A stretch of 64,000 nucleotides of DNA from Minisyncoccota bacterium (GTDB taxonomy: Bacteria; Patescibacteriota; Minisyncoccia; Phycocordibacterales; CALRHW01): positions 389,164 through 453,163 of the forward strand of contig JAXLZT010000001.1 of NCBI GenBank assembly GCA_046350795.1, read 5' to 3'. Made by a program: the position numbers and the translations under genes. The notes under the pieces were generated by a model. The model was not told the origin of the DNA. It worked only from the letters and a program-made list of their open reading frames with translations, and made no database searches. Shown here piece after piece: positions 1-64,000 of this stretch (positions within the stretch are counted from its first letter, which is position 1; each line of letters starts with the position of its first letter).

Positions 1-474
1 ATGACGATAGCTGACCTTGGCGCTGGTTCTGGTGCATATTGTGAGCCAGTAGCTATTGCTGTGGGCGACAAAGGCAAAGTATACGCTGTAGATGTACAAA
101 AAGATCTTTTGGCCAAGATAAAAAATGATGCCAACAAAAATCACATTTTAAATATAGAAGTGATTTGGGGTGATATAGAAAAAGTGGGTGGCACAAAGCT
201 ACGTGATGGCTGTGTCGACGGTGTCATAGCTAGCAACATACTTTTTCAGCTCACAAATAAAGAAGGTTTTCGTGCTGAAGTCAGGAGAATACTAAAGCCG
301 GGCGGTAGACTTTTTGTGATTGATTGGACCGACTCTTTTGGAGGACTTGGTCCACAGGGGGCATCTGTTTTTTCAGCTTCTTCATGTAAGAATTTTTTTC
401 AGACCGACTTTAATATTGAAAAAGAGTTTAATGCGGGTGCGCATCATTACGGGATAATTTTCAAAAAAAAATAA
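1..474 (+). CDS. SAM-dependent methyltransferase, class I (5' end truncated by window edge)
   Basis: Motif I-like DLGAGSGAY and the acidic loop VYAVDV near the N-terminus. The ORF begins at base 1. Confidence 0.55.
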   Translation: MTIADLGAGSGAYCEPVAIAVGDKGKVYAVDVQKDLLAKIKNDANKNHILNIEVIWGDIEKVGGTKLRDGCVDGVIASNILFQLTNKEGFRAEVRRILKPGGRLFVIDWTDSFGGLGPQGASVFSASSCKNFFQTDFNIEKEFNAGAHHYGIIFKKK

Positions 475-475
475 T

Positions 476-1777
476 ATGAAAGAAATGAGCAAATTTCAGT
501 TGATATTTATGGGAATTTTTGCAATTTTTATATTTGTTGGCGTGGCCATTTTTGCTCTAGGTAAATTTGGTAATAATCAGACTACTTCTACTGTGGTTGT
601 GTGGGGTTTTTTACCAATGAGTAAATGGAATGAGCTTGCCTCTGGACCAACACTAAGGGGAAATAAGCTTATTAAATTTGAGTATGTTCAAAAGACGGAA
701 GCGGGTTTTGATCAGGATTTGATAGAAGCACTCGCTTCTGGAAAAGGTCCGGATATTTTCTTTTTGACTCAGGATTCTATTTTAAAACATAAGGACAAGA
801 TACTACCGATACCATACAAGACGCTTTCAGAGCGGGATTTTAAAGATGTTTTCGTGCAAGAGGGTGAGCTTTATTTATCAAAAGATGGTGTGCTTGGTTT
901 GCCATTTACTATTGATCCAATGGTGATGTATTGGAATAGAACTATTTTTTCAAATGCAGGGCTTGCTGTGCCACCAAAATATTGGAGTGATTTTTACAAT
1001 CTATCTCAGGTGCTTACTATTAAAGACGGTTCTTTAAACATAAATCAAAGTACTGTAGCTTTGGGTGAATATGCAAATGTGTCACACGCTACAGAGCTTA
1101 TGGGTTTGCTTGTGATGCAAGCTGGTGGAGCAGTGTCTCAAAAAATAGATAATCAAGTAGAGAGCACTCTTTCAAATGATTTTAATGCGCCTATTGCACC
1201 AGCAGTTTCAGCCCTCTCTTTCTTTACTGAATTTGTAAATCCTCTTAAACCTTTTTATTCTTGGAATCGTTCTCTGCCAACATCTAAAAATCATTTTATC
1301 TTTGGAGATCTAGCCGTGTATTTTGGATATGCTTCTGAAGTAGAAGATATTCAAAATAAAAATCCAAATCTTAATTTTGATGTAGCAAAAATTCCTCAAT
1401 CCAAAGATGCTAGTGAGATTATCACTTTTGGAAAAATAAATGGCTTGGCTGTATCAAAAGCTTCCAAAAATCCTAGCGCAGCCATACAAGCCGCATTACT
1501 TTTGGTAAGTAAATCAGTGCTAAGTGAGCTTGGCGTTCTCACAAATCTGCCACCAGTACGCAAAGACATGCTCGCTGTGCGCCCGAGTGATACTTATATG
1601 TCTATATTTTACGATGGCGCAATACAATCTCGTGGTTGGCTTTCTCCTGACAAAAAAGAAGCCGATAAAATTTTTAAAGAAATGATAGAGTCTGTGACTG
1701 GCAACAGACGCACAGTGTCTGATTCTGTAAATCGTGCAGACTCGGAGCTTCAGATTTTATTTAAAAAAATGAAATAA
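476..1777 (+). CDS. N-terminally membrane-anchored extracellular protein, possibly solute-binding-protein-like
   Basis: Single N-terminal TM helix followed by a 400-aa hydrophilic domain. It starts 2 nt after the upstream stop codon. Product assignment is weak. Confidence 0.4.
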   Translation: MKEMSKFQLIFMGIFAIFIFVGVAIFALGKFGNNQTTSTVVVWGFLPMSKWNELASGPTLRGNKLIKFEYVQKTEAGFDQDLIEALASGKGPDIFFLTQDSILKHKDKILPIPYKTLSERDFKDVFVQEGELYLSKDGVLGLPFTIDPMVMYWNRTIFSNAGLAVPPKYWSDFYNLSQVLTIKDGSLNINQSTVALGEYANVSHATELMGLLVMQAGGAVSQKIDNQVESTLSNDFNAPIAPAVSALSFFTEFVNPLKPFYSWNRSLPTSKNHFIFGDLAVYFGYASEVEDIQNKNPNLNFDVAKIPQSKDASEIITFGKINGLAVSKASKNPSAAIQAALLLVSKSVLSELGVLTNLPPVRKDMLAVRPSDTYMSIFYDGAIQSRGWLSPDKKEADKIFKEMIESVTGNRRTVSDSVNRADSELQILFKKMK

Positions 1778-1778
1778 A

Positions 1779-2201
1779 ATGAAATCATCAATTAAAGTTT
1801 TATTAGCGAGTTTTTGTATGGTGCTGATTTTTTCTGCTAGCTTTGCACCGGTTTTTGTGCAGGCAAAAATACTTAGAGGTATCATTCCTTGTGGCAATTC
1901 ATCAAGTGGTGCCACCCCAGGTCAGATAAAAGCAGAAGAATGCAACTTTGGTGATCTACTTGCCCTGGGTCAAAATATTATAAAGACATTAGTTCTTTTA
2001 TCTATACCTATTACGGCTATAGTTTTTTGCTGGGCAGGATTTTTGTATCTATCTTCGGGTGGTGATACAAGTAAAATAAAACAAGCTAAAGAGATTTTTT
2101 GGAAAGTAATGTGGGGATTTATATTCATTCTGACAGCTTGGCTCATAGTATATGCTGCCACATCGCTTTTGGCGCCCGGTTTTAGTTTCTTATTGAAATA
2201 A
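1779..2201 (+). CDS. small membrane protein with C-terminal two-TM module (member 1 of paralogous array; VirB2/TrbC-pilin-like?)
   Basis: Signal peptide. The C-terminus (AIVFCWAGFLY...GG.TS..KQAKEIFWKVMWGFIFILTAW) aligns with the FFWG...WG..LFVMFS.WG family of the next genes. Confidence 0.5.
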   Translation: MKSSIKVLLASFCMVLIFSASFAPVFVQAKILRGIIPCGNSSSGATPGQIKAEECNFGDLLALGQNIIKTLVLLSIPITAIVFCWAGFLYLSSGGDTSKIKQAKEIFWKVMWGFIFILTAWLIVYAATSLLAPGFSFLLK

Positions 2202-2215
2202 TATATAATAAAAAC

Positions 2216-2713
2216 ATGAAATTTTTATTCACAGCACTTTTTACTCTAGCACTATCATCGTTTTTTGTTTTTACTGCGCACGCTCAAATGCTTCCAGAGC
2301 CGATGGATGCTGGTGGAGGTTATAGTGCTGGTGACACATCATTTCCTGGTCCAAATGGCCAGGGCACATCATTTCCTGGTCCAAATGGTCAAGGTTCCTC
2401 TTTTCCAAACCCATTTGGAAATACCAGTAACACAAACAGTCTTTCTGGTTTTGTACAGTTTGCTCTTGAAAAAATAGTTTTGCCTATCGGTGCAGTTGTT
2501 GTCGTGTTTTTTGTAATATACTCCGGATATCTTTTTGTGACGGCAAACGGTAGCGAAGACAAGCTTGAAAAAGCAAAGCACACATTTCTCGGTGTCGTGA
2601 TTGGCGCAGCAATACTTTTAGGATCTTGGACTATAGCTAGTGCAATAAAAGGTACTCTGTGTGAGATTGCGCCAAGTATTCCGGGTTTGTGTGGTGGTAG
2701 CAATAATCTTTAA
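2216..2713 (+). CDS. small membrane protein with SFPGPNGQG repeats plus C-terminal two-TM module (array member 2)
   Basis: Signal peptide. Three tandem 12-aa Gly/Pro repeats are encoded by a 36-bp direct repeat at about 2336-2410. The C-terminal two-TM module is homologous to the neighbouring genes. Confidence 0.5.
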   Translation: MKFLFTALFTLALSSFFVFTAHAQMLPEPMDAGGGYSAGDTSFPGPNGQGTSFPGPNGQGSSFPNPFGNTSNTNSLSGFVQFALEKIVLPIGAVVVVFFVIYSGYLFVTANGSEDKLEKAKHTFLGVVIGAAILLGSWTIASAIKGTLCEIAPSIPGLCGGSNNL

Positions 2714-2724
2714 TAAAAAAATTC

Positions 2725-3024
2725 ATGTGTCCATCCACCCCCAAAACATTTAAAGACGTCATCTGCATCTTTTTGGATTTGTTTAGTTTGATTATCCCGC
2801 TTTTGGCCGGACTGGCTCTTTTGGCTTTCTTTTGGGGTTTAGCAAAATTTATTTACAACGCTGGTAGTGAGTCTGCTCGAGAAGATGCAAAAAATGTAAT
2901 GTTCTGGGGAATTATTGGTCTATTTGTGATGTTTTCTATTTGGGGTATCGTCTCTTTCTTTACCCAAGACTTCTTTGGTGTAAGTTTTACTGGTCTACCA
3001 AGGTTGCCAGTTTTCCAAAATTAA
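2725..3024 (+). CDS. small two-TM protein, FFWG..WG family (array member 3)
   Basis: LLAFFWGLAKF...AREDAKNVMFWGIIGLFVMFSIWG. This is one of six near-collinear paralogs. Confidence 0.55.
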   Translation: MCPSTPKTFKDVICIFLDLFSLIIPLLAGLALLAFFWGLAKFIYNAGSESAREDAKNVMFWGIIGLFVMFSIWGIVSFFTQDFFGVSFTGLPRLPVFQN

Positions 3025-3028
3025 TGTC

Positions 3029-3361
3029 ATGAAGTATTTTTTAGTAATCTTTTCTTTGCTCTTACCGATTTTTGCACACGCTGCTGTTTCAAATGCGCGT
3101 GATCTCATACTAGCCGTCACTTCTTTGATTACTTTGGGTACTCCGATAGTCGCCGGTATTGCCCTCGCTGTTTTCTTCTGGGGTCTTGCTAGATTTATGT
3201 ATCATTCTGACAGCGAGGATTCAAAAGAAGAGGGGAAAAGAATAATGTTTTGGGGGATTATAGCTCTTTTTGTAATGTTTTCTGTGTGGGGTCTGGTCAC
3301 TTTTGTGGCTTCGGGCTTGGGAGTAGACGCCCATCCTGCAAACATGCTTTACGAGTTTTAG
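3029..3361 (+). CDS. small two-TM protein, FFWG..WG family (array member 4)
   Basis: Signal peptide followed by AVFFWGLARF...SKEEGKRIMFWGIIALFVMFSVWG. Confidence 0.55.
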   Translation: MKYFLVIFSLLLPIFAHAAVSNARDLILAVTSLITLGTPIVAGIALAVFFWGLARFMYHSDSEDSKEEGKRIMFWGIIALFVMFSVWGLVTFVASGLGVDAHPANMLYEF

Positions 3362-3454
3362 AGCTATTCACAACAAGCATTGTTTTTGTCTAGCCTTGTA
3401 GTATGATTATTGTATAGTTTTTGGATAATTATTAGTTAAGTAATTTTAAGAAAG

Positions 3455-3802
3455 ATGAAAAAAGTTATATTAGGAGGTGCAATGTTTTTTCTTCCCGCAT
3501 TTGTGTTTGCTGCAGAAGCCCTAAACAATGTTTACGGTATTATTCAGTCTATAGGTCAGATAGTGAGTGCTGTGATTCCAATAGTTTTTGCTCTTATCTT
3601 GGTTTATTTCTTTTGGGGTCTTGCAAGATTTGTCCTCAACTCAGGTGATGAAGACGCTAGAAAAGCGGGCCGTGGAATGATGATCTGGGGTATCGTAGCT
3701 CTTTTCGTAGCTGCTTCTGTGTGGGGTCTTACTGAGTTTATCGGAAAAGCACTTGGTATAAATGATGTTCAGGGTGTTCAGGTTCCTGGTATCTACAACT
3801 AG
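3455..3802 (+). CDS. small two-TM protein, FFWG..WG family (array member 5)
   Basis: Signal peptide followed by VYFFWGLARF...ARKAGRGMMIWGIVALFVAASVWG. There is a promoter-like AT-rich spacer upstream (3362-3454). Confidence 0.55.
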   Translation: MKKVILGGAMFFLPAFVFAAEALNNVYGIIQSIGQIVSAVIPIVFALILVYFFWGLARFVLNSGDEDARKAGRGMMIWGIVALFVAASVWGLTEFIGKALGINDVQGVQVPGIYN

Positions 3803-3814
3803 TAGTTACAATAA

Positions 3815-4078
3815 GTGATGACTATCAATACGCTTCTCAATAAGATTATTTCTGTAATACTCCAACCCATTGTTGTTTTGATGTTTGTGGTGGCTTTGAT
3901 GGTATTTTTCTGGGGAATTGTCCAGTTTATAAACACATCAAACACAGACGACGGTAGGGAAAAGGGGAAAAGAAATATCTTGTGGGGGGTTGTTGGAATG
4001 TTCATAATGTTTTCTGTGTACGGAATCATTCACATCATTTTACAGACGTTTGGCATTCCATCTCCATCGTATCTTTAA
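3815..4078 (+). CDS. small two-TM protein, FFWG..WG family (array member 6)
   Basis: MVFFWGIVQF...GREKGKRNILWGVVGMFIMFSVYG. Confidence 0.55.
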   Translation: MMTINTLLNKIISVILQPIVVLMFVVALMVFFWGIVQFINTSNTDDGREKGKRNILWGVVGMFIMFSVYGIIHIILQTFGIPSPSYL

Positions 4079-4088
4079 AAAATAGAAA

Positions 4089-4115
4089 ATCGCCCTTCTG
4101 GGCGGTTTTTGTTTG
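4089..4115 (+). terminator. intrinsic terminator closing the small-protein array
   Basis: CGCCC-TTCT-GGGCG stem-loop followed by TTTTTGTTTG. Confidence 0.5.
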
Positions 4116-4133
4116 TGTAAATAAGCGTGTCTT

Positions 4134-4174
4134 TTATAAAAGAAAGAAGCGGTAGACCACGTGGGTCCACCGCT
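4134..4174 (-). terminator. GC-clamp hairpin with TCTTTCTTTTAT tail (island-style terminator)
   Basis: AGCGGT...ACCGCT stem with inner GACC/GGTC pairing. On the minus strand it is followed by tctttcttttata. Confidence 0.4.
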
Positions 4175-4193
4175 CCGGATGAGATTGTTCAGC

Positions 4194-4904
4194 TCATCGC
4201 TGTTGTTCGGTCAGGTCACAGATTGCGGTGTACTGAAACACCTTGTTTCCGGACGTCGACGCTGGTCTTGACCGGAAAGCCATTACTGGCCCCGTCAGTT
4301 TCTCTCTTCCGAGATCAATCTGTCGCCCAGGCAGGTGTTTGGCTTTCACCACTCCACCATCGGCTTGCTGGAGCTCTAGGTCGAGCTCCTTGTCTGAAAG
4401 AATGGTTACTTTCTTGACGTTTGATGGCAGGTTTTGCCAATCCGACCACACCCCCGGCTCAGATGTGATCAGCAGGTTTGTCGAGCCAGCAACACTTGTT
4501 GCGATCACTTTCGGCGTTGAAGCCCTTACCACCAGACCGATCACACCAGAAATGGCCACAACAAAAGACGGTACCAAGATGATCAGGATCCACACGATCT
4601 TGAGGATCTTGCCCCAGGACCACTTGCGCGGGTCTGGACGAATCCAGAAGAGGGTGGCGATGAGCAGGATCACTCCACCAATCCATGCCAGGACCGGCCA
4701 CATGGAAGACCAGATGGCATAGAAGTCCGGTGGAGTGACGCTCTTTGAGACGATGCCGACGATGATAAACGTCGCCAGCAGACTGATCATTGTCAAAGCA
4801 TTCTTGGAGAATGCTTGAGTTTTGATCCACTTGGTAGCGACCTTCCTGTTTCGCCAACCAAGAACGACTCGATTGGTCACGTTTTTTCTCAGCCAATTCT
4901 TCAT
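4194..4904 (-). CDS. GC-rich membrane protein (three N-terminal TM helices plus a roughly 110-aa soluble C-terminal domain); possible NfeD-like partner of the adjacent SPFH protein
   Basis: Perfect SD (AAGGAGGTGAA) 2 nt ahead of the ATG at 4904. The composition is GC-rich. The product assignment is inferred only from its adjacency to the SPFH gene. Confidence 0.45.
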   Translation of the reverse strand: MKNWLRKNVTNRVVLGWRNRKVATKWIKTQAFSKNALTMISLLATFIIVGIVSKSVTPPDFYAIWSSMWPVLAWIGGVILLIATLFWIRPDPRKWSWGKILKIVWILIILVPSFVVAISGVIGLVVRASTPKVIATSVAGSTNLLITSEPGVWSDWQNLPSNVKKVTILSDKELDLELQQADGGVVKAKHLPGRQIDLGREKLTGPVMAFRSRPASTSGNKVFQYTAICDLTEQQR

Positions 4905-5039
4905 GGTTCACCTCCTTGGTGAATATGATTTTGTAGGTTTACCCGGAAGTTTACAAGGAACAATTCCTTATGTCCACTGCTTTAATACTAGCACAATTTT
5001 ACTTAAAAGTCAAGCATCTCAAATATGAAAATAATCGTC

Positions 5040-5084
5040 TTTTTAAATGAAAGGGCCGCGCAGCTCTGAAGAATTGCGCGGCCC
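5040..5084 (-). terminator. GC-clamp hairpin terminator downstream of SPFH gene
   Basis: GGGCCGCGCA...TGCGCGGCCC stem followed on the minus strand by TTTCATTTAAAAAG. Confidence 0.5.
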
Positions 5085-5115
5085 GTATTGATTCACACAC
5101 ATCACCTTGCGGTGA

Positions 5116-6300
5116 TTACTTGCCGTCGTTGGAAAGAGGCAATGTCACCCCAGGTACTTGACCAAGGACCAGTGTTCCCTTGACTTGGGAGTACTTGTCT
5201 GCCATGTACATGGCAGCTCCAGCACCATTGCCGGCGGTAGCAATCGCACCATAGCCCTCAGCTTGCGCTTTGAGCATGGCTTCTTCACCCTTTGCCTTGG
5301 CGACCAGATTGGCCTCCTCAACATTGGCCTTGGCTTTACCCTCGGCTTCAATGCCGGGAGCAGCAGCCAACTTCATCTCAGCTTCTTGACGTGCCCGCTG
5401 GATTTCCAGCTGGCCTGCGATGTACTCAGGTGGGGCTTCGATGGCCACAAGTTTGATCTCGACGATCTCTTGTCCCACCGTTTCCATGATACCGGGGTAT
5501 TCTTTGTCCCCGATCACCACCTTTTCGTTGACTGCCATGAGCGCTTGGATGAGTTCTGAGTTAGCCTCAATCCTTCCACCAGACGTTGTCAAACCCTTGA
5601 TGATTGTCTCAAAGGTTCGTCCTTCCTTGCCTGCGTACTGAAGCAGACCAGAAAAGATTGCCACCTTGACCCTGTTGATCCAGTCGCCCGGATTTGATGA
5701 GGTGCCAAAGAGTGTCTTGTGGACGTTTCTCGTTCTCAGCTGTACTGAGAGACGAAACTTCAGCTTGTTCTGTTTGCTGTCTTCCACTCCATCGATCTCC
5801 ATTCCGTACTGGTATGTACAAAAATGGAGTTGGATTTCCTCGGGTTCATGTGGGACGATCTTGTCGCCATCCACTTTTTCCCAAGCAAATTTCCACCTCA
5901 ATGGCTTGAAAATCGGATACCATCCGATCCACTCATAACCGTAGAGGCGGTGGATGAAGCTTCTTTCAAAGTCTCCTGGGAGTACTTCTCCACTGCCACT
6001 TGGACAGAGATGCTCACCCTTTTTCCAGTGAAACATCTTGTGCACGGTGCCACCATGCATGACCACCGCGTCGCAGTTTTCCTGCGCTTTGATGAAGAAT
6101 TTGGTGCCTCCATCAACCTTCGGATCGGCGAGCCGAGCGATGATGACACCGCACACCCACCAAGCCAGAAAGGTCAGACCACCCACCATGGCAATGATGC
6201 CGAGTGTGATGAACGCTGACACCGGTCCAAAGACCAGCCATGACAGGACGAATCCTGCCACGAGGGAGAACCAGAAAGACCAGCTCTTGAGAAAATTCAT
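5116..6300 (-). CDS. SPFH/band-7 (flotillin/YqiK-like) membrane protein, GC-rich
   Basis: Two N-terminal TM helices. The C-terminal region is rich in E/A/K/Q repeats (QLEIQRARQEAEMKLAA...AEGKAKANVEEANLVAKAKGEEAMLKAQAEGY), typical of flotillin-like proteins. SD AAAGGGGTG. Confidence 0.55.
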   Translation of the reverse strand: MNFLKSWSFWFSLVAGFVLSWLVFGPVSAFITLGIIAMVGGLTFLAWWVCGVIIARLADPKVDGGTKFFIKAQENCDAVVMHGGTVHKMFHWKKGEHLCPSGSGEVLPGDFERSFIHRLYGYEWIGWYPIFKPLRWKFAWEKVDGDKIVPHEPEEIQLHFCTYQYGMEIDGVEDSKQNKLKFRLSVQLRTRNVHKTLFGTSSNPGDWINRVKVAIFSGLLQYAGKEGRTFETIIKGLTTSGGRIEANSELIQALMAVNEKVVIGDKEYPGIMETVGQEIVEIKLVAIEAPPEYIAGQLEIQRARQEAEMKLAAAPGIEAEGKAKANVEEANLVAKAKGEEAMLKAQAEGYGAIATAGNGAGAAMYMADKYSQVKGTLVLGQVPGVTLPLSNDGK

Positions 6301-6358
6301 TGCGCACCCCTTTCAAAAGGTGTTAGTTGTTTATCTACCCAGAGGTCAATATCGTGAA

Positions 6359-6375
6359 AGTGGCAACGTGCCACT
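6359..6375. promoter_or_regulatory. perfect palindrome AGTGGCA-ACG-TGCCACT in the 5'UTR of the SPFH gene
   Basis: 7-bp inverted arms lying between a TTGACT/TATACT-like promoter (about 6405-6435, minus strand) and the SD. Confidence 0.3.
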
Positions 6376-6456
6376 TGTGTGTGATTACAAAAAACTCCAC
6401 CCTGATTAGTATAACAAAATACTACAAAAGTCAAGATTAGATAATCTCCACAAAAG

Positions 6457-6541
6457 TGGTGGGCGAGGGGAGAGTCGAACTCCCATGGATTACTCCACTA
6501 GTTCCTAAGACTAGCGCGGCTACCAATTACGCCACTCGCCC
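6457..6541 (-). tRNA. tRNA-Leu (anticodon TAG)
   Basis: Hand-folded cloverleaf. Acceptor GGGCGAG/CTCGCCC, anticodon loop CTTAGGA, long variable arm, T-arm GGGAG-TTCGACT-CTCCC. Confidence 0.8.
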
Positions 6542-6593
6542 AAATTTTTAAAAAATACCTATTGTCGGTCACTGCTTTCTTCGCACAACCGAG

Positions 6594-6666
6594 TCCGCCC
6601 ACCAGGATTCGAACCTGGGACCCACCGCTTAAGAGGCGGTTGCTCTACCAACTGAGCTATGGACGG
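6594..6666 (-). tRNA. tRNA-Lys (anticodon CTT)
   Basis: 73-nt cloverleaf. Acceptor CCGTCCA/TGGGCGG, D-arm GCTC-AGTTGGTA-GAGC, anticodon loop CTCTTAA, T-arm CCAGG-TTCGAAT-CCTGG. Confidence 0.8.
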
Positions 6667-6763
6667 TTATTAAACCTTGGTTTCAAACTACCAAAACAGC
6701 TATGGACGGTTATTAAACCTTGGTTTCAAACTACCAAAACAGCTATGGACGGTTATTAAAAGT
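6658..6763. repeat. 2.4 tandem copies of a 43-bp unit that begins inside the 5' end of tRNA-Lys
   Basis: The unit gctatggacggttattaaaccttggtttcaaactaccaaaaca repeats with exact 43-bp period (tatggacggt at 6658, 6701 and 6744). Confidence 0.85.
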
Positions 6764-6785
6764 ACATTTTATTTAATACCGTATC

Positions 6786-6834
6786 CTACATAAAAGAATA
6801 GAGCCGGGCAAGAACAAGTCGTGCCACAGGCTCT
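6786..6834 (-). terminator. GC-clamp hairpin with ATTCTTTTATG tail
   Basis: AGAGCCGGGCA...TGCCACAGGCTCT stem, downstream of the 83-aa membrane-protein gene. Confidence 0.4.
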
Positions 6835-6865
6835 GGGGTGGGGAGATGGCGACTGTGATGGTGGC

Positions 6866-7117
6866 TCATCCGTGAGCGGTCTGACGCATCAGAAACGCGT
6901 GGTGCTTCTTGGCCAGTATCTCTGACACAACCAGAATGTTCACCGCTGCAATCGTGACGGTCACCAACATGCAAAGCATCGCTGGGAAGATCGGCCAGTA
7001 GAGGAAGTCCTTGGTGGTCTGGTGCTGGTACATGAAGTACACAGCCATGACCGCAACCACCAGGCCGATCAAGTCCGTCAGTATGAGCCACCTGATCTGG
7101 CGGCGCAACTTTTTCAT
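6866..7117 (-). CDS. small GC-rich two-TM membrane protein (83 aa)
   Basis: Two hydrophobic helices. SD AAAGGAA precedes the ATG at 7117. Preferred over the overlapping 128-aa ORF 6786..7172. Confidence 0.45.
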   Translation of the reverse strand: MKKLRRQIRWLILTDLIGLVVAVMAVYFMYQHQTTKDFLYWPIFPAMLCMLVTVTIAAVNILVVSEILAKKHHAFLMRQTAHG

Positions 7118-7261
7118 GCCATTGTTCCTTTTCAGCTAGTGTTTGTCGCATCTCCACGACCGGAACTGTCATTTTTTACGATTATGACAGCACCCACATT
7201 ATCTAGTTTTTTTTGATAAAAGTCAATAAAAGTAATACACATATATCGGATTCTTGTATTG

Positions 7262-7309
7262 GTTGAAAAATAAAATCCGCCGGACACCACGAACGTGGGC
7301 CGGCGGATT
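7262..7309 (-). terminator. hairpin AATCCGCCGG...CCGGCGGATT with T-rich tail on minus strand
   Basis: 10-bp GC-rich stem followed on the minus strand by TTTATTTTTC. Confidence 0.4.
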
Positions 7310-7342
7310 GGCGGAGGTGCGAGTTGGTTTGCAGGGATCGGG

Positions 7343-7678
7343 TCAAACACAAATGACCAAAGTCCTGTTGACGTGAAGTCTGATGTCTGTGATGAGCTCG
7401 TGGTCATCACTGCCGACGAGCGCTTGGATGATCTGCGACAGCTTGTTGAGGATCAGCCCTCGAATCGAGCTTGGCACCTCGGAGATTGCCAAGGTGATCA
7501 TCAAAGCCACCCCCTCCGGAGAGAATTCGTCCCCAGCCTTCTTGAGGAGAAGGTGATTGAATCCTTTCAGGTTTAGGTTGTCGATCGAAAACAGCCGATC
7601 ACACAGCTGGTTGTGTGGTGGGAGGACGATCACCTTCGTCTCACGGCCACACCGATCATTGTTCTCACTTGTCCGCAT
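7343..7678 (-). CDS. GC-rich hypothetical protein (111 aa)
   Basis: ORF with SD-like GAGAGG and its own terminator. A palindromic operator-like site lies upstream. No recognisable domain. Confidence 0.4.
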   Translation of the reverse strand: MRTSENNDRCGRETKVIVLPPHNQLCDRLFSIDNLNLKGFNHLLLKKAGDEFSPEGVALMITLAISEVPSSIRGLILNKLSQIIQALVGSDDHELITDIRLHVNRTLVICV

Positions 7679-7712
7679 CTGCTAGCCTCTCAATGTGCAA
7701 ATTTACCACGAT

Positions 7713-7733
7713 CCTTGTGGTAAAGGGTCGACG
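7713..7733. promoter_or_regulatory. perfect palindrome TTACCAC-GATCCTT-GTGGTAA upstream of the 111-aa gene
   Basis: 7-bp inverted arms located 35-55 nt upstream of the start codon at 7678. Confidence 0.3.
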
Positions 7734-7932
7734 CTCACCTGAGCGCAGACAAGAAAGAAATATATCACGATAAATAGAGTGGGTCAAATAAGAGGGGTGT
7801 GAGTATCTTTTGTTCAAGTTATACTTTGTGTTTTTTTATCCACCACTTTTTTATAGCAGGTAGATATTGTATAGAAATAAAAAATCCTCTTGAGGTTTTT
7901 TAATTTTTTCTTCCATGTTTAAATCCTAAATG

Positions 7933-8016
7933 TGCCCAGGGCGGGAGTCGAACCCACAAGAGCTTTCGCCCACAACATTTTAAGTGTTGCGCGTATACCA
8001 ATTCCGCCACCTAGGC
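7933..8016 (-). tRNA. tRNA-Leu (anticodon TAA)
   Basis: Cloverleaf with acceptor GCCTAGG/CCTGGGC, anticodon loop CTTAAAA, long variable arm, T-arm GTGGG-TTCGACT-CCCGC. Confidence 0.8.
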
Positions 8017-8487
8017 ATTTTTTCTATTTCTTCCACGATGAGTTGTTTTTAGACTATGGCAATTTGGACAAAGAATTCTTAGGTTTTCTAATCTGTTGTC
8101 GTTATGTTTACCATTAATATGATCCAACTCTAGAGGTAATCTACCATCTTCTGACCATTTTGCCCACCCGCATTCTTCACACATAGCTTTCATTAAACCA
8201 TCTCTTAGTAACCTTTTTTTAAGTTTAAAACTCTGATAGGTGCTATTTTTAATAAGGATTTTTTCAATAGGGATTATTGGTTTGCCAATGCCAATCAGTC
8301 CTTTATTCCAGCTTTTTCCTTTAAAATGGTCAATGGGTATTTTGTATAACTCAATGAACTTCTTTATTTGAGAATAATTGCCACCCGCAGGAATAAGCTT
8401 AAGTTTTTTAATGACTTGTCGTGTACTCGTAGAAGAAAGACAGGCCTCTAATAGTTGGGCCTTTGTCCAAGATTTTTTTCTCTCCAT
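8011..8487 (-). CDS. HNH endonuclease
   Basis: C-terminal HNH motif LELDHINGKHNDNRLENLRILCPNCHSLKT. The start was moved to the internal Met (MERKK) because the longer ORF runs through tRNA-Cys. The stop codon overlaps the 5' end of tRNA-Leu(TAA). Confidence 0.6.
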   Translation of the reverse strand: MERKKSWTKAQLLEACLSSTSTRQVIKKLKLIPAGGNYSQIKKFIELYKIPIDHFKGKSWNKGLIGIGKPIIPIEKILIKNSTYQSFKLKKRLLRDGLMKAMCEECGWAKWSEDGRLPLELDHINGKHNDNRLENLRILCPNCHSLKTTHRGRNRKNA

Positions 8488-8547
8488 ATAAAAAAGTATA
8501 CCTACCTGAGATAATGGAAATCTAAAGAAGTTATAGAGAAACACTAG

Positions 8548-8621
8548 AGGCGTAGGTCGGGGTTGAACCGACGTATAGCAGTTTTGCAGACTGCCGCGTT
8601 TACCAACTTCGCCACTACGCC
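8548..8621 (-). tRNA. tRNA-Cys (anticodon GCA)
   Basis: 74-nt cloverleaf. Acceptor GGCGTAG/CTACGCC, anticodon loop CTGCAAA, T-arm GTCGG-TTCAACC-CCGAC. Confidence 0.8.
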
Positions 8622-8651
8622 TTCGTAGAGACACATCCATTTATACCATAT

Positions 8652-8975
8652 TTATAGGTCTATGCCGAGAGAGTCTATGAGTTGGCGATTTTTCTCGCCT
8701 TTGTCTATTTCAAAGTCAAAAAAGGGTATGTCGCGAATACGCATTTTTTCTTTTACAAACTCACGAAACTCTTTTCGCTTTCTTTTAGCAAATTCTAGTG
8801 CTGTGTGCTCAAATTTTTCTGGAAATACAGTGAAATAAATAACAGCCATATTGTTTTGCTCGTTGAATATGCCGTTTGTCACGGTAAGCATGGATGATGG
8901 ACTGGCCTCGTGTCGTAAAAACTCTGCAGCTAGATGCATTACTTGTTCTTTTACTTTTTCTTCACGTATGCTCAT
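8652..8975 (-). CDS. rbfA: ribosome-binding factor A
   Basis: About 107 aa, immediately downstream of infB in the conserved infB-rbfA order. N-terminus MSIREEKVKEQVMHLAAEFL resembles RbfA. Confidence 0.65.
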   Translation of the reverse strand: MSIREEKVKEQVMHLAAEFLRHEASPSSMLTVTNGIFNEQNNMAVIYFTVFPEKFEHTALEFAKRKRKEFREFVKEKMRIRDIPFFDFEIDKGEKNRQLIDSLGIDL

Positions 8976-8993
8976 GTCTTTTATTTTGTTTTA

Positions 8994-10544
8994 CTATATT
9001 TGTTTTTCTACGATACGCACAGACTCGATGCGATCTCCGGGAGCGAGCTCAATTTTTGATTCTATCATCGCACCAAATTCTGCACCTTCGGGTACTTCAC
9101 TCACTTTTTCTTTTTGTTTTTGTAAACCGCGGATTTTACCTGTACCTATTTCTGCTTCACGGCGTAATATTTTTACTTGTGCTCCAACGGACACACTTCC
9201 GGATTCTACTTTTCCACCTACAACTTGTTTATCTTTTTCTATACTAAATATTTTCAATATTTTTGCTTTACCGGTAGATTCTTCGACAGAGACGTGCGGT
9301 TTGCGCTCCTCTAGGAGGAGCTCTAGTGACTCAAGTAGTTTGTAAATGATATCGAAAAGTTGAATTTTGATACCTGAGCGTTCGGCTAGGCTAACTGCGC
9401 GCGGATCTGCTTTGCAGTGGAAGCCAACAACAACAGAAGACGGATTGCCCAAAGCTAGCTTGATATCACTTTCTGATATTGCACCGATTCCATTTTGAAT
9501 AACAGAAAATTCTACTTGATCATTTTTGAGCAACTCTATTTTATGCATTATTGCTTCTAGACTACCGCCCTTATCGGCTTTGAGTATGAGGGGAATAATG
9601 ACTGGGCCGTTTTCGGAGTTTTTTCTGTTTTTGTTTGAGCTTTTTTGTGCTTTTTGAATAGCGTTTTTTTCTTTTAAATTTTGCACGTAGCTTTCTGCTT
9701 CTTTTCGTGTTCCAAAAGTTTTAAAAGAAGCACCGACAGGTGGAAGTGTATCCCAGCCGATAATACATATTGGACTAGAAAAAGTAGCTTCTCTTATATT
9801 TTTACCTAAAAAGTTTTCCATGATACGAACAGGGGATATACTTTCACCCGCAACCACAAACATACCTTGTGATACTGTGCCTGTGCGTATGATGAGTGTG
9901 GCAGCAATGCCTTTTTTTGCATCTAGGTGGCTCTCTAGTACGATACCTTCGCCCGTTACATCACTTTCTCCTGTGAGATCTGCTAGATCTGCGACCAATA
10001 TCATCATATCGAGCAATTCATCGATACCTTCTCCTGTTTTTGCTGAAATGGGTACTGCTGGAATATCACCACCATATCCTTCTATGAAAATTTCATTTTC
10101 AGCGAGACTTTGTTTTGTGCGGTCTATGTTGGCGTCTGGTAAATCTATTTTATTTATAGCAACGATGTAAGGAATTTTTGCTTCAAGGATGCATTTTAGT
10201 GCATCGAGTGTTTGTGGCTTTACTCCATCGCCAGCTGATACCACAAGTATGGCAATGTCGGCTATCTGTACACCACGCATACGGAGTGCCTGAAAAGCTT
10301 CGTGACCAGGAGTATCTAGAAAAGTGATTTTGTGTTCTTTGCCGTCTGGGGCTTTGTGTACGACTTCGTATGCAGATACATGCTGTGTGATACCACCTGC
10401 TTCTCCAGCGATGACGTTTGTTTTTCGAATGTAGTCTAGTAGGCTAGATTTACCATGATCAATATGACCCATCACGGCAATGACGGGGGCTCTAGGTGTT
10501 TTAGAGTCGGTTTTTATGGGTTTTGTGGTGGTTTTGCTCAACAT
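8994..10544 (-). CDS. infB: translation initiation factor IF-2 (short form)
   Basis: G domain GHIDHGKSSLLD, DTPGHEAF, NKID, followed by beta-barrel domains. Confidence 0.9.
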   Translation of the reverse strand: MLSKTTTKPIKTDSKTPRAPVIAVMGHIDHGKSSLLDYIRKTNVIAGEAGGITQHVSAYEVVHKAPDGKEHKITFLDTPGHEAFQALRMRGVQIADIAILVVSAGDGVKPQTLDALKCILEAKIPYIVAINKIDLPDANIDRTKQSLAENEIFIEGYGGDIPAVPISAKTGEGIDELLDMMILVADLADLTGESDVTGEGIVLESHLDAKKGIAATLIIRTGTVSQGMFVVAGESISPVRIMENFLGKNIREATFSSPICIIGWDTLPPVGASFKTFGTRKEAESYVQNLKEKNAIQKAQKSSNKNRKNSENGPVIIPLILKADKGGSLEAIMHKIELLKNDQVEFSVIQNGIGAISESDIKLALGNPSSVVVGFHCKADPRAVSLAERSGIKIQLFDIIYKLLESLELLLEERKPHVSVEESTGKAKILKIFSIEKDKQVVGGKVESGSVSVGAQVKILRREAEIGTGKIRGLQKQKEKVSEVPEGAEFGAMIESKIELAPGDRIESVRIVEKQI

Positions 10545-10599
10545 AAAGGCTTAATTTGACACTATAACACAAAAAATACAAGTATTTTGTACCGTACTT

Positions 10600-11076
10600 C
10601 TATTTTGTGTTTACTTCAGATTTAGATTTTGCCACCACTTCTTTTTCTTCGTCGGACATTTCGTATTCGGAGCTAAAGTTTTTCAAGGGTTTTGAAAACA
10701 CGCTGATCCGCTCTCGGGAGTGTAAGCTAGACATTACCACACCATCGCCATTTTCATTTAAGAATGAAGTAGAAAAACTTTGATTGCCTCCAGCACCAGT
10801 ACCCTTAAAAGGATTAAATCTTATAGTTTCTACGCTTTGTATACTTTTACGTAATCTTTTCTCTATATTTAAAAAGTGTGCGCTAGCTTTTTCAGAAAAA
10901 TCCTGCATAGCTTTTATTTCTGTACGAATGATGTTCATGCCTTCTTCTATGTTTTTTGCATTTGTGCCACCTAGTATATTTTTTATTTTTATTTCTAGGC
11001 GAATGAGAAGTGCTATAAAGATCAATATAACAGCTAATACAATGTATAAAAAAATGTCTTCTGAAATGGGTATCAT
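10600..11076 (-). CDS. membrane-anchored hypothetical protein (DUF4446-like?)
   Basis: N-terminal TM helix, coiled region and an RFNPF motif. The family assignment is tentative. Confidence 0.4.
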   Translation of the reverse strand: MIPISEDIFLYIVLAVILIFIALLIRLEIKIKNILGGTNAKNIEEGMNIIRTEIKAMQDFSEKASAHFLNIEKRLRKSIQSVETIRFNPFKGTGAGGNQSFSTSFLNENGDGVVMSSLHSRERISVFSKPLKNFSSEYEMSDEEKEVVAKSKSEVNTK

Positions 11077-11130
11077 TTTTACTTAAATTAAGTGCTTGTA
11101 ATTATATATAAAAATACTTAAAATGGGTAT

Positions 11131-11949
11131 ATGGAAGATCTTACAAAAACTCAAATTATTTTGCTATGTCTTTTGGTGAGTTTTGTTACATCTATTGGTA
11201 CTGGTGTTATTACTTTTTCTTTGCTTTCCGAAGCACCACAAACAGTTACTCAAACTATAAATAGAGTTGTGGAAAGGACTATAGAAAAAGTTGTGCCTTC
11301 TGTGACAGACAATAAAACAACTACAAAAGAAATCACTACTGTAGTGGTCAAAGAAGAAGATCTATTTATTGATGCTATAAGTAAAAATACAAAAAGTTTG
11401 GTGCGTATAGTATCTGGTGAATCAAAAATTTTTTATGGTTTAGGTTTTATTTTGGATAAAGAGGGATATATTGTCACAGACTCGGGCGGTTTTAATCCTG
11501 AAGCTTCATACGAAGCAGTCCTAGCAGATGGAAAATCTTTCAAGGTCTCAAAAGTTGATGTAAAAGATTTGTCTGGAATATTGATTTTCAAAATAAAAAA
11601 GGATAAGGACGATAAAACAGAATTTATTCCCGCTACACTTGGCAATTCTGATGGACTTCAGCTGGGTCAGTCTGTGATAGCTATATCCGGGACTATGGAA
11701 GATTCAGCTGTAACCACAGGTAGAATTTCTCTATTAAAAAAATCTGGGGCAACAGCTACATCTACTGGATATGTTGATGTTATTGAGACTGATATGACTA
11801 TAGCAGATGGTACCACAGGCGGTCCTCTTTTAAATTTATCTGGACAGGTGGTGGGTCTCAGTACTATGGCTGTGGGTAGTGTTCAGAATGGAAATTTTGT
11901 TCCAATTTCTCTTGCACAAAAAGCTATTTCTGTAATAAACGAAAAGTAA
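11131..11949 (+). CDS. membrane-anchored trypsin-like (HtrA-like) protein with an atypical active site
   Basis: The S1 fold motif is GTTGGPLLNLSGQVVGL where GNSGGP is expected, and no His lies in the expected TNxHV position. Confidence 0.55.
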   Translation: MEDLTKTQIILLCLLVSFVTSIGTGVITFSLLSEAPQTVTQTINRVVERTIEKVVPSVTDNKTTTKEITTVVVKEEDLFIDAISKNTKSLVRIVSGESKIFYGLGFILDKEGYIVTDSGGFNPEASYEAVLADGKSFKVSKVDVKDLSGILIFKIKKDKDDKTEFIPATLGNSDGLQLGQSVIAISGTMEDSAVTTGRISLLKKSGATATSTGYVDVIETDMTIADGTTGGPLLNLSGQVVGLSTMAVGSVQNGNFVPISLAQKAISVINEK

Positions 11950-12008
11950 TTTAAAATCTGGACACTGTAGGGGGCGTTATTGTATTATTGCGCTGTAATT
12001 AAAAACAT

Positions 12009-14678
12009 ATGCCACCATTTAATCATTTCACAACAAAAGCAAAAGAGGCGATACGTAAGGCTCATGAGCTTGCTATTGAGCGTGGGCAAAATCATGTAAA
12101 CCCACTTCATCTACTTACCGCCCTCATTTTACAAGAAGAGAGTATGGTGTCTTCTATTTTGGACAAACTTGAAGTGGACACTATTTTGCTTACCGACTCT
12201 ATATTGGAAGCTATCGAGTCTCCAGAAACAGCTTCTACTTTGGCACCTTCATATCAGATTTATCTGACTCCAGAGCTAGCTCATACCATAGAGAGTGGTG
12301 CAAAGACTGCTGCTAGCATGAGTGATGAATTTGTTTCTACTGAACATCTCTTTATTGCAATTACAGAAGTGCCTGGTGTAGCAAAAGAAATTTTGACAAA
12401 GTTTAAAATTGATAAAAACCGAGTTCTTAAAGTTATAGAGGAGCTCAAGATGACGAAAGCGAGTGATGTGCAACAGCCGAAAAAATTTAAATCTATAGCA
12501 AAATATACTCGTAGTTTGACTAAATTAGCTCATGAAAACAAGCTAGATCCAGTTGTTGGTCGTGACAACGAAATATCTCGTATCATTCAGATACTTTCAC
12601 GTCGCAAGAAAAACAATCCTATTTTGATTGGTGAGGCCGGTGTGGGCAAGACAGCTATTGCCGAAGGACTCGCTATACGTATGGCTACAGGCAATGTGCC
12701 AGAATCATTGAAAGATAAAGAATTGGTTTCTTTGGACCTCGGACTTTTGATTGCTGGTACAAAATATCGTGGAGAATTTGAAGAAAGATTAAAAAATATT
12801 TTAAAAGAAATAGAGCGTGCTGATGGAAAAATAGTTTTGTTTATTGATGAGATACATACGATAGTTGGCGCTGGTGCTGCTGAGGGTTCTATTGATGCTT
12901 CAAATATGCTCAAACCACCTCTTGCACGTGGAGAGCTCCGTGCTATCGGTGCGACTACTTTAAAGGAATATCAAAAACATATTGAAAAAGATCCCGCCCT
13001 CACACGACGTTTTCAGCCTGTGTATATCAACGAGCCGAGTGTAGAAGACGCGATTACTATTTTGCGAGGACTAAAAGAAAAATATGAGCTTTATCACGGT
13101 GTGCGAATCACTGATGATGCAATAGTCGCAGCTGTAAATCTAAGTAGTAGATATATTACAGATAGATTTTTGCCGGATAAGGCTGTGGATCTCATAGATG
13201 AGTCTGCTTCTGTGTTAAAAATTTCTCTAGAAAATATGCCACCAGTGCTAGAGGAGGCGCATTCTCGCATAATGAAGCTTGAGATAGAAAAACAAGCTAT
13301 TTCAAAAGAAAAAACACCAAAATCAAAAGCGCGTTTGAAAGAGATCGAAAAAGATATTGCCGATCTAAAAGAAAAGACTTCTGAAATAGAATTAAAATGG
13401 AAGAATGAAAAAGAAACAGCTGCTGGTATAAAAGCTGTGAAAAAAGAGCTTGAAAGTCTGCGTCTAGAAGCTGAAGCTGCCGAAGCGCGCATTGATTTGG
13501 CTAAAGCTGCTGAGATTCGTTATGGAAAAATCCCTGCTTTTGAAAAAGATTTGGAAACAAAAACAAAACGTCTGAAAAAACTCCAGAGTTCAAGAAGTAT
13601 TATAAGAGAAGAAATAAAAGAGGCTGATATTGCTGAGGTTGTAGCGCGTTGGACAGGTATACCTATGGCAAGAATGCTTGAAGCAGAAGCAGAAAAACTT
13701 GGCAGAATGGAAGAGGTTTTGAAAAAGAGAATAGTCGGACAAGATGAAGCTGTAAAAAAGATCTCTGATACAGTAAAGAGGTCACGTGCTGGCATCGCAG
13801 ACCCAAATCGTCCTATAGGCTCATTTATTTTCCTTGGTCCTACTGGAGTTGGAAAAACTGAGCTCACAAAAGCTTTGGCTGAATTTATGTTTGATGATGA
13901 CAAAGCGCTTGTGCGTATAGATATGTCTGAGTTTATGGAAAAGCATTCTGTATCAAAGCTCATAGGCTCACCACCAGGATATGTTGGACATGAGGAAGGC
14001 GGTAGTTTTACTGAAACAATACGTCATAGACCTTACTCTGTAATACTTTTTGATGAAATTGAAAAAGCTCATCCTGAGGTGTTTAATATTTTGTTGCAGG
14101 TTTTGGACAACGGTCGTCTGACTGATGCAAAAGGCAGAACAGTCAATTTCAAAAATACTGTGATTATCCTTACTTCAAACGTCGGCGCTCAACACATCGA
14201 TAAAATGCAAAAGCTTGGTTTTGCAGAAGCAGGAGAAAAAGAGAGTTACGAAAATGTTAAAGAAAAACTTACAAACAGTCTAAAAGATTATTTCAGACCT
14301 GAGTTTTTGAATAGACTAGATGATATTATCGTCTTTGATGTTTTGTCACGAGAATCAATAGAGCAGATAGTTAAAATACAAGTTGAGATGGTGCGTGAAC
14401 GTCTTTTGGCTAAAGAAATAAAATTGGATGTATCTCCTGAGGTTTTGTCATATCTTGCAAGAGAAGGATACAATCCGCAATACGGCGCGAGACCTCTAAA
14501 GAGAATTATTCAAAATAAAATTTTGACTCCTGTAGCTTCTCTGATTATTTCAAAAGGTCTGATGAAGGGCGGTTCTGTATCTGTGGGAATGAAAGATGCA
14601 AACGAGTTTTCTTTTGAAGTTAAAAAGGGCAGAAGGGGAAGTTTGATTGGAGAAAATTTGATTCCTACCACACAATAA
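12009..14678 (+). CDS. clpB: ClpB disaggregase
   Basis: N-domain, two AAA+ modules ([24 protein letters not shown]) and a long coiled-coil middle domain. Confidence 0.9.
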
Positions 14679-14683
14679 TAAAA

Positions 14684-15847
14684 TTAGTGGTGATGGTGAA
14701 AATGTTTTATAGCGTTTTCTTCTGTCTCTAGAGTTTTTTCGTCCACTCCTTTATTTTTTCTCATCAAAATAAGAACAGCTATCCATGTTGTTATTGGCAC
14801 AGCTATCACTAGGCCTATACTTCCTATCATTGTACGTATTATTTCTGTCGCGAATATTTCTCTATTGATTGTTTGACCTATTGGACTGTTAGATGAATGA
14901 ACATATAAAAGTAATAACGGTAAAGAAACACCGACGTAAGCTATCGCTAGTGTGTTTACTAATGCGCCGATATGTTCTCGCCCAATACGCACGGCTCTAG
15001 TAAATATTGTCTTTCTTGGTAGATGTGGGGCGACGTGATTTAATTCCTCTACAGATATGGCTTGTCCAATAGCAACGTCATACAAGACTCCCAAAAGTCC
15101 TATTAGCATTCCACCCAAAAGCAGACCAACAAAATCTATAGAACCTCTAGTGTCAAAGTTTAGATAGACTGCTTCTTCATCACTAAAACCGCTCAATCTA
15201 GACCAGTGGACTGCAAAATAAGCCAATGCACCTGTAAGTATTACTGTAAAAATCATTCCAATCACGGCAGAGGTGGTGGTTTTGTTAAAACCATGCGTCA
15301 CATATGATCCTAAAATAATAATCAGAGATGACACAGCCAGACTGATGATAATAGGTGAGTATCCCTGGAGTATCCCTGGCAAGAGTACATAAAGTATTAA
15401 GACGAGACTACCTGAAAGACTTACTAATCCACGAATTCCTTGTATTCCGCCAAATATTAATACAAGTAAAACAAAAAGAATTATGAAAAATAAAATAGCG
15501 TTTATTCTGTATGGTTCACTTACAGAATACATTACCATTCCATCCTCTCCACGTTTGGTTATCTTTAGGTAAAATACCTCGTCTTTTTTTAAGCTTAAAT
15601 AATCATTTTCAACAATGACTTGCTTTCCCGTATCTGTACCGCTGATTATCTCTACTTTTAGTGTTTGGTATTCACTTGTTATATCTGTACCAGGTACATT
15701 TTTTATTTTTTTATCTACTATATCTATTACTTTTGCTTTTACTGTTGTTATATCGTCCTGTATCAATTCTTGTGCATTTAGAATGCTTGGCAAGAAAGCA
15801 GAGAATAAAAATATAAATAAAAAGGGTAAAAGTGACAGTTTTTTCAT
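14684..15847 (-). CDS. YibE/F-family membrane protein
   Basis: Signal peptide, beta-rich ectodomain, then multiple TM helices. His-rich C-terminus KHFHHHH. Confidence 0.5.
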   Translation of the reverse strand: MKKLSLLPFLFIFLFSAFLPSILNAQELIQDDITTVKAKVIDIVDKKIKNVPGTDITSEYQTLKVEIISGTDTGKQVIVENDYLSLKKDEVFYLKITKRGEDGMVMYSVSEPYRINAILFFIILFVLLVLIFGGIQGIRGLVSLSGSLVLILYVLLPGILQGYSPIIISLAVSSLIIILGSYVTHGFNKTTTSAVIGMIFTVILTGALAYFAVHWSRLSGFSDEEAVYLNFDTRGSIDFVGLLLGGMLIGLLGVLYDVAIGQAISVEELNHVAPHLPRKTIFTRAVRIGREHIGALVNTLAIAYVGVSLPLLLLYVHSSNSPIGQTINREIFATEIIRTMIGSIGLVIAVPITTWIAVLILMRKNKGVDEKTLETEENAIKHFHHHH

Positions 15848-15854
15848 AGATCAA

Positions 15855-16265
15855 TTATTGCATTTTGAAACAGTTTTTGCATGTGCCAAATAGCTCAAGT
15901 GAGTGTTCTGTTATTGACCCAAATTTTTTTGATTCTGCGGTCACTTTTTTTGTAATCTTATCAATTTCACAGATATTGAATTCTTCTACCAGACCGCAAT
16001 CTGTACATATTATGTGATGATGGTGGTGATTTGAAATCTCATAGTATTGAGAATTTTTTTGTAAGTTTACTTTTTTTAAAATGCCGGCGCGCTCAAAAGA
16101 GGAGAGTGTTCTGTAAATGGTAACCAAATCGAGCCTCGTTTTTTTAAAGATGTCTTCTGCACTTAGCGGTTTGCAGAAATCAGAAAACATTTCAATTATT
16201 AAAAGTCTAGCGGGTGTGACTTTTAATTTTGCTTCTTTAATTATTTTTTTTGCATCTTTTGCCAT
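15855..16265 (-). CDS. zur: Fur-family metalloregulator, probably Zur
   Basis: Winged-helix N-terminus, HHHHH plus CxxC...CxxC metal sites. It is divergent from a ZIP zinc transporter gene. Confidence 0.7.
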   Translation of the reverse strand: MAKDAKKIIKEAKLKVTPARLLIIEMFSDFCKPLSAEDIFKKTRLDLVTIYRTLSSFERAGILKKVNLQKNSQYYEISNHHHHHIICTDCGLVEEFNICEIDKITKKVTAESKKFGSITEHSLELFGTCKNCFKMQ

Positions 16266-16292
16266 TGGAGATAATTATATACTAAATGCAAA

Positions 16293-16320
16293 TAACTTGC
16301 AATTAAAATCTTTAAGTTAT
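16293..16320. promoter_or_regulatory. candidate Zur/Fur box (ATAACTT-N14-AAGTTAT palindrome) in divergent zur/zupT intergenic region
   Basis: 7-bp inverted arms within an AT-rich 28-bp palindrome between the two start codons. Confidence 0.4.
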
Positions 16321-16351
16321 ATACTGCTGTAATACTTAATTAAAAAACATT

Positions 16352-17092
16352 ATGCAATTAATTTTTATCAGTATTGCGGCTTTTATTTTTACTTTTCTTG
16401 GTGGAGCTTTTGCTTTGCGTTTCAAAGATAAACTCCATTTGATTTTAGGTTTTAGTGCTGGAGCTGTGATCGGAGTTGCTTTCTTTGATTTAATTCCAGA
16501 AGCTATTGAGCTCGGAGGTATTTCTCATGAAATTTCTACTATTACAGCTATTGTGGCATTAGGGTTTATTTTTTACATGATTTTAGACAGATTTATAATA
16601 ATGCACGGTCACAGTCATCATGATCATGTGGAATCTGAAAAAAATTGTGCACACAATAATCGCGGTCTACTTGGCGCTGGTAGCTTGTCTATCCATAGTT
16701 TTCTTGATGGAGTTGCTGTTGGATTAGCTTTTCAGGTTTCTTCAGCTGTTGGAATAATCGTCGCTGTGGCTGTTTTGGTGCATGATTTTTCTGATGGAAT
16801 AAATACTGTAAATATGATTTTGAAAAATGGTGGTAATAGAAAAAAGGCTTTGAAGTGGCTTTTTGTAGATTCTATTGCACCAGTTCTTGGAGTCGTTTCA
16901 ACTTTGTTTTTTGAATTACCAGAAAGCACCCTGGGCCTTGTCTTGGCTGTCTTTGCAGGATTTTTCTTGTATATAGGTGCTAGTGATTTATTGCCAGAAA
17001 GTCATCATAGTCATCCTACAAAATGGACAACAATAATGACGGTCTTGGGTCTTGTTGTTATGTTTTTGGCTATTAGAATTGCCGGACTTTAA
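16352..17092 (+). CDS. zupT: ZIP-family zinc transporter
   Basis: Multi-TM protein with His-rich loop HGHSHHDHVESE and ZIP-like TM motifs. Confidence 0.7.
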   Translation: MQLIFISIAAFIFTFLGGAFALRFKDKLHLILGFSAGAVIGVAFFDLIPEAIELGGISHEISTITAIVALGFIFYMILDRFIIMHGHSHHDHVESEKNCAHNNRGLLGAGSLSIHSFLDGVAVGLAFQVSSAVGIIVAVAVLVHDFSDGINTVNMILKNGGNRKKALKWLFVDSIAPVLGVVSTLFFELPESTLGLVLAVFAGFFLYIGASDLLPESHHSHPTKWTTIMTVLGLVVMFLAIRIAGL

Positions 17093-17093
17093 T

Positions 17094-18845
17094 TTATTTT
17101 TTCTCTGAGATTTCTGTAGTGATGCGTGTGAGCAAATCTTTTTCGTTTAGTGCGCCCAGATTTCCGAAATCACGACTTTCTAGTGTTACAGTATTTGATT
17201 CTACTTCTTTGTCACCAATGATTATCATGTAAGGAATTTTATCTACTTTTCCTGCGCGGATTTTTTTGCCGAGGTTTTCATCTTCATCTGCGAGCTCGGC
17301 GCGTATACCTGCGGTCTTTAGTGCTTCAAACACATTGCGAGCGTACTCATTGTGTGAGGGCATGATAGGAATCACTTTTGCTTGCACGGGTGAGAGCCAG
17401 AGAGGGAAAGCTCCAGCGTAGTGCTCAATGAGGAAACCAATCACACGCTCTATTGCTCCCACAGATGAACGATGTATGACCACAGCCTCTTTTTCTTTTC
17501 CATCACTATCTGTGTATGTGAGCTTAAACCTACCTGGCATTACAAAATCATATTGCACAGTAAAAGCGGTGTCTTCTTTGCCACGTACGTTTTTCATTTG
17601 CACGTCTATTTTTGGTCCATAAAAAGCAGCTTCACCTGGAGCTTCTACAAACTGTGAACCGCGCTTTTTTAATACTTCACGCAAGCGACCTTCTGCGTCA
17701 TCCCAAGCAGCATCATTTTTAAAATATTTTTTATCATCACTTCTATCACCGAGAGATAGTCTATAAGAATAATTTTTACCCATTTCTAGGCCAAAGATTT
17801 TTGCAATATATTCAATAAGATCGAGCGCGTTGTTTACTTCGCTTGTGGCCTGATCTGCATCTTTGCAAACTATATGCGCATCAGCCAGACAAAAACTTCT
17901 TACACGCATGAGACCTGATAGCTCACCACTTTGCTCATATCGATATAGCTTGGCTAGCTCGGCAATGCGCATTGGCAACTCTTTGTAGCTACGTGGCTTG
18001 CTCAGATATAGCTCAAAATGATGCGGACAAGTCATTGGACGAAGCATGTATTCTTCATCATCTATCTTTATCGGCGCGTACATCGAGTCTTTGTAATATG
18101 GATAGTGTCCGGACTTTTTGTATAAATCTAGATTTGCAATGTCTGGAGTGTAGACGTGTTTGTAGTTCCTCTTTATTTCTTCATCAGTAATAAATCTTTC
18201 TAGCTCACGGCGAATAGTCGCGCCCTTTTCTGTCCAAAGAGGCAGGCCCTTACCCACCACATCTGAAAACACAAAAAGACCAAGCTCTTTCCCAAGCTTT
18301 CTGTGATCGCGTTTTTCTGCTTCTTCGCGCTGAGCTACATATGCTTCTAGCTCTTCTTTTGTATCAAAAGCTAGTCCGTAAATGCGTGTAAGCATTTTGT
18401 TTTTTTCATCACCGCGCCAGTACGCACCTGCTACACGATCTAGAGCAAAAGATCCCTCGGCGATTTCTTTTGCTGGATTTTCTGTGTGTCCACCACGGCA
18501 AAGGTCGGTAAAGTCACCGGAAGTGTAGAGAGTTATTTTTTCTCCTTTTTCTACGATCTCGTCTATGAGCTCGAGTTTGTATGGATTATTTGCAAATTTT
18601 GCCCGCGCCTCGTCCGCGCTGACTTCTTGTGATTCAAAATTTTTCCAGCTCTTGAGAGCTTTTTTCATTTCTTTCTCAATACGAGGGAAATCTTTTTCTG
18701 AAACAGGGGAGGAAAATTCAAAATCATAATAAAAACCGTTGTCTACCGCTGGACCGATAGCGTTTTTTGCATCTGGATAAAGTTTCAATACCGCTGAGGC
18801 AAGCAGGTGGGCGAGTGAGTGCCGTTTATGTTCTAAGTTGTTCAT
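17094..18845 (-). CDS. thrS: threonyl-tRNA synthetase (lacking N-terminal TGS domains)
   Basis: Class II aaRS core plus C-terminal anticodon-binding domain. ThrRS-type editing/second-additional domain HSLAHLLA. Confidence 0.85.
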   Translation of the reverse strand: MNNLEHKRHSLAHLLASAVLKLYPDAKNAIGPAVDNGFYYDFEFSSPVSEKDFPRIEKEMKKALKSWKNFESQEVSADEARAKFANNPYKLELIDEIVEKGEKITLYTSGDFTDLCRGGHTENPAKEIAEGSFALDRVAGAYWRGDEKNKMLTRIYGLAFDTKEELEAYVAQREEAEKRDHRKLGKELGLFVFSDVVGKGLPLWTEKGATIRRELERFITDEEIKRNYKHVYTPDIANLDLYKKSGHYPYYKDSMYAPIKIDDEEYMLRPMTCPHHFELYLSKPRSYKELPMRIAELAKLYRYEQSGELSGLMRVRSFCLADAHIVCKDADQATSEVNNALDLIEYIAKIFGLEMGKNYSYRLSLGDRSDDKKYFKNDAAWDDAEGRLREVLKKRGSQFVEAPGEAAFYGPKIDVQMKNVRGKEDTAFTVQYDFVMPGRFKLTYTDSDGKEKEAVVIHRSSVGAIERVIGFLIEHYAGAFPLWLSPVQAKVIPIMPSHNEYARNVFEALKTAGIRAELADEDENLGKKIRAGKVDKIPYMIIIGDKEVESNTVTLESRDFGNLGALNEKDLLTRITTEISEKK

Positions 18846-18904
18846 AGATGAAATAATAGCAATTTTAAGGCTATTTTCAAAGGGATTTTTGGAAAGTTTG
18901 TGTA

Positions 18905-18933
18905 TTGACTTTTTGTATATAGTATGCTATTAT
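18905..18933 (+). promoter_or_regulatory. sigma70-like promoter TTGACT-17-TATTAT
   Basis: Near-consensus -35/-10 with a 17-bp spacer, upstream of the GC-rich membrane-protein gene. SD AAAGGGGGG at 18986-18993. Confidence 0.45.
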
Positions 18934-18997
18934 TATATGGTAAACACAGTCACGGAAAGCTCATTCCCAACTTCAACTCAACAGAAAGGGGGGTCAC

Positions 18998-19645
18998 ATG
19001 ACTCTTCAACAAATCTTTGCCATGTCCTCGGCGGTTCTCATGGTCATTGGTTCGGTGTGGCAGGTGTATGTGGCGATTCGTTATCCAAAGAAGGTCAGAC
19101 CAACTCTCGCGAGCTGGATCATCTTCTCCACCACTTTGACGTTGTCGTTTGTCACGTACTGGACCACCAAGGAACGAAACCTGGTGTCCAACGCAGCAAA
19201 CGCATCGGCAATGGTGGGTGCGCTCATTGTGTTTCTCGGAGCGCTGGCGATGCACATTCGAAGTGGTAACAAGTTGGCGTTCTCGCGCTTCCAGAAGGGA
19301 AGTCTGACATGCGCCAGCTTGATCGCTCTCGTGTGGGTCGTGATGGTTTGGGGTTTGGGATATAGCGGCCTTGTGCCAAACATCCTTACCCAAGTACTCA
19401 TGATCATTGGTTATTGCGTCACGGCCGACAAGGTGTGGCGTGCGACGAGCACTTCGGAGTCCTTCTTCTTGTGGTGGTGCATTTTCGCCTCTAGTATGCT
19501 GGGACTTGTCCCAGCGTGCGCGAGACTCGACGCTCTTGCGATCTTGTATGCCACCAGAGCCACTGTCTGTACCGGTCTTCTCCTGATCCTTCTGTATCGG
19601 ATCAAGAGTCGGTCGTCGCAGGCAAGTCTGGTCACCGTGGTTTGA
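18998..19645 (+). CDS. GC-rich 6-TM membrane protein (215 aa), paralog of 45634..46194
   Basis: Hydrophobic multi-TM profile. Shares the ASWI...GAL(I/L)V...SES(F/W)(F/W)LW motifs with the island protein at 45.6 kb. The antisense ORF 18950..19654 was rejected. Confidence 0.5.
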   Translation: MTLQQIFAMSSAVLMVIGSVWQVYVAIRYPKKVRPTLASWIIFSTTLTLSFVTYWTTKERNLVSNAANASAMVGALIVFLGALAMHIRSGNKLAFSRFQKGSLTCASLIALVWVVMVWGLGYSGLVPNILTQVLMIIGYCVTADKVWRATSTSESFFLWWCIFASSMLGLVPACARLDALAILYATRATVCTGLLLILLYRIKSRSSQASLVTVV

Positions 19646-19704
19646 GGGCTCCACTCATGAGTTGGATGTAAGGTAGCGAGGTGGGTACCATAACTCCACC
19701 CAAA

Positions 19705-19746
19705 AGCTGCGCAAAGACGAAAGTCAGTGCGCAGTTTTCTTTTTTA
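19705..19746 (+). terminator. hairpin CTGCGCA...TGCGCAG followed by TTTTCTTTTTT
   Basis: 7-bp GC stem with a 14-nt loop. The tail overlaps the dnaE stop codon. Confidence 0.5.
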
Positions 19747-22700
19747 TAGAGCCTTTGCTTTCTCTGCTATCACGCTCACTGTGCCATTACGCATAGATAT
19801 TTTTCCTTTTATCGCAATACATTTTTCTGGTACAAAGAAATCTTTAAACTCCTGAAGCACGCGCGGAAAGACCACGCATTCTATGCTACCAGTGAGATCG
19901 CTGATTTTTAGGAAAAGCATTGAGTCACCCTTTTTAGTGACGATGTTTTTTGCTTCTTCGACGATACCACCAAAGACTACAGGCATTCCTTCTTTCGCTT
20001 CCTCACATATTTTTTTTATACTTGAGTCTTTGCCGGAAAGTTTTTCTGCAAATTTATCGAGTGGGTGACCAGAAATATACAAACCGAGTAATTCTTTTTC
20101 CCAGGTGAGTTTTTCGGCTGATGTGGCTGGAGACGCTGGCTCAAGTCGTAATGTCGGCACAGTAGATGTATCTGTCATGAGACCAAAAAGTGAACTTTGA
20201 TTGTCACCATTTTTATTTTTTTCTTTGTTGTAAGTTAAAAGATTTTCAAGGTTTGATAGCATTAGGCCTCTTTCTCCAAATTCATCCATCGCTCCGGCTT
20301 TTATAAGAGCTTCAAGAGATTTTTTATTTAAATTTTTATCTTTTATTCTGTCGAGAAAATCTGCAAGGGATTTAAATTTTCCTCCACGTTTTCTCTCGTC
20401 GATAATGGAAGTAGCGATACCTTCACCAAAATTTTTTATTGTTGTAAGTCCAAAACGAATTTTGTCGCCACCTTCTGTAATGCCTTTTCCCACACCACCC
20501 CTGTTGCTCACCGTAGTAAATCCTTCAAAACTTTCGTTTATATTTGGTGCGAGCACAGGTATGTTCATACGTTTACACTCTGCAATGATTTCGGCTATTT
20601 TTTCTACATCTCCAGAATCTGCCGTAAGCACAGCTGTCATGTAGATAGCAGGGAAATTGGCTTTCATATATGCAGTTTGATATGCCACCTTGCCATAGCT
20701 GGCAGCGTGAGCTTTGTTGAATCCATACGCAGCAAAAGGCTCAATGAGTTTCCAGAGTTGATCTGCCTTTTCTTTTGAAAGACCGTTTTTTACTAGACCT
20801 TCGAGAAGCTTGCCTTTTTGTGCCTCCATTTCTGCTGGGATTTTTTTACCCATAGCTTTTCGGAGTTTGTCTGCTTCTAGCCAAGAGTATCCGCCCAGAT
20901 GTATCGCCGTGAGCATGACGTCGTCTTGGTATGTGATGACTCCATATGATTGACTCAAAATATCTTTTAGTCGCGGATCTAGAAAAGTGACGAGTTGTGG
21001 ATTGTGCTTGCGTTCTATGTATTGAGGAATGGATTCCATCGGACCTGGACGGTAGAGTGCCACCATCGCATTGATATCAAAAATAGAAGAAGGTTTGAGT
21101 TCTTTTAGAAAACGAGTCATGCCTGTGCCGTTGAGTTGAAAGAGACCAGTCGTCTCACCACGCGCAAGCATTTCAAAAGTTTTTTTGTCATCTATCGGTA
21201 TATTTTCAATATCAATTTCTATTCCGTCTATTTTTTTTACTATAGATACAGCGTCGGCAAGAATAGAAAGATTTTTTATCCCAAGAAAGTCAAATTTGAG
21301 TAGACCGGCATCTTCTACCGCATGCATGTCGTACTGGGTGATGATTTTGTTTTCTCCTTTTGTATCGTATTGCAGTGGCACAAAATCAATAAGTGGATCT
21401 GGAGAAATCACAACACCAGCAGCGTGCACAGAAATGTGTCGGGCTGCTCCCTCAATCTTTTTTGCCATGTCTATGATCTGTGTCACCTCTTTTTCTTCTT
21501 TGTACATTTTTTTTAGTTCGGGTACTTCTTTGAGTGCTCGGTCTATGGTCATAGGAAAACCCTGTGCGCCCATAGGAATGAGTTTGGCTATGCGATCACC
21601 GAGGCCGTATCCGAGGCCGAGAGCGCGGGTGACGTCACGCACAGATCCGCGAGCCGCCATCGTACCGAACGTACCGATTTGAGCTACTTTGTCGGCACCG
21701 TATTTTTGTTTTGCGTATTCTATTACTTCGTCGCGACGGTTGTCAGCATAGTCCATGTCGATATCGGGCGCGGATGGACGCTCAGGATTGAGGAAGCGTT
21801 CAAAGGGGAGTTTGTAGGCAAGTGGATCTACGTTTGTGATGCGGGCGAGGTACGTAGTAAGCGAGCCCGCCACAGATCCTCTGATTGTTGTGAGTATTTT
21901 GTTTTCATGAGCAAAGCGAAGTAAGTCTCCCACCACGAGAAAGTAAGGAGCATATCCTTTGTCACGTATTACTTTAAGCTCATATTCAAGTCGGTCGATG
22001 GCTTCGGGACTTTTTTCCATTTTTCGTATAGCAAAACCCTCATATGCAATGCGTCGTAGCTCATCATCATATGACAGACCACTTTCTACTATAAATTTTG
22101 GAAACACCCATTTACCTAGCTCAAGCCCCAGATTGCACATATCGGCTACTTTCTGTGTATTTTCTATTGCGTCCGGCAAATTTTTAAAATATTTCAGCGC
22201 TTTTTTTTCATCAATAAAAGAAAAATCTTCTTCTGAATCCTCGAGAGCGCGATCACTCCAATCACTGTTGGTCTGTATAGACATGAGAGTCTTGCGTGCG
22301 AGCCGATCTTTTTCACTGAGATAATAAACGTCGTGGGCAGCAACTATTTGTGTGTTGGTTTCGCGGGCCAGAGAGACGAGTGCGTCCATTTTTTCTTGAT
22401 GATTTGGAATTTCTGGATGATGACTGATTTCTATAAAAAAATTTTCTGCATCGTATATTTTTTTATACCAAGAAATAAGTTCGCGAGCCTGATCTAGGTT
22501 ACGATTTTTTACAGCCATAGCTATGTCTCCAGAAAAAGAAGGAGAAATACACACCAGTCCTTCACGATGTAGTTCAAGAAGCTCTTTGTCTACGCGTGGT
22601 TTGTAATAAAAGCCTTCTAGGTGAGCTGAGGTGACGAGCTTTATAAGATTTTTATAACCAGTTTCATTTTTTGCTAATAGAATGAGTCGAAAGCGAGAAT

Positions 22701-22950
22701 TGTCGATACCACTTTGTTTATCATGCCGAGTACGCACAGCTAAATATGCATCTATGCCGATGATGGGTTTGATGCCTGCTTTTTTACATTCTTTATAAAA
22801 CTCAATCGCACCGTAAAGATTGCAATTGTCGGTGAGGGCTAGCGCCGTCATGCCTGCTTCTTTTGCTACTTCTACAAGCTCGTCTATTTTAGGTAGAGCG
22901 TTGAGCAAACTATAGTGGCTATGTGTGTGAAGGTGTATAAATTTGCTCAT
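19744..22950 (-). CDS. dnaE: DNA polymerase III alpha subunit
   Basis: N-terminal PHP domain (HLHTHSHYSLL), polymerase core and C-terminal OB fold. Confidence 0.9.
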   Translation of the reverse strand: MSKFIHLHTHSHYSLLNALPKIDELVEVAKEAGMTALALTDNCNLYGAIEFYKECKKAGIKPIIGIDAYLAVRTRHDKQSGIDNSRFRLILLAKNETGYKNLIKLVTSAHLEGFYYKPRVDKELLELHREGLVCISPSFSGDIAMAVKNRNLDQARELISWYKKIYDAENFFIEISHHPEIPNHQEKMDALVSLARETNTQIVAAHDVYYLSEKDRLARKTLMSIQTNSDWSDRALEDSEEDFSFIDEKKALKYFKNLPDAIENTQKVADMCNLGLELGKWVFPKFIVESGLSYDDELRRIAYEGFAIRKMEKSPEAIDRLEYELKVIRDKGYAPYFLVVGDLLRFAHENKILTTIRGSVAGSLTTYLARITNVDPLAYKLPFERFLNPERPSAPDIDMDYADNRRDEVIEYAKQKYGADKVAQIGTFGTMAARGSVRDVTRALGLGYGLGDRIAKLIPMGAQGFPMTIDRALKEVPELKKMYKEEKEVTQIIDMAKKIEGAARHISVHAAGVVISPDPLIDFVPLQYDTKGENKIITQYDMHAVEDAGLLKFDFLGIKNLSILADAVSIVKKIDGIEIDIENIPIDDKKTFEMLARGETTGLFQLNGTGMTRFLKELKPSSIFDINAMVALYRPGPMESIPQYIERKHNPQLVTFLDPRLKDILSQSYGVITYQDDVMLTAIHLGGYSWLEADKLRKAMGKKIPAEMEAQKGKLLEGLVKNGLSKEKADQLWKLIEPFAAYGFNKAHAASYGKVAYQTAYMKANFPAIYMTAVLTADSGDVEKIAEIIAECKRMNIPVLAPNINESFEGFTTVSNRGGVGKGITEGGDKIRFGLTTIKNFGEGIATSIIDERKRGGKFKSLADFLDRIKDKNLNKKSLEALIKAGAMDEFGERGLMLSNLENLLTYNKEKNKNGDNQSSLFGLMTDTSTVPTLRLEPASPATSAEKLTWEKELLGLYISGHPLDKFAEKLSGKDSSIKKICEEAKEGMPVVFGGIVEEAKNIVTKKGDSMLFLKISDLTGSIECVVFPRVLQEFKDFFVPEKCIAIKGKISMRNGTVSVIAEKAKAL

Positions 22951-22977
22951 AATCTATTGTGATAGAATTATAACAAA

Positions 22978-23574
22978 ATGAAGAGTAAGTATCGATATAT
23001 TGTCGGAGTGGATGAGGTGGGGCGTGGACCTGTTGCTGGACCAGTGACGGTGGGTGCAGTGTGTGTTTCTGTGGATTTTGACATGAGTTTTTTGAAAGGT
23101 ATAAAAGATTCTAAAAAACTGTCTGCGCAAAAGAGGCGAGAGTGGAAAGAAAAAGTAAAAGAATTTCAAGAAAACGGTAATCTGGTGTGTGTAGTATCTT
23201 CTGTCGGTCCATTTACTATAGATCGTATTGGCATTAGTCGAGCGATAGCGCGTGCGATAAAACAATCCTTGTCACGCATCGGTGTGCGTCCCGATGAATG
23301 CATGGTACTTCTCGATGGAGGACTAAAGGCTCCTTGGGAATATTTTTTTCAAAAGACGATTATAAAAGGGGACGAAAAAGAGCCGGTAATAGCACTAGCT
23401 TCTATTTTTGCAAAAATTCACCGCGATACAAAAATGGAAAGACTTGCACAGCAGTATAAAAAATACGGTTTTGAAGAGCATAAAGGATATGGTACAGCAG
23501 ATCATATGAAGCAGATTAGAAAACATGGGTTGTCCAAGATTCACCGCAGAAGTTTTTTGAAGAATATAAAATAA
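22978..23574 (+). CDS. rnhB: ribonuclease HII
   Basis: GVDEVGRGPVAGPV active-site motif. Confidence 0.85.
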   Translation: MKSKYRYIVGVDEVGRGPVAGPVTVGAVCVSVDFDMSFLKGIKDSKKLSAQKRREWKEKVKEFQENGNLVCVVSSVGPFTIDRIGISRAIARAIKQSLSRIGVRPDECMVLLDGGLKAPWEYFFQKTIIKGDEKEPVIALASIFAKIHRDTKMERLAQQYKKYGFEEHKGYGTADHMKQIRKHGLSKIHRRSFLKNIK

Positions 23575-23586
23575 AAAAAAGAAAAA

Positions 23587-23612
23587 GGGGCCGCGTCGCA
23601 TGACGCGGCCCC
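23587..23612. terminator. perfect GC hairpin GGGGCCGCGTC-GCATG-ACGCGGCCCC, bidirectional
   Basis: Flanked by A-run on the plus side and, on the minus strand, by the CTTTTTCTTTTTTTT tail. Confidence 0.5.
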
Positions 23613-23649
23613 TTAGAGCTTACCCCACTCACACCCGACCGATCACTAC

Positions 23650-24375
23650 TCACTTGGCGATAGCCAGGGTCAGATCTGGGTGCGGCTCATAGCCCAAAGG
23701 CGTTGGAGCATCATCACGTAGTCCGCAGACCACGGATATGAGCTGTACGGCATTGTCCCGGCCCACCTTGACTGTGCTACTTGGTGCCGGCGTGTACCCC
23801 TCCCCGAGCTCAAAGCCGACCGCTTTGATGAGCTCGATGTACGGCACCCCAAGCGTGTCATCTTCAGCACCACAGTTGGGCGAGAAGTCTTCGATCAACT
23901 GTGGAAACACCAGAGTGTCTAGGATTTGCTCCATTTTGGCAAAGAACGCAAGGCTGAGCAGGCCAATCCTCGATCCACAGCAACTTGGCTTGTGCGAGAA
24001 CATGTCATCGACTCGTCGACTGTATCCATCGATGAGTGCTGCATAGTGGCGATCGAAGATGCCGTTGCCACCAGATATATTCCAATAGCCAAGGAGATGA
24101 TCAATGCTTTTTGTGTGTCCTGTTCGGTCAATGTACCGTTGCATGATCTCACGCGCTTCTGGATGGCGTAGGTGCTTTGCCGTCTTATCCATCCAGACCT
24201 GATGCTTGCCTCTCATGAACAGGGCTCGGTGGATACCGGCCACCCTTTTGAGACCCAGAACCTTCTCTTCTCCGTAGCAACGAAGTGCAGACTCGATCGC
24301 CCGGCTGAACTTGGGGCTCATTTCTCCCAGTAGTGCTCGTGCCTCCACTTGCCCAGCTTCTTCTTGCGTCATCAT
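23650..24375 (-). CDS. GC-rich soluble hypothetical protein (241 aa)
   Basis: Long ORF with SD GAAAGG. No recognisable motif. Confidence 0.5.
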   Translation of the reverse strand: MMTQEEAGQVEARALLGEMSPKFSRAIESALRCYGEEKVLGLKRVAGIHRALFMRGKHQVWMDKTAKHLRHPEAREIMQRYIDRTGHTKSIDHLLGYWNISGGNGIFDRHYAALIDGYSRRVDDMFSHKPSCCGSRIGLLSLAFFAKMEQILDTLVFPQLIEDFSPNCGAEDDTLGVPYIELIKAVGFELGEGYTPAPSSTVKVGRDNAVQLISVVCGLRDDAPTPLGYEPHPDLTLAIAK

Positions 24376-24390
24376 TGTCTTTGCCTTTCT

Positions 24391-24406
24391 ACCGTGCTTG
24401 CACGGT
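24391..24406. promoter_or_regulatory. palindrome ACCGTGC-TT-GCACGGT in the 5'UTR of the 241-aa gene
   Basis: Perfect 7-bp arms located 16-30 nt upstream of the start codon. Confidence 0.3.
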
Positions 24407-24577
24407 GTGAAGTGATTGTCTCAACGAACAGTCAGGATAGTAGCTAGTCACACGACTGGCCACTTCATATTTATTTCTGTCCAAAATAATGACATACAAA
24501 ACGCATTTAAGCAAGTCTAAATGGGCGCGTATCAATACCGTTGCCTTTTTTCTATAATTGTATATAATCTTTTTCAT

Positions 24578-24790
24578 ATGGTTGTAAGAATGCGAAGCAC
24601 ACGATCCCATACGGGCAATCGCCGATCTCATCATGCGCTAAAGATGAAGTCTCTTTCAAAATGCGCAAAGTGCGGTACTCCTACTATGGGACACCGAGCT
24701 TGTATCAACTGTGGTTCATACAAGGGACGGACAGTGATAGACAGACTTGCAAAAGTTACTAAAACAGCAAAAAAGAAAGAAAAAAAATAA
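24578..24790 (+). CDS. rpmF: ribosomal protein L32
   Basis: RRSHHALK...CAKCG...HRACINCGSYKGR zinc-ribbon pattern. Start moved to internal MVVRMRS. TATAAT at about 24564. Confidence 0.7.
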   Translation: MVVRMRSTRSHTGNRRSHHALKMKSLSKCAKCGTPTMGHRACINCGSYKGRTVIDRLAKVTKTAKKKEKK

Positions 24791-24839
24791 ATGGGCGAGT
24801 GCGGTGCGGGGCGAAGAAAGTTCTTAAAACAAAAAAATA

Positions 24840-25742
24840 ATGGCAAATAGGCATCTATCGAGATCAATAGTCACACAATCACTCTTTGAATGGGACTTCA
24901 ATAAAAAGAGCGATAAAGAAGCTATGGAAATCTTTTCTCGTAATGCCAAGGAATTCGCTCCTGGCATGGGCGATTTTTCTTTTATGGAAAATTTGATGAA
25001 AAATGTCGTTGATAAAAGAAAAGACCTAGATGTGATCATTGAAAAAGCAGCACCTGATTGGCCGATAGACAAGATCTCTATTATCGACCGAAATATTTTG
25101 CGCATCGGCCTATACGAGTTACTTTTTTCAGACAGAAAGGAAGTGCCTCCAAAGGTGGCAATAAACGAAGCGATAGAGCTAGCAAAAACATTTGGTGGCG
25201 AGACTAGTGGTAAATTTGTAAACGGAGTACTTGGTGCTGTCTACAAAGAAATGGGTGAGCCTGGTAAAGAAGAGACATCAAAGCGCAAGCGACATCCAGA
25301 TATTCCAGATGATCAGGCTCCGATAGAAAAACTCGGTGGCGCTGTGGTATATGCAAAAGATGGCGAAGATATTTATCTAGCATTGGTACACGATGTGTTC
25401 GGTCATTGGACTCTATCAAAGGGGCATCTTGAAGAGGGTGAAGAAGACGATGCTGGTATAAAGAGGGTAATAAAAGATGAGCTTGGTTTAAAAATAAAAG
25501 TAGGACAGGAGCTGGGACATAATGGCTATATTGCTTTTGATCCAGAAAAGGGAAAGATAAAAAAGCAGGTACATTATTATTTGGCTGAATCAAAATACGA
25601 AGATATCAAACTAAAAGAAAGTGGTGGACTAGATGACGTGCGTTGGTTTAAACTCGCTGATATCCTTGACCTTAATTTTTATAATGATATTCTGCCGATT
25701 GTAACCAAGGCAATAAACATCCTCCTAGAAAAGGCAAAATAA
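24840..25742 (+). CDS. nusB: NusB antitermination factor fused to a C-terminal NUDIX-fold domain
   Basis: N-terminal 140 aa NusB-like (NILRIGLYELLF...ELAKTFGGE...FVNGVLG). C-terminal 150 aa with a Nudix-box-like GHLEEGEEDDAGIKRVIKDELGL. Confidence 0.7.
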   Translation: MANRHLSRSIVTQSLFEWDFNKKSDKEAMEIFSRNAKEFAPGMGDFSFMENLMKNVVDKRKDLDVIIEKAAPDWPIDKISIIDRNILRIGLYELLFSDRKEVPPKVAINEAIELAKTFGGETSGKFVNGVLGAVYKEMGEPGKEETSKRKRHPDIPDDQAPIEKLGGAVVYAKDGEDIYLALVHDVFGHWTLSKGHLEEGEEDDAGIKRVIKDELGLKIKVGQELGHNGYIAFDPEKGKIKKQVHYYLAESKYEDIKLKESGGLDDVRWFKLADILDLNFYNDILPIVTKAINILLEKAK

Positions 25743-25759
25743 TGCTTTGATACGTAAAT

Positions 25760-26452
25760 ATGGCTATAGACTTCTCAAAATTTGAAGAAAAAGCTGGAGT
25801 AAAATTTAACGATAAAAACCTGCTAAAACAGGCTTTTGTTCATCGTTCATATATAAATGAAAACAAAGAATCAGGATTAGAGCACAATGAGCGACTCGAG
25901 TTTCTTGGAGACGCTGTGCTAGAGCTAGTGATCACTGATTATTTATACAAACAATATCCTGACAAAAATGAGGGTCAAATGACGAGCTACCGCTCTGCGC
26001 TAGTAAATGCTACGACTTGTGCGGAGGTAGCAACTGCTTTAGATATAAATGATTTTTTGCTTTTATCAAAAGGCGAAATGAAAGATACTGGCCGTGCTCG
26101 ACAATATATTTTGGCTAACACACTAGAGGCCATCATCGGTGCTATTTATTTAGATCAAGGATATGAAATTGCAAAAGAATTTATTTATAAAAACATTTCT
26201 CCACTTATTGATGGAATTATTTTAAAGGGAAGTTGGATAGATTCAAAAAGTTTATTTCAAGAAAAAGCACAAGAAATGGAAAGTGTTACTCCCGCGTATA
26301 AAACAATAAAAGAAACCGGACCAGATCATGATAAGAGATTTATGGTCGGTGTCTATTTAGGAAAAGAGCTTGTCGCTTCTGGAGAGGGGGAATCAAAACA
26401 AGATGCTGAGCAAGAAGCTGCTCGAAAAGGTCTTGAAAAGAGGGGATGGTAA
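25760..26452 (+). CDS. rnc: ribonuclease III
   Basis: ERLEFLGDAVLELVITDYLY signature plus C-terminal dsRBD. Confidence 0.9.
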   Translation: MAIDFSKFEEKAGVKFNDKNLLKQAFVHRSYINENKESGLEHNERLEFLGDAVLELVITDYLYKQYPDKNEGQMTSYRSALVNATTCAEVATALDINDFLLLSKGEMKDTGRARQYILANTLEAIIGAIYLDQGYEIAKEFIYKNISPLIDGIILKGSWIDSKSLFQEKAQEMESVTPAYKTIKETGPDHDKRFMVGVYLGKELVASGEGESKQDAEQEAARKGLEKRGW

Positions 26453-26460
26453 TATTTTAA

Positions 26461-26491
26461 AACCCTGCGCGCTTGGTAGCACGCAGGGTTC
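26461..26491 (+). terminator. hairpin CCCTGCG...CGCAGGG followed by a T-run
   Basis: Downstream of rnc; usable in both orientations. Confidence 0.45.
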
Positions 26492-26508
26492 AGGTTGTTT
26501 TTTGCTGT

Positions 26509-26916
26509 CTAGGTCATGCGATCTTCTTCGCCTTCTCTGGAGAAATGGAGATCGCTGGGAATCATGCCCCTTCTGATCACGTCCACCCAGTCAATGAACT
26601 CCTCTGTTCCGGCATACTTGCCGTTGACGTGCCTTTTCACGATGATGCCATTTCTTTCTGATCTGACGAAGCACCAGTTGGTGGGAAACGGAGCATCTCT
26701 TCGTGGTTCGACGATCACAGAGTCTCTTGTCGCGGTCTCAAAGAGACGCACGACCGCCTCTATGTCTCGATCATGCTTGTGGTCCGGAAGATTCGGGGGC
26801 TGGTCATCTGTGACCTTTGCCCGCTTTTCCCTTTTCTGCACAAAAAAGGTGATGAGTACCACGATTGCAGTCATCAGTGTGCCTGCACTCACGATGACGA
26901 TTTGTTCCTTGTGCAT
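26509..26916 (-). CDS. GC-rich small membrane-anchored protein (about 135 aa from the internal Met)
   Basis: SD AGGAGAA precedes the ATG at 26916. One TM helix (LMTAIVVLITFFV). Palindrome AGAGCA-CAA-TGCTCT at 26956-26970 and a TTGACT promoter at about 27004. Confidence 0.4.
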   Translation of the reverse strand: MHKEQIVIVSAGTLMTAIVVLITFFVQKREKRAKVTDDQPPNLPDHKHDRDIEAVVRLFETATRDSVIVEPRRDAPFPTNWCFVRSERNGIIVKRHVNGKYAGTEEFIDWVDVIRRGMIPSDLHFSREGEEDRMT

Positions 26917-27050
26917 ATGCTTCTCCTGATGAGTTGGTGTTGTGTACTTGTTTTTAGAGCACAATGCTCTTCCTAAACTATTTTTATAATAGATTTATAT
27001 ATAAGTCAAGTATTTTATACGCATTCAAATAATGCTAATCTTAGAAATAC

Positions 27051-29333
27051 ATGTATCTAAAAGGTCTGGAAATTTCAGGTTTTAAATCTTTTGCTAAAAA
27101 GAGCAATTTGGAATTTACTACACCTATTTCTGCTATTGTTGGACCCAACGGTTCTGGTAAATCAAATATTGCTGAAGCTTTTAGATTTGTTCTTGGTGAA
27201 CAATCTATAAAATCTTTGCGTGGAAAAAAAGGTGAAGATTTGATTTTTAATGGAAGTACAGAGGTTGGTCGATCAAATCGCGCTTCTGTAAAAGTTGTTT
27301 TTGATAATGCGCGTAGATTTTTGAATATTGATTTTGATGAGGTTTCTATAGAGCGCGTCGTTCATCGTGATGGTGTAAACGAATATTTTATAAACGGTAG
27401 TCAGGTGAGGCTCAAAGATATTATCGAGCTCCTTGCTGGTGCGCACATTGGCTCATCTGGGCACCATATTATTTCTCAGGGTGAGGCGGATAAAATTTTG
27501 AATGCAAATTTGCGAGAGAGGCGTTCAATGATAGAAGATGCTCTCGGATTAAAGATATATCAATACAAAAGACAAGAAAGCGAGAGAAAATTAGAGAAGA
27601 CAGAAGAAAATATTAAATCTGTAGAATCTTTGAGAAAAGAGGTCGCTCCGCATCTGAGATTTTTGAAAAAGCAGGTAGAGAAGGTTGAAAAAACTATGCA
27701 GATGAAAGAGGAGCTAAAGACTCTTTATTTGGAATATTTCAAAAGAGAAGACGATTATATAAAAAGAGCGAAAGAACAAAATGAGAAGGAGCGCGCGCCA
27801 CTACAGAGCGAGCTCGAAGCGCTCGAGGCGGACTTGGCGCGCGCGAAAAAAACCCTCGAAGACTCTACCGGAAAGGATAAAAAAAGTTTGGAGGTTATTG
27901 GTATTGAGGAAAACATCAGAAAAGTCAGAAATGCAAAAGACGCTTTGTTTAGAGACTTGGGCAGAATAGAAGGAGAGATATCTTCAGAGGAAAGAATAAT
28001 CAAAAAGCAAAAAGAGATCGCTCATTCTGAAGAGGGTAAAATGGTTAGCTTGAAAGACGTAGAAGGTTTTGCTAATGAAGTCGTAAAAAATGTTGAAAGC
28101 GCAGAAACCCTAAATGATTTAAATCAAATAAAGAAACTTTTCCAAAACATAAAAGAAATAGTTGTTAGTTTTATTTCAAAAAACAGGACACAAGTAAATG
28201 ATTCTCTCGTAAAAGAATCAGAGGAGCACATTGCTTCACTTCGTGCACAGAAAAAAGATTTAGAAAAACAAGCTTCTGATTTTGAAAAAGAAGAAAAGGA
28301 TCTGCAGGATAAATACAGTTTACTTCGTGCAGAAATAGAAAAAGAAAAAGACACAAACAGAGAGGCTGAAAGGCAAATGTTTGCTTTGATGAATAAGCAA
28401 AATGAGATCATTTCAAAAATGAACATCATTAAAGGTTCTCTGGAAAAATTGCGACTAGAAGAGGATGATTTTAGAAGAGAGCTCGGTGAGGCCGGTGTCT
28501 TGATAGGTAGAGCTGTCCTCGACTTTTCTTCTTTTACACTTCCACCCGTATCTATAGATATGTACGGAAAAGATGAGCCAAGGAGCGCCCAAGAGGATCG
28601 ACGTCGCGCTATTGAAAAAATAAAGATTCGCATAGAAGACGCTGGCGGTGGATCGAGCGATGAAATAATGAAGGAGTATAGAGAGGTAAGTGAGCGTGAT
28701 ACTTTTTTGGAAAGAGAGTTGGAGGATTTGCAAAAATCTGCGATTTCACTCAAGGCGCTTATTGTAGAACTCGATGAAAAACTTACAACAGAGTTTAAAA
28801 ATGGAGTAGAAAAAATAAACGTTCAATTTCAGGAATTCTTTTCTTTGATGTTTGGTGGTGGCAACGCAGAGCTTGTTGTGGTGAAAGAAAAAAAGAAAAA
28901 ACGCGCAGAAAACGACGCTGATATTTTTAGTGTATTGGAGATGGATGAAAATCAAATACCAGAAGAAGAGGATGGAGAGGAAGGTTTGGATATAAGCGTA
29001 AGTTTACCTCGCAAAAAAATAAAAGGCCTCGTGATGCTTTCTGGAGGCGAGAGAGCACTTACATCTATTGCTCTACTTTTTGCTGTTTCTCAGGTAAATC
29101 CTCCTCCATTTATTATTTTGGATGAAACAGATGCCGCTTTGGATGAAGCAAATTCAAAAAAGTATGGAGATATGATAGAAAATCTTTCAAAGTATTCTCA
29201 ACTTATTTTAATTACACACAATCGTGAGACTATGTCTCGAGCAGGAATATTGTATGGAGTGACAATGACATCTGGAGGTGTATCAAAGTTACTTTCTATT
29301 GAGTTTGAAGAGGCTGTGGCGGTGGCAAAATAA
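27051..29333 (+). CDS. smc: SMC-family chromosome segregation ATPase (short form)
   Basis: Walker A GPNGSGKSN, long coiled coil, signature LSGGERALTSIALLFA and Walker B ILDETDAALD. Confidence 0.8.
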   Translation: MYLKGLEISGFKSFAKKSNLEFTTPISAIVGPNGSGKSNIAEAFRFVLGEQSIKSLRGKKGEDLIFNGSTEVGRSNRASVKVVFDNARRFLNIDFDEVSIERVVHRDGVNEYFINGSQVRLKDIIELLAGAHIGSSGHHIISQGEADKILNANLRERRSMIEDALGLKIYQYKRQESERKLEKTEENIKSVESLRKEVAPHLRFLKKQVEKVEKTMQMKEELKTLYLEYFKREDDYIKRAKEQNEKERAPLQSELEALEADLARAKKTLEDSTGKDKKSLEVIGIEENIRKVRNAKDALFRDLGRIEGEISSEERIIKKQKEIAHSEEGKMVSLKDVEGFANEVVKNVESAETLNDLNQIKKLFQNIKEIVVSFISKNRTQVNDSLVKESEEHIASLRAQKKDLEKQASDFEKEEKDLQDKYSLLRAEIEKEKDTNREAERQMFALMNKQNEIISKMNIIKGSLEKLRLEEDDFRRELGEAGVLIGRAVLDFSSFTLPPVSIDMYGKDEPRSAQEDRRRAIEKIKIRIEDAGGGSSDEIMKEYREVSERDTFLERELEDLQKSAISLKALIVELDEKLTTEFKNGVEKINVQFQEFFSLMFGGGNAELVVVKEKKKKRAENDADIFSVLEMDENQIPEEEDGEEGLDISVSLPRKKIKGLVMLSGGERALTSIALLFAVSQVNPPPFIILDETDAALDEANSKKYGDMIENLSKYSQLILITHNRETMSRAGILYGVTMTSGGVSKLLSIEFEEAVAVAK

Positions 29334-29337
29334 TCTA

Positions 29338-29366
29338 TTGACAAATTTTTGTGAGTGTTGTTTACT
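29338..29366 (+). promoter_or_regulatory. sigma70-like promoter TTGACA-17-TTTACT
   Basis: Consensus -35 immediately after the smc stop codon. Palindrome ATTTGAG-N8-CTCAAAT at 29396-29417. SD AAAAAGGAG at 29455-29463. Confidence 0.4.
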
Positions 29367-29469
29367 ATTTAAGGGTTCTTTGTGAAAGAATCATCATTTG
29401 AGATCGTATGCTCAAATCCAGTCGCCTTCGAGATAATTTCAAAAAGGCTAACAGAAAAAGGAGCACATC

Positions 29470-30237
29470 ATGAAAGCATGGACTCAAGTCCCCGCTGGCG
29501 ACATCAATGCCGCCAATCAACGTCTGTGGGGAGCGATCGGCGACAACGCCGAAGAGGTCGCAGCCCGCATCAACACCGACCCTGCGTTCGTGGCGAACAT
29601 CGCACGACTCATGGTCAATGGCGGTTACGAGCCGTCAACGTCACAGAAGCTCGCCCGCGAGATCATGGGCAAGAACTTCTTCGGTATCGAGGAGGCGATC
29701 AAACACTTCGGGGTTAATCCCACGAAGCAACAGCTCGCTTGCTTGGCTGAAGTTCCGTGGAGCGAGGAAGTGCTGAAGTCATGCAAGGACACGCACGTTC
29801 TCGTCGCCGTCTTTCCGCTGTCGATCCTCGACATCCGTGGACACGCCCGAAAGCAGTCCGACCGGACCCTGTTTTACTCACAGGACTGGTATGACAAGCA
29901 GGCCTTCGCCAAGGACAAGGGCGAAGTCGGCTGGCAGTTGGTCCGCAAGGAACCGATCGCCAACTCGACCTCGAAGATGTGGAACGATCAACAGGCACTC
30001 CTCTCGAAAGACGAGGAAACTCCGACTGCTCGGATCGTGGTTTACACCATGGTCGGCCACCTCCTCGCTACTGGAGAGCGTCTGTTCGAGAAGATCTACG
30101 TTCGTTGCGTCGATCTCGACTCGGACGGTGACCGCGTCAGCGTCCGCGGCTTCGATGCCGGGGGTCTCGTCGTCTACGGCTGGTGCGGCGGCGACCGCGA
30201 TTTCAGCATCGGCTTGTCGGCTGCCAGGAAGCAGTGA
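29470..30237 (+). CDS. very GC-rich hypothetical protein (255 aa)
   Basis: Long ORF in a stretch of about 60% GC. The alternative-frame ORFs are GC-content artefacts. No recognisable motif. Confidence 0.5.
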   Translation: MKAWTQVPAGDINAANQRLWGAIGDNAEEVAARINTDPAFVANIARLMVNGGYEPSTSQKLAREIMGKNFFGIEEAIKHFGVNPTKQQLACLAEVPWSEEVLKSCKDTHVLVAVFPLSILDIRGHARKQSDRTLFYSQDWYDKQAFAKDKGEVGWQLVRKEPIANSTSKMWNDQQALLSKDEETPTARIVVYTMVGHLLATGERLFEKIYVRCVDLDSDGDRVSVRGFDAGGLVVYGWCGGDRDFSIGLSAARKQ

Positions 30238-30275
30238 TTCTTGATCCCTTGAGGGCTTGTCCTTCTTGAACACTT

Positions 30276-30318
30276 GAGCCTCCGCGAAGTTTTTTTGCGG
30301 AGGCTCTTTCTTTTTAAA
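30276..30318 (+). terminator. hairpin GAGCCTCCGC...GCGGAGGCTC followed by TTTCTTTTTAAA
   Basis: 10-bp GC stem. Convergent with the rnr stop codon. Confidence 0.55.
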
Positions 30319-32236
30319 TCAAAATAAAATCAAGAGTCTTTCTATCTAAATCTGCATTTGTTACCTTAAATTTCACCTTATCTCCGAGAGAGTATTTTTT
30401 ACCAGTTTTTGTTCCTATTAGTGAGTAATTTTTTTCATCGAGTTCGTATGTATCGTCTTTCATATCACGAATCTTTGCCATTCCTTCACATTTTGTTTCT
30501 GTCTCTTCAATATAAATACCCCATTCACTAATACCAGAAATAGTACCTTCAAACTCTTGTCCGATTCGACTACTCATGTACTCTACTTGTTTGTATTTTA
30601 TAGAAGCTCTCTCTGCTTCTGCAGCAGAAATTTCTTGCTCTGATGCTTCCATAGAAATTTTTTCATATTTCTCAAATTCGTTTTGCTCAACTTTTCCTTT
30701 TGTCAGTTGTCTCTGAAGCAATCTGTGCACTATTAGATCTGGATATCTACGAATAGGGGAAGTGAAATGTGTATAGTATTCAAAGCCTAGACCAAAGTGA
30801 CCAATGTTGCGAGTAGAGTAAATAGCTTTTGCCATTGATCGTAGAGTTGCTGTTTTTATTAGGGATTCAGATGATGAACCCTCTACTTTTTTTAGCATAG
30901 CGCTTATATCTTTTGCTGAAACATTTCCGTCTTTTTGTTTAAGTTCAAAACCAAGTGCCTTTAAAAAGATTGCTAGATTAGCGATTTTTTCTGAGTTTGG
31001 TTCTGGGTGAATTCGATAAACAAAAGCTTCACCTTTTTTACTTTTTTCATTTACCTCAAAAACAACCTGCGCCACTTCGCGGTTTGCAAGGAGCATATAC
31101 TCTTCTACGAGCTTGTGCGTATCGAGGCGTGCCTTTTTGTATACGCGTATAGGAACACCCTTTTCATCTAGCTCAAATCGCACTTCTTCTGTTTCAAAAT
31201 CGATTGCTCCATTTTGTTTTCTCTCTTCTTGCATTATTTTTGCAATCTTGTTGAGTGTGTCCAACTCTTTCCACCACTCCATACTTCCACCACTGTTTAT
31301 GGTTTCCTGAGCATTTTCATATGCAAATCTTTTATTGGAGTTTATTATTGTTTTTCCAAACCATCTTTCTTTTATTTTTGCGTCTTTTGTCATTACAAAG
31401 ACAGAAGAGAAAGCAAATTTGTCTTCGTGAGGATTTAGACTACACATATCGTTTGAGAGAATTTCTGGGAGCATCGGTATTGTCCTGTCTACCAAATATA
31501 CTGAAAAACCTCTTTTGCGAGCTTCTTTGTCTAAAACACTTCCTTCGGTGACAAAGTGAGATACGTCAGCTATATGCACTCCTATTTCATAATCACCGTT
31601 TGGTAATTCTTTAAAAGAGATTGCATCATCAAAATCTTTTGCATCTACAGGATCAATGGTGAAAGTCGCTGTATCACGAAAATCTTTTCTCTTTTTAACT
31701 TCTTCTGCAAAGTTTGCGCGGGCAATTTCTGATGCTCTTTTTGCTTCTTCTTCTACTTCTGGTGGAAAATCAGTATCAAAACCTTTTTCTAAAACGATAG
31801 ATTGCATCTCTACATCATGCACACCTTTCTTTCCTAGCACACGTAGTACTTCGCCGACAGGGCTACTTTTTACATCTTTCCATTCTGCGATTCGTACAAA
31901 TATTTTGTCTCCATGCTGTGCGCCGTTTGTTTTTGTTGGATCAATGAGAATGTCTTTGTACAATCTTTTATCGTCGGCTATTAGGTATAGCCCCTTTTCG
32001 TCTTTATCAGCTACTCCGACAAAGGACATTTTGTTGCGCTTTATTATTTTTACTACTTGACCTTGTTGACGTACGCCTTTTACAGGGGGAAGAAGCTCGA
32101 CTTCTACTTCGTCGTCGTTTAAGGCTGTTTTTAGGAGATGTGTTTGTATCTCGATGTCTTCTTCTACTCCTTCTACCGGCAGGTATCCTATGGCTTTTGA
32201 AGTGATCTTTATGTGTCCGGAAACTTTGTTATTCAT
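30314..32236 (-). CDS. rnr: ribonuclease R
   Basis: Cold-shock/OB N-terminus, RNB catalytic domain and C-terminal S1 domain. Confidence 0.85.
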   Translation of the reverse strand: MNNKVSGHIKITSKAIGYLPVEGVEEDIEIQTHLLKTALNDDEVEVELLPPVKGVRQQGQVVKIIKRNKMSFVGVADKDEKGLYLIADDKRLYKDILIDPTKTNGAQHGDKIFVRIAEWKDVKSSPVGEVLRVLGKKGVHDVEMQSIVLEKGFDTDFPPEVEEEAKRASEIARANFAEEVKKRKDFRDTATFTIDPVDAKDFDDAISFKELPNGDYEIGVHIADVSHFVTEGSVLDKEARKRGFSVYLVDRTIPMLPEILSNDMCSLNPHEDKFAFSSVFVMTKDAKIKERWFGKTIINSNKRFAYENAQETINSGGSMEWWKELDTLNKIAKIMQEERKQNGAIDFETEEVRFELDEKGVPIRVYKKARLDTHKLVEEYMLLANREVAQVVFEVNEKSKKGEAFVYRIHPEPNSEKIANLAIFLKALGFELKQKDGNVSAKDISAMLKKVEGSSSESLIKTATLRSMAKAIYSTRNIGHFGLGFEYYTHFTSPIRRYPDLIVHRLLQRQLTKGKVEQNEFEKYEKISMEASEQEISAAEAERASIKYKQVEYMSSRIGQEFEGTISGISEWGIYIEETETKCEGMAKIRDMKDDTYELDEKNYSLIGTKTGKKYSLGDKVKFKVTNADLDRKTLDFILI

Positions 32237-32316
32237 TTATAGAACTATAGCAGATTGGGCATAAAACGGAAATATTGGGTTTGACCAAATACAGCCTTTC
32301 TGTTAAGATAACCGCC

Positions 32317-32727
32317 ATGTTAAAAATCAGATTACAGAGAGTAGGAAGAAAGCACGAACCGACTTTTCGGCTCGTTTTGTCTGACTCAAAAAATAGTCCA
32401 AAGAGTGGAAAGACTCTAGAAACTTTGGGTGCATATGATTCTCGTCGAGGTGAAAAAGCAGAGTTTAAAAATGATCGCATTAAGCACTGGATTTCTAAGG
32501 GCGCACAGCTTTCTGGTACAGTTCACAATCTTTTGGTGTCAAAAAAGGTAATCGAAGGAAAGAAAATAAACGTTCTTCCAAAAAAGAAACCTATTGCAAA
32601 AGAAGGGGGTGAAACTCCTGCAGCTCCGGTAGCACCAGCGGCTCCAGCCGAAGCACCTGTAGCAGAAGTAGCACCTGCTCCTGAAGCGCCAACTGAAACT
32701 CCAGCACCAGAATCTACACAAGCTTAA
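32317..32727 (+). CDS. rpsP: ribosomal protein S16 with Ala/Pro/Glu-rich C-terminal extension
   Basis: MLKIRLQRVGRKHEPTFRLV N-terminus. Start moved to the internal Met. Confidence 0.75.
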   Translation: MLKIRLQRVGRKHEPTFRLVLSDSKNSPKSGKTLETLGAYDSRRGEKAEFKNDRIKHWISKGAQLSGTVHNLLVSKKVIEGKKINVLPKKKPIAKEGGETPAAPVAPAAPAEAPVAEVAPAPEAPTETPAPESTQA

Positions 32728-32740
32728 ACAAAAAATAAAA

Positions 32741-32785
32741 ACAGTCTCTAGTGAAGAGGCTGTTTTTATTTTGTTGTAACTTATC
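32741..32785 (+). terminator. intrinsic terminator after rpsP
   Basis: CAGUCUCU...AGAGGCUG stem followed by TTTTTATTTTG (host-style tail). Confidence 0.45.
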
Positions 32786-32885
32786 CGTTGACTCTATATT
32801 TGCGTATTATAAAATTATACTAGCAGTATAAAAGTCGCACACTGCACGCAAGAATTCTTATTAGTTAGTACCTTTAGAAAATTTT

Positions 32886-33200
32886 ATGCAAGAACAAGAC
32901 GCACAGTTTTTAGAATATGTAGTAAAGGCTTTGGTAGACAATCCAAACGATGTGAAAATCAAGAGAACAGTAGATGAAATGGGTGTTTTAATGAATCTAG
33001 ATGTAAATCCTGCAGATATGGGAAAGATAATCGGACGAGAGGGAAACACAGCAAAGGCTATCCGCACACTATTGCGAGTAGTGGGAATGAAAAATAACGC
33101 TAGAGTAAATCTAAAGATCAATGAGCCAGAAGGGGGAATGAGAACAGAAATGAAGGCTTCAAAGACTGTGGATGAGGCGATGGAGGATTTGAAGATTTAA
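32886..33200 (+). CDS. KH-domain RNA-binding protein (YlqC/UPF0109-like)
   Basis: GxxG-containing KH motif IIGREGNTAKAIRTLL. Conserved position between rpsP and trmD. Confidence 0.7.
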   Translation: MQEQDAQFLEYVVKALVDNPNDVKIKRTVDEMGVLMNLDVNPADMGKIIGREGNTAKAIRTLLRVVGMKNNARVNLKINEPEGGMRTEMKASKTVDEAMEDLKI

Positions 33201-33362
33201 GTAAAAGTGGATAAAAACAAAAAGGGTGTTGAGAAAAGACTCGCGCAGGCGCGACGGCGCCGAGCGGAGCAGCAATCCCAGCAGGGATTGACGCGTGCTT
33301 TTCGAGACACTCTTTTTGTTTTTATACTTGTTTTTTCTTGAATTTTGTGGTTTAATCACCGC

Positions 33363-34007
33363 ATGAATTTTCACATCATTACGTTGTTTCCAGACGCTTT
33401 CAGCTCGTATCTAGGCGAGTCTATTATTAAACGTGCAATAGAAGACAAAAAAATTCGCATTAAATTTTACAATCCTCGCGACTTTAGTGACGACAAATGG
33501 AAACGTGTGGATCAAAAGCCGTACGGCGGTGGCCCTGGTATGGTGATACAAGCTTTGCCCGTTGCAAAAGCTATAGCTAAAGCGAAAGGCAAAAAACCGG
33601 CAAAAATAATTTTCCTTTCTCCAAGCGGAAAGCAATTTACAAATGAATATGCAAAAACGACAGCAAAAAAATACAAAGACATCATAATAGTCTCTGGTCG
33701 TTATGAAGGTATCGATGCCCGAGTGAAAAAGATGTTTAAAATGGAAGATGTTTCTGTCGGACCGTTTGTGCTCACGGGCGGAGAGTTGCCGGCGATGCTC
33801 ATGATTGACTGTATTGCTCGACAGGTGAAAGGCGTGCTCGGCTCTATCGACTCATTAGAAGAATCACGTGTAGCTAGTCCAGATGTGTATACACGTCCAG
33901 AAGTTGTGTCTTTCAAAAAGAAAAATTATCGTGTGCCCAAAATTCTCCTTTCCGGTAATCATGCAAAAATCGACGAGTGGCGAGAGGGTAGAAAAAATAG
34001 GCTGTAA
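33363..34007 (+). CDS. trmD: tRNA (guanine37-N1)-methyltransferase
   Basis: MNFHIITLFPD...YGGGPGMV SPOUT/TrmD motifs. Confidence 0.85.
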   Translation: MNFHIITLFPDAFSSYLGESIIKRAIEDKKIRIKFYNPRDFSDDKWKRVDQKPYGGGPGMVIQALPVAKAIAKAKGKKPAKIIFLSPSGKQFTNEYAKTTAKKYKDIIIVSGRYEGIDARVKKMFKMEDVSVGPFVLTGGELPAMLMIDCIARQVKGVLGSIDSLEESRVASPDVYTRPEVVSFKKKNYRVPKILLSGNHAKIDEWREGRKNRL

Positions 34008-34064
34008 TATGAAGTTATTGAGCACGTCTCAATAAGCGTGATATCAATAAATAACAATATTTTA

Positions 34065-35222
34065 ATGAAAAAACTTTTAATACCGGTGTTTCTGGGAACT
34101 TTTCTTTTTATGGGTTTTATCTCAGTGGCAAAAGCTGAGATCATCATGAATCTAGCTCAGACTCAGGAGGCTATTAGGACGGTTCAAGCTGATTCATCAA
34201 TGAGTCCAGAAATTAAGCAGTCAATCATTGCTTCTTTGCAGGACAAAGTAAAGATGTTTATGTTATCAAACACTTTTAAAAATGATCTTACCCTGGGCAG
34301 TACCGGTCCAGAAGTTGTTGCTTTACAAACACGTCTTGAGGGCGATGGTTTTTTGAAAATGCCAGCTGGTGTTTCTAAGGGTTATTTCGGTATGGCCACT
34401 AAAGCCGCATTAGAGAATTATCAGAATAAATATGAAGTAAATAAACATTTACCTGAAAATGAAAAAGAAATTGGTATCGTTGGTCGAAATACACGAATGA
34501 ATCTCAATCAAACAATGCCAGTAACAATCGATAATCAAATAATTGTTTCGGGTAATGATTATGAAGTTTGGGTTAAAGATGTTGATCAGGCGATTCTCTG
34601 GAGAGGTGGTCGTACAGACAAAAAAGTAAATGTTTACCTTATAAGTGAGTCTGGAAATGAGACATACAAAATAGGAAAGGATTTAACGGTTAGAGCTTCA
34701 GGTGGTCTGACCCAAGGTTATTTTATTTTTAAATCGGAAGAAAATCCAGAAGTAAAAAAAGAGCAAAAGTATTTTGTTAAAGTTTGTCAGGGTTCAAACT
34801 GTGATATGGGCGATAGACCAATTTTCTACACCGAAACTTCACCAATAAAAATTATTTCACCAGTAGAAGGAGAGACCTGGAAAACGGGAAAAACAAAAAA
34901 CATGAACATAAAATGGGAGACGACGGGTTCTGCTGATGTTGATTATGTAAATGTTGCTATTGATGGATACGATAGTTGGGTTGGGGGTTTTAATTTTTGT
35001 GCACAATGGCCTTACTGCATTGGATTGGTGTCAGCTGTGGATCCTGGCCAATCAACTTTATTTAAAGAAAAGATGCCAGCCAATGGTACATATAAATTTA
35101 AGTTTCCCAAACAAAATCAGCCAGATACGCATACTATAAAAATAACTGCTTATAAAAACGGGGAAGACGGAAGGTCTTTTGTGGTTGGATATGACATTCG
35201 TACGGTTAATGTTGTGAAGTAG
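34065..35222 (+). CDS. secreted protein with peptidoglycan-binding (PG_binding_1-like) domain
   Basis: Signal peptide. LTLGSTGPEVVALQTRLEGDGF...GYFGMATKAALENYQ motif. Confidence 0.5.
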   Translation: MKKLLIPVFLGTFLFMGFISVAKAEIIMNLAQTQEAIRTVQADSSMSPEIKQSIIASLQDKVKMFMLSNTFKNDLTLGSTGPEVVALQTRLEGDGFLKMPAGVSKGYFGMATKAALENYQNKYEVNKHLPENEKEIGIVGRNTRMNLNQTMPVTIDNQIIVSGNDYEVWVKDVDQAILWRGGRTDKKVNVYLISESGNETYKIGKDLTVRASGGLTQGYFIFKSEENPEVKKEQKYFVKVCQGSNCDMGDRPIFYTETSPIKIISPVEGETWKTGKTKNMNIKWETTGSADVDYVNVAIDGYDSWVGGFNFCAQWPYCIGLVSAVDPGQSTLFKEKMPANGTYKFKFPKQNQPDTHTIKITAYKNGEDGRSFVVGYDIRTVNVVK

Positions 35223-35230
35223 GTCACTAT

Positions 35231-35259
35231 TTGACAAAAAACGGCCTATAGTCTATACT
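35231..35259 (+). promoter_or_regulatory. sigma70-like promoter TTGACA-17-TATACT for the rpoBC operon
   Basis: Near-consensus hexamers. Followed by three TTAGCAA direct repeats (35288-35320) and a leader hairpin at 35367-35397. Confidence 0.4.
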
Positions 35260-35421
35260 TTTCGCAATTGCAAAGATTGAGTTACGGTTAGCAATACATT
35301 AGCAAAATTGTATTTAGCAAATCTTGCCAGCATACAATAATTAAATTATCAGCCAAATTATTAGAACACCTCTAAAAAGGTGGTTTTTGTGTTTTTGTTA
35401 GTAATTTTTTAATAAAAAGAT

Positions 35422-38400
35422 ATGTCACCACACATGCATACTGATTCGAAAGCGACACGAGAGAAAAAGTATTTCAGCAGATTTAAGAAGCCACTTGCAC
35501 CAATGCCAAATTTGGTGGAGTCTCAGATGACTTCTTTTAATTGGCTGATTGAAAAGGGTCTAAAAGAAATTTTTGATGAGTTTTCTTCAATAAAAGATTA
35601 TTCTGAGAAAAAATTTCAGTTAGATTTTACTGGTTTTGAGCTAAGTGCTCCAAAATACGATGAGTTTTATGCAAAGGACAATAAAATGTCTTATGAAGCT
35701 CCTCTTAAAGTAAAAGTACGTCTAACAAATAACATTTTAAAGACTGCAAAAGAGCAGGAAATTTTCCTAGCGGATTTTCCACTCATGACAGCTCACGGAA
35801 CCTTCATCATAAGTGGTATTGAGCGTGTTATCGTGCCTCAGCTTGCTCGATCTTTTGGAGTTTTCTTTACTTCTCAAGAAATAAAAGGACGAACTCTCTT
35901 TGGTGCAAAAATCATTCCATCTCGTGGTGCATGGATTGAGATTGAAACTGATGCAGACGGAGTTATTTATGTTCGTGTAGATAAAAAACGAAAATTCCCA
36001 GTAACATCTCTACTTAGAGTGCTTGGTGCTCATACAGACAAAGATATTTTGGCTTTGTGCAAAGACAATGAGTTGGCAAAATCATACCTAGAAAAGTCTC
36101 TTGCAAAAGATCATGCAAAGACTCTAGATGAAGCTTATGTAGAAATTTATAAAAAGCTAAGAGACGGTGATCTAGCTGCTGTAGAAAATGCAAAAGAGTT
36201 TGTTCACTCTATATTTAGTGAAGAAAGATACGATCTATCAAGAGTTGGACGATTTAGATTTAACCAAAGATTTGAAAAAGGTCTTGATGAAAAAAGTCTA
36301 TCAAAAAAGACAATCAATCTAGATGATATGAACACTATCATCTCAAACATTGTGACTCTAAATAATACAGAGGGTGCACATGAGGATGATATTGATCACC
36401 TAGGATCACGACGCGTGAGATATGTTGGTGAGCTTTTCCAGCAAAAAATCAGAATGGGTATGGCGCAGATAAAGCGAAATATCCAAAACAGAATGTCTAC
36501 AGTAGATACTGATGTTACTTTGCCTGTACAATTTATCAGTCCAAAGCCACTACAAGCTCGTATTAAAGAATTCTTTACAACAAATCAGTTGTCACAGTTT
36601 ATGCAACAGACAAATGCACTAGAAGAGCTAGAGCATTTGCGAACACTTTCTGCTCTCGGTCCTGGAGGTCTCAATAGATCTCGCGCAGGATTTGAAGTGC
36701 GTGACGTGCACACATCTCATTACGGTAGACTTTGTCCTATCCATACTCCCGAAGGTCCAAACATCGGTCTTATCTTGAGACTTGGACTTTATGCGCGTAT
36801 CAATGAGTTTGGAATGATCGAGACTCCATACGCAAAAGTAAAAAATGGAAAGGTGACTGATGAAATTGTTTACATGAATGCTTTGGAAGAAGAGCTTTAT
36901 AAAATAGCTCACGCAGCTACAGCTACAGATGAAAACGGAAAGATTTTGGTTGATAACGTAGAAGTGCGTATCAAAGGAAAGCCAGGATTAATTTCAAAAG
37001 ACCAAGTGGACTTTATAGATATTTCTACAAGTCAGGCTTTCTCTGTGGCTACTTCTATGATTCCTTTCTTGAATCACGATGATGCAAACCGCGCACTCAT
37101 GGGATCAAACATGCAAAAACAAGCTACTCCTTGTCTAATACCAGAAGCTCCTTTGGTTGCTACAGGTATAGAAGACAGAGCCGTGCTTGATACAGGAAGA
37201 CTACTTTTAGCAGAAGAGGCTGGTACTGTGACACATTCTGATGCAAAGAAAATCGTCATCAAAAATGAAAAAGGAAAGGAAAAAGAATACAAGCTAGTTA
37301 ATTTTTCTCGAACAAACGGATTTACGGCTTTTCATCAGCGCCCAAGTGTGAATGTTGGAGATAAAGTAAAGAAGGGACAAATGATCGTGGACAGCTCATC
37401 TAGTGATAGAGGGCAAATGGCTTTGGGCCAAAATATTTTGGTTGCTTTCATGTCATGGTCTGGATCAAACTACGAAGACGCTATTATCGTTTCAGAAAGG
37501 CTTGTAAAAGAAAGTAAGTTTTCATCTATTCATATAGAAGAGTTTGTAGTAAACGTACGCGATACAAAACTAGGACCTGAAGTAACTACTTGTGATATTC
37601 CAAACGTTGGTGAATCAAAACTAAAAAATCTTGCAGAAGACGGTATCATTCGAGTCGGAGCAGAGGTGCGATCTGGAGATATTCTTGTCGGAAAGATTAC
37701 TCCAAAGGGCGAAACACAACTTACTCCAGAAGAAAGATTGCTTCGATCACTTTTCGGTGAAAAAGCTCGTGATGTAAAAGATACATCAAAGAGAATGGAA
37801 GGAGGAAAGCGCGGACGTGTTATAAACGTACAAGTATTTTCTCGAGAAAAAGGTGACAAACTAGAGTCAGGAATTATAAAAAGAATTCATATTGAAGTAG
37901 CACAGCTTAGAACAGTGTCTGTTGGAGACAAACTAGCTGGACGTCACGGAAACAAGGGAGTTATTTCTAGAATCCTTCCTGAAGAAGATATGCCATACAT
38001 GGCTGACGGTACTCCTATAGATATCATTTTGACACCACTAGGTGTGCCTTCACGTATGAATCTCGGACAGATACTCGAGCTTCATTTGGGACTTGCTGCT
38101 CATACATTAAACTATCAAGCAATAGTTCCTCCTTTTACTGGTGCGACTGATAAAGAAATAAAAGAAGAATTAAAGAAGGCTGGATTTGCAGAAAATGGAA
38201 AGATGCAACTCTTTGATGGACGCACAGGTGTGCCTTTTGATCAGGAAATTGCTGTCGGATACATGTACATCATGAAGCTTCATCACATGGTAGAGGACAA
38301 GATCCACATGCGTTCTATCGGACCATACTCTCTTATCACACAACAGCCACTTGGAGGAAAAGCTCAAGGTGGAGGACAGAGATTTGGAGAAATGGAAGTG

Positions 38401-38637
38401 TGGGCACTTCTCGGACACGGTTCTGCGCACACTTTGCGTGAAATGCTTACAGTAAAATCAGACGATATCTTGGGAAGATCTGCAGCCTTTGATTCTATCG
38501 TGAAGGGTGAAAAAGTTGGTGAACCAAATACCCCAGCATCTTTCAACGTTCTCTTGAACAATCTACGAGGTATAGGACTTGATATAGATTTGAGACAAAC
38601 AAAAAGGTCGGAGCAAGAAGAGGGAGAAAACGAATAA
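35422..38637 (+). CDS. rpoB: RNA polymerase beta subunit
   Basis: Full-length RpoB with conserved rifampicin-cluster and catalytic motifs. Confidence 0.95.
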   Translation: MSPHMHTDSKATREKKYFSRFKKPLAPMPNLVESQMTSFNWLIEKGLKEIFDEFSSIKDYSEKKFQLDFTGFELSAPKYDEFYAKDNKMSYEAPLKVKVRLTNNILKTAKEQEIFLADFPLMTAHGTFIISGIERVIVPQLARSFGVFFTSQEIKGRTLFGAKIIPSRGAWIEIETDADGVIYVRVDKKRKFPVTSLLRVLGAHTDKDILALCKDNELAKSYLEKSLAKDHAKTLDEAYVEIYKKLRDGDLAAVENAKEFVHSIFSEERYDLSRVGRFRFNQRFEKGLDEKSLSKKTINLDDMNTIISNIVTLNNTEGAHEDDIDHLGSRRVRYVGELFQQKIRMGMAQIKRNIQNRMSTVDTDVTLPVQFISPKPLQARIKEFFTTNQLSQFMQQTNALEELEHLRTLSALGPGGLNRSRAGFEVRDVHTSHYGRLCPIHTPEGPNIGLILRLGLYARINEFGMIETPYAKVKNGKVTDEIVYMNALEEELYKIAHAATATDENGKILVDNVEVRIKGKPGLISKDQVDFIDISTSQAFSVATSMIPFLNHDDANRALMGSNMQKQATPCLIPEAPLVATGIEDRAVLDTGRLLLAEEAGTVTHSDAKKIVIKNEKGKEKEYKLVNFSRTNGFTAFHQRPSVNVGDKVKKGQMIVDSSSSDRGQMALGQNILVAFMSWSGSNYEDAIIVSERLVKESKFSSIHIEEFVVNVRDTKLGPEVTTCDIPNVGESKLKNLAEDGIIRVGAEVRSGDILVGKITPKGETQLTPEERLLRSLFGEKARDVKDTSKRMEGGKRGRVINVQVFSREKGDKLESGIIKRIHIEVAQLRTVSVGDKLAGRHGNKGVISRILPEEDMPYMADGTPIDIILTPLGVPSRMNLGQILELHLGLAAHTLNYQAIVPPFTGATDKEIKEELKKAGFAENGKMQLFDGRTGVPFDQEIAVGYMYIMKLHHMVEDKIHMRSIGPYSLITQQPLGGKAQGGGQRFGEMEVWALLGHGSAHTLREMLTVKSDDILGRSAAFDSIVKGEKVGEPNTPASFNVLLNNLRGIGLDIDLRQTKRSEQEEGENE

Positions 38638-38663
38638 CTTAATCAATCAAAATCAAAAAAAAT

Positions 38664-41600
38664 ATGAATACAAAATATACAACAAAATCAAAAGGACAAG
38701 GAACACAAGGTGATTTTGACATGATTACACTAAAGCTTGCTTCGCCTGAAAAAATTAAAGAATGGTCTTTTGGTGAAGTTACAAAGCCAGAAACTATAAA
38801 TTATCGAACACAAAGAAGTGAGAGAAACGGTCTTTTCGATGAAAAGATTTTCGGTCCAGATAAAGATTATGAATGTTACTGTGGAAAGTATCGAGGTATC
38901 AGATATAAGGGTGTAGTCTGTGAAAAGTGTGGAGTCGAAATCACACGATCTATCGTGCGACGAGAAAGAATGGGTCACATAGAATTGGCTACTCCAGTCT
39001 CTCACATTTGGTTTTTGAGAAGTATGCCTTCTCGAATCAGTATGCTTTTGGGTATTCCTACTTCTGATTTGGAGAAAGTAATTTACTTTGCTGGATACAT
39101 TGTTACAAGTGTTTCAGAGCCAGAAAGATTGAGAATTCTAAAAGATCTGGATTCAGAATTTAAGGCAAAAATAAAGTCTGTAAATGATGAAAAGACAAAA
39201 GAGGCGATAAAAGAGATGCTCGTAAACGCAAAGAGAGACATCGAAGGTATTCAAGCTGGACGTGTTCTTGATGAAGTCGAGTATCACAATTTCTCAGTAA
39301 AATACGGAACTCTTTTTGAGGCTGGAATAGGCGCAGAAGCTATTTACAAAATTTTCAAAGATTTAAATCTTGAGAATCTAGAGAAAACTCTCGTAGCTGA
39401 TTTGGAAAAAGCTGGAGCAATAGAAGTAGACAAAATAAATAAGAGACTTTCTCTTATTCGTTCAATGATTAAGACTGGCGTACGACCAGAGTGGATGTTT
39501 TTGACACGTATTCCTGTGATTCCACCAGCTCTTCGACCAATGGTTCCGCTTGATGGGGGACGATACGCTACTTCAGATGTAAACGATTTGTACCGACGTG
39601 TTATAAACAGAAACAATCGTCTAAAAAAGCTAAAAGAAATTTTTGCGCCAGAAGTTATCTTAAGAAACGAAAAAAGAATTTTACAAGAAGCGGTAGACTC
39701 ACTCATCGACAATTCTATTCGTCATGGAAATTCTCCTTCTTCTGCTGTAAATCAATCTCAACGTCGCCCACTAAAATCTCTTTCTGACAACTTAAAAGGT
39801 AAAAGAGGTTTGTTCCGTGCAAATCTTCTTGGAAAACGTGTTGATTATTCAGGACGTTCTGTGATCGTTGTGGGTCCTGAACTTAAGCTCAATCAGTGTG
39901 GACTACCAAAACATATGGCTCTTGAGTTGTTTAAGCCGTTTGTGATTTCTCAACTTATTAAGCGCGAACTTGCATACAATATCCGTGGAGCAAGCCGACT
40001 TATCGAAGACGGTATACCTGAAGTATGGGCTATCCTAGAAGAAGTAATCAAAGATAAATACGTGCTTCTAAATCGTGCTCCTACTTTGCATCGTCTTGGT
40101 ATACAAGCTTTCAAGCCTATCCTTATCGAAGGAAATGCTATTCAGGTTCATCCTCTAGTATGTACAGCTTTCAACGCTGATTTCGACGGAGACCAAATGG
40201 CTGTTCACGTTCCTCTATCCAAAGAAGCTCAAGCGGAAGCAAGAGAAATAATGGCTTCTGACAAAAATATTTTGAAGCCAGGAAGTGGAGATCCTATTAT
40301 TTCAGGAAAGATGCTTGATATCGTACTTGGTTGTTATTGGATGACTAAGGTTGTAGATGGTAAAAAGGGTGAAGGAAAATATTTTGAAGATCCAGCAAGC
40401 GCTATCAGAGCTTTTGATTATGGAGAAGTAGATTTCCGAGCAAAAATAAAGGTTCTTCCTACCGAAGAAGTAAAATACAAAGTTTTTGAAGGAAAAGTTT
40501 TTGAAACTTCTGTTGGACGTTTGCTTTTCAACAGTGTTTTGCCAAGCGATTATCACTACATGAACGGTGAAATAAATCGAAAGAAAATGTCTGAGATAGT
40601 GGACGATTTGATTGAGAAATACGGAATCGAAAATGTTCCTTCTATCATGGACAACATTAAAGCTTTCGGATTTAAGTATGCTACTTATTCTGGAGTAACT
40701 TGGGGTATTGATGATGTCCTTGTTCCATCAGCAAAAGATAACGTAATAAAAGTTGCGAAAGAAAAGTCTGATCAAATAATGGATCAATATAACTCAGGAT
40801 TTATTTCAGAAGAAGAAAGACTTAGAAAAAATATTGAAATTTGGCACGGCGCAAAGAATGAAGTTGAAAAACTTATTCCAGAGGCTTTGCAAAAGCACGG
40901 CTCTGTATATGACATGGTAAATTCAGGAGCCCGAGGTTCTATCGGAAACATTACTCAGATGGTGGGTATGAAAGGTCTTATCCAAAATACTGCTGGAGAG
41001 ACTATCGAATTCCCAATTCTTTCATGTTCAAAAGAAGGTCTTTCACCTCTTGAATATTTCATTACGACTCACGGTTCTAGAAAAGGTCTTACTGATACAG
41101 CTCTTAACACAGCGAAAGCGGGATACCTTACACGCCGACTCTTTGATGTGGCTCAAGACGCTATTATTACAGAAGAAGATTGTGGAACAAAAGAAGGAAT
41201 CAAACTTAGAAAAGAAAATGCTTCTGGAATCGAAATTCCTCTTTCACGAAATTGTAAAGGACGTTTCCTTGCTGAAGATGTTGTAAACTCAAAAGGTGAA
41301 GTTTTGTTTAAGAAAGGTGATTTCTTAACAAAAGAAAATGCTTTGATTATAGACAAAGAAGGTATACAGGAAGTTGTTGTAAGATCTCCTTTGGTTTGTA
41401 AAACTCACACTGGTGTATGCGTGAAGTGTTATGGTGCTGATCTAGGAAAGCACAAGATTATTGATCTTGGTGAAGCTGTAGGTACTGTTGCTGCTCAAGC
41501 TATCGGTGAGCCTGGAACACAGCTTACAATGCGTACATTCCATGCCGGAGGTACAGCGTCTGTCGGTGGAGACATTACTCAGGGTCTACCTCGTGTTGAA

Positions 41601-42332
41601 GAAGTGTTTGAAAAACGAAAGCCAAAAAATCCAGCTGTCGTAAGTCATGTAGAAGGAGTCATTACTGCTGTAGAAAATTCTGGCGCGGACAAAAAGATTG
41701 TTGTTCTTCCAGAAATCTCAGATAAATCAAAGATAAAGACAAAGGGTGAAGTAGAATATCCAGTAAGTCCACAGCGTATGATATTGGTAAAAGTGGGAGA
41801 TAAGGTACAAAAGGGTGATCTTCTTACTGATGGTTCTGCTGATATTGATGAGTTGTTTAAGTATGCTGGAAAAGAAAAAGCAGAAAACTACATCATTCGA
41901 GAAATTAGCAAGCTATACGAGCTACAAGGAGAAGCTGTGTCTCGAAAGCATATTGAAGTCATCGTGCGACAAATGTTTGCTCGTCGAAAGATAAAAGATA
42001 AGGGAGATACAGGTCTATCAGTTGGAGATGTGGTAGAAATGTCAGAACTTTCAGCTGAAAATAGAAAAGCACGTGAAGCTGGAAAAGAAGAAGCAAAATC
42101 AGAACCAGTAGTAATGGGTATCACAGAAGTATCTCTTTCAAGAAAGAGTTTCCTTTCAGCTGCGTCATTCCAGCATACGACTCGAGTGCTTATCAATGGT
42201 TCAATCAGAGGAAACACAGACAAGCTTATAGGACTCAAGGAGAATGTCATTATTGGAAGATTGATTCCTGCAGGTACTGGCTTTGAAGGAAGTCCAAAGA
42301 ATCAGTTGATAAAAGAAATAAAGCAGGATTAA
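38664..42332 (+). CDS. rpoC: RNA polymerase beta' subunit
   Basis: Zn finger CX2CX12CX2C and NADFDGD catalytic loop. Confidence 0.95.
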   Translation: MNTKYTTKSKGQGTQGDFDMITLKLASPEKIKEWSFGEVTKPETINYRTQRSERNGLFDEKIFGPDKDYECYCGKYRGIRYKGVVCEKCGVEITRSIVRRERMGHIELATPVSHIWFLRSMPSRISMLLGIPTSDLEKVIYFAGYIVTSVSEPERLRILKDLDSEFKAKIKSVNDEKTKEAIKEMLVNAKRDIEGIQAGRVLDEVEYHNFSVKYGTLFEAGIGAEAIYKIFKDLNLENLEKTLVADLEKAGAIEVDKINKRLSLIRSMIKTGVRPEWMFLTRIPVIPPALRPMVPLDGGRYATSDVNDLYRRVINRNNRLKKLKEIFAPEVILRNEKRILQEAVDSLIDNSIRHGNSPSSAVNQSQRRPLKSLSDNLKGKRGLFRANLLGKRVDYSGRSVIVVGPELKLNQCGLPKHMALELFKPFVISQLIKRELAYNIRGASRLIEDGIPEVWAILEEVIKDKYVLLNRAPTLHRLGIQAFKPILIEGNAIQVHPLVCTAFNADFDGDQMAVHVPLSKEAQAEAREIMASDKNILKPGSGDPIISGKMLDIVLGCYWMTKVVDGKKGEGKYFEDPASAIRAFDYGEVDFRAKIKVLPTEEVKYKVFEGKVFETSVGRLLFNSVLPSDYHYMNGEINRKKMSEIVDDLIEKYGIENVPSIMDNIKAFGFKYATYSGVTWGIDDVLVPSAKDNVIKVAKEKSDQIMDQYNSGFISEEERLRKNIEIWHGAKNEVEKLIPEALQKHGSVYDMVNSGARGSIGNITQMVGMKGLIQNTAGETIEFPILSCSKEGLSPLEYFITTHGSRKGLTDTALNTAKAGYLTRRLFDVAQDAIITEEDCGTKEGIKLRKENASGIEIPLSRNCKGRFLAEDVVNSKGEVLFKKGDFLTKENALIIDKEGIQEVVVRSPLVCKTHTGVCVKCYGADLGKHKIIDLGEAVGTVAAQAIGEPGTQLTMRTFHAGGTASVGGDITQGLPRVEEVFEKRKPKNPAVVSHVEGVITAVENSGADKKIVVLPEISDKSKIKTKGEVEYPVSPQRMILVKVGDKVQKGDLLTDGSADIDELFKYAGKEKAENYIIREISKLYELQGEAVSRKHIEVIVRQMFARRKIKDKGDTGLSVGDVVEMSELSAENRKAREAGKEEAKSEPVVMGITEVSLSRKSFLSAASFQHTTRVLINGSIRGNTDKLIGLKENVIIGRLIPAGTGFEGSPKNQLIKEIKQD

Positions 42333-42373
42333 TTTTAAGGTTTGGATGGGTTTAGTGCGTTCACTAAAATAAA

Positions 42374-44110
42374 ATGTCATCCTCAGTAGACCTTATAAAA
42401 GAAAAGCTCGATATTGCCGACATTGTTGGATCGTATATTAAGCTTGAAAAAGCTGGCTCAAATTTTAAAGGGAAATGTCCTTTTCACAACGAAAAGACTC
42501 CTTCCTTTTTCATCTCGCCTGATAGGGGTACTTACTATTGTTTTGGTTGTGGAGCAAAAGGAGATATTTTTACTTTTGTGCAAGAGTTTGAAGGACTCGA
42601 TTTTCGGGGCGCTCTAAAAAATCTAGCACTACGCGCTGGCATAGAGCTAGAACAAGAAAATCCTACGGTGCGTAGCGAAAAAGATAGGCTGTACTCCGCT
42701 CTCGAGCAAGCCTCATTCTTTTTCCAAAAAAATCTGGCTGATAATACGGAAGCAAAAAAATATTTGCTCGGTCGCGGTCTATCAGAAGAGACAATAAAAG
42801 AATGGAGTATAGGATACGCACCACTTGCTTGGCAGGAGTTACATGATTTTTTGGTTGCTAAAGGTTTTACAAAAAGTGAACTTGAAAAAGTGGGTCTCAT
42901 TAAAAAAAGTGAAAAACGAGCGGGTGAGTATTATGATGTGTTTCGTGGTCGTATAGTTTTTCCTATTTTTGATGTGGGTGGTAGAGTCATTGCTTTTTCC
43001 GGCAGAATACTGGTTGATGACGGCAAATCTCCAAAATACCTAAACACACCAGAAACGATTCTCTTTAACAAATCAGAGACTCTGTATGGCCTGCACAAAG
43101 CAAAAGTAGACATTCGTCGCAAGGACTATTCTATACTTGTTGAGGGACAAATGGATCTCGTGATGTCGCATCAAGCTGGCTTTGGCAATACTATAGCCTC
43201 TTCTGGTACCGCTTTTACTTCTGAGCATTTGGGTAAGCTCAAGCGTCTGTCCAATCGTATCGTGATGGCTTTTGATGCCGATGGTGCTGGTTTTACCGCT
43301 GCCAACAAAAGTGCACAATTAGCGCTTTCTCTTGGTATGGAGGTAAAGGTGGCTCTTTTGCCAAAAGGTAGCGATCCAGCGGAGCTTATAAAAAAAGATA
43401 TTGATGCCTGGAAAGATGTTTTAAAAAACACCATGCATATTATTGATTTTTATATGCAATCTTTACTAAGTCAAAATCTCGATGCGCGAAAATTAACAAA
43501 AGAAATACAAACAAAAGTGTTGCCGTATATTAACATGCTTGAAAGTAGCATGGAGCGAGCACATTTTGTTTCAAAGATTGCTGAACGTGTCGGTATAAAA
43601 GAAGATGCATTGTGGGAGGATTTAAAAAAACTTCCTGTGAATGCAAACGTTGTCTCAAGTATGAATAGTGTTTCGACACCAACACAAGAGACACACCGAC
43701 AGTCCAGTCCGTCTTTTAGGAAAAATTCGATTGAAAAAAAGATTTTAGGAATAAAAATGTGGCAAGAGAGTCTGTCAGAGCCAAAAATAAAATTAGACGA
43801 GCTCATGACTAGACTTGAGGCCACAGTGGGCAAGGATACAGTCGCTTCATTGCTTTCAGAGCTTGAGCCAAATAAAAACGAGCTAATCTTTGAGGTAGAG
43901 GCGTATTATGATAATAGAGACGGCATTGAAGATGAGATTAGTGAACTTTTTAACAATCTCGAAGAAGAACGTCTTAAAGAAGAATTTGTGCGGACGATGT
44001 CGGAGCTAGGCAAAGCAGAGAGAGAAAAAGATTTGAGCAAAGTAGAAACACTTCTCGCAAAATGTACTGAAATATCAAAAAAGATCGCCCTGCTTCCAAA
44101 GAAAAAATAA
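42374..44110 (+). CDS. dnaG: DNA primase
   Basis: Zn-ribbon CPFHNEKTPSF...CFGCG and TOPRIM domain. Confidence 0.9.
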   Translation: MSSSVDLIKEKLDIADIVGSYIKLEKAGSNFKGKCPFHNEKTPSFFISPDRGTYYCFGCGAKGDIFTFVQEFEGLDFRGALKNLALRAGIELEQENPTVRSEKDRLYSALEQASFFFQKNLADNTEAKKYLLGRGLSEETIKEWSIGYAPLAWQELHDFLVAKGFTKSELEKVGLIKKSEKRAGEYYDVFRGRIVFPIFDVGGRVIAFSGRILVDDGKSPKYLNTPETILFNKSETLYGLHKAKVDIRRKDYSILVEGQMDLVMSHQAGFGNTIASSGTAFTSEHLGKLKRLSNRIVMAFDADGAGFTAANKSAQLALSLGMEVKVALLPKGSDPAELIKKDIDAWKDVLKNTMHIIDFYMQSLLSQNLDARKLTKEIQTKVLPYINMLESSMERAHFVSKIAERVGIKEDALWEDLKKLPVNANVVSSMNSVSTPTQETHRQSSPSFRKNSIEKKILGIKMWQESLSEPKIKLDELMTRLEATVGKDTVASLLSELEPNKNELIFEVEAYYDNRDGIEDEISELFNNLEEERLKEEFVRTMSELGKAEREKDLSKVETLLAKCTEISKKIALLPKKK

Positions 44111-44148
44111 TTTTAATACAAAAATAAAAAAAATAATCGCGAAAACAT

Positions 44149-45393
44149 ATGAAAAAAAATAAAAAAACAATTTCAAAAAAGAAGTCTAAAAAAATTACAA
44201 AAAAATCTGTAAAGAAAGCAAAGCCAGTTAAAGCAAAAAAGGCTAAAAAAGAAAAAGCTGTAAAGAAATCTACAAAAAAAGTCGAATCAAAAGTATCTAC
44301 ATCCAAGAAAAATCAGAAACTAGAAAATGGTGTGAAAACACTTATTTCAAAGGGAAAGGAGCGTGGATTTATTACCTACGACGAAATCCTAAAAGAATTC
44401 CCAACTATCGAGGACGATATACTTTTCCTCGAGGATCTATACCAGCAACTCATGGTGGCTGGCATCGACATACTAGAAGGAGGAGGATTGCTTGATTCGA
44501 AAGATCCAGCAGATGATCCAGCTATAAAAAAATATACATACAACAAGGGCGAGGGCTCACCATATGATTCTATTCAAATGTATTTGAAAGAAATCGGCCA
44601 GTATCCACTCATTTCTGGGGGTCAGGAAAAAGATTTGGCAAAGCGCATTGAAAAAGGGGATCAAGAAGCAAAAAATTTGCTCGCTCGTTCCAATCTCCGC
44701 CTCGTGGTGTCTATTGCAAAAAAATATGTAGGACGAAGTCCGGATCTCACACTTCTTGATTTGATTCAGGAGGGCAATCTCGGTCTCTTTAAAGCTGTAG
44801 ATAAATTTGATTGGACAAAGGGATATAAGTTTTCTACATATGCTACATGGTGGATCAGACAGGCCATCACTCGTGCTCTAGCAGACCAATCTCGTACTAT
44901 TCGTGTACCGGTGCACATGGTGGAAACTATTGCAAAATACAAGCAGGTGGTGCGCCGACTTTCTCAAGATCTTGGCCGTGATCCTTTACCAGAAGAAGTG
45001 GCAATGGAAATGAATCTAGATGTAGATAAAGTTTATAATATTGAAAAAATAGATCAGAGCACCGTGTCTCTTGAAAGTCCGGTGGGGGATGATGGTGACG
45101 ATGGCAAATCAACTCTGGGTGACTTTATCGCTGACGACAAAATCCTTTCTCCAGATCAGGATTCTTCACGACGTATTATTTCAGATCAAGTAAAAGAAAT
45201 TCTAAACGACCTTCCACCAAAAGAGCGAAAAATTCTAGAAATGCGTCACGGGCTCGTGGACGGCATTACTCATACACTTGAGGAAGTAGGTAAAGAGTTT
45301 GGTGTGACTCGTGAGCGTATTCGACAGATTGAAGCAAAGGCGCATGAAAAAATCCGTCAGCATGAAAATATCAATCGATTGAGGAATTATTAA
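44149..45393 (+). CDS. rpoD: primary sigma factor with Lys-rich N-terminal extension
   Basis: Regions 1.2-4 ([27 protein letters not shown], region 4 HTH). Follows dnaG as usual. Confidence 0.9.
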
Positions 45394-45398
45394 CTAGC

Positions 45399-45498
45399 AA
45401 CAAAAAAAGCTTTCTCAGGGTACGGACTTTTTGAAGCTTAAAAAGTCCTGAAACGCTCGGCTCGACAGCCTCGCGACCCCCTTCGAAAGCTTTTTTGT
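45399..45498 (+). terminator. nested inverted repeats downstream of rpoD
   Basis: Outer AACAAAAAAAGCTTTC / GAAAGCTTTTTTGTT and inner GGACTTTTT-GAAGCTT-AAAAAGTCC hairpin. Confidence 0.4.
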
Positions 45499-45540
45499 TG
45501 CTTACACGAGTCTTTTCTCAATATGGTTTTTGCTTTGATA

Positions 45541-45601
45541 TTTTCAAAAGAAAACGCCGCACCGAGAGTGTGCCCGACGGGCGTCCTCTCTAGTGCGGCG
45601 T
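45541..45601 (-). terminator. hairpin ACGCCGCAC...GTGCGGCGT followed (minus strand) by TTTTCTTTTG
   Basis: 9-bp GC stem with a 30-nt loop. Confidence 0.45.
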
Positions 45602-45633
45602 GTATGCCGACATGGTTTTTGTGCCAGCTTCCC

Positions 45634-46194
45634 TTATCTGAGAACCAGCACTGTCATCGTGGTGTTCAGGACGAAGCATCCGCATGGGATGAGACGCTCC
45701 TCGATTGTCCACTTCTTTGCTCCATAGCAGGAAAGGACGCAAGAGAAAGCGACACCAGCCCATAGCCACCAACTCTCTGAGTTCGGTTTCAGCCACGCAT
45801 CATACATGGCTGGAAACGCAGCGATCGTCATGGCGGTCATGCAAGCGACGATTGCCAACTTGGGGCCAGATCTCCACCAGCAGATCACCGCGACTGCCAT
45901 CCCGATGGCAGAGATCATTTCCACCAGACCCCAATGCCACGTTCCTTTCCCGAGAAGGATGATCGTGACGAGGAGAGCTCCGAGTGTGAACCCAGCAGGA
46001 AGCCAGGGTCGCTTGTTGCCGGCTGCAACGCAGCCAACAAGGATCAGGGCATCAAGCACTGTCCACATGATCCAGCTCGCTGTATTCTGGGGTAAGTCGT
46101 GTACCATCAGATAGACAGCGAAGGCGACGATCACGATCGTCGAGATCAATCCTCCAATCAGACCGATTCTCTTTTTCAAGAGTTCGTTTTGCAT
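45634..46194 (-). CDS. GC-rich 6-TM membrane protein (186 aa), paralog of 18998..19645
   Basis: Shares the ASWI, GAL(L/I)V and SESWWLW motifs with the 215-aa island protein. SD GAAAGG. Inverted repeat GGCCGCAT...ATGCGGCC upstream at 46244-46286. Confidence 0.5.
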   Translation of the reverse strand: MQNELLKKRIGLIGGLISTIVIVAFAVYLMVHDLPQNTASWIMWTVLDALILVGCVAAGNKRPWLPAGFTLGALLVTIILLGKGTWHWGLVEMISAIGMAVAVICWWRSGPKLAIVACMTAMTIAAFPAMYDAWLKPNSESWWLWAGVAFSCVLSCYGAKKWTIEERLIPCGCFVLNTTMTVLVLR

Positions 46195-46550
46195 CGTTAG
46201 CCTTTCGGTTTGTTGTGATTCTTAGACTGCTGCCCACGATATTGGCCGCATTTTTCAAGACCCGGAAGATCCTAAAAGATGCGGCCAACGAAAACCATAT
46301 CAAGGAACTATTACGCGAAATAATAGCATACAAAAATAAAAAAGTCAATAAAAAAGAAGGCCACCCCCAAAAGGGTGGCGCTGAGGGTTGTTATTGACTT
46401 GTCGAATGGTGTTTCGCCCGGCGAGTCAATGCTGAGAGACATGCTGTACGCGAACTCGCTCTGTCAGAGAGGTTGGTGAAGTTGACTTTTTTCTACAATG
46501 TCTTAGTCTGTTTGAGGACATCACCACATACAAAAGAAAGGAGGTGATAA

Positions 46551-47468
46551 ATGATCCGTAAAAATGGAAGAGGTGGTGGCACTCAGAGCGATACGTCCGA
46601 ACTGCTTCGATTTTTTTCGGGCAAGATTGAGCAATACCCCATTCTTACAAGAGAGGAGGAGGTGGAGCTTTTCAAGCGTATCGAAGCTGGTGACGTACAG
46701 GCAAGAGAAGACCTGGTGTATTCAAACGTACGCATCGTCATTAAGACGGCCTTCGTGTACTGGAATATATCTAGAAAACGTTATGGGCCAATCCATTTCG
46801 CTCTAGATGATCTGGTCCAGGTGGGGTTCACCGGTCTCTATAGGGCCGTTGAGAAGTTTGACTGGCGACGCGGGAACAAGTTTTCCACATACGTCAGTTG
46901 GTGGATTCGTCAGGCGATTTCGAGGCTGATATGCAATACGGGTAACACAATCAGGTTGCCTGTGAATTTGCAGGCACGTATCTCGAAATATCGGAAGACT
47001 GTCATCCGCCTTACCAAGGAACTAGGCCGTACTCCTCATCTAGTAGAGATAGCTGGGAGGATGAAGCTGAGGGTGGATTGTGTCGAAGAACTGATAGCGA
47101 TTACTCAGATTCAACCCATGTCACTCGACGAGCCGTCTTCACCAGAATCTCCAGACAGCACGCTTTTATCTGTTATACCGACCAAGGGTGTTCAGCCATG
47201 GAGAGATGTTCATAGGCAGAATATTCTGGCGTTTAAACAGGAGAAGATCGAGAGGGTGTTGAAATCTCTCACTTCTCAAGAACGTGATGTCATCACATTG
47301 CGCTTTGGTCTTGATGGGCAGGGTGAGCGCACTCTTGGGGAGGTTGGTAAGTTGTACGGTGTTACTCGAGAGCGGATTAGACAGATAGAGGGCAAGGCAC
47401 TTCTCAAACTTCGCGAACGCCACGAAGAAGATCTCGCCGAACTTCTTTTCGAAATGGGCGACAAATGA
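46551..47468 (+). CDS. second sigma70-family sigma factor (group 2-like, no region 1.1), moderately GC-rich
   Basis: Regions 1.2/2 (QYPILTREEEVELFKRIEAGD, FSTYVSWWIRQAISRLI), 3 and 4 ([19 protein letters not shown]). Perfect SD AAAGGAGGTGA. Upstream inverted repeat ATTGACT-N24-AGTCAAT at 46393-46430. Confidence 0.7.
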   Translation: MIRKNGRGGGTQSDTSELLRFFSGKIEQYPILTREEEVELFKRIEAGDVQAREDLVYSNVRIVIKTAFVYWNISRKRYGPIHFALDDLVQVGFTGLYRAVEKFDWRRGNKFSTYVSWWIRQAISRLICNTGNTIRLPVNLQARISKYRKTVIRLTKELGRTPHLVEIAGRMKLRVDCVEELIAITQIQPMSLDEPSSPESPDSTLLSVIPTKGVQPWRDVHRQNILAFKQEKIERVLKSLTSQERDVITLRFGLDGQGERTLGEVGKLYGVTRERIRQIEGKALLKLRERHEEDLAELLFEMGDK

Positions 47469-47469
47469 T

Positions 47470-47512
47470 GAACCATGCGTGAGATTTTTGCGCGTGGTTC
47501 TTTCTTTTCTAA
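47470..47512 (+). terminator. hairpin GAACCATGCG...CGCGTGGTTC followed by TTTCTTTTCT
   Basis: 10-bp stem with island-style tail. Confidence 0.5.
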
Positions 47513-47538
47513 AATAATCACATGATATAATTGCCTCA

Positions 47539-50481
47539 ATGACCTCAAAAAAATTTCAAGAATTATATAAAAGCCTCAACCCCCGCCAAAGAGAGGCTGT
47601 AGATACTATAGAAGGCCCTGTGATGGTCATTGCCGGCCCTGGAACGGGCAAAACGTCTATTCTAACGCTCCGTATTGCAAATATCTTAAAGGAGACTCAA
47701 ACACCCGCTTCGGGCATTTTGGCTATTACTTATACAGAAGCTGGAGTGAAGGCGATGAGAAAAAAACTGCGTGAGATTATTGGTAGCCGATCTGATGATA
47801 TTCGCATCCATACTTTTCATAGCTTTGCTGTGTCTGTCATTCGTGATTTTCCAGATCATTTTCCACATCTTTTTGAAACAGAGCCTGCGACTGATATAGA
47901 AGCAAGAAATTTTATAGAAAAAATTTTACAGAAAAAAGAATTTGCAGATTTACGACCTTTTGGAAAACCTGATATGTATATTGATCCCATCCTTCGTACT
48001 ATCAGTGAAGCCAAAAAAGAAGCGTATACGCCAGAGATGATAAAATCATTTGCCGTAGAAATGATTGCGCAGATACAAAACGATGAAACTCAGATTTCCA
48101 GTCGAGGAAAAACAAAAGGTGAATTGAAGGCTGACGCCAAGAAAAAAATCGAAAAATGTGAAAAAACAATTCTTTTGGCGGATGTGTATGATTTTTATGA
48201 ACAGGCAAAAAAAGAAGCTGAGAAAATTGATTTTGACGATATGATTTTTGAGCTTCAGACAGCGCTCAAGCGTGACGAGCTTCTTTTGCGACTACTTCAA
48301 GAGCAATATTTATATCTGCTCATTGACGAACATCAGGATACTAATGATTCTCAAAATGATCTGATATTGATGATTGCTGACTTTTTTGACACGCCAAACG
48401 TTTTTATCGTTGGTGATGAAAAACAAGCTATTTATCGTTTTCAAGGTGCGTCTGTAGAAAATTTTCTTAAATTTAAAAATATTTGGCGTGACGTCAAACT
48501 CATTCAGCTTGATACAAATTATCGCTCACAACAAAAAATTCTTGATGCCGGATTTCGTCTTATAGAAAATAATTACGAAGAAGGAGAGCACGCCGAGCTT
48601 CGTCTAGAGCTTGCCTCTGGTAAAAAAGATGCTCAGGAGCGCCCTGTAACTATTGTGAAAACTGATAGTATTACCGACTCAGAGGGATATATGGCAAAAA
48701 AGATACAGGAAATACTCACAGATGATTCTTCTGAGATTGCTCTCATTGTGCGTACAAATGCGGCGGTTGGTCGCCTAAAAAGGCTTTGTGAGGGTTATGG
48801 TATTAGAGCGGCAAGTGTGAGAAATGTTGGAATATTTGAACATCCTGCTGGTGGATTATTTTTTGATCTTTTATCTGCGATAAAAAATCCACTCGACAAT
48901 GAGGCGCTTTCTAGGACTGTTGTAGCCGGGTTGTGGGGTGTTTCTTTTGAAGAGCAATTATCTCTTTTAAAAGAAATCCGATCATCTGGAGGTGTAAAAA
49001 AAGGAGCGTTGGCAGAGAAATTAAAAACACTGCGAGATAGTATGCTATCCGGTGATCCTCTCGGTTTTCTATTTGAAGTTGCAGAAACATCTGGATATAT
49101 TGAAAAAATTTCTGTTGAGCCGGAGCGAATAGAGATTTGGCGTGGAATTATTGATTTTGCAGAAACTATTTTAAGAAGTAGGGATAATTTTTCTGACACA
49201 GTCATCCTTATTGATGAGCTTATTTCATACAGAAACCTGTCGGAGCAAAAGCAGGTAAAAGTCTCCTCGGGTGATTCGGATGCGCGCGTAAAAATCATGA
49301 CTGCGCACGGTAGCAAGGGTCTTGAATTTGATTATGTTTTTATTCCTTACGCCACAGAGTCATTTTGGATGAAAAAATCACATTCTTCTTTTTTTGCACT
49401 TCCGTTTGATAAGCCTTCAAAAGATGATGATGTAAAAGATTCTCGAAGACTTTTTTATGTAGCTTTGACGCGCGCCAAAAAACACGTAGAAATTTTAACT
49501 CACAATGAGTTGGAAAACGGTGAAATGGAATTAACACTTCGTTTTATAGATGAGCTTGGAGAAGAAAATATCGAGATAGAAAATATTGGAAAAATGGAGT
49601 TTGTGCCGTATCAGCCACGAAAAACCGGAGAAGAAAAGTTTAGAGCGAGCTATCTTGAGGCAACAAAAAGAGTACTTACAGAAAACGGACTATCTGTGAC
49701 AGCTCTAAATCATTTTTTGACATGTCCCAATAGCTTTTTGTATAAAAGTGTTCTAAAAATCCCAGAGCTTCCGACAGTGGGTTCTGAAAAAGGTAATGCT
49801 ATGCACAAGGCTCTAGCATATGTATTTAGATCTGGGCCGGAATTTAGAAAAGGTCCGCTAGAACAGATTGAAAAGACGATCAAAGAAAAAGCGTTTGAAT
49901 ATTTAGATGATTCTTTTTTGAGAAAGTTTGAAATAGAGGCTTTGAAGCAAACGCTCGAGAATGAGATTCCAAATATAGTTGCGGGACTAAAAGACCTTTT
50001 TACCACTGGTGGAAAGATTAATGTTGAAAAATCTGTAGCGGGGGAAATCGAGGTTGAGATTTCGGGTGGTGCAAAAATCAAGATATTGATACATGGAAAT
50101 CTTGATTTAGTAATATTTGGCGAAAATACATTAGAGGTGTTTGATTTCAAGACAAAAAAGGGTATGACCCAAGCTGAAATAAAGGGGGAGACTAAAAATT
50201 CAGATGGCGGATATTTTAGACAGCTCGTATTTTACACCTTACTTCTTTCTCAAAATCCTGACTCACAAGGAAAGGCAATCAATTCTTCTCTCATATTTTT
50301 GACACCAGACGATCAAGGAAGAATACGTCGAGAATCACTGCCGGTCTCAGCAGAGGATTTGGTCAGTATTAAAGAAAATATAGCCACACTCACAGAAAGT
50401 GTTTTTTCTGGTGCAATTTTGGATAAGGTTTGTGAAGAAGAAAAGTGCCAGTGGTGTGCTTTGAGAAAGATTTCTAGTTAG
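47539..50481 (+). CDS. UvrD/PcrA-family helicase fused to C-terminal RecB-family PD-(D/E)xK nuclease with Cys cluster (AddA/AdnB-like)
   Basis: Walker A AGPGTGKTS plus UvrD helicase motifs. C-terminal nuclease motif GNLDLVIF...EVFDFKTKKG and a Cys cluster near the C-terminus (...VCEEEKCQWCAL). Confidence 0.8.
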   Translation: MTSKKFQELYKSLNPRQREAVDTIEGPVMVIAGPGTGKTSILTLRIANILKETQTPASGILAITYTEAGVKAMRKKLREIIGSRSDDIRIHTFHSFAVSVIRDFPDHFPHLFETEPATDIEARNFIEKILQKKEFADLRPFGKPDMYIDPILRTISEAKKEAYTPEMIKSFAVEMIAQIQNDETQISSRGKTKGELKADAKKKIEKCEKTILLADVYDFYEQAKKEAEKIDFDDMIFELQTALKRDELLLRLLQEQYLYLLIDEHQDTNDSQNDLILMIADFFDTPNVFIVGDEKQAIYRFQGASVENFLKFKNIWRDVKLIQLDTNYRSQQKILDAGFRLIENNYEEGEHAELRLELASGKKDAQERPVTIVKTDSITDSEGYMAKKIQEILTDDSSEIALIVRTNAAVGRLKRLCEGYGIRAASVRNVGIFEHPAGGLFFDLLSAIKNPLDNEALSRTVVAGLWGVSFEEQLSLLKEIRSSGGVKKGALAEKLKTLRDSMLSGDPLGFLFEVAETSGYIEKISVEPERIEIWRGIIDFAETILRSRDNFSDTVILIDELISYRNLSEQKQVKVSSGDSDARVKIMTAHGSKGLEFDYVFIPYATESFWMKKSHSSFFALPFDKPSKDDDVKDSRRLFYVALTRAKKHVEILTHNELENGEMELTLRFIDELGEENIEIENIGKMEFVPYQPRKTGEEKFRASYLEATKRVLTENGLSVTALNHFLTCPNSFLYKSVLKIPELPTVGSEKGNAMHKALAYVFRSGPEFRKGPLEQIEKTIKEKAFEYLDDSFLRKFEIEALKQTLENEIPNIVAGLKDLFTTGGKINVEKSVAGEIEVEISGGAKIKILIHGNLDLVIFGENTLEVFDFKTKKGMTQAEIKGETKNSDGGYFRQLVFYTLLLSQNPDSQGKAINSSLIFLTPDDQGRIRRESLPVSAEDLVSIKENIATLTESVFSGAILDKVCEEEKCQWCALRKISS

Positions 50482-50494
50482 AGTTTTGTTCTCT

Positions 50495-51292
50495 TTACTT
50501 CAAAATCAAATCAATAATAGATTTCATCATTTCATAAGGCATAGCGCCACTTACAAATATTTTTCTCTCATCTTTTGATAGGCCCATAATGTCGGAGCTA
50601 CCAGGTTGTTGCATTTTTAGTATTTCAGCGTTGTTGAAAGCAATGAATTCTTTTAGCTCTTTACTAGGTGCTTTGTTTAAAATAAATATACTATAAGGAG
50701 TGCCTCTTCCACCAATTTTCACAGCTTCTTTATAGTCATTGTCTACTTCTCCTGCAAATTTACCGCTATTTAAACATGTTTCAAAAGCTGTTTTGTCTAG
50801 ACCTACTTGTACTGCAATTTTTGGTAATTCTGCTGGATCTAAACCGTCGTTTGATGTTGTTTTTGCATAGAGGGCATTTATATACTCCCAAAATTTTGCA
50901 TTGCCACCTAGATCAGCTGCACATTCTGTAGCTTCTGCTTCTTTTCTCGCTTTTTTATGTAGTCCATCCAAAGGAAAATGTCTATATACCCAGGTAAATT
51001 TACCGTCTTTTCCGTATTCATCCACAAAACGATTTAGAGTATCATGAAATCTTTTACAGAAAGGACATTCTGTATCTGAGTATTCTACTAGCATTACTTC
51101 AGCATTTGGGTTGCCTACGATATGGTCTGAAGAGTCTATTGGTTTTATGTTTATTTCTATAGCCTGTTTTTCTTTTACTAAAGGGTTTTCTACTACACTA
51201 GTGCTATTTTTGTTACTTAAAATAACTGCTCCACCAATGAGAACGCCAGCCAATATGATAGCTATCGGAATTGTAAGTGTATTTTTCTCCAT
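50495..51292 (-). CDS. DsbA-like thiol:disulfide oxidoreductase, membrane-anchored
   Basis: Thioredoxin-fold CPFC active site following an N-terminal TM anchor. Confidence 0.7.
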   Translation of the reverse strand: MEKNTLTIPIAIILAGVLIGGAVILSNKNSTSVVENPLVKEKQAIEINIKPIDSSDHIVGNPNAEVMLVEYSDTECPFCKRFHDTLNRFVDEYGKDGKFTWVYRHFPLDGLHKKARKEAEATECAADLGGNAKFWEYINALYAKTTSNDGLDPAELPKIAVQVGLDKTAFETCLNSGKFAGEVDNDYKEAVKIGGRGTPYSIFILNKAPSKELKEFIAFNNAEILKMQQPGSSDIMGLSKDERKIFVSGAMPYEMMKSIIDLILK

Positions 51293-51351
51293 GATTTAAC
51301 TCTTATTATTAATTTCACTTATTGTATCACAGATGTTATTCTGATGTGTAT

Positions 51352-52158
51352 ATGGACATTTTTTCTGCCATTTTGCTTGGTGTGGTACAGGGTGTGACCG
51401 AGTTTTTACCCATCTCTTCTTCTGGGCATTTGATTGTAATGCGTGATTTGCTTGGTTTGAAGATTGGAGGATCGCTTGCTTTTGATGCTGTGCTTCAGCT
51501 CGCTACGTCACTCGCTGTGTTGCTTTATTTTTGGAAAGATCTTGTGGCTCTTGTGCGAGTCAGAGATGTGAAAAACAAAACTCTAGTGTGGGCAATATTG
51601 GTCGGTACTATACCGGCCGTGCTGGTGGGTTTTCTATTTGAAGATAAAATAGATGTACTTTTTAGAAACTCACACACTGTAGCGTGGGCCCTTATTGTTG
51701 GTAGTATTTTATTTTTTATTGCGGAAAGATATTCAAAATCTTGTGAGCGAAAAAGTGCGGATATGAAAGACATTGATGCTACATGCGCACCGCATGGGAT
51801 TTCGGTGAAAAGGGGATTTATCGTGGGTTGTTTTCAGGTGTTAGCACTAATACCTGGTATGTCACGTTCAGGCTCTACTATTTCTGGGGGGTTACTTTTA
51901 AATATAAAAAGAGAAGATGCTGTGAGATTTAGTTTCCTACTTTCTTTACCAATTTTGCTTGGGTCGGGTTTAAAAAAGTTATTGGATTTGGGTGGCAATG
52001 GGGGAATAGATATACCACTCGTAGTTGGTTCTGTCGTCGCTTTTGTGGTTGGCCTTGCTTCAATTCATTTTTTAATTATTTATTTGCGTAGACACACCCT
52101 CAATGCTTTTATTATTTATCGTATTCTGCTCGCGTTGGCGATTTTTATATTTTTTTAA
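51352..52158 (+). CDS. uppP: undecaprenyl-diphosphate phosphatase
   Basis: MDIFSAILLGVVQGVTEFLPISSSGHL N-terminal signature. Start moved to the internal Met. Confidence 0.85.
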   Translation: MDIFSAILLGVVQGVTEFLPISSSGHLIVMRDLLGLKIGGSLAFDAVLQLATSLAVLLYFWKDLVALVRVRDVKNKTLVWAILVGTIPAVLVGFLFEDKIDVLFRNSHTVAWALIVGSILFFIAERYSKSCERKSADMKDIDATCAPHGISVKRGFIVGCFQVLALIPGMSRSGSTISGGLLLNIKREDAVRFSFLLSLPILLGSGLKKLLDLGGNGGIDIPLVVGSVVAFVVGLASIHFLIIYLRRHTLNAFIIYRILLALAIFIFF

Positions 52159-52164
52159 TTAATG

Positions 52165-52193
52165 TTGACATTGGGCTGTATAGTGTGTATAAA
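52165..52193 (+). promoter_or_regulatory. consensus sigma70 promoter TTGACA-17-TATAAA
   Basis: Perfect -35 and a 17-bp spacer. Palindrome TACCGA-TTGTG-TCGGTA at 52206-52222 in the 5'UTR. Confidence 0.5.
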
Positions 52194-52255
52194 TTGTTTT
52201 GGAAGTACCGATTGTGTCGGTATTTAGGGGTACAAACTTAACGGAGATTTAGTCC

Positions 52256-52759
52256 ATGACGAAGACGTCATTAAAGTTTCGTGTCCGAACTCACGGGATT
52301 GTGGTTGATGTTCGACAAGACAGCAAGTGGGTCAATGCAATTTCTGTGATGGCCGTCATGCGTCCCGGCTCTTTTGATGTGAGCCGGGTAGGCGGACTCT
52401 ATCCTCCCGTTGGTAATGGGATGATCAAGAAGAGCCTCACTCTGCTGAATTTCCCAGAAGGTGACGGTGGTTTGGACAGTGCTGTTGTTTGGGCCAAGGA
52501 TAATGGCCTGAAAACAGTCGAACCACGTTCACTTTTTGCCATCAAGACGGCACACCCCGGACTTCACAAGAAGATCGGTCAGGGTGGGGTAGTTCTCGTG
52601 GAGACTGTCGGATGTACGCTGAATCATACTGGCTTCCCTGACAAACGCCATCTGTGTTGCGTTGTCTTGGGGGACGGTGTGCCCGCTGTCGGACTGTTTC
52701 CGGTCAACCAATTCAACGGCTTTGGTAGCCACGACACCTGGTTTGTGTTTAGTGACTAG
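52256..52759 (+). CDS. GC-rich hypothetical protein (167 aa)
   Basis: ORF flanked by its own consensus promoter and terminator. No recognisable motif. Confidence 0.5.
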   Translation: MTKTSLKFRVRTHGIVVDVRQDSKWVNAISVMAVMRPGSFDVSRVGGLYPPVGNGMIKKSLTLLNFPEGDGGLDSAVVWAKDNGLKTVEPRSLFAIKTAHPGLHKKIGQGGVVLVETVGCTLNHTGFPDKRHLCCVVLGDGVPAVGLFPVNQFNGFGSHDTWFVFSD

Positions 52760-52795
52760 TGTGTTGGCACCAGAAACCAGACTTCAGTCTCACTT

Positions 52796-52840
52796 CCGCG
52801 CGAGCGCCTCATGGCCCTCGCGCGGTTTCTATTTTCTATA
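52796..52840 (+). terminator. hairpin CCGCGCGAG...CTCGCGCGG followed by TTTCTATTTTC
   Basis: 9-bp GC stem. Confidence 0.55.
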
Positions 52841-52854
52841 TTTTTTGTCAGAAA

Positions 52855-53439
52855 TTAAAAAGGCAGGGTAAAAGTCATTCCTGCACCAGAATCTTCAGAT
52901 TTTTTATCCCAATGTTTTGTATCAAGTTTTATTTCCATTACTACACCACCCTCCTTAAACTTTAAACCATTGTTTTTTATTGCGTATTCAAAGACATCTT
53001 TCGTAATTTTCACATCATCAAGGCAGTATTTTTTCACTTTTTCTTTTTCACCTTTTCGCCACCATTCTACAGCTTCAAGCCCGTGCCCAGATTTTTTTAT
53101 ACCCAAAGTTGCCTCGGCTATTTGGTCGAGTTTCATTCTGCGTCCGAAAGAGTTTTTTATTTCTTTGAGTATGTCTAGATGTTGTATTTTTGCTAAATCA
53201 CCAGCGTAGTATTTGTTTAAAAGGGGTAAGTCAAAGTGTTCAGAATTGAAACCAATGAGTAGATCAGCTTTTTCTAAAATAGGCCAAAGTTGCCCAAACT
53301 CCTCTTTCTCAAAAGTGGAGTAGGTGTCGGATTCATAATCGTATATTCCAACAATAGAAATATCTAAAAGAGAGGGATCGTTTTTACCAACATCAGAAAA
53401 AATATTGCTTGTTTCAATATCAAATACTACTTTTTTCAT
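52855..53439 (-). CDS. DEDD-family 3'-5' exonuclease (DnaQ-like)
   Basis: Exo I motif VVFDIETS. RNase H-like fold size. Confidence 0.6.
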   Translation of the reverse strand: MKKVVFDIETSNIFSDVGKNDPSLLDISIVGIYDYESDTYSTFEKEEFGQLWPILEKADLLIGFNSEHFDLPLLNKYYAGDLAKIQHLDILKEIKNSFGRRMKLDQIAEATLGIKKSGHGLEAVEWWRKGEKEKVKKYCLDDVKITKDVFEYAIKNNGLKFKEGGVVMEIKLDTKHWDKKSEDSGAGMTFTLPF

Positions 53440-53440
53440 A

Positions 53441-54730
53441 TTATCTGATTATAAAATCTGCTATTTTTTCTGATTCTTCTAATCCAAAATCTGTCTCTTC
53501 GCGAGTTGTGAGATTTTTAATTTTGATTTTTTTATCTTGAGATTCTTTGTTTCCTATGATTACCAAAAAAGGAATTTTGTCATTTAGAGCTTTTTTTATT
53601 TGGTCACCAACATTTTTGCCTGTGTAGTCTATAGCTGTATTTAAACCCTGTGCACGTAGAGAATCAGCAAAATTTTGTGCCACTCCAAAGGCATCGTCAA
53701 TGACGCCAATGTATAGGTCTGTTGCAGATTTGAATTCAGGCAAAAGGCCGTGAGTTTCTAGAAAATCTCTCACGGTCACATCACCAGCGCCAAATCCTAC
53801 AGCTGGCACTTTGTCATTACCAAAAAGTGAAAGTAAATCGTCGTATCTTCCGCCACCAAAGAGTGATCGTCGATTTTCAGGGTTGGTATCAAATATTTCA
53901 AATACAATGCCGGTATAATAGTCTAATCCGCGCACTACAGTAGCATCAAAGACCACGTTTTGAATTCCCAAAGATGCAAGTCCGTCTATTAAATTGACTA
54001 AATTTTTGACCAAAGGGTTGTCTTCTCCGAGAACCTCAATCAATTTTTTGTTTGATTCTATTACATTCAAAAATTCTTCTACATGAGAATCTTTTTTAAA
54101 TATACCTCCAAGCATTTCCTTGAAAACTTCTACCGTGCTTTTTGCCTTTTTATCTATAGCTTTTGAAACTTTGTATATTTCTTCTTCGCTTAGTTCAAAT
54201 TTTTCATAAAGGGCGTTCATGATGCGACGATCATTGATGCGGATTTCAAAATCGCTGTCTTTTGCGCCAAAATTTTTCATTAGTCTGTGAGCGACGACAA
54301 GTATTTCTTTTTCTGCTTCATTATTTTCTACGCCAAAAATATCTACGTTGAGTTGCCAGTGTTCACGTAGTCGTCCGCGCTGAGGTTGTTCGTATCTGAA
54401 AAGATTTGGAATAGAATACCAGCGCAAAGGATAGGAGAGTTCGCGCTTTTTTGCTGCTACCATGCGTGCGACTGTTGGCGTCATTTCTGGACGCAAAGTC
54501 ACATCTCTATCACCTCTGTCTTTAAAAGAATATGTTTGGTTGTTTACTATTTCTTCACCCGATTTTGCTTGATAGAGCTCTGATGGTTCTAATACAGAGG
54601 CGCTGTATTCGCTATAACCAAAGCTTTCTACTGTCTCTCGCATTTTCTCAAATATGTAGTTTTGCACGTACATGTCCTCTGGATAGAAGTCGCGGACACC
54701 TTTGTATGAATCGGTCGAAATTTTCTTCAT
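53441..54730 (-). CDS. hisS: histidyl-tRNA synthetase
   Basis: Class II motifs and HisRS N-terminus KGVRDFYPED. Confidence 0.9.
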   Translation of the reverse strand: MKKISTDSYKGVRDFYPEDMYVQNYIFEKMRETVESFGYSEYSASVLEPSELYQAKSGEEIVNNQTYSFKDRGDRDVTLRPEMTPTVARMVAAKKRELSYPLRWYSIPNLFRYEQPQRGRLREHWQLNVDIFGVENNEAEKEILVVAHRLMKNFGAKDSDFEIRINDRRIMNALYEKFELSEEEIYKVSKAIDKKAKSTVEVFKEMLGGIFKKDSHVEEFLNVIESNKKLIEVLGEDNPLVKNLVNLIDGLASLGIQNVVFDATVVRGLDYYTGIVFEIFDTNPENRRSLFGGGRYDDLLSLFGNDKVPAVGFGAGDVTVRDFLETHGLLPEFKSATDLYIGVIDDAFGVAQNFADSLRAQGLNTAIDYTGKNVGDQIKKALNDKIPFLVIIGNKESQDKKIKIKNLTTREETDFGLEESEKIADFIIR

Positions 54731-54768
54731 GGGTTAAATTGTAGCTAAAATCGTGATATTCTACAAGA

Positions 54769-55515
54769 ATGTCTATTTTCCCAATAAACAAAAATCTGGG
54801 CGAAACGCCCCTAGAAGCACTCAATCATCTGCGTATAGAGCGACCAGAATACAAAGATAGTCCGATGACATATGCTGGCAGGCTCGACCCAATGGCCGAA
54901 GGCGTGCTTTTAGTGCTGACGGATGAAGACAATACTCGTCGTGAGGAATTTTTAGGCTTGGAAAAAGAATATGAATTTGATGTCCTTTGGGGTGTCGAGA
55001 CTGACACATATGATGTACTTGGCAAAATTGTCGCAGAGAAAATCCCTGCGGTTTTTGATAAAAAAGAATTCACAAAGATGATTGAAAAATATACAGGAAT
55101 ATACAATCAGCCGTATCCGCCGTATTCATCTCAGCCGGTAAATGGCAAACCACTTTTTGCATGGGCTCGCGAAGGGCGACTCGGTGAAATAGAAATTCCA
55201 AGTAAAGAAATAGATATTAAAAAACTCGAACACGTGGGCGACAGACGCATCATCACTGCAGATTTAAAAGAAAAAATACTTGGCAATATTGCGCTAGTGA
55301 AGGGGGATTTTCGACAAAAAGAAATCGTGGATCTGTGGCAGAAATTTTTCTCCAAGCATCCAAGCGCTATTTTTACTTTTTCTACATTCCGCGCGACTGT
55401 GACTAGCGGGGCATATATGCGTGGGCTGGCGCATACTTTTGGGCGCGAGCTTGGATGTGGTGGTTTGGCTTTAAAAATCATCCGCACAAGAGTGGGGAAA
55501 TATCAGAAAGACTAA
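54769..55515 (+). CDS. truB: tRNA pseudouridine55 synthase (TruB family)
   Basis: Catalytic motif TYAGRLDPMAEGVLLVL. Confidence 0.8.
   Translation: MSIFPINKNLGETPLEALNHLRIERPEYKDSPMTYAGRLDPMAEGVLLVLTDEDNTRREEFLGLEKEYEFDVLWGVETDTYDVLGKIVAEKIPAVFDKKEFTKMIEKYTGIYNQPYPPYSSQPVNGKPLFAWAREGRLGEIEIPSKEIDIKKLEHVGDRRIITADLKEKILGNIALVKGDFRQKEIVDLWQKFFSKHPSAIFTFSTFRATVTSGAYMRGLAHTFGRELGCGGLALKIIRTRVGKYQKD
55376..55430. repeat. 55-bp segment of the truB 3' coding region, copy 1 of a direct repeat (copy 2 at 55836-55890)
   Basis: tttttctacattccgcgcgactgtgactagcggggcatatatgcgtgg(g)ctggc occurs twice, about 460 bp apart, with one indel. Confidence 0.8.
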
Positions 55516-55544
55516 TTTCGAAGCGGATGTTTTTCGGGGTGGGG

Positions 55545-55573
55545 TTGACATTATTTTTTTTGTATGTTAGTAT
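55545..55573 (+). promoter_or_regulatory. sigma70-like promoter TTGACA-17-TAGTAT
   Basis: Located in an AT-rich stretch just after the truB stop codon. Confidence 0.4.
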
Positions 55574-55579
55574 CTGTCT

Positions 55580-55843
55580 CAGAACATTCTGATGCTGTCT
55601 TTGGTACTATACGGCTGATCCCCGTATAGACCGGTGGTAGTCAACCCACCCGATAGATAATGGTAAGATAGCAAGCTAGTATTGGGCATCACGTTGCAAA
55701 AGAAAACTTCGTGAGCCGGTGGTAGTCAACCCACCTAGTGAGAAAAAGTATGGCAGTGCTTTATCTCATCGACTTGTCTCAAAAACAAGTCAACAACAAG
55801 TCTGCCAACACAAACACCACGCACATGTGGTGTTTTTCTTTTT
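55580..55843 (+). ncRNA. candidate about 260-nt noncoding RNA with two identical stem-loops, ending at an intrinsic terminator
   Basis: No ORF of 60 aa or more. The 20-nt element CCGGTGGTAGTCAACCCACC (hairpin GGTGG-tagtcaac-CCACC) occurs at 55631 and 55705. Terminator ACACCAC-GCACAT-GTGGTGT plus TTTTTCTTTTTC at 55813-55843. Confidence 0.35.
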
Positions 55844-55890
55844 CTACATTCCGCGCGACTGTGACTAGCGGGGCATATATGCGTGGCTGG
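55836..55890. repeat. copy 2 of the 55-bp truB-derived direct repeat
   Basis: See copy 1. Begins with the T-tail of the ncRNA terminator. Confidence 0.8.
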
Positions 55891-55938
55891 CTTTTAGAAT
55901 ATTAAGAAAAAGAGTAGGGAATTATATTTCGGAATAAT

Positions 55939-55967
55939 TTGACTTTTTTAAATATTACTGATTAAAT
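55939..55967 (+). promoter_or_regulatory. sigma70-like promoter TTGACT-17-TTAAAT
   Basis: Upstream of the 164-aa island ORF. Confidence 0.4.
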
Positions 55968-56018
55968 GTTGGAGACGTTCTTAATGTTCGACCAATGTCC
56001 ATCAACTCAGGAGGTGTC

Positions 56019-56513
56019 ATGTCCACGACGACAGAACCAACTATCGCCTGTCTGGAGGACAGGAAGAGTCTCATCGAGGCGGCCGTGAAGAGACTCATCG
56101 AAGACTGCGAAGGTCAGCTGCTGGTGAAGAAGGGAGAACGGGCGAATATCACCATCACGCTCGGGGTCGGACTATCCGATGAACGACCCCACCATTCGTT
56201 CAAGGTGGATCTCAAGGTGCAAAGCAAGTCTGACAGGATGCGCACCCTGGGTCCTGTCACGACTGTAGAGGAGTGGTCGCGACTGAGCAATCTCAGCTTC
56301 CGGTCTCCAGCCATCGCCGAGTTCATCCAAGCTCTCAAGCCAGTTGCTGGCAAGTCAAGATCTGCTCGCGCCGGAGATTTCTTCCGGTATGGCAACGAGA
56401 TTCACAGCATCAATCAGAAGCTTCGTGACAGCGACATTCGAATGAGGGTGAGAGGAACATATGGGGGCATGTTCCAAGATCGCCACTTCACTCTCGTGAG
56501 AGTGGGGCATTGA
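56019..56513 (+). CDS. GC-rich hypothetical protein (164 aa), candidate toxin-like partner of the upstream ncRNA
   Basis: SD AGGAGGTG sits 5 nt before the ATG at 56019 (the alternative upstream ATG at 55995 lacks an SD). No recognisable motif. Confidence 0.5.
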   Translation: MSTTTEPTIACLEDRKSLIEAAVKRLIEDCEGQLLVKKGERANITITLGVGLSDERPHHSFKVDLKVQSKSDRMRTLGPVTTVEEWSRLSNLSFRSPAIAEFIQALKPVAGKSRSARAGDFFRYGNEIHSINQKLRDSDIRMRVRGTYGGMFQDRHFTLVRVGH

Positions 56514-56540
56514 TGGATCGACGAATTTCGGGAAGCAATG

Positions 56541-56590
56541 GCCCGAGGTGTGTGCTTCAGTGCACATGCCTCGGGCTGTTTCATTTGTAG
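56541..56590 (+). terminator. hairpin GCCCGAGG...CCTCGGGC followed by TGTTTCATTTG
   Basis: 8-bp GC stem just after the stop codon. Confidence 0.45.
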
Positions 56591-57045
56591 AAAATATTTA
56601 TCCCATGTTATTGTTATATCGGATTGTGGGGTGATGCGTTTATTCATTACTGATTCCTTTCCTCCTAACCTGAGGAGATCTAATGCTCTAACGAATGAAC
56701 ACAAAGAGGAAAAAGCACCACGTGGACTTGATCACCTACGTGGGCGAGGTGGGTAGCAAATCCCCCCAGTTGTTTCTGGGCAAGAAGGGTGTTGTGATGC
56801 ATGCACATGGCACTTGGTGGTCCGCGGTCGCCGCTACGCCCTTCCCAAGCCGGTAGCTCTCGTCTGACTGCTTTCCAGTGGCAGATGATCTACTCAGTAT
56901 GGACATTCATTAGTTCGATCGTGTGTCCGTATGAACCCCTAGAGGAACAGGGGTTAGCAGAATGGAATCGAACACGCTACCGCGTTAATGCTTTCGCGGT
57001 GAGGCGAGATAAGAGCATCCGGTTGCCTCGTAGGCATCCGGCGTC

Positions 57046-57090
57046 ACCACCGAACTGCGCGCACGCGTACTCGGTGGTATTTTAATTATA
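57046..57090 (+). terminator. hairpin ACCACCGA...TCGGTGGT followed by ATTTTAATTAT
   Basis: Ends the GC-rich noncoding stretch 56590-57090. Convergent with the typA stop codon. Confidence 0.4.
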
Positions 57091-57096
57091 TTGTTT

Positions 57097-58851
57097 CTAT
57101 TTCTTAAGACTTTTCTTTCTCAGTCTCACACTCTCAGGGGTGATTTCTATAAAGTCATCTTCGGCCATGATTTCCATCGCGCGTTCGATTGAAAGCTTGA
57201 ATGCTGGTACCAAAAAGATTCCTTCGTCAGATCCAGACGCACGCATGTTGGTGAGCTGTTTTCCTTTTGTGGGATTCACATACATTGTGTCGCCTTTTGT
57301 AACATTTCCTACGATCATTCCTTCGTATACTTCTGTTGTAGGCTCGATGTATAGGACTCCTCGTTCTTGCAAGTTAGCCAAAGAGAAAGCTAAAGCTTTT
57401 CCTCCTGCCATAGAAACCATTGAGCCATATGACTGCTTTTTTATTTCTCCTACGTGTGGTTTGAATTCTGTAAATCGGCTTGAAATAATTCCTTCGCCTT
57501 TTGTGTCGATGACAAATTGTCCTCGATATCCGAGTAGGCCACGAGTTGGGATTTCAAAAATAATTCTTTGATGACCCTGCTCTTGCTTCATGTTTGTAAG
57601 GATTCCTTTTCTTTCGCCGAGTCGAGCAATGACGGCACCAGCACTTTCATCCGGCACATCTACTATAACTTCTTCAAAAGGTTCATAAGTGACTCCGTCT
57701 ATTTCTTTTAATATAACGTTTGGCTGTGATACTTGTAGTTCAAAACCTTCGCGTCGCATATTTTCTAGCAAGATAGCAATGTGTAACTCTCCACGACCAT
57801 AAACTGTAAAATGCTCTCCTTCATTAAAATTTACTTTCAAACCGACATTTATCTCAAGCTCTTTTTCTAGTCGATCACGAATCTGTCTTCCTGTGACATA
57901 TTTTCCTTCGCGTCCAGCAAAAGGCGAGTCGTTTACTAGAAAATTTAGGGAAATTGTTGGCTCATCTATTTTAATAGCAGGTAGCGCTTCTTGATCTACA
58001 TTTTGGCAAATAGTTTCTCCGATATATATCTGAGGAAGTCCGGCTATCATCACTATGTCTCCAGCTGTTGCTTCGTTTATTTCCTTTTTTTGTATTCCTT
58101 CAAATGTGAAAATTTTAATTAATTTTCCTGAGTAGTTTGTTCCATCAACTTTTTTTACTACCACAGGCTCACCAACCTTTATTTTTCCTTCATACACACG
58201 GCAGACAGCTAGACGTCCGAGGAAGTTGTCGTAGCCAAGGTTGAAAGTTTGCATGCGAAGTGGTGCTGATGTGTCGCTCGGCGCTGGTGGTACTTGTTTT
58301 AAGATAGTTTCTAAAAGGGGAGTCAAATCTTTTGCTTCGTCTTCTAAGTTCATTTTTGCAGTACCATCTCGTCCTACAGCGTAGACAGTTGTGAAATTCA
58401 TTTGTTCATCGCTAGCACCTAGGTCAAAAAATAGCTCGAGCACTTCGTCTACTACTTCTTTTGGTCGAGCAGCTGGTTTGTCTATTTTATTTACGATAAC
58501 GATAGGTTTGAGGCCGAGCTCTAGAGATTTTTTTAATACAAAGCGAGTCTGTGGCATAGGACCCTCCTGGGCGTCTACCACGAGAAGCACTGTATCTATA
58601 GAACGAAGCACGCGCTCCACCTCTGAGCCGAAGTCGCTGTGGCCTGGAGTGTCCACTATGTTTATTTTCGTGCCTTTATATGAAATAGAGGTATTTTTTG
58701 CGTATATAGTGATACCACGCTCTCTTTCAAGGGCGTTTGAGTCCATAGTAGCGCCTTCTTCTGCGGCACCTGTTTGCTTCATTATTGCGTCAGTAAGAGT
58801 AGTCTTACCATGATCCACGTGGGCTATGATTGCTATGTTTCTTATTTCCAT
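57097..58851 (-). CDS. typA: translational GTPase TypA/BipA
   Basis: [26 protein letters not shown], and C-terminal TypA-specific domains. 584 aa. Confidence 0.85.
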
Positions 58852-58925
58852 TTTTTTGTTTTGTAACGAATGTCTATTAAAGCAGTAAAAAATAAAAGTG
58901 TCAATCTGCTCGGTGTGGACGCTCG

Positions 58926-59201
58926 TTGTTTGCCTTTATTTTACTTGGTATAATATTTTCAATGAAAGATCCACTGGCTATTTTGTCTAATTTTCATATA
59001 CACATTACTCGTGATATCGTCTGGCTTGTTTTCGTGGTCGCTTGTGCGATAGCTGGTCTTTTTAGTGCGGTTTTATTTTTTCACTGGAGAATGTATGGAA
59101 TGAAAAATTATCGTATCGTGTTGGCAGAGATGGTTTTTTTGGTAGGTATTATTTTAATTTTTATGTTTGCTTTTTCTTCTGCTTTTCAATTTACACAATA
59201 A
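58926..59201 (+). CDS. small membrane protein
   Basis: Three hydrophobic helices. No recognisable motif. Confidence 0.4.
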   Translation: MFAFILLGIIFSMKDPLAILSNFHIHITRDIVWLVFVVACAIAGLFSAVLFFHWRMYGMKNYRIVLAEMVFLVGIILIFMFAFSSAFQFTQ

Positions 59202-59202
59202 T

Positions 59203-59748
59203 ATGCTTAACCTAGAGAACGATGAAAAAATAATCTTAGAAGTGCGCAAACATTGGTTTGTGTTTTTAGGTAATGTTATCGGTTTTTTTGTTGGTGGAGT
59301 TTTGCCGATCGTCTTTTATTTTTTGATAGTTACTTTTTCTTCTTTTGATATTTTAAAAATAATTTATGAGTATAAATCTCTTTATTTTTTTATTTACTCA
59401 TTGTGGCTTCTTTTGCTTTGGGTTTTATTTTTTATACAATGGACCAACTATTATCTAGATGTGTGGTATGTGACGGAAAAAAGAATCATAGATGTAAATC
59501 AAAAGGGTATTTTCCATCGCGAAATCTCTAATCTCAGATTTGATAAAATTCAGGATATTAGTATTGAGGTGCGCGGTTTTATTGCCACCATGTTAAATTA
59601 TGGTGATATTAGTGTACAGACTGCAGCGGAAGACAGTAGTGATTTTGTTATGAAAAATGCAAGAGATCCTCAACGTATTCGCAGAATAGTTTTTAGTCAG
59701 CACAATATAGAGGCAGAAAAACTGAGAAAGGTAAAAATAGAGAGCTAG
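59203..59748 (+). CDS. membrane protein with bacterial PH (bPH_2/YdbT-like) domain
   Basis: N-terminus LENDEKIILEVRKHWFVF followed by two TM helices. Start moved to the internal Met. Confidence 0.45.
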   Translation: MLNLENDEKIILEVRKHWFVFLGNVIGFFVGGVLPIVFYFLIVTFSSFDILKIIYEYKSLYFFIYSLWLLLLWVLFFIQWTNYYLDVWYVTEKRIIDVNQKGIFHREISNLRFDKIQDISIEVRGFIATMLNYGDISVQTAAEDSSDFVMKNARDPQRIRRIVFSQHNIEAEKLRKVKIES

Positions 59749-59776
59749 ACACAAAGATATATTTTAAATAAATTAA

Positions 59777-59808
59777 GACCGGCCCGAGGAATGTCCCCGG
59801 GCCGGATT
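59777..59808. terminator. hairpin CCGGCCCGGGG...CCCCGGGCCGG, bidirectional
   Basis: GC-rich palindrome lying between convergent genes. Confidence 0.4.
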
Positions 59809-59840
59809 TGTTGAATTGCGCGCGCACTTGTTGTGTTGCG

Positions 59841-60173
59841 CTAGCCGATCTGCAGGATTTTGTTCCTGCTGATAGAGCCGAGCTTGGTGCAGACGCCGTC
59901 CACCTTCTTTTTCAGTCTGGTGGATCGAATGTCGTACGGCACGGGCATCAGGAGCGCCGCCTTCAGAAAGGCAAAGACGTTCTCGTACCACGATTCCGCA
60001 TCACAGATGGCTGTGGCATCATTGAACAACGCGGTGTTGCTCGTCGATGGTGGGTTGTGTTGCACAGATGTGCAGATGGTCTTCGAGTCACCGGTCTCAG
60101 CGGAGCTGTGGGGTGTCGAAGTCAAGCACATGATTGCGCACAGAAGGGCGAGAATGCCCACGATATTCCGCAT
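59841..60173 (-). CDS. GC-rich small secreted/lipoprotein-like Cys-containing protein (about 110 aa)
   Basis: SD GGAGGT sits 7 nt before the ATG at 60173. Signal peptide LALLCAIMC with possible lipobox. Confidence 0.45.
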   Translation of the reverse strand: MRNIVGILALLCAIMCLTSTPHSSAETGDSKTICTSVQHNPPSTSNTALFNDATAICDAESWYENVFAFLKAALLMPVPYDIRSTRLKKKVDGVCTKLGSISRNKILQIG

Positions 60174-60253
60174 GGTCTGTACCTCCATCACTAGGGGTTG
60201 GAAAGAGCACGACTCGACGCTGGAACTTCTTCTACCCGGAACTACCTTGGGAT

Positions 60254-60281
60254 ATTATATGCTAGTATTTAAATAATTCAA
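60254..60281 (-). promoter_or_regulatory. sigma70-like promoter TTGAAT-16-TATAAT
   Basis: Consensus -10. Divergent from the start of the SPOUT methyltransferase gene. Confidence 0.4.
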
Positions 60282-60282
60282 T

Positions 60283-60894
60283 ATGAAAGAGGTTGATAAA
60301 AAAACAGGTAAAAAATCACATGAAAAATTGGGCGCTTTTGAGTTTAAATCAAAGACACTTTCATATGATCCCAACAAGCCCCGCAATAGAGCCGACTATC
60401 TCAAATGGCTCACTGACGATGAGGTAAAAAAATATCTTGCAGAGCGCAAGCTCAACTATGGTGTGCTCATTGTCAATCTTTTGTATGACAACAATGCTGG
60501 CAACATAGTACGCAGTGCCAACGCTTTTGGTGCTGGTGAAATCGTTTTGTATGGACATAAAACCTTTGATAGACGAGCCAGTGTCGGCTCTGAGTTTTAC
60601 GAATATTTTAGGCATATTAAATTTACAGAAGACATAGACACACTCTTTTCTGAGTATGAGTTGGTGGTGGCTGTAGAAAATGGCACCGAGGCTATAGATC
60701 TAGCAGATTTTAAATGGGATAAAAATAAAAAGACGCTTATTGTTTTTGGTCAGGAAAGTGGGGGAATACCAAAAGAAATTTTAGATAAGTGTCATCATGT
60801 GGTGGAAATAAAACAAATGGGTAGTGTGCGATCACTCAATGTGGCTGTAGCTGCTGGTATTGTGATGAATGATTATTGTACAAAGACTCGATAG
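60283..60894 (+). CDS. SpoU/TrmH-family RNA 2'-O-methyltransferase
   Basis: SPOUT motifs NAGNIVRSANAFGA, IVFGQESGGIP and SLNVAVAAGIV. Confidence 0.75.
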   Translation: MKEVDKKTGKKSHEKLGAFEFKSKTLSYDPNKPRNRADYLKWLTDDEVKKYLAERKLNYGVLIVNLLYDNNAGNIVRSANAFGAGEIVLYGHKTFDRRASVGSEFYEYFRHIKFTEDIDTLFSEYELVVAVENGTEAIDLADFKWDKNKKTLIVFGQESGGIPKEILDKCHHVVEIKQMGSVRSLNVAVAAGIVMNDYCTKTR

Positions 60895-61014
60895 TAGTAT
60901 GGTGGCGGTAAATAAATTTTTTATAAGTTTTTGATAAATTTTTTATATAAATTTTTTGTGACAGTTTGCTTTTGCGCGGTATAATTTTATTACTGTACTG
61001 CTTCATGACGCTTT

Positions 61015-62226
61015 TTGTACGTCATTATGCTCGCTCAAAAGACTATTGATGAGATCAATCGTAGTCCCCACCTTGCTGTTGTTGGCTTTGTTAGTTGTCT
61101 TGTAGAAGATGCTTTCGGATCACACGTATCTGATGTTCATTTGCAACCCACGGAAACACAAATACGCATTAGATTTAGAGTGGATGGAATTTTACAAGAC
61201 ATTGCTTTTTTGCCGAGGAAATTTTTTCCTGAAGTAGTCTCTCGTATAAAAATAATTTCAAATCTCAGAACAGACGAACACAAAAATCCTCAGGATGGTC
61301 GTTTTCGACATACAGTAGACGGATCTTCTTTTGATGTGCGTGTTTCTTGTGTGCCCACTCATCATGGAGAAAGTATTGTGTTGCGTTTACTTACAAGCAC
61401 ATTTTCCTTGAGTTCACTTTCACATCTCGGTTTTTTACCAGATGATGAGGAAAAAATATTAAATTGTCTTAGAAAACAATCTGGCATGATTTTGATCACG
61501 GGCCCCACTGGTTCAGGTAAAACCACTACACTTTACACTCTTATAAAGCTACTTAATAAATCAGAAAGTTCTATTGTGACAATAGAAGATCCTGTAGAGT
61601 ATTCTGTTGCTGGCATAAAGCAGATACAGACTAATGCGCGTGTAGGTCTGACTTTTGCAAATGGTTTACGTTCTATTCTCCGCCAAGACCCAGACATTAT
61701 TATGGTTGGAGAAATACGAGATATAGAGACTGCTCAGATAGCTGTAAACACAGCTCTGACTGGTCATTTACTTCTTTCTACTTTGCATACCATTGACTCT
61801 GCTTCGGCGATACCGCGATTGGTAGATATGAAAGTAGAGTCTTTTCTGATCGCATCTACTTTACGTCTCGTTATTGCTCAGCGTTTGGTAAGAAAAATTT
61901 GTCAAAATTGTAAAAAATTGCGCGATATTACTTTTATAGAGAAAAATATTTTTTTCCATACATATAAACACAACCTGCAAAATGCGTGGATTGGTCAAGG
62001 ATGTGAAAAATGTAAATTAACAGGATATTTTGGTCGCGTAGTGGTATGTGAGATTTTGTGTATTAACGAAAAAATTTGTGATGCAATCGTTGCGTGTGCT
62101 GGAACAGCAAAAATAAAAAATATTGCTACTGAGTCTGGTATGACTCTACTCATAAAAGACGGCATAAGAAAAATAGAGTCTGGTATCACCACGATAGAAG
62201 AGGTTTTTCGTTGTTTAAATGAATAA
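61015..62226 (+). CDS. pilB: type II/IV secretion ATPase (PilB/GspE-like, short form)
   Basis: Walker A GPTGSGKTTTL, Asp and His boxes, and tetracysteine CQNCKK...CEKCK. Confidence 0.8.
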   Translation: MYVIMLAQKTIDEINRSPHLAVVGFVSCLVEDAFGSHVSDVHLQPTETQIRIRFRVDGILQDIAFLPRKFFPEVVSRIKIISNLRTDEHKNPQDGRFRHTVDGSSFDVRVSCVPTHHGESIVLRLLTSTFSLSSLSHLGFLPDDEEKILNCLRKQSGMILITGPTGSGKTTTLYTLIKLLNKSESSIVTIEDPVEYSVAGIKQIQTNARVGLTFANGLRSILRQDPDIIMVGEIRDIETAQIAVNTALTGHLLLSTLHTIDSASAIPRLVDMKVESFLIASTLRLVIAQRLVRKICQNCKKLRDITFIEKNIFFHTYKHNLQNAWIGQGCEKCKLTGYFGRVVVCEILCINEKICDAIVACAGTAKIKNIATESGMTLLIKDGIRKIESGITTIEEVFRCLNE

Positions 62227-62231
62227 ATTTA

Positions 62232-63305
62232 ATGAATAGTGTCAAAAATATATTTACCAGAAAGATTTCACTTCGTGAGCAAGCATATTTTGCGTCGCGT
62301 TTGGCTTTTTTAGTGGGTGCTGAGATTTCTCTTTTAGATAGTTTACTTATGCTTCGCGATCAATCAAAAAAGAATAAAGAAAAAAAATTGATAAATAAAA
62401 TAATAGACGATGTTTCTCAGGGTAGTTTTCTTTCAAATAGTCTAGAAAAAATAAAGCCCAGATTTAGTCCTCTGGCCATACAGATTATTCGTACTGGAGA
62501 AATGACGGGTACACTAAGTACAAATCTGAAGTATGTTTCTGAGGAGCTTAAAAAGAGACAGATTTTATTTCAAAAAATTATTAGCGCACTTTTTTATCCA
62601 TTTTGTATCGGCCTTTCGACTATAGGAGTGACAAGTATGGTTACTTTGTATATTTTACCAAAAATAATACCAATTTTTTCTAGTCTAAAAGCTAAATTGC
62701 CCACAAGCACCAGAATTCTTATTTCTTTTCATTCTATTGTTACAAGTCATTGGATTTTTATTTTAAGCATCATTTTTATTTTTTCTTTCACTTTTATTAT
62801 TTTATGGAAAAAATATAAAAATTTTAGGATTCGTTGTGAGTACGTGTGTCTAAATGTGCCAATCTTTGGTCAGATGTTTAGATTTTATGAAATTACTCAA
62901 GCTTTTCGTACACTTGGTCTTTTATTAAAAAGTGGCGTGACACTAAAAGATGCTATAAAAAATATTAGTAATGGAAGCGCTTCTGATATTTATAAAAAAG
63001 AGTATTTACTGCTTTCGAAAAGTGTATCTAATGGCTTGCCTACATCACACTTTCTGGCTTATAAAGAAATACTTTTTCCGACAATGGTTAGTCAAATGCT
63101 TTCGGTGGGTGAATCATCTGGTAATTTGATAGAAGTATCTCTTTACATCTCTGAATATTACGAAAGGGAACTTGATGAAATTATAAAAAAGTTAAGCTCA
63201 ATGCTTGAGCCGGTGTTGATGATTATTATGGGGGTGGTTGTGGGTTTTGTGGCTATATCTGTGATTACTCCCATATATCAGATTACGCAAAATATTAAAA
63301 GATAG
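62232..63305 (+). CDS. pilC: type IV pilus/T2SS platform protein (PilC/GspF family)
   Basis: Two GspF-like repeats and three TM helices, immediately downstream of the ATPase. Confidence 0.75.
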   Translation: MNSVKNIFTRKISLREQAYFASRLAFLVGAEISLLDSLLMLRDQSKKNKEKKLINKIIDDVSQGSFLSNSLEKIKPRFSPLAIQIIRTGEMTGTLSTNLKYVSEELKKRQILFQKIISALFYPFCIGLSTIGVTSMVTLYILPKIIPIFSSLKAKLPTSTRILISFHSIVTSHWIFILSIIFIFSFTFIILWKKYKNFRIRCEYVCLNVPIFGQMFRFYEITQAFRTLGLLLKSGVTLKDAIKNISNGSASDIYKKEYLLLSKSVSNGLPTSHFLAYKEILFPTMVSQMLSVGESSGNLIEVSLYISEYYERELDEIIKKLSSMLEPVLMIIMGVVVGFVAISVITPIYQITQNIKR

Positions 63306-63327
63306 ATTCAAAAAATAAAAATATTTT

Positions 63328-63654
63328 ATGATTTTACAAAATCGTCACGGATTTACTTTGATAGAGATTTTATTGGTACTTGGGCTCATGTCTATAGTAT
63401 TGATAATGATTCCTATATTTGATTTGAGTTCATTTAAAAAAGATTCAAAACAAGATGAAATAAATATCTTTATACAAGATTTGCAAAAAGTTAGGAGTGC
63501 TGCGATGAACAATATAAGTGGACAAGATCACGGCGTTTTTGAAAGTCTTACCGGAAATGTGTCACAAGAGAGGGAGATTGTCTTTAAGGATGAGACGAAT
63601 ACTCTTTATAATGCAACCGTTACAATAAACCATGAAGGGGGAATTGATTGGTAA
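63328..63654 (+). CDS. type IV pilin/pseudopilin
   Basis: Class III signal peptide RHG-FTLIEIL with Glu at +5 of the mature hydrophobic segment. Confidence 0.7.
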   Translation: MILQNRHGFTLIEILLVLGLMSIVLIMIPIFDLSSFKKDSKQDEINIFIQDLQKVRSAAMNNISGQDHGVFESLTGNVSQEREIVFKDETNTLYNATVTINHEGGIDW

Positions 63655-64000
63655 ATTTTTCGGTGAGCGACTTTTTAGTCAACGAGGTTTTTCTACTATC
63701 GAAGTTCTCATTGCTTTTGTTGTAATTATCGTATCTTTATCTGCGGCCGCTAGTATTTCTTTTGGTGCCCAATCACTTTTAATAGATAGTGAGTTTAATT
63801 TATCAGCCATTTCTCGTATTGAAGAGGTTTTAGAAAAAAGCCGTTCCCTTTTTTCAGAAGACTTTGAAAGTTTTATTTTGGCAACATCCACTGTAGATGG
63901 TTTTTATCAAGAAAAAGTGGATATTTTAAATATTACCCCTTGTGTAAAAAAAATTTCTGTGATGGAAGCGTGGAAACAAGAGGGTGTAAGTAAGGAACTG
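63632..64000 (+). CDS. second type IV pilin/pseudopilin (3' end outside window)
   Basis: ATG at 63632 overlaps the previous gene by 23 nt. Prepilin motif QRG-FSTIEVLIAFVVII. Absent from the ORF track because no stop codon falls within the window. Confidence 0.55.
   Translation, partial: MKGELIGKFFGERLFSQRGFSTIEVLIAFVVIIVSLSAAASISFGAQSLLIDSEFNLSAISRIEEVLEKSRSLFSEDFESFILATSTVDGFYQEKVDILNITPCVKKISVMEAWKQEGVSKEL

Follow-up and report, generated by a model that had tools for sequence, protein, structure and literature searches.

Much of bacterial diversity belongs to the Patescibacteria, and the majority of the members studied so far live attached to other cells. [quoted passage not shown] A survey of Patescibacteria detected VirB4 in 2,417 of 3,035 assemblies and recorded 441 arrays of two to 11 pilin genes in 383 assemblies (Quinonero-Coronel et al., 2025; PMC12102498). 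The paralogues of these arrays share 25% identity on average and 54% at most. A pilin gene was located near virB4 in 1,135 of 1,948 assemblies, approximately 40% of pilin genes lay away from virB4, and patescibacterial VirB4 was said to derive from the MPF-FATA group (PMC12102498). Experimental evidence comes from Southlakia epibionticum ML1, a member of the Saccharimonadia. This organism has six PF18895 genes, SEML1_0014-0019, directly after a VirB6-like gene; at least SEML1_0017-0019 are scored as essential by Tn-seq, and the pilin series is termed essential in the text (Wang et al., 2023; PMC10633639). The role of the T4SS in Saccharibacteria is called unknown by reviews. Tandem clusters of divergent VirB2-type genes are also found in Bartonella and Anaplasma phagocytophilum where they are read as antigenic or host-range variation of a single subunit (cited in PMC12102498).

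The locus described here lies near the start of a 64,000-nucleotide window, the whole stretch of DNA that was analysed, from an organism that the naming of identical and homologous database proteins identifies as a Candidatus Paceibacterota MAG. As pilin arrays of Patescibacteria have already been published it is a further example and not a new kind of element, and with six genes it fits the published range of array sizes. Identifiers of the source MAG do not occur in the supplements of the T4SS survey (PMC12102498). Set against that survey, the array is a near-universal, syntenic and positionally orthologous six-gene set of Paceibacteria-type genomes that is remote from virB4. What is new is that the pilin set forms, throughout a whole class, a fixed six-member core operon, under purifying selection, apart from the secretion genes and coupled to a sugar-binding surface protein.

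The array consists of six genes on the forward strand between positions 1779 and 4078, encoding proteins of 140, 165, 99, 110, 115 and 87 amino acids. Exactly six were recovered by ORF listing, by a six-frame motif scan of the whole window and by a profile search of the window ORFs. Independent gene calls on public contigs with identical DNA likewise number six, with the PF18895 domain precomputed on those calls. A preliminary description had counted eight paralogous genes, six for proteins of 87-115 amino acids and two for extended ones; the two extended proteins (140 and 165 amino acids) are indeed present, but the short ones number four and the total has to be reduced to six. The motif quoted there is a consensus: a relaxed form fits genes 2-6, but none of the six proteins matches when the pattern is applied strictly. 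The tight packing noted at the same time, at 4-100 nt, is borne out by the coordinates, which give intergenic distances of 14, 11, 4, 93 and 12 nt from gene 1 to gene 6. The locus is a chromosomal operon of six paralogous two-helix membrane proteins.

All features of the region are co-oriented on the forward strand. The conserved block opens with the 3' part of a class I SAM methyltransferase gene (1..474; Pfam Methyltransf_11/31/25), the stop codon of which, at 474, is separated by 1 nt from the start of a gene for a membrane-anchored, solute-binding-protein (SBP)-like product of 433 amino acids (476..1777; Pfam SBP_bac_1 and SBP_bac_8, E ~6e-17). The latter protein has an N-terminal hydrophobic anchor and its nearest solved structures are sugar-binding SBPs (4r9f, E 8e-10). 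Its gene stops at 1777 and the ATG of pilin gene 1 follows at 1779. Pilin gene 1 (1779..2201, 140 amino acids; PF18895 E 1.8e-7, 31.5 bits against a cut-off of 26.6) encodes a putative signal peptide, a Cys-containing N-terminal extension and a diverged two-helix module, giving three hydrophobic segments in all. Pilin gene 2 (2216..2713, 165 amino acids; PF18895 E 2.5e-6) also begins with a putative signal peptide, followed by a Gly/Pro/Asn-rich extension which contains the SFPGPNGQG repeats that had been pointed out in one member, here resolved as 2.0 copies of a 30-nt unit at 2335-2394. The gene 3 product (2725..3024, 99 amino acids; PF18895 E 8.5e-11) has no signal peptide and two hydrophobic segments, and is identical to an NCBI MAG protein, P0012, of Candidatus Paceibacterota U0522_02175. 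Putative signal peptides precede the two-helix module in the products of both gene 4 (3029..3361, 110 amino acids; PF18895 E 2.7e-11) and gene 5 (3455..3802, 115 amino acids; PF18895 E 3.4e-10), which are separated by a 93-nt gap (3362..3454). Gene 6 is a short form without a signal peptide, of 87 amino acids if read from GTG at 3815 or 86 from ATG at 3818 (3815..4078; PF18895 E 2.3e-8). A structure resembling an intrinsic terminator (4085..4116), with a hairpin at 4085-4110 that has an 11-bp stem with 5 G-C pairs (GAAAATCGCCCTTCTGGGCGGTTTTT) followed by GTTTGT and the T run, closes the array, in agreement with the single terminator proposed earlier.

All six proteins score above the gathering score of 26.6 for PF18895 (T4SS_pilin), at 27.9-43.8 bits and with E values of 2.5e-6 to 2.7e-11. 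The family is a large one, with 46,437 cluster representatives matching at E <= 1e-3, and the homologues are overwhelmingly from Paceibacterota and other Patescibacteria, the named hits being to Paceibacterota, Zambryskibacteria or 'pilin'. Taken together with the published arrays, these matches uphold the leading idea of the preliminary description, namely that the proteins are VirB2/TrbC-like pilin subunits of the sort present in multiple copies in episymbionts. Within the window, BLASTP scores pairs from genes 3-6 at 55-86 bits and the pair of genes 1 and 2 at 35 bits, and together with the Pfam matches this speaks against a chance resemblance. Genes 3-6 share the pattern FFWG...WG...(V/I)(W/Y)G, from which genes 1 and 2 have diverged (FCWAGFLY and VIYSGYLF), so that the set falls into two deep subtypes, A (genes 1-2) and B (genes 3-6). 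A C-terminal pair of hydrophobic segments is present in all six proteins, with a loop of approximately 12 residues of mixed charge between the two helices. An AlphaFold2 model of the gene 4 product (mean pLDDT 82) shows a signal helix at residues 2-17 and a helical hairpin formed by residues 23-58 and 63-96, with pLDDT at approximately 90 across the hairpin module. Hydrophobicity and model thus agree on the two-helix module with a charged loop that had been described. Signal-peptide-like segments of Sec type, also foreseen for some members, were found in genes 1, 2, 4 and 5, where the N-termini end in small-x-small sites, and are absent from genes 3 and 6; these calls are heuristic, being based on hydrophobicity and not on a trained predictor.

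Since fold searches return generic helical hairpins for these proteins, the fold cannot discriminate between the possible readings. Small size, two transmembrane helices and a charged loop would suit holin-, bacteriocin- or immunity-like membrane proteins unrelated to secretion, the first two of which the preliminary description had regarded as equally plausible. The only PDB match of that kind is to the lactococcin-A immunity protein, at a weak and non-significant E value of 0.09. The alternative finds no support. A scan against PHROGs gave no match for five of the proteins and, for gene 4, one family of unknown function at E 0.0099; none matched a PHROG holin family. No lysis, endolysin, phage or bacteriocin genes were found nearby, all six proteins pass a curated pilin model and, as part of the core genome, the operon is conserved in 80 species. 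We regard a holin- or bacteriocin-like identity as barely credible.

The canonical conjugative pilins offer a further comparison. VirB2, TrbC and TraA (PF04956), known from the solved T-, F- and N-pili, resemble the proteins described here in having a hydrophobic two-helix hairpin with a short polar loop, preceded by a signal peptide that is putative in the present set, and the mature proteins are of similar size at approximately 70-90 residues. However, the canonical systems use one major pilin whereas there are six different subunits here, two of them without a signal peptide, in a monoderm host. In addition, no VirB5-like tip protein or pilus is known from this locus. Comparison with the TrbC/VirB2 and pilin profiles, the check that had been proposed for the pilin idea, gave a divided answer, with PF18895 matched by all six proteins but the cut-off of PF04956 (27.9 bits) reached by none. 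Gene 2 came closest at 25.2 bits (E 2e-5), gene 6 scored 12 bits and genes 1, 3, 4 and 5 gave no hit to PF04956. Comparison by hhalign of a 58-sequence family profile with A. tumefaciens VirB2 yielded no alignment, with a probability of 0.1; a single-sequence target has low power, which makes this weak evidence against homology. The same family profile run against PDB sequences placed pKM101 TraM (8cw4) as the best solved pilin at a sub-threshold E of 0.12. Direct homology to canonical VirB2 is therefore not demonstrable by either profile comparison or by PF04956. The best curated relative outside Patescibacteria is NCBIfam NF045849 (Mbov_0395/MMCAP2_0565), a pilin-like conjugal transfer protein of Mycoplasma ICEs which belongs to the monoderm MPF-FATA group. 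Five of the six proteins match this model at E <= 1e-4 and gene 1 at 6.5e-3 (overall 2e-7 to 6e-3), with nearly the full 80-residue model aligned, although at 16-30 bits against a curated cut-off of 40 the six proteins are not members of NF045849.

The evolution of the set was followed in 80 related species, in all of which the array was found, most often with six genes and with a range of three to nine. Within the array described here the paralogues are strongly diverged, with 13-26% identity to gene 1 and a maximum of 54% between genes 3 and 4, values in line with the average and maximum of the published arrays. Such divergence is one of the grounds on which the paralogues could be seen as interchangeable variants of one pilin, kept for antigenic or host-range variation of the surface, a hypothesis that was raised by Quinonero-Coronel et al. 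(PMC12102498). The variation in array size points the same way, as does the behaviour of positions 3 and 4, which are not cleanly orthologous between genomes. Against this, every position is matched by orthologues in unchanged order in dozens of species. The best match of an array member was to a protein in another genome, outside its own array, for 449 of 483 members, and for 71 of 81 last-position members that match was also last in its array. A 6x6 matrix of scores between positions is diagonal-dominant at positions 1, 2, 5 and 6, and every position has its own conserved sequence signature. At position 1 two Cys residues are kept in at least 90% of orthologues and at least two Cys are present in 42 of 42; gene 2 orthologues conserve an NPF motif; those of gene 5 conserve an MKK start and an AFAQ cleavage-type motif; and position 6 has two hydrophobic segments only (42/42) and lacks a signal peptide in all 42 species. 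Gene 5 is the most conserved position, with the top cross-genome score (105 bits) on the matrix diagonal.

The rate of change is likewise at odds with surface variation. Median orthologue identity is 40-51% for the pilins and 42-52% for the flanking methyltransferase, SBP, RbfA and IF2, and the pilins thus evolve no faster than their housekeeping neighbours. Between strains all six genes together show 7 synonymous and 2 non-synonymous differences, a total of 9 substitutions that gives dN/dS low power, and so only two amino-acid changes. Both subtypes, which differ in architecture, are always present. The reported essentiality of the Southlakia pilin series, in which at least SEML1_0017-0019 are each scored essential (PMC10633639), would be unexpected for redundant variants. 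The six genes are old paralogues, conserved in at least 80 related species. Their order is fixed and purifying selection acts on them, which sets them apart from the Bartonella and Anaplasma clusters. Nor does this fit the 'diversifying duplication' that had been suggested from the divergent N-termini and the repeats of one member. Interchangeable surface variants are, in our view, a very unlikely explanation.

Natural fusions in which two to eight modules are joined in a single ORF are also present among the homologues, including fusions of position-5 with position-6 types, in keeping with modules that act together. Those with six to eight tandem modules would place 12-16 transmembrane helices in one polypeptide. 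For one such 'polypilin', P0145, a read-through artefact of another genetic code was ruled out, as the ORF is uninterrupted under table 11. The six-module fusions are composed of subtype-A-like repeats and not of one module per positional type, and they do not therefore prove a 1:1:1:1:1:1 complex.

The neighbourhood of the array is conserved, running gyrA, methyltransferase, membrane-anchored sugar-type SBP and six pilins. Of the 80 related loci, 52 have a methyltransferase homologue on the upstream side of the array, 56 have the SBP gene directly before it on the same strand and 74 contain an SBP homologue. No ABC permease was found near the SBP gene by Pfam scans of the window and of the upstream flank. 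T4SS genes were sought with Pfam models in nearly every window ORF of 100 amino acids or more and in a further 9 kb of upstream and 10 kb of downstream flank. No VirB4, VirB6 or VirD4 turned up between approximately 9 kb before the array and 72 kb beyond it, and the search for such genes that the preliminary description had called for was negative over these roughly 80 kb. A type IV pilus operon, as distinct from type IV secretion, is located at 61-64 kb, and the rest of the search returned only housekeeping genes. In the 80 related loci, the ORFs of 450 amino acids or more that lie within 10 kb of the array include no VirB4-like protein, which means that physical linkage to a T4SS is absent in this clade. 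The Southlakia array shares with the one described here the PF18895 family, six tandem genes, small proteins that diverge in sequence but conserve structure, and a monoderm patescibacterial host. In contrast, the Southlakia genes lie inside the T4SS cluster (PMC10633639), whereas here they follow a methyltransferase and an SBP gene with no T4SS gene for at least 9 kb upstream and 72 kb downstream.

This separation raises the question of whether the proteins are pilins by homology only. They might instead assemble independently of any T4SS and stay in the membrane, as a small heteromeric channel or as a membrane-organising complex with the SBP. The array never adjoins VirB4 in this clade; in 56-74 of 80 loci it is instead closely coupled with an orphan membrane-anchored SBP of sugar type. 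The polypeptides of six to eight modules bear a greater likeness to an integral membrane protein than to a subunit that polymerises. Moreover, no organism is known in which a PF18895 pilus has been visualised. The coupling argument is weakened by the fact that the gyrA-to-infB region is wholly syntenic in these genomes, so that adjacency to the SBP may reflect synteny and not function. Further evidence against a purely membrane-bound role is provided by the frequent proximity of pilin genes to virB4 in the survey data and by the Saccharimonadia, in which the PF18895 genes sit within the T4SS cluster right after VirB6 and are essential together with it (PMC10633639). A membrane-resident assembly of this kind appears unlikely, if the more serious of the competing accounts.

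We favour, with moderate confidence, an explanation in which six VirB2-like PF18895 pilins, helical hairpins encoded by old and fixed paralogues, are assembled by a T4SS encoded elsewhere in the genome into a heteromeric surface structure. The hairpins would be inserted in the cytoplasmic membrane with both termini on the outside and the loop on the inside. A T4SS powered by VirB4 would then extract them and build from them a single heteromeric filament or tube on the cell surface, to be used for host contact or exchange; within this structure each paralogue may have its own non-redundant role. That the proteins form a pilus, and that a T4SS is involved, is inferred. The fixed set, its separation from the secretion genes and its coupling to the SBP favour a heteromeric structure whose subunits have defined roles over surface variation. 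A stronger form of the same explanation is possible, though on present evidence doubtful. It holds that the six are obligate, non-interchangeable subunits of one filament or nanotube, that the set is common to Paceibacteria and Saccharimonadia, and that in Paceibacteria it has become a stand-alone core operon co-expressed with a membrane-anchored glycan-binding SBP which serves as adhesin or cargo receptor. The occurrence of six genes in both groups would make the set old enough for both. If this is true, the product would be a conjugative-type pilus built from several subunits, whereas the pili of all characterised T4SSs are made of a single pilin.

The favoured explanation carries specific predictions, among them disulfide-bonded N-terminal domains on subunit 1 and gene 5, the best candidate for this role, as the major subunit. 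A third concerns transcription. Genes 1-4 probably share a transcript with the methyltransferase and SBP genes that precede them, and genes 5-6 probably have an additional promoter of their own within the array. The 93-nt gap between genes 4 and 5 contains two -10-like hexamers, TATGAT at 3402-3407 and TATAGT at 3413-3418, and on the basis of its sequence is a probable internal promoter for genes 5-6. The gap ahead of the penultimate gene is itself conserved (median length 104 nt, interquartile range 91-123 nt, across 42 six-gene loci), and 48 of 67 loci have a -10-like hexamer at 35-80 nt before the start, compared with 29.9 +/- 4.1 in shuffled sequences.

An array of pilin genes lies on the + strand of the window at 1779-4078. 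The preliminary description had counted eight genes in this tract, but ORF listing resolves six, encoding proteins of 140 aa (gene 1, 1779-2201), 165 aa (gene 2, 2216-2713), 99 aa (gene 3, 2725-3024), 110 aa (gene 4, 3029-3361), 115 aa (gene 5, 3455-3802) and 87 aa (gene 6, 3815-4078). The same six are present in independent gene calls on public contigs carrying the same DNA, and a family profile run against every ORF of the window matched these genes only. The close packing (4-100 nt) and single closing terminator that had been described were borne out, with spacers of 14, 11, 4, 93 and 12 nt and a terminator-like hairpin with a T run at 4085-4110, 3' of gene 6. Of the motif said to be shared by all members, genes 3-6 have FFWG...WG...(W/Y)G in common, but multiple alignment showed that genes 1 and 2 have diverged from it; a search for the FFWG-type motif across the whole 64 kb in six frames matched, at the array, only the four short genes 3-6. 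By alignment and BLASTP genes 3-6 form one subtype (33-54% mutual identity) and genes 1 and 2 a second that is longer and diverged, with 31% identity to each other. Putative signal peptides, previously attributed to some members, were found in genes 1, 2, 4 and 5 as an extra N-terminal hydrophobic segment ending in a small-x-small site. Hydrophobic-segment analysis found no such third segment in genes 3 and 6. The SFPGPNGQG repeats reported for one member belong to gene 2, where a 30-nt unit is present in 2 copies. In an AlphaFold2 model of the 110-aa protein (mean pLDDT 82) a helical hairpin (23-58 and 63-96) is preceded by a signal helix.

Membership of all six proteins in PF18895 (Pfam T4SS_pilin) is firm. 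This supports part of the earlier idea that they are VirB2/TrbC-like pilins, but homology to canonical VirB2 is no more than plausible. Gene 2 matched the TrbC/VirB2 model PF04956 with an E of 2e-5, slightly below the model's cut-off, and all six gave matches, under the cut-off, to NCBIfam NF045849 (Mycoplasma ICE pilin-like conjugal transfer protein), five of them with E-values of <= 1e-4 and gene 1 with 6.5e-3. When A. tumefaciens VirB2 (sequence verified) was compared directly with the family profile no similarity emerged, the best E against solved pilins was only 0.12, and fold searches returned generic hairpins only and were non-discriminating. The alternative of a holin-like role was not supported, with none of the six matching phage holin families. 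The family is large, with 46,437 representatives at 50% identity matching at E <= 1e-3 and 9,021 at E <= 1e-10. Named relatives are labelled Paceibacterota, Zambryskibacteria or 'pilin', and the 99-aa protein is identical to one from an NCBI MAG of Candidatus Paceibacterota bacterium.

Tandem arrays of PF18895/VirB2-like pilins have been published, and this kind of element is therefore already known. A search for PF18895 and PF04956 across 3,035 genomes (Quinonero-Coronel et al., 2025; PMC12102498) found VirB4 in 2,417 assemblies and pilins in 1,948, near virB4 in 1,135, together with 441 arrays of 2-11 pilin genes (mean identity 25%) for which those authors proposed a role in adaptation to different hosts. 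A 2025 review describes these as the only Gram-positive-type type IV secretion systems (T4SSs) that have potential conjugative pili, and a 2024 perspective describes the T4SS role as unknown. In Southlakia epibionticum six PF18895 genes (SEML1_0014-0019) are placed after a VirB6-like gene, and SEML1_0017-0019 are scored essential in the tables of Wang et al. (2023; PMC10633639). In contrast to that array, the present one has no T4SS genes nearby. VirB4, VirB6 and VirD4 genes were absent from the 64-kb window, no T4SS genes were found in the 9 kb further upstream or 10 kb further downstream on public contigs, and in none of 80 related loci did the ORFs of at least 450 aa lying up to 10 kb from the array include a VirB4-like protein. 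The upstream 9 kb encodes peptidase S51, amine oxidase, S1 protein, a metallo-beta-lactamase fold and GyrA, and the other content of the window is housekeeping, including IF-2, RbfA, ClpB, DnaE, SMC, RNase R, RpoB/C, DnaG, sigma factors and tRNA synthetases. The present analysis adds the corrected count, an apparently conserved operon detached from T4SS genes, positional orthology under purifying selection and multi-module fusions.

The 80 loci, all from Paceibacteria-type MAGs, were obtained by scanning GTDB with each species represented by a single genome. The array was present in all of them; 43 loci have six genes, 18 have seven and 9 have five, and most of the others are truncated by contig ends. 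For 449 of 483 members the best match lay in a different genome and not among the genes of the same array. A position score matrix from 42 six-gene loci was dominated by its diagonal at positions 1, 2, 5 and 6 (77, 86, 105 and 91 bits), with positions 3 and 4 less separable from position 5. Position 1 carries two conserved Cys within its N-terminal extension, position 2 a conserved NPF and position 5 a putative MKK...AFAQ signal peptide; at position 6 none is ever seen. Judged from these sequences, the paralogues are old and their order fixed. Median identity to orthologues was 40-51% for the pilins versus 42-52% for methyltransferase, SBP (solute-binding protein), RbfA and IF-2, so the pilins are not evolving fast, and a comparison of two strains of this species gave, across all six pilin genes, 7 changes that are synonymous and 2 that are non-synonymous. 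These findings do not fit the diversifying duplication suggested earlier. Positional orthology and purifying selection favour a single structure in which each of the six has its own role over a set of interchangeable variants. The surrounding order is also conserved (S1 protein, beta-lactamase fold, GyrA, methyltransferase, SBP, array, RbfA, IF-2), GyrA being present in 70 and the methyltransferase in 52 of the 80 loci, and in the sampled Paceibacteria-type species the array appears to be a core-genome operon detached from T4SS genes.

Further evidence on organisation came from fusions and from the gap before gene 5. In 'polypilins', 2 to 8 PF18895 modules follow one another within a single table-11 ORF. 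They include one verified ORF of 555 aa that holds six modules and a protein of 820 aa that holds eight; examples are L089:76-1743 (JGI 3300022665 contig) and the proteins P0145, P0188, P0190 and P0001. Long polypilins repeat a subtype akin to genes 1-2 and short ones include position-5/position-6 type fusions. The existence of such fusions indicates that modules can function side by side in the same topology. The gap ahead of the fifth gene is conserved at ~100 nt (median 104 nt), and -10-like hexamers occur 35-80 nt 5' of its start in 48 of 67 loci versus 29.9 +/- 4.1 in shuffles, which suggests that an internal promoter may serve genes 5-6. In 14 of 67 loci, among them L019, L021, L024, L030, L032, L040, L046, L048, L049, L052 and L055-L057, a small conserved hairpin (ATACC-N3-7-GGTAT) is found 37-71 nt 5' of the fifth start, in many cases with ATTAAAA after it. 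It may be a 5'-UTR element and does not occur in this form in the window.

The analysis demonstrates family membership, the hairpin architecture, signal-peptide-like N-termini on four of six proteins, an operon with terminator and conserved gene number and order. In the proposed mechanism, Sec-dependent membrane insertion would leave both termini outside the cell, and a VirB4-type T4SS encoded elsewhere would extract and polymerise the subunits into a heteromeric surface structure, a filament or conduit, directed at a host cell. The major subunit would be the product of gene 5, which occupies the best-conserved position and has promoter-like signals of its own. The main rival is a membrane complex independent of T4SS and linked to the SBP. 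Upstream, a SAM methyltransferase gene and then the SBP-like gene (476-1777) nearly abut the array on the same strand, the SBP stop at 1777 being 1 nt from the ATG of gene 1 at 1779. The SBP (433 aa, N-terminal membrane anchor, SBP_bac_1) has sugar-binding SBPs as its nearest solved relatives (nearest PDB entry 4r9f) and is an orphan, with no ABC permease near its gene. A homologue is present in 74 of 80 loci and abuts the array in 56. It may serve the pilin structure as an adhesin or receptor, or be no more than a neighbour by synteny. Among the genes of the block, the methyltransferase gene is the one with the strongest synonymous divergence between strains (pS 0.106), and upstream of it same-species strains differ, with GyrA in loci L004/L005 and, instead, a 258-aa protein (faint HTH_IclR) and a 117-128-aa ORF in L001/L002.

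A type IV pilus operon (61015-63654 and L086:3418-5946) encodes a PilB-like ATPase and a PilC-like platform, after which come several pilins with the N-methyl motif and a protein of 486 aa without a Pfam match. It is the organism's other surface filament system, a machine distinct from a T4SS. Two sigma-70 family genes lie near each other at 44149-45393 and 46551-47468; one is full-length and includes region 1.1, and its companion is shorter. The segment at 4100-8000 has a GC of 0.48-0.50 versus ~0.38 elsewhere and ends at a tRNA gene cluster (Leu, Lys, Leu, Cys; 6457-8621). Two large ORFs on its - strand, of 236 aa (4194-4904) and 394 aa (5116-6300), matched nothing in Pfam, NCBIfam or PHROG and are nearly without counterparts among the 80 related loci. 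The segment resembles an insert beside tRNA genes that is specific to this species and possibly acquired. An HNH endonuclease-domain ORF (8011-8640, - strand) overlaps tRNA-Leu (7932-8016) and tRNA-Cys (8547-8621), and probably either starts further downstream or is partly spurious. In a related MAG, a 939-aa protein (L029:13-2829, - strand) carries Major Vault Protein shoulder and repeat domains with an SPFH signal, which is unusual in bacteria.

Follow-up and report, generated by a model that had tools for sequence, protein, structure and literature searches.

The GC-rich islands dispersed along the window, by which we mean the whole 64,000-nucleotide stretch of DNA analysed, are probably self-contained accessory transcription units that were acquired horizontally from a pool circulating among Patescibacteria. 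They are read as horizontally exchanged transcription units because sister genomes contain empty sites, because slots switch occupants, and because homology extends exactly from a −35 box to a terminator T-tail. The original prediction of foreign-looking one-gene units, individually acquired and with a common functional build, is supported by these observations.

The source of the window is a Candidatus Paceibacterota MAG, and the organism is a tiny bacterium with an AT-rich genome that belongs to the candidate phyla radiation (CPR). The 13 segments proposed as islands total 11,027 bp and occupy 17.2% of the window. Their GC enrichment was confirmed, with a GC content of 0.511 vs. 0.380 in the remaining window. 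GC3 is bimodal, averaging 0.65 ± 0.08 (0.51–0.80) in the 13 island ORFs and 0.31 ± 0.05 (0.21–0.47) in the 44 host ORFs (Mann-Whitney p = 6e-8). Amino acid usage differs in the same comparison (GARP 25% vs. 22%; FYMINK 25% vs. 31%), and the codon usage of the islands correlates with that of other islands (r = 0.3–0.68), not with the host (−0.47 to 0.32). The strong Shine-Dalgarno sites proposed for the islands proved more discriminating than had been claimed, being present in 13/13 island genes and 1/44 host genes (Fisher p = 6e-12). A TGA stop, which had escaped the original prediction, ends 8/13 island genes and none of the 44 host genes (p = 8e-7). As the host core genes are operonic, devoid of Shine-Dalgarno sites, and terminated by TAA or TAG, the cassettes would therefore supply their own full expression signals. 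The link between GC-richness and the Shine-Dalgarno site is also found in AT-rich relatives (28/51 vs. 72/587), and in GC-rich Paceibacteria relatives the core genes are likewise poor in such sites (15%).

The style of the host genes is thus not that of the islands in composition, Shine-Dalgarno site, or stop codon, but it is so for the promoters. A predicted TTGAC(A/T/C)-16/18-TAnnnT motif was indeed found upstream of most islands; motifs of this type were, however, not enriched over shuffled sequences in DNA as AT-rich as this (observed vs. shuffles: 40 vs. 42.5, 34 vs. 42.5, and 36 vs. 40.3), and because predicted promoters of identical form precede the host genes rpoB, KH, L32, and thrS, the promoter style is not specific to the islands. 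All seven 5′UTR palindromes quoted in the prediction are present, each within about a base of the quoted loop, and compensatory changes in homologues support two of the seven as RNA hairpins. Islands account for most of the window's strongest predicted hairpin terminators, in a comparison with about three host-only terminators. The recurrent tail TTTCTTTT was found exactly at seven of the 10 sites proposed for it (4138, 19736, 23577, 30307, 45546, 47501, and 55835) and only approximately at 5045, 6790, and 52826.

The individual cassettes, with predicted promoters and terminators, begin with a group on the minus strand. ISL1 (4136..5013; promoter 4985–5013; Shine-Dalgarno AAGGAGGTGA) encodes a 236-aa protein with three to four hydrophobic segments (4194–4904, TGA stop), has a terminator hairpin at 4146–4176 with the tail TTTCTTTT, and is found at ~99% identity in same-species assemblies. 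ISL2 (5045..6434; promoter 6408–6434; 5′ palindrome 6359–6375; terminator 5053–5084) encodes a 394-aa protein (5116–6300) with N-terminal membrane segments and a divergent SPFH/Band 7 domain. ISL3 (6786..7226; promoter 7198–7226; hairpin 6801–6833) encodes 83 aa with two membrane segments (6866–7117, GC3 0.80, TGA stop), and ISL4 (7262..7787; promoter 7759–7787; 5′ palindrome 7703–7723; terminator 7274–7309) encodes 111 aa (7343–7678, TGA stop). On the plus strand, ISL5 (18905..19746; promoter 18905–18933) encodes a 215-aa protein with about six to seven membrane segments (18998–19645, TGA stop) and has a terminator (19707–19734) in common with the convergent dnaE; no homologue was present in 80 related loci, and the thrS-dnaE slot of relatives either holds other fillers or is short. 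Back on the minus strand, ISL6 (23575..24514; promoter 24486–24514, a weak match; 5′ palindrome 24391–24406; terminator 23585–23614 with tail TTTCTTTT) encodes 241 aa (23650–24375, TGA stop). It is a true orphan, and its site is empty in the sister species L004; for the orphan cassettes, no homologue was found among 5.8 billion clusters. ISL7 (26453..27009, minus strand; promoter 26980–27009; palindrome 26956–26970) encodes 135 aa with one membrane segment (26509–26916) and has a terminator in common with rnc (26461–26490); the same slot in L006 holds a homologue of 25% identity.

ISL9 (45541..46348, minus strand) has a TTGACT-17-TATTAT promoter with a TG (46320–46348), a leader hairpin (46244–46286), a 186-aa ORF with about five to six membrane segments (45634–46194), and a terminator (45556–45599) with the tail TTTTCTTTT. 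ISL10 (46482..47512, plus strand; promoter 46482–46509; Shine-Dalgarno AAGGAGGTGA; terminator 47470–47500 with tail TTTCTTTT) encodes a 305-aa sigma-70 factor containing regions 1.2, 2, 3, and 4 (46551–47468). With a GC3 of 0.51 it is the most host-like of the islands, and its place in the sister species is taken by a sigma factor of 40% identity. ISL11 (52165..52840, plus strand; promoter 52165–52193; 5′ palindrome 52206–52222; ORF 52256–52759, 167 aa) has a terminator (52796–52825) in common with a convergent RNase H-like gene. The segment predicted as a single island 12 is composite, comprising two non-coding units and one gene cassette, all on the plus strand. The first unit (55545..55850) runs from a TTGACA-17-TAGTAT promoter to a terminator at 55812–55835, and its ~270 nt contain a 20-nt repeat and no ORF. 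The ISL12 cassette (55939..56590; promoter 55939–55967; Shine-Dalgarno AGGAGGT; terminator 56537–56580) encodes 164 aa (56019–56513, TGA stop). It is followed by 507 nt of GC-rich sequence (56590..57096, GC 0.57) that lacks a codon signal, has a terminator of its own (57047–57077), and is 99.6–99.8% identical in the sister species. The gene of ISL13 had also been misplaced, the real one being on the minus strand (cassette 59777..60281; promoter 60254–60281, TTGAAT-16-TATAAT; Shine-Dalgarno GGAGGT); it encodes about 109 aa with a signal-peptide-like N-terminus (59841–60170, GC3 0.76) and has a terminator in common with the upstream bPH gene (59779–59805). In all, 7/13 cassettes encode membrane or secreted proteins; an alternative sigma factor, a binding protein diversified by a DGR, and an SPFH protein are also among the cargo. 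The proposal that no island gene belongs to a recognisable family fails for ISL10, for ISL2, and for ISL8, which falls in a family of diversity-generating retroelement (DGR) targets.

ISL8 (29338..30316, plus strand; promoter 29338–29366; leader hairpins 29376–29390 and 29396–29417; Shine-Dalgarno AAGGAG; hairpin 30276–30306 with tail TTTCTTTT) carries an orphan DGR target gene, encoding a 255-aa variable protein (29470–30237, TGA stop). Its variable region (30112..30232) ends in the IMH-like homing sequence GGCTGCCAGGAAG. Between the window and a same-species strain, 22/22 differences in this region lie at codon positions 1–2 and 16/22 on template-repeat adenine columns, and dN/dS over the gene is 1.1. 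bAvd and reverse transcriptase (RT) genes adjoin ISL8 homologues, lying ~0.5–1 kb downstream of the target (1.7 kb in L096), and the mismatches to the template repeats are at adenines (14/15 to 20/22). More than 1,100 proteins of Patescibacteria belong to the family (1,159 hits); the homologues with a named source all carry the label Paceibacterota/Patescibacteria, and the genes or contigs in the examined contexts are of Patescibacteria type. One DGR clade is known to be confined to Patescibacteria, and remote DGR targets have been described (PMC8144416). The leader and terminator of ISL8 are conserved between genomes and between slots.

The comparison of syntenic loci suggested in the prediction revealed cassettes missing from sister genomes. 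Four cassettes, namely ISL6, ISL8, ISL12, and the copy of ISL9 in the sister species, have empty sites of 0–120 bp in genomes whose flanking proteins are 95–99% identical. For example, the RNaseR-SMC spacer measures 75 bp in L004 vs. 980 bp in the window, and rnhB and L32, which abut in L004, are 946 bp apart in the window. The sister species represented by L128 and L130 lacks ISL12, and L128 carries between hisS and truB a copy of ISL9 (74% identity), a different slot that has no copy in the window. Sister genomes hold either the same gene family in another slot or another gene in the same slot, and in further genomes ISL8 and ISL9 homologues are found in different slots or contexts. Across 27–70 related loci, the same four slots vary, while operon-internal spacers never do. 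Homology between the ISL9 copies in the two slots begins exactly with the −35 box, and its other limit lies after the terminator T-tail.

Synonymous divergence establishes horizontal transfer for ISL8 and ISL9. For ISL9, dS between the window and L128 is 1.7, against 0.09–0.23 for core genes of the same genome pair; for ISL8, dS between the window and L085 is 0.36, whereas dnaE is saturated (66–67% amino acid identity). ISL11, in contrast, is 99% identical in the unchanged slot of the sister species and looks vertically inherited since the two species split. Purifying selection is seen in three cassettes, with dN/dS values of 0.09 (ISL9), 0.04 (ISL11), and 0.21 (ISL8 scaffold).

The islands might instead be a native functional gene class of Patescibacteria and not recent imports, whose GC-richness, Shine-Dalgarno sites, and individual transcription are maintained in any location by selection or recombination-linked GC bias, with transfer secondary. 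The ISL8 family fits this: its GC is nearly independent of that of the host (0.49–0.63, while host GC spans 0.32–0.65), its targets are GC-rich and Shine-Dalgarno-led although avd and RT of the same element track the host and are AT-rich and Shine-Dalgarno-less, and the Shine-Dalgarno site is kept in AT-rich members. The same link in AT-rich relatives and the apparently vertical ISL11 agree. No cassette donor was found, which counts against the preferred reading. We nevertheless consider a native class unlikely, given the empty sites, the orphans, the dS of ISL8 and ISL9, and the share of GC-rich genes among slot fillers in relatives, which is only about one quarter to one third. To our knowledge, no mechanism enriches single genes in GC over their whole length. 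Import of every island from one GC-rich donor, such as the high-GC host organism of this episymbiont, would explain why codon usage is shared among islands and why, in the manner typical of GC-rich genomes, all are Shine-Dalgarno-led and 8/13 stop at TGA. This is highly improbable, since the source-named ISL8 homologues are all labelled as Paceibacterota/Patescibacteria, a sister Paceibacteria species has homologues of ISL9, ISL10, and ISL11, GC3 is widely spread, and families range from orphan through rare to very large; nor did Pfam, NCBIfam, PHROG, or PADLOC yield an island family pointing to another phylum.

A hairpin close to both ends of every cassette, the exact limits of the ISL9 homology, TTTCTTTT tails after seven to eight hairpins, and the reuse of slots between genomes could be the work of a site-specific system that is dedicated to moving the cassettes and acts in trans (integron-like, IS200/IS605-like, or otherwise hairpin-recognising), for which the 5′ and 3′ hairpins would be recombination sites. 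This is very doubtful and already weakened: hairpin sequence, length, and loop change from cassette to cassette, the hairpins at the 3′ end are shaped as ordinary intrinsic terminators, and the empty site already carries, as host sequence, the T-tail of ISL12. Four filled/empty junction pairs showed neither target duplications nor terminal inverted repeats nor a conserved core site, the cassettes themselves encode no recombinase, and there is no integrase or transposase within the window. Mini-cassettes derived from one template, another earlier suggestion, find no support, as shared ends are absent and the proteins are mutually unrelated. Sharp compositional edges and near-consensus expression signals do look engineered, but chimeric assembly, bin contamination, and deliberate or synthetic insertion are essentially already refuted. 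The junctions of the cassettes checked (ISL1–4 and ISL6–8) recur at ~99% identity in the independent NCBI MAG GCA_964417815.1 and in Logan assemblies from other runs, and island edges fall where neighbouring genes have their stop codons and promoters. ISL11 is shared by the sister species, which also holds ISL9 relatives, different GC-rich fillers occupy the same slots elsewhere, and natural hypervariation of ISL8 is seen across hundreds of natural metagenomes.

Under horizontal exchange within Patescibacteria, each unit would comprise a sigma-70-type promoter, a short, often stem-loop-bearing leader, a strong Shine-Dalgarno site, an ORF that is rich in GC and usually ended by TGA, and an intrinsic terminator. 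The source pool of accessory genes may include Patescibacteria phages and DGR elements; as much as 13% of the length of Patescibacteria genomes has been ascribed to horizontal transfer, mostly from Patescibacteria to Patescibacteria (PMC12455944). The cassettes would lodge in spacers between core transcription units, usually directed toward the 3′ end of the neighbour so that transcription stops at a common terminator. A short ancestral spacer would be replaced on insertion without site-specific machinery, possibly through DNA uptake and illegitimate or homology-facilitated recombination, after which the insert would be trimmed until only the minimal expressed unit was left, a route that we infer because other signatures are absent. 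The mostly envelope-related cargo, together with the sigma factor, the SPFH protein, and the DGR protein, suggests surface, host-interaction, or phage-interaction functions. Because GC content and the Shine-Dalgarno site of the ISL8 family hold across hosts, beside AT-rich avd and RT, and in AT-rich members, the grammar of this gene class is, in part at least, a product of selection and more than a donor relic. The accessory class is GC-rich and Shine-Dalgarno-led whatever the GC content of its host, even beside AT-rich DGR reverse transcriptase genes. As self-contained, horizontally exchanged transcription units, the cassettes resemble phage morons.

The window forms part of a 562,216-bp contig (locus tags U0522_02195 onward) and carries a reduced CPR gene set, which includes dnaE, a short SMC, RNase R, an AddA-like helicase, BipA, rpoB/C and dnaG-rpoD, as well as IF2, ClpB, thrS, hisS, truB, T4SS-pilin-like small proteins and the ATPase and platform genes of a type IV pilus. 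The 13 GC-rich segments holding the one-gene cassettes (ISL1 to ISL13) make up 11,027 bp (17.2% of the window), with a GC content of 0.511 versus 0.380 in the remainder. Third-position GC (GC3) was 0.65 ± 0.08 in the 13 cassette ORFs and 0.31 ± 0.05 in the 44 host ORFs (p = 6e-8). Because GC1, GC2 and amino-acid usage were likewise shifted from those of the host, the bias is old and is not solely a third-position effect. A GC bump (0.55) was also seen within the dnaE coding sequence (window 21549-21885).

The cassettes also differed from the host genes in how translation begins and ends. With a match of at least 4 nt lying at most 20 nt from the start as the criterion, an SD was detected in all 13 cassette genes, several of them reading AAGGAGGTGA, versus 1 of the 44 host genes (Fisher p = 6e-12); host gene leaders are A/T runs. 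TGA was the stop codon of 8 of the 13 cassette genes and of none of the 44 host genes (p = 8e-7), and the contrasts in composition, SD and TGA are equally strong. In AT-rich relatives, an SD of at least 5 nt was present in 28 of 51 GC-rich ORFs versus 72 of 587 host-like ORFs (p = 1e-11), and a TGA stop in 28 of 64 versus 77 of 639. As TGA ends about 12% of the host-like ORFs of these relatives, its absence from all 44 host stops in the window would occur by chance with p ~0.004; no in-frame TGA was seen in these 44 genes either. The TGA-free host genes raise the question of a loss or weakness of RF2 in this genome, which is worth checking.

As judged from sequence, predicted -35/-10 motifs and hairpin-plus-T-tail sites accompany all 13 units, and the seven 5'UTR palindromes quoted in the original prediction were all present. 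That prediction had also proposed a promoter and terminator style shared by the cassettes. The promoter half of this did not stand: promoter-like motifs were not enriched over shuffles in the AT-rich DNA of the window, and the host promoters of rpoB, KH, L32 and thrS have the same form, so the style is the host's and no mark of the cassettes. As to terminators, the majority of the window's strongest hairpin terminators are cassette-associated, and TTTCTTTT-type tails follow 7-8 of the cassette hairpins; the TTTTT(G/A)TTT tails of host genes were found at 3 host-only terminators, a sample too small to carry weight. According to the gene map, at least 8 of the 13 cassettes aim at the 3' end of the adjacent gene and share or abut its terminator. 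The string AAGGCTAAC, common to the leaders of ISL8 and ISL9, occurs elsewhere at chance frequency, and its sharing was put down to coincidence linked to the SD context. Directly upstream of the ISL9 promoter is an orphan terminator-like hairpin (GCCACCC-TTTT-GGGTGGC, tail CTTCTTTTTT; window 46360-46379, minus strand) without a gene to terminate, perhaps what is left of a lost cassette.

A chimeric assembly, one of the explanations initially considered, was rejected because the seven cassettes checked (ISL1-4 and ISL6-8) have the same junctions, at ~99% DNA identity, in an independent NCBI MAG, GCA_964417815.1, and in Logan assemblies of other runs. Deliberate insertion by engineering was discarded as well. 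Comparison with a sister species (loci L004 and L128, both in GCA_964403475.1), whose flanking proteins are 95-99% identical to those of the window, revealed sites both with and without cassettes. In L004, the RNaseR-SMC spacer measures 75 bp versus 980 bp in the window, where it holds ISL8 (ORF 29470-30237, plus strand), and rnhB abuts the L32 promoter, versus 946 bp in the window, where ISL6 lies between them. ISL12 is absent from the sister species (L128/L130), ISL11 is in the same slot at 99% identity, and a homologue of ISL9 (74% amino-acid identity) is found in another slot, hisS-truB, which spans 38 bp in the window. Empty sites were thereby shown for ISL6, ISL8, ISL12 and the L128 copy of ISL9.

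Besides the sigma-70 cassette ISL10 (46551-47468), the genome has a primary sigma gene of host composition, rpoD (44149-45393), which has a region 1.1 and adjoins dnaG. The sigma-factor gene upstream of addA in the sister species is 40% identical to ISL10, although addA itself is 96% identical, and two different short sigma-70 genes stand in tandem at the corresponding place in L128 (1-1309). Because the sister species has different sigma-70 genes there, alternative sigma factors belong to the exchangeable set.

A DnaE-based scan retrieved 80 related loci, and the host genes of the dnaE region are syntenic in dozens of them. Among the 80, no homologue of ISL5, ISL6 or ISL8 was found, and ISL7 had one relative alone (25% identical, in the same slot, L006). 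The slots themselves are widely used: the dnaE-rnhB, rnhB-L32, rnc-SMC and SMC-RNaseR spacers are variable across these loci, with lengths of at least 400 bp in some 30-60% of cases, according to slot, and the operon-internal spacers L32-NusB-rnc and RNaseR-S16-KH are almost never expanded. GC-rich sequences make up between about one quarter and one third of all slot fillers, but in some genomes, including those of the window's genus and L054, L040 and L032, nearly all are. The GC-rich fillers of the 80 loci showed no shared families beyond those already known.

The extent of the moving unit could be read from cassettes present in more than one context. The two copies of ISL9, in different slots, align exactly from the -35 box ATTATTGACTTT through the end of the terminator tail GGTGCGGCGTTTTCTTTTG, with no alignment outside these limits, and their leader hairpins differ by a compensatory C>T/G>A change. 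In ISL8, the leader (~100 nt) and the 3'UTR with its hairpin are near-identical in copies from three contexts and more conserved than the coding sequence. An alignment of 10 sequences backs a long leader hairpin, with double changes at 12 pairs; the copy in the window has lost it. Given the ISL9 boundaries and the conservation of the ISL8 leader and 3'UTR, the moving unit is the transcription unit itself. At the four filled/empty junction pairs the old spacer had been replaced, with no target duplication, terminal repeats or common end motif, and ISL12's terminator takes its T-tail from host sequence already there at the empty site. Domain searches found no recombinase, transposase or integrase encoded in the window, and no consistent terminal inverted repeats were found over the cassettes. 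Beside ISL12, an internal piece of truB recurs downstream of that gene as a 54-bp direct repeat (53/54 identical; window 55371-55424 and 55833-55886), and L128 retains a longer truB-like remnant (10581-10723); this duplicate at a cassette border looks like a scar of imprecise recombination. The pattern is real and well above chance, and the central proposal of the original prediction, that these are acquired one-gene cassettes of common build, holds.

Divergence measures are informative about both transfer and function. ISL8 of the window and its homologue in L085 differ by a dS of 0.36 (83% amino-acid identity); between the same genomes, the synonymous sites of dnaE are saturated (66-67% amino-acid identity) and thrS and rnhB are 52% identical. 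The two ISL9 copies were acquired separately, as their dS is 1.7 and that of the core genes of the two genomes is 0.09-0.23. With dN/dS values of 0.09 for ISL9, 0.04 for ISL11 and 0.21 for the ISL8 scaffold, these three are working protein genes. The cassette proteins are unrelated to one another and are not paralogues; with no shared end motif either, the idea of a common template was abandoned. Membrane segments or a signal peptide were found in 7 of the 13, and transitive matches identified ISL2 as a divergent SPFH protein. ISL6 had no homologue beyond its own species among 5.8 billion clusters, and no cassette protein had a match in PHROGs, PADLOC or NCBIfam.

ISL8 is a variable-protein gene of a diversity-generating retroelement (DGR). 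It has 1,159 homologues, none functionally annotated, the few named ones being hypothetical proteins of Paceibacterota/Patescibacteria. Between the window and the same-species strain L084, its dN/dS is 1.11, with 0.03 for the flanking SMC and RNase R, and 16 of the 23 amino-acid changes fall within residues 217-249. The 22 nucleotide differences in this variable region (VR) lie at codon positions 1 (12) and 2 (10), with none at position 3, in NNC-type codons; 16 of the 22 are on adenine columns of the consensus template repeat (TR), so that 16 of 34 adenine columns vary versus 6 of 96 others. In a comparison of 119 homologues, identity was 84% for the scaffold and 57% for the VR. A 120-bp TR is located 340-390 bp downstream of the target gene in at least six loci of the family (~1.6 kb in L096), and VR/TR mismatches are almost confined to template adenines (14/15 in L089, 16/17 in L090, 16/17 in L104, 14/15 in L110, 20/22 in L116 and 15/20 in a sixth locus). 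In ISL8-family loci, genes for bAvd and reverse transcriptase (RT) come after the TR (Pfam PF22296 and PF00078); avd and RT are beside 9 homologues, and avd alone, where the contig is cut, beside 2 more. The spacer of ~250-350 nt between gene and TR (e.g., cttgctaatgtagcttggatcacggttcaagctcgcgagatatctcacc) is highly conserved (L089, L104, L110, L116, L096 and L090) and probably forms a structured portion of the DGR RNA.

Terminase and serine-recombinase genes in some of these loci suggest phage contexts; the family is absent from IMG/VR. No TR for ISL8 was found in the 64-kb window, nor, by tblastn and Pfam, an avd or RT gene, and the element ends right after the hairpin tail, where it abuts RNase R. 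This makes the ISL8 of the window an orphan or a remote target. As to a C-type lectin or Ig-like fold of the VR-bearing domain, Pfam gave no domain for the protein, and its AlphaFold model (41 homologues; mean pLDDT 50) was unusable beyond residue 50. Adenine depletion by DGR activity was considered as the cause of the gene-wide GC-richness but is not supported, the AT skew over the ISL8 region being positive or near zero. Both DGRs in Patescibacteria and remote targets have been described before, and DGR clade 2 is restricted to Patescibacteria (PMC8144416).

Two units near ISL12 appear to be non-coding. The first (55545-55850, plus strand), a candidate small RNA, has a promoter (TTGACA-17-TAGTAT) and a terminator enclosing ~270 nt free of ORFs; it contains an internal 20-nt repeat (CCGGTGGTAGTCAACCCACC, two copies), has a fold z-score of -6.3 and no Rfam match, and its conservation in the sister species is 89-94%. 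The second (56590-57096) is a 507-nt element with a GC content of 0.57, which shows no signal by codon position and has a terminator of its own on the plus strand. Its identity to the copy in the sister species is 99.6-99.8%, against just 95% for the flanking proteins, and it represents either an RNA under strong constraint or a sequence transferred very recently; no match to it was found in Rfam or GenBank phages. Motifs seen by eye had pointed to tmRNA or RNase P RNA, a reading unsupported by ARAGORN and Rfam. At the gathering threshold, Rfam returned four tRNAs alone from the window, and a permissive search of 55500-57110 and 59700-60320 gave no matches. A strain-specific mobile gene of host-like composition, a free-standing HNH endonuclease ORF (8017-8546, minus strand; ~165 aa; GC 0.33), separates tRNA-Cys from tRNA-Leu(taa) in the window; strain L001 of the same species lacks it and has 40 bp between the two tRNAs.

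Serial acquisition from a single GC-rich donor, one of the explanations first proposed, was rejected. A simple donor relic, whether from a GC-rich relative or from a host, is at odds with four observations. Members of the ISL8 family have a GC content of 0.49-0.63 across hosts of 0.32-0.65. Within complete DGR elements, the target gene (GC 0.50-0.56) is SD-led and TGA-ended, and avd and RT (GC 0.32-0.44) are SD-less and track host GC. A strong SD is retained in AT-rich members of the family, and SDs are as scarce in the core genes of GC-rich Paceibacteria relatives as in those of AT-rich ones. The grammar seems to be partly intrinsic to the accessory class. A broader reading, which we regard as possible but doubtful, is that Paceibacteria, and perhaps Patescibacteria, have two gene classes with different expression grammars, the accessory one keeping a constant composition at any host GC. 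The core genes would be AT-rich, operonic, SD-less and TAA/TAG-ended; the accessory genes would form a clade-wide plug-and-play pool, GC-rich, SD-led, often ending in TGA, and singly promoted and terminated; and the contrast would hold even inside single DGR elements, with RT and avd at host composition. If true, this would mean that there is an undescribed reservoir or vector, or else a selective regime, acting at the mRNA level or linked to recombination, for the accessory class.

Most CPR bacteria are uncultured; their genomes are very small, they are regarded as obligate symbionts, and how their surface and interaction genes vary is a central question. Here, interchangeable one-gene units account for roughly a sixth of a core region that is conserved and syntenic. 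They are recognisable from sequence by three independent signals (GC3, SD and TGA stop) that offer a simple division into core and flexible genes for any Paceibacteria genome. Cassette turnover could thus be tracked between strains, and diversified surface proteins found, including orphan DGR targets missed by RT-centred searches. In most cases accessory genes exceed their hosts in AT content, and the puzzle is the reversed polarity of these cassettes, GC-richer than the host and with an initiation signal that core genes do not use.

Several known systems resemble the cassettes in part. Transposons, IS elements and MITEs were rejected, as there were no consistent terminal repeats, no duplications at the four junction pairs and no transposase domains. 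ISL1-4 lie among four tRNA genes, but a tRNA-linked genomic island was rejected too: there is no integrase, and the sole tRNA-related repeat is a tandem duplication of the 5' end of tRNA-Lys. This repeat (window 6655-6760) is a perfect 43-bp unit in 2.5 copies, made up of the first 13 nt of tRNA-Lys(ctt) and its upstream region. The cassettes of integrons lack promoters, stand in an array at a single attI and depend on IntI, and their attC sites bear conserved core sites. The units described herein are similar in being one-gene units with an imperfect palindrome after each, unrelated cargo and reused insertion places, but they have their own promoters, are dispersed, carry hairpins without a core motif and have no integrase in the window.

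Up to 13% of Patescibacteria genome length has been reported as acquired by HGT, mostly within the phylum (PMC12455944), and the window resembles those genomes in being streamlined, with a large HGT-derived fraction exchanged mostly within Patescibacteria. In the sections of that account available to us, islands, single transferred genes and prophages are detected by composition or phylogeny; the promoter-to-terminator unit and the SD/TGA/GC grammar do not appear in them. ISL8 shares with DGR targets a C-terminal VR, NNC-codon variation at template adenines, an IMH-like end and a downstream hairpin, and the loci of its homologues have the TR, bAvd and RT following the gene; it departs from a standard DGR in having no TR, avd or RT within 64 kb, and is the one cassette of the 13 of this kind.

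Among known systems, the cassettes most resemble the phage moron, a name reportedly given by Juhala and Hendrix to extra genes in lambdoid prophages. A moron is a single ORF with its own sigma-70 promoter and factor-independent terminator, placed between genes that are adjacent in relatives; its composition is unlike that of its neighbours, and it is expressed autonomously and lacks mobility genes of its own. The cassettes likewise combine a single ORF with a predicted promoter and terminator, are inserted between genes adjacent in relatives (ISL6, ISL8, ISL12 and the L128 copy of ISL9) and differ in GC3 from flank-type host genes (0.65 versus 0.31, p = 6e-8). Unlike morons, they lie between core chromosomal CPR operons, flanked by dnaE, SMC, RNase R, rpoD, hisS and truB among others, are GC-richer than the host, and have a different translation-initiation signal and stop codon. 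Because they are found outside prophages, the cassettes are not strict members of the moron class, but moron-like in their way of working.

Follow-up and report, generated by a model that had tools for sequence, protein, structure and literature searches.

The GC-rich patch that surrounds a pair of tRNA genes in the window (the whole 64,000-nucleotide stretch of DNA that was analysed, from a Candidatus Paceibacterota genome) is probably a patchwork at an ancestral Paceibacteria (CPR) chromosomal locus and not one integrated island. Its core would be an old gene pair, encoding a highly divergent SPFH membrane scaffold of the stomatin/HflKC/QmcA type and a multi-TM partner, and this pair would have taken its place between the Cys-Leu-Lys-Leu tRNA genes and convergent T4SS-type pilin genes before the sampled Paceibacteria split. 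The small genes and the HNH gene in the tRNA spacers would be separate, later, lineage-specific insertions into recurrent slots.

A GC-rich patch at a conserved tRNA locus

A composition scan gave a GC content of 0.49-0.52 for positions 4101-7800 of the window versus about 0.37 on both sides. The four GC-rich genes of the original prediction were all recovered as ORFs on the minus strand around tRNA-Leu(TAG) and tRNA-Lys(CTT), with GC3 values within 0.60-0.80 (0.63, 0.60, 0.80 and 0.69 for the 236-, 394-, 83- and 111-aa genes, respectively; 0.21-0.47 for neighbouring host genes). The tRNA-Leu(TAA)-HNH-tRNA-Cys cluster that had been placed beyond them is likewise present. The genes and repeats of the locus are:

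1779..4078, plus strand: T4SS-pilin-like cluster of six small genes, facing the SPFH pair convergently (Pfam T4SS_pilin; the last two genes match at 2.3e-8 and 3.4e-10)
4194..4904, minus strand: partner membrane protein, 236 aa (ORF)
5116..6300, minus strand: divergent SPFH/Band-7 protein, 394 aa (ORF and profile comparisons)
6457..6541, minus strand: tRNA-Leu(TAG)
6593..6666, minus strand: tRNA-Lys(CTT)
6655..6760: perfect 43-bp tandem repeat, 2.5 copies (TRF score 212, 100% matches)
6866..7117, minus strand: predicted two-TM protein, 83 aa, a lineage-specific cassette between tRNA-Leu(TAA) and tRNA-Lys (ORF, high GC3)
7343..7678, minus strand: soluble protein, 111 aa, family unassigned, in the Leu(TAA)/Lys spacer (ORF)
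7932..8016, minus strand: tRNA-Leu(TAA)
8011..8487, minus strand: free-standing HNH endonuclease gene between tRNA-Cys and tRNA-Leu(TAA) (Pfam HNH 3.3e-6, PHROG HNH 7.9e-41)
8547..8621, minus strand: tRNA-Cys(GCA), adjoining rbfA

The patch is not unique in the window: about ten other single-gene GC3-rich islets share its codon bias (AAG 0.67-0.76 versus 0.23; ATC about 0.7 versus 0.21) and its high Trp content (2.4-3% versus 0.5%). The intergenic spacers within the patch, too, have a higher GC content than host spacers, so the effect belongs to the region and not to codon choice.

The four tRNA genes are members of an ancestral cluster, and the set (Cys, Leu, Lys, Leu) was found in every one of the 28 lineages examined. 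About 30 Paceibacteria lineages share the order rbfA, tRNA-Cys/Leu/Lys/Leu, SPFH gene, TM partner and convergent T4SS-pilin cluster, and a longer order that continues through the pilins to SBP, methyltransferase and GyrA genes is seen in L001, L002-5, L006, L007/8, L011/12, L013 and L014. In nearly all lineages the SPFH pair is followed downstream by five to eight convergent pilin-like genes, so that the pilin cluster, which is outside the GC-rich patch, is the pair's conserved neighbour. This adjacency lies within a generally syntenic block; one rearrangement keeps the two together, in L009/10, in which the rbfA side has been replaced and the SPFH pair still adjoins the pilins. Among GTDB species-representative loci with enough flank, the pair was detected by HMM in 19 of 36, and similar proteins were recognised by eye in the same slot in at least four further loci.

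The SPFH protein and its membrane partner

The 394-aa gene product belongs to the SPFH proteins: a hydrophobic hairpin at the N-terminus (about residues 7-58) precedes the alpha/beta SPFH core (about 130-290), and the C-terminus is helical and rich in Ala, Glu and Lys (about 291-371). The family profile matches PH stomatin, HflK and QmcA at 1e-13 to 1e-10. The SPFH part of the original flotillin-like assignment stands, with stomatin, HflK/C and QmcA, and not flotillin in particular, as the nearest relatives. With prokaryotic stomatin, QmcA (YbbK) and HflK-HflC the protein shares the N-terminal membrane anchor, the alpha/beta core and the long Ala/Glu-rich helical C-terminus. It differs from them in scoring, on its own, below the Pfam threshold for PF01145 Band_7 (15.3 versus 23.6 bits), and in an insert-rich region of about 70 residues between anchor and core that includes a conserved RLYGYEWIGWYP...RW.F.WEK motif, for which we found no report in known SPFH proteins. 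It also belongs to a subfamily that evolves far faster than the flanking genes, is usually GC3-enriched and was found by homologue searches solely in Paceibacteria-type contexts.

The predicted layout of the 236-aa partner is an N-terminus with positive charge, followed by three TM helices and then an all-beta C-terminal domain of about 100 aa. Its ATG is directly preceded by a strong Shine-Dalgarno sequence, AAGGAGGTGA, and the pair is flanked and divided by the following elements:

4146..4176, minus strand: intrinsic terminator of the 236-aa gene (13-bp stem then T-run; -23.7 kcal/mol, z -5.4)
4985..5013, minus strand: sigma-70-like promoter of the 236-aa gene (TTGACT-17-TAGTAT, TG-extended)
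5053..5084, minus strand: intrinsic terminator of the SPFH gene (inverted repeat I11; region -33.9 kcal/mol, z -4.8; then UUUCAUUU)

Because of the terminator at 5053..5084, the SPFH and 236-aa genes are two transcription units in this genome, whereas in many lineages the ORFs touch or overlap each other, an arrangement suggestive of an operon. The partner itself varies widely between lineages (153-398 aa, one to five TM helices), and jackhmmer searches with the 236-aa protein recognised it in four relatives and not beyond.

It had been proposed that these genes form an SPFH-NfeD pair. A consistently adjacent membrane partner was indeed found, but it carries no NfeD sequence signal and resembles NfeD in gross layout only, as modelled: three TM helices and an all-beta domain. 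We therefore regard as unlikely the reading in which the 236-aa protein is an extremely diverged short NfeD whose OB fold binds the SPFH ring on the same membrane side, as in QmcA-YbbJ or YuaG-YuaF. The modelled layout does match that of short NfeD proteins, described as having three hydrophobic segments, then a short hydrophilic linker and a soluble domain that is all beta (PMC2636767), and the window pair resembles the operons QmcA-YbbJ, YuaG/FloT-YuaF and PH1511-PH1510 in joining an SPFH gene to a membrane protein with about three TM helices and an all-beta domain (PMC2636767). Adjacency to the SPFH gene is kept in about 30 lineages, and NfeD proteins are in any case poorly conserved (YuaF and PH0471 share 21% identity; PMC2636767). 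However, the window protein had no Pfam NfeD match at E<=1, NfeD was absent from the families listed for 34 positional partners, and a PDB profile search returned no NfeD chain at E<=10. The window partner also differs from the known operons in its variable size and TM number, in the promoter and terminator that separate it from the SPFH gene in this genome, and in its beta domain, which is modelled as a jelly-roll-like seven-strand sandwich and not a five-strand OB barrel. The positive-inside rule would place this domain on the outer side of the membrane, and the SPFH domain is probably cytoplasmic, which would put the beta domain on the membrane side opposite to that expected of NfeD. Both AF2 models are of low confidence (pLDDT 48 and 58), so the fold of the beta domain and both topologies are tentative.

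Genes inserted in the tRNA spacers

The tRNA locus had also been proposed as an insertion hotspot, an idea that holds for the small genes and the HNH gene and fails for the SPFH pair. The true insertion slots are only the Leu(TAA)/Lys spacer, which carries the 111- and 83-aa genes, and the Cys/Leu spacer, which carries the HNH gene. In L013, L068, L072 and L080 the four tRNAs are spaced by 3-68 bp; the window and about 12 other lineages have an expanded Leu(TAA)/Lys spacer of 0.4-2.6 kb, and the Cys/Leu spacer is merely 3-61 bp in most relatives. Elements associated with the two small genes are:

7198-7226, minus strand: sigma-70-like promoter of the 83-aa gene (TTGACT-17-GATAAT)
7279..7308, minus strand: intrinsic terminator of the 111-aa gene (hairpin then UUUUAUUUUU, z -3.2)
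7702..7750, minus strand: conserved two-hairpin leader of the 111-aa gene (hairpin 1, 7727-7750; hairpin 2, 7702-7724)
7759..7787, minus strand: sigma-70-like promoter of the 111-aa gene (TTGACC-17-TATATT; -35 element kept in L001 and L003)

The claim that each GC-rich gene has its own terminator is thus borne out, the hairpin after the 83-aa gene being weaker (z -0.9), and sigma-70-like promoters precede the 236-, 83- and 111-aa genes. Each gene in this genome would accordingly be transcribed as its own unit, from a sigma-70-like promoter to an intrinsic terminator.

The 111-aa protein had no match in Pfam, PHROG, NCBIfam, PADLOC or phage collections. It is 76% identical to a protein encoded in the same spacer in L003 (1253-1588) and about 52% identical to the L001 copy, and its leader is conserved more strongly than its coding region. 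Across the three sequences, four pairs in hairpin 1 are altered on both sides (compensatory changes), and hairpin 2 is invariant apart from one A>G change that yields a G.U pair. The palindrome originally noted upstream of this gene (TTACCAC-N7-GTGGTAA, 7703-7723) occurs once in the window and corresponds to hairpin 2. The leader matched no Rfam family.

For the 83-aa ORF no homologue was found in related loci, PADLOC returned only weak generic 2-TM matches, and a 128-aa ORF overlaps it in a different frame. Its coding status therefore leans on its GC3, RBS, promoter and terminator, from which we infer that it is coding. The HNH gene has a low, host-like GC content and likely starts at the Met at 8487, since the longer ORF overlaps tRNA-Cys. 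Homologous HNH genes occupy the Cys/Leu spacer in L091 and L094 and follow rbfA in L059. The 43-bp tandem repeat places two additional pseudo-copies of the tRNA-Lys 5' half ahead of the genuine gene; it was not found upstream of tRNA-Lys in L001, L003 or L007 and is specific to this genome.

Divergence, composition and origin of the patch

The phylogeny of the SPFH pair conflicts with that of its flanks, and the pair has diverged far faster. Between the window and L002/3, identity is 94% for the IF-2 C-terminus, 97% for RbfA and 70-87% for the pilins, and falls to 47% for the SPFH protein and 29% for its partner. The window and L001 SPFH proteins are 79% identical, although every flanking gene makes L001 the most distant of the four; the 111-aa gene groups in the opposite way, being closer to L003 than to L001.

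Composition is likewise coupled within the pair and largely decoupled from the host. GC3 averages 0.37 in host genes, 0.48 in the SPFH gene and 0.55 in the partner over 29 lineages, and GC3 correlates between SPFH gene and partner with r 0.93 and between host and SPFH gene with r 0.37. Partner GC3 exceeds host GC3 in 26 of the 29 (Wilcoxon p 1e-5), p-values that overstate the support because the lineages are not phylogenetically independent. The process that raises GC is not universal, since the pair has host-like GC3 in L009, L013, L061, L062, L068 and L080 (for example 0.33 in L013 and 0.35 in L009). We suggest that the pair, whose evolution is exceptionally rapid, passes from lineage to lineage, and that its GC richness may be a by-product of recurrent recombination or replacement at the locus, through alleles imported from GC-richer gene pools, GC-biased gene conversion, or both. 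The GC3 excess of +0.3 exceeds the effect usually attributed to GC-biased gene conversion in bacteria. A search for a GC-rich donor found none, all homologues found being in Paceibacteria-like contexts.

The original prediction, that a single integrative element inserted at tRNA-Leu/tRNA-Lys brought in all four GC-rich genes, appears very improbable. Atypical GC and codon usage, the position at tRNA genes, spacer content that varies across lineages and the tRNA-Lys 5'-end pseudo-copies at 6655-6760 all speak for it, and the first three are what the locus has in common with tRNA-associated genomic islands. But comparison with the tRNA loci of relatives showed that all related lineages examined have the SPFH pair here, with protein identity as low as about 20% and in some with host-like composition, which largely refutes a single integrated island for the pair. 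No integrase or recombinase was found within 10 kb on either side (ORFs; Pfam annotation of syntenic L001), nor were flanking direct or att-type repeats around the patch, nor relatives among phages, plasmids or the viral contigs of IMG/VR. The tRNA-Lys repeat duplicates the 5' end perfectly in tandem and brackets nothing. The locus departs further from such islands in that its main genes are ancestral at the site, its insertions lie between intact tRNA genes and not at a tRNA 3' end, and several inserted genes are free-standing and of homing-endonuclease type (HNH and, judged from sequence, putative LAGLIDADG-like ORFs).

Possible, though still the less favoured account, is that the GC-rich genes are cargo of a compositionally different mobile pool (unsampled CPR phage, plasmids or GC-richer Paceibacteria), swapped repeatedly into fixed slots by homologous recombination in conserved flanks, with no GC-enriching process in situ. 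The codon usage shared by patch and islets, the GC-richer spacers, the discordant phylogenies and the decoupling from the host all fit, as does L091, the one GC-rich host (GC3 0.73), in which the pair is GC-poorer (0.52). Against it, neither donor nor vehicle was found, including in the phage, plasmid and IMG/VR collections, and every homologue has the same chromosomal context; moreover, since mean pair GC3 exceeds mean host GC3, random exchange among these hosts alone is insufficient. Arms-race turnover is the premise of a further and rather improbable proposal, in which the pair serves anti-phage defence or surface variation, with the SPFH protein as a sensor of membrane damage or a scaffold for effectors. 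A fixed position combined with extreme divergence and replaced alleles is typical of such loci, the partner domain is predicted to be extracellular, and the surroundings are rich in homing endonucleases and variable cassettes; yet PADLOC gave no match for the SPFH, partner or 111-aa proteins, no nuclease, ATPase or other recognisable effector domain is present, and the pair is universal and not patchy, which is unusual for defence systems.

Under the patchwork reading, which we prefer, the conserved adjacency and the L009/10 rearrangement suggest that the SPFH pair is possibly linked in function to the pilin cluster. In Agrobacterium, type IV secretion machinery is reported to be associated with SPFH/flotillin membrane microdomains (PMC8656257). 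The likeness lies in an SPFH scaffold combined with T4SS-type components, here as a conserved neighbourhood with T4SS-pilin paralogues; the difference is that here, in uncultured CPR bacteria, the association is one of gene adjacency. Judging by the SPFH assemblies solved so far, the window's SPFH protein would most likely oligomerise into a ring or cage on the membrane's cytoplasmic face and may corral or stabilise membrane clients, with the partner and possibly the neighbouring pilin subunits as candidates. The SPFH pair is an old pair held at a fixed position beside pilin genes across a class of ultra-small bacteria.

The GC-rich patch around the tRNA genes

The stretch derives from a Candidatus Paceibacterota (CPR) MAG (U0522_02200 is the source's own name for an identical protein). 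Near its start, a patch of four protein-coding genes surrounds two tRNA genes and is followed by two more tRNA genes; ARAGORN and Rfam agree on all four tRNAs.

Genes of the patch and the adjoining tRNA cluster (GC3, GC content at third codon positions)
4194–4904, minus strand: open reading frame of 236 aa, the membrane partner of the SPFH protein; GC3 0.63
5116–6300, minus strand: open reading frame of 394 aa, the SPFH protein; GC3 0.60
6457–6541, minus strand: tRNA-Leu(TAG)
6593–6666, minus strand: tRNA-Lys(CTT)
6866–7117, minus strand: open reading frame of 83 aa; GC3 0.80
7343–7678, minus strand: open reading frame of 111 aa; GC3 0.69
7932–8016, minus strand: tRNA-Leu(TAA)
8547–8621, minus strand: tRNA-Cys(GCA)

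The base composition of this patch is atypical. GC content is 0.49–0.52 across positions 4101–7800 versus about 0.37 on either side, and the difference lies mostly in third codon positions, neighbouring host genes having GC3 values of 0.21–0.47. Among Lys codons the AAG fraction is 0.67 in the patch and 0.23 in host genes, among Ile codons the ATC fraction is 0.76 and 0.21, respectively, and CTG and CTC predominate among the Leu codons of the patch. The spacers within the patch are also GC-richer than host spacers. Strong hairpin-plus-T-run terminators are present at three of the genes (z −5.4, −4.8 and −3.2), the terminator 3′ of the 83-aa gene being weaker, and sigma-70-like promoters of the form TTGAC(T/C)-17-TAnnnT lie upstream of the 236-, 83- and 111-aa genes. 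Each of the four genes thus appears to be transcribed as a unit of its own. Thus the GC-rich four-gene patch of the original prediction is confirmed in its open reading frames, composition and terminators. An assembly chimera was rejected as its origin since independent assemblies show the same arrangement.

Compositionally similar genes occur elsewhere in the window. About ten single-gene islets with GC3 values of 0.51–0.76 and a codon bias like that of the patch are scattered among AT-rich housekeeping genes. Their Trp content is 2.4–3% versus 0.5%, and none has a Pfam match except a sigma-70-family factor (46551–47468). We found no paralogy among the islets, and the genome appears to hold two compositional classes of genes.

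GC3-rich single-gene islets in the window
18998–19645
23650–24375
26509–26964
29470–30237
45634–46194
46551–47468 (sigma-70-family factor)
52256–52759
55995–56513
56801–57085
59929–60276

The SPFH protein and its membrane partner

In scans against Pfam, PHROG, NCBIfam and PADLOC, the four proteins had no matches beyond sub-threshold ones or generic transmembrane ones. For the 394-aa protein alone the Pfam Band_7 match (E = 0.021, 15.3 bits) falls below the 23.6-bit cutoff, the match to HflC in the PDB is marginal, and PDB searches with either the single sequence or a four-sequence profile were non-significant. A word-indexed search of 5.8 billion proteins returned only four relatives, whereas 163 were recovered at E ≤ 1e-3 when a profile was run exhaustively against 1.84 billion cluster representatives. 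Band_7 is matched by 32 of 73 aligned members of this family (best E value 1.9e-16), and PDB matches reached significance only with the 73-member family profile: PH (Pyrococcus) stomatin at 5.6e-13, HflK at 2.9e-12 and QmcA at 1.3e-10, all within profile positions 139–366, with further matches to HflC, prohibitin and flotillin. The SPFH alpha/beta core is thus recognized by sequence profile indirectly, through family members and the family profile, and a predicted structure of the 394-aa protein likewise appears to contain the three-dimensional SPFH fold. The expected ends are also present: an N-terminal anchor in which helices 7–24 and 26–58 are hydrophobic, and a C-terminal helical region (291–313, 317–356 and 360–371) rich in Ala, Glu and Lys. 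Because of the Band_7 matches in relatives and the family-profile matches, the SPFH assignment of the original prediction stands, and by sequence comparison we regard the protein as a very divergent SPFH protein; the label "flotillin-like" is too specific. Between the membrane anchor and the SPFH core, at residues ~118–142, the four closest relatives share the motif RLYGYEWIGWYP..KPLRW.F.WEK without variation; this region is unplaced in the AF2 model (pLDDT 23–35).

The gene for the 236-aa partner adjoins the SPFH gene on the same strand in about 30 lineages, the open reading frames often abutting or overlapping; in the window, a strong terminator (5053–5084) and a promoter (4985–5013) separate the two. 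A word-indexed search with the partner retrieved near-identical copies only, and jackhmmer did not extend past the four closest lineages. Its AF2 model, built from a three-sequence alignment and of modest quality, predicts a beta domain of seven strands (pLDDT 66–84 in this domain) after three long hydrophobic helices. In short NfeD proteins, about three N-terminal transmembrane helices are joined by a short linker to an all-beta soluble domain at the C-terminus (PMC2636767), and the gross layout of the modelled partner agrees with this short (YbbJ/YuaF) type. On the other side, the window partner has no PF01957 match at E ≤ 1 in a Pfam scan, the first 25 of 48 families listed for 34 positional partners from other lineages do not include NfeD, and a four-orthologue partner profile matches none of the NfeD chains in the PDB at E ≤ 10. 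The proposed NfeD identity is therefore unsupported and we do not file the partner as NfeD, though the weak model would still permit it.

The N-terminal 37 residues of the partner contain ten Lys/Arg and five more lie around the second loop; by the positive-inside rule we therefore infer that the beta domain is placed outside the cell. The SPFH domain, which follows a hydrophobic hairpin, is by our reading of the topology probably cytoplasmic.

The locus in related lineages

On contigs carrying SPFH relatives at 79%, 46–49% and ~20–30% identity, the gene order is shared: (IF-2, RbfA), the tRNA cluster, SPFH, a multi-TM partner, a convergent T4SS-pilin cluster of five to eight genes, a solute-binding protein, a methyltransferase and GyrA. 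At two loci (L009 and L010) MurJ replaces the rbfA side and the SPFH pair still adjoins the pilins. Using IF-2 as an anchor we collected 80 GTDB species-representative loci. Among the 36 of these whose flank reaches 6 kb or more, a family HMM finds an SPFH gene downstream of IF-2 in 19, and at least four further loci missed by the HMM have in this slot a TM-plus-SPFH-like protein and a TM-plus-beta protein. The TM partner and the convergent pilin cluster follow the SPFH gene in 27 of the 29 lineages with enough sequence, and rbfA and the SPFH gene are separated by the four tRNAs of the window's cluster in 28 of 28 lineages.

The original prediction had placed the SPFH gene and its partner in a composite island at an integration hotspot. 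The absence of an integrase or recombinase in or beside the patch speaks against this: the open reading frames within 10 kb encode pilins, a solute-binding protein, a methyltransferase, HNH, RbfA, IF-2, DUF4446, a trypsin-like protease and ClpB, and Pfam annotation of the syntenic locus L001 likewise revealed none. No flanking direct (att-type) repeats with a tRNA fragment were found around the patch; neither the SPFH nor the 111-aa protein had a tblastn match in phages, blastn of the patch against plasmids returned tRNA matches only, and a narrow-alignment locus search of GTDB species representatives and IMG/VR returned nothing. Presence/absence polymorphism was seen only for the small genes, the pair being present in all lineages. 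The pair occupies the same locus in relatives, in some of which its GC3 is host-like (0.33 in L013, 0.35 in L009), and this refutes the island claim as far as the pair is concerned. The SPFH pair is ancestral at its site between the tRNA cluster and the pilins.

The neighbouring block is conserved across the class and consists of GyrA, a SAM methyltransferase, a solute-binding protein and then six tandem T4SS-pilin paralogues. The pilin paralogues diverge quickly, with 56–90% identity among lineages whose RbfA proteins are 95–97% identical.

1–4078: pilin block, syntenic in L001, L005, L009, L011, L013 and L014

The hotspot claim does hold for genes in the tRNA spacers. The four tRNAs are 3–68 bp apart in L013, L068, L072 and L080. 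The spacer between tRNA-Leu(TAA) and tRNA-Lys is 16–99 bp in these four lineages and in L011, L025, L054 and L062, versus 1265 bp in the window and 389–2613 bp in about a dozen lineages. Its contents differ: the 111-aa family is found in the window, L003 (76% identical) and L001 (52%), an unrelated gene of 159 aa also occurs in L003, one of 135 aa in L007, and apparent racemase genes, judged from sequence, in L079, L091 and L094. Jackhmmer with the 111-aa protein did not extend past the three closest lineages, and the 83-aa two-TM open reading frame has a counterpart in no related locus. The spacer between tRNA-Cys and tRNA-Leu(TAA) is only 3–61 bp in most lineages; in the window it holds an HNH endonuclease gene of low, host-like GC content, which, with its patchily distributed low-GC homologues, looks like a homing-type mobile gene targeting this spacer.

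HNH genes at the tRNA cluster
Window 8011–8487: HNH endonuclease gene between tRNA-Leu(TAA) and tRNA-Cys
L091 12111–12524: homologue in the Cys–Leu(TAA) spacer
L094 11961–12488: homologue in the Cys–Leu(TAA) spacer
L059 12201–12698: homologue just after rbfA

Given these variable lengths and contents, the spacers of the tRNA cluster are recurrent insertion slots, partly for free-standing genes of the homing-endonuclease type. LAGLIDADG-like open reading frames, judged by eye, lie in the spacers flanking tRNA-Lys in L011 (6957–7685), L040 (12030–12797) and L024 (11588–12232), and share an N-terminal HTH-like region and a YWAEG(T/S)K motif. The set Cys(GCA)-Leu(TAA)-Lys(CTT)-Leu(TAG) is kept in 28 of 28 Paceibacteria lineages. 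In L011, L024, L025, L053 and L061 tRNA-Lys alone is inverted and in L032, L043 and L083 the cluster is wholly or partly inverted, a pattern that points to recurrent local inversions. Upstream of tRNA-Lys(CTT) the window also has a tandem repeat comprising two pseudo 5′ halves of that tRNA, each with the preceding 6 nt, before the real gene; it is the only tRNA-derived repeat, brackets no gene and is absent from L001, L003 and L007, and so is recent, with slippage or a recombination scar as candidate origins.

6655–6760: perfect 43-bp tandem repeat, 2.5 copies

The 111-aa gene had been credited with a palindromic operator. The palindrome (7703–7723) is real and unique in the window, and a repeated operator was rejected on this single occurrence. 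Since it lies downstream of the promoter −10, it falls within the transcribed leader, which is better conserved than the coding sequence and folds into two hairpins in all three available sequences. In these three sequences, four pairs of the upstream hairpin (7727–7750) are kept by changes on both sides, and the palindrome hairpin is invariant but for one A>G change giving a G·U pair. These features do not favour a DNA operator over an RNA leader; they are suggestive of an RNA element at least as likely as an operator. The leader has no match among Rfam families and may be an undescribed cis-regulatory RNA.

Two-hairpin leader of the 111-aa gene
Window 7702–7750, minus strand
L003 ~1180–1235
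L001 ~9135–9190

Rapid change, raised GC3 and possible function

Between the window and its relatives L002 and L003, the IF-2 C-terminus is 94% and RbfA 97% identical and the pilins 70–87%; the SPFH protein is 47% and the partner 29% identical, and past four relatives the partner is unrecognizable by sequence. Every flank gene makes L001 the most distant of the four closest lineages; its SPFH protein is nonetheless nearest to that of the window (79% identity). The 111-aa protein groups in the opposite way, the window protein being 76% identical to that of L003 and 52% to that of L001. This mosaic of SPFH, 111-aa and flank identities indicates that alleles have been exchanged between lineages at the locus.

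Over 29 lineages, mean GC3 is 0.37 in host genes, 0.48 in SPFH genes and 0.55 in partner genes. Partner GC3 exceeds that of the host in 26 of the 29 (Wilcoxon p ~1e-5), and GC3 of the SPFH gene correlates with that of the partner (r = 0.93) far more closely than with that of the host (r = 0.37); the lineages are not phylogenetically independent, so both statistics are indicative only. L091 is the one host that is itself GC-rich, and there the pair has the lower GC content. This pattern is hard to square with a single ancient transfer still drifting to host composition. Codon-level selection, or the adjacent tRNA-Lys(CTT) and tRNA-Leu(TAG), might be invoked for codons as biased as these; the GC enrichment of the spacers within the patch argues against either as the main cause. 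Large RNA-polymerase-sized genes, moreover, have low GC3, and the ancestral tRNA cluster is also found beside an AT-rich pair (L013). The pattern of composition and divergence fits recurrent replacement or recombination at the locus. The source of the enrichment could be either GC-richer donor pools or GC-biased gene conversion. What is unusual about the SPFH pair is the combination of fast change, discordant phylogeny and decoupled GC3.

Solved SPFH assemblies (HflK/C, QmcA–YbbJ, stomatin, prohibitin and flotillin) are rings or cages attached to the membrane. The 394-aa protein would, by analogy, most likely form one too, enclosing or stabilizing membrane clients. The co-evolving partner would be the prime candidate client and the adjacent pilin subunits secondary candidates; a T4SS is reported to associate with SPFH microdomains in Agrobacterium (PMC8656257). 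A fast-evolving beta sandwich, predicted to be exposed, beside fast-evolving pilins would suggest selection at the cell surface by host contact or phage. A broader reading, to which we give only a small chance of being right, is that the fixed slot beside T4SS-type pilins across Paceibacteria holds a hypervariable two-gene cassette, an SPFH cage protein and a membrane protein with an extracellular beta sandwich, swapped between lineages until its base composition became decoupled from that of the host, and that the ~10 GC3-rich orphans, including the sigma factor, belong to the same recombination-driven, GC-enriched "second compartment" of surface or host-interaction genes. If true, this would be an unusually strong bacterial case of recombination-associated GC enrichment and a pointer to genes mediating the CPR episymbiotic lifestyle.

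An island of atypical composition beside a tRNA gene is routinely taken to be horizontally acquired. Since the main genes of this patch are ancestral where they stand, island predictors would mislabel them in CPR genomes. An SPFH protein with a membrane partner is already a known arrangement; new here is the CPR-specific variant, in which a very divergent SPFH subfamily occurs with a conserved partner that has no detectable NfeD signal, in a T4SS-type pilin neighbourhood that has been kept. Fast evolution, discordant phylogeny and raised GC3, together with some ten more GC3-rich orphans in the same 64 kb, make this a candidate genome in which to study GC enrichment linked to recombination, or else a hidden mobile gene pool, in reduced genomes. 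The SPFH–partner–pilin neighbourhood offers a concrete hypothesis on membrane organization in bacteria that need cell-surface contact with a host.
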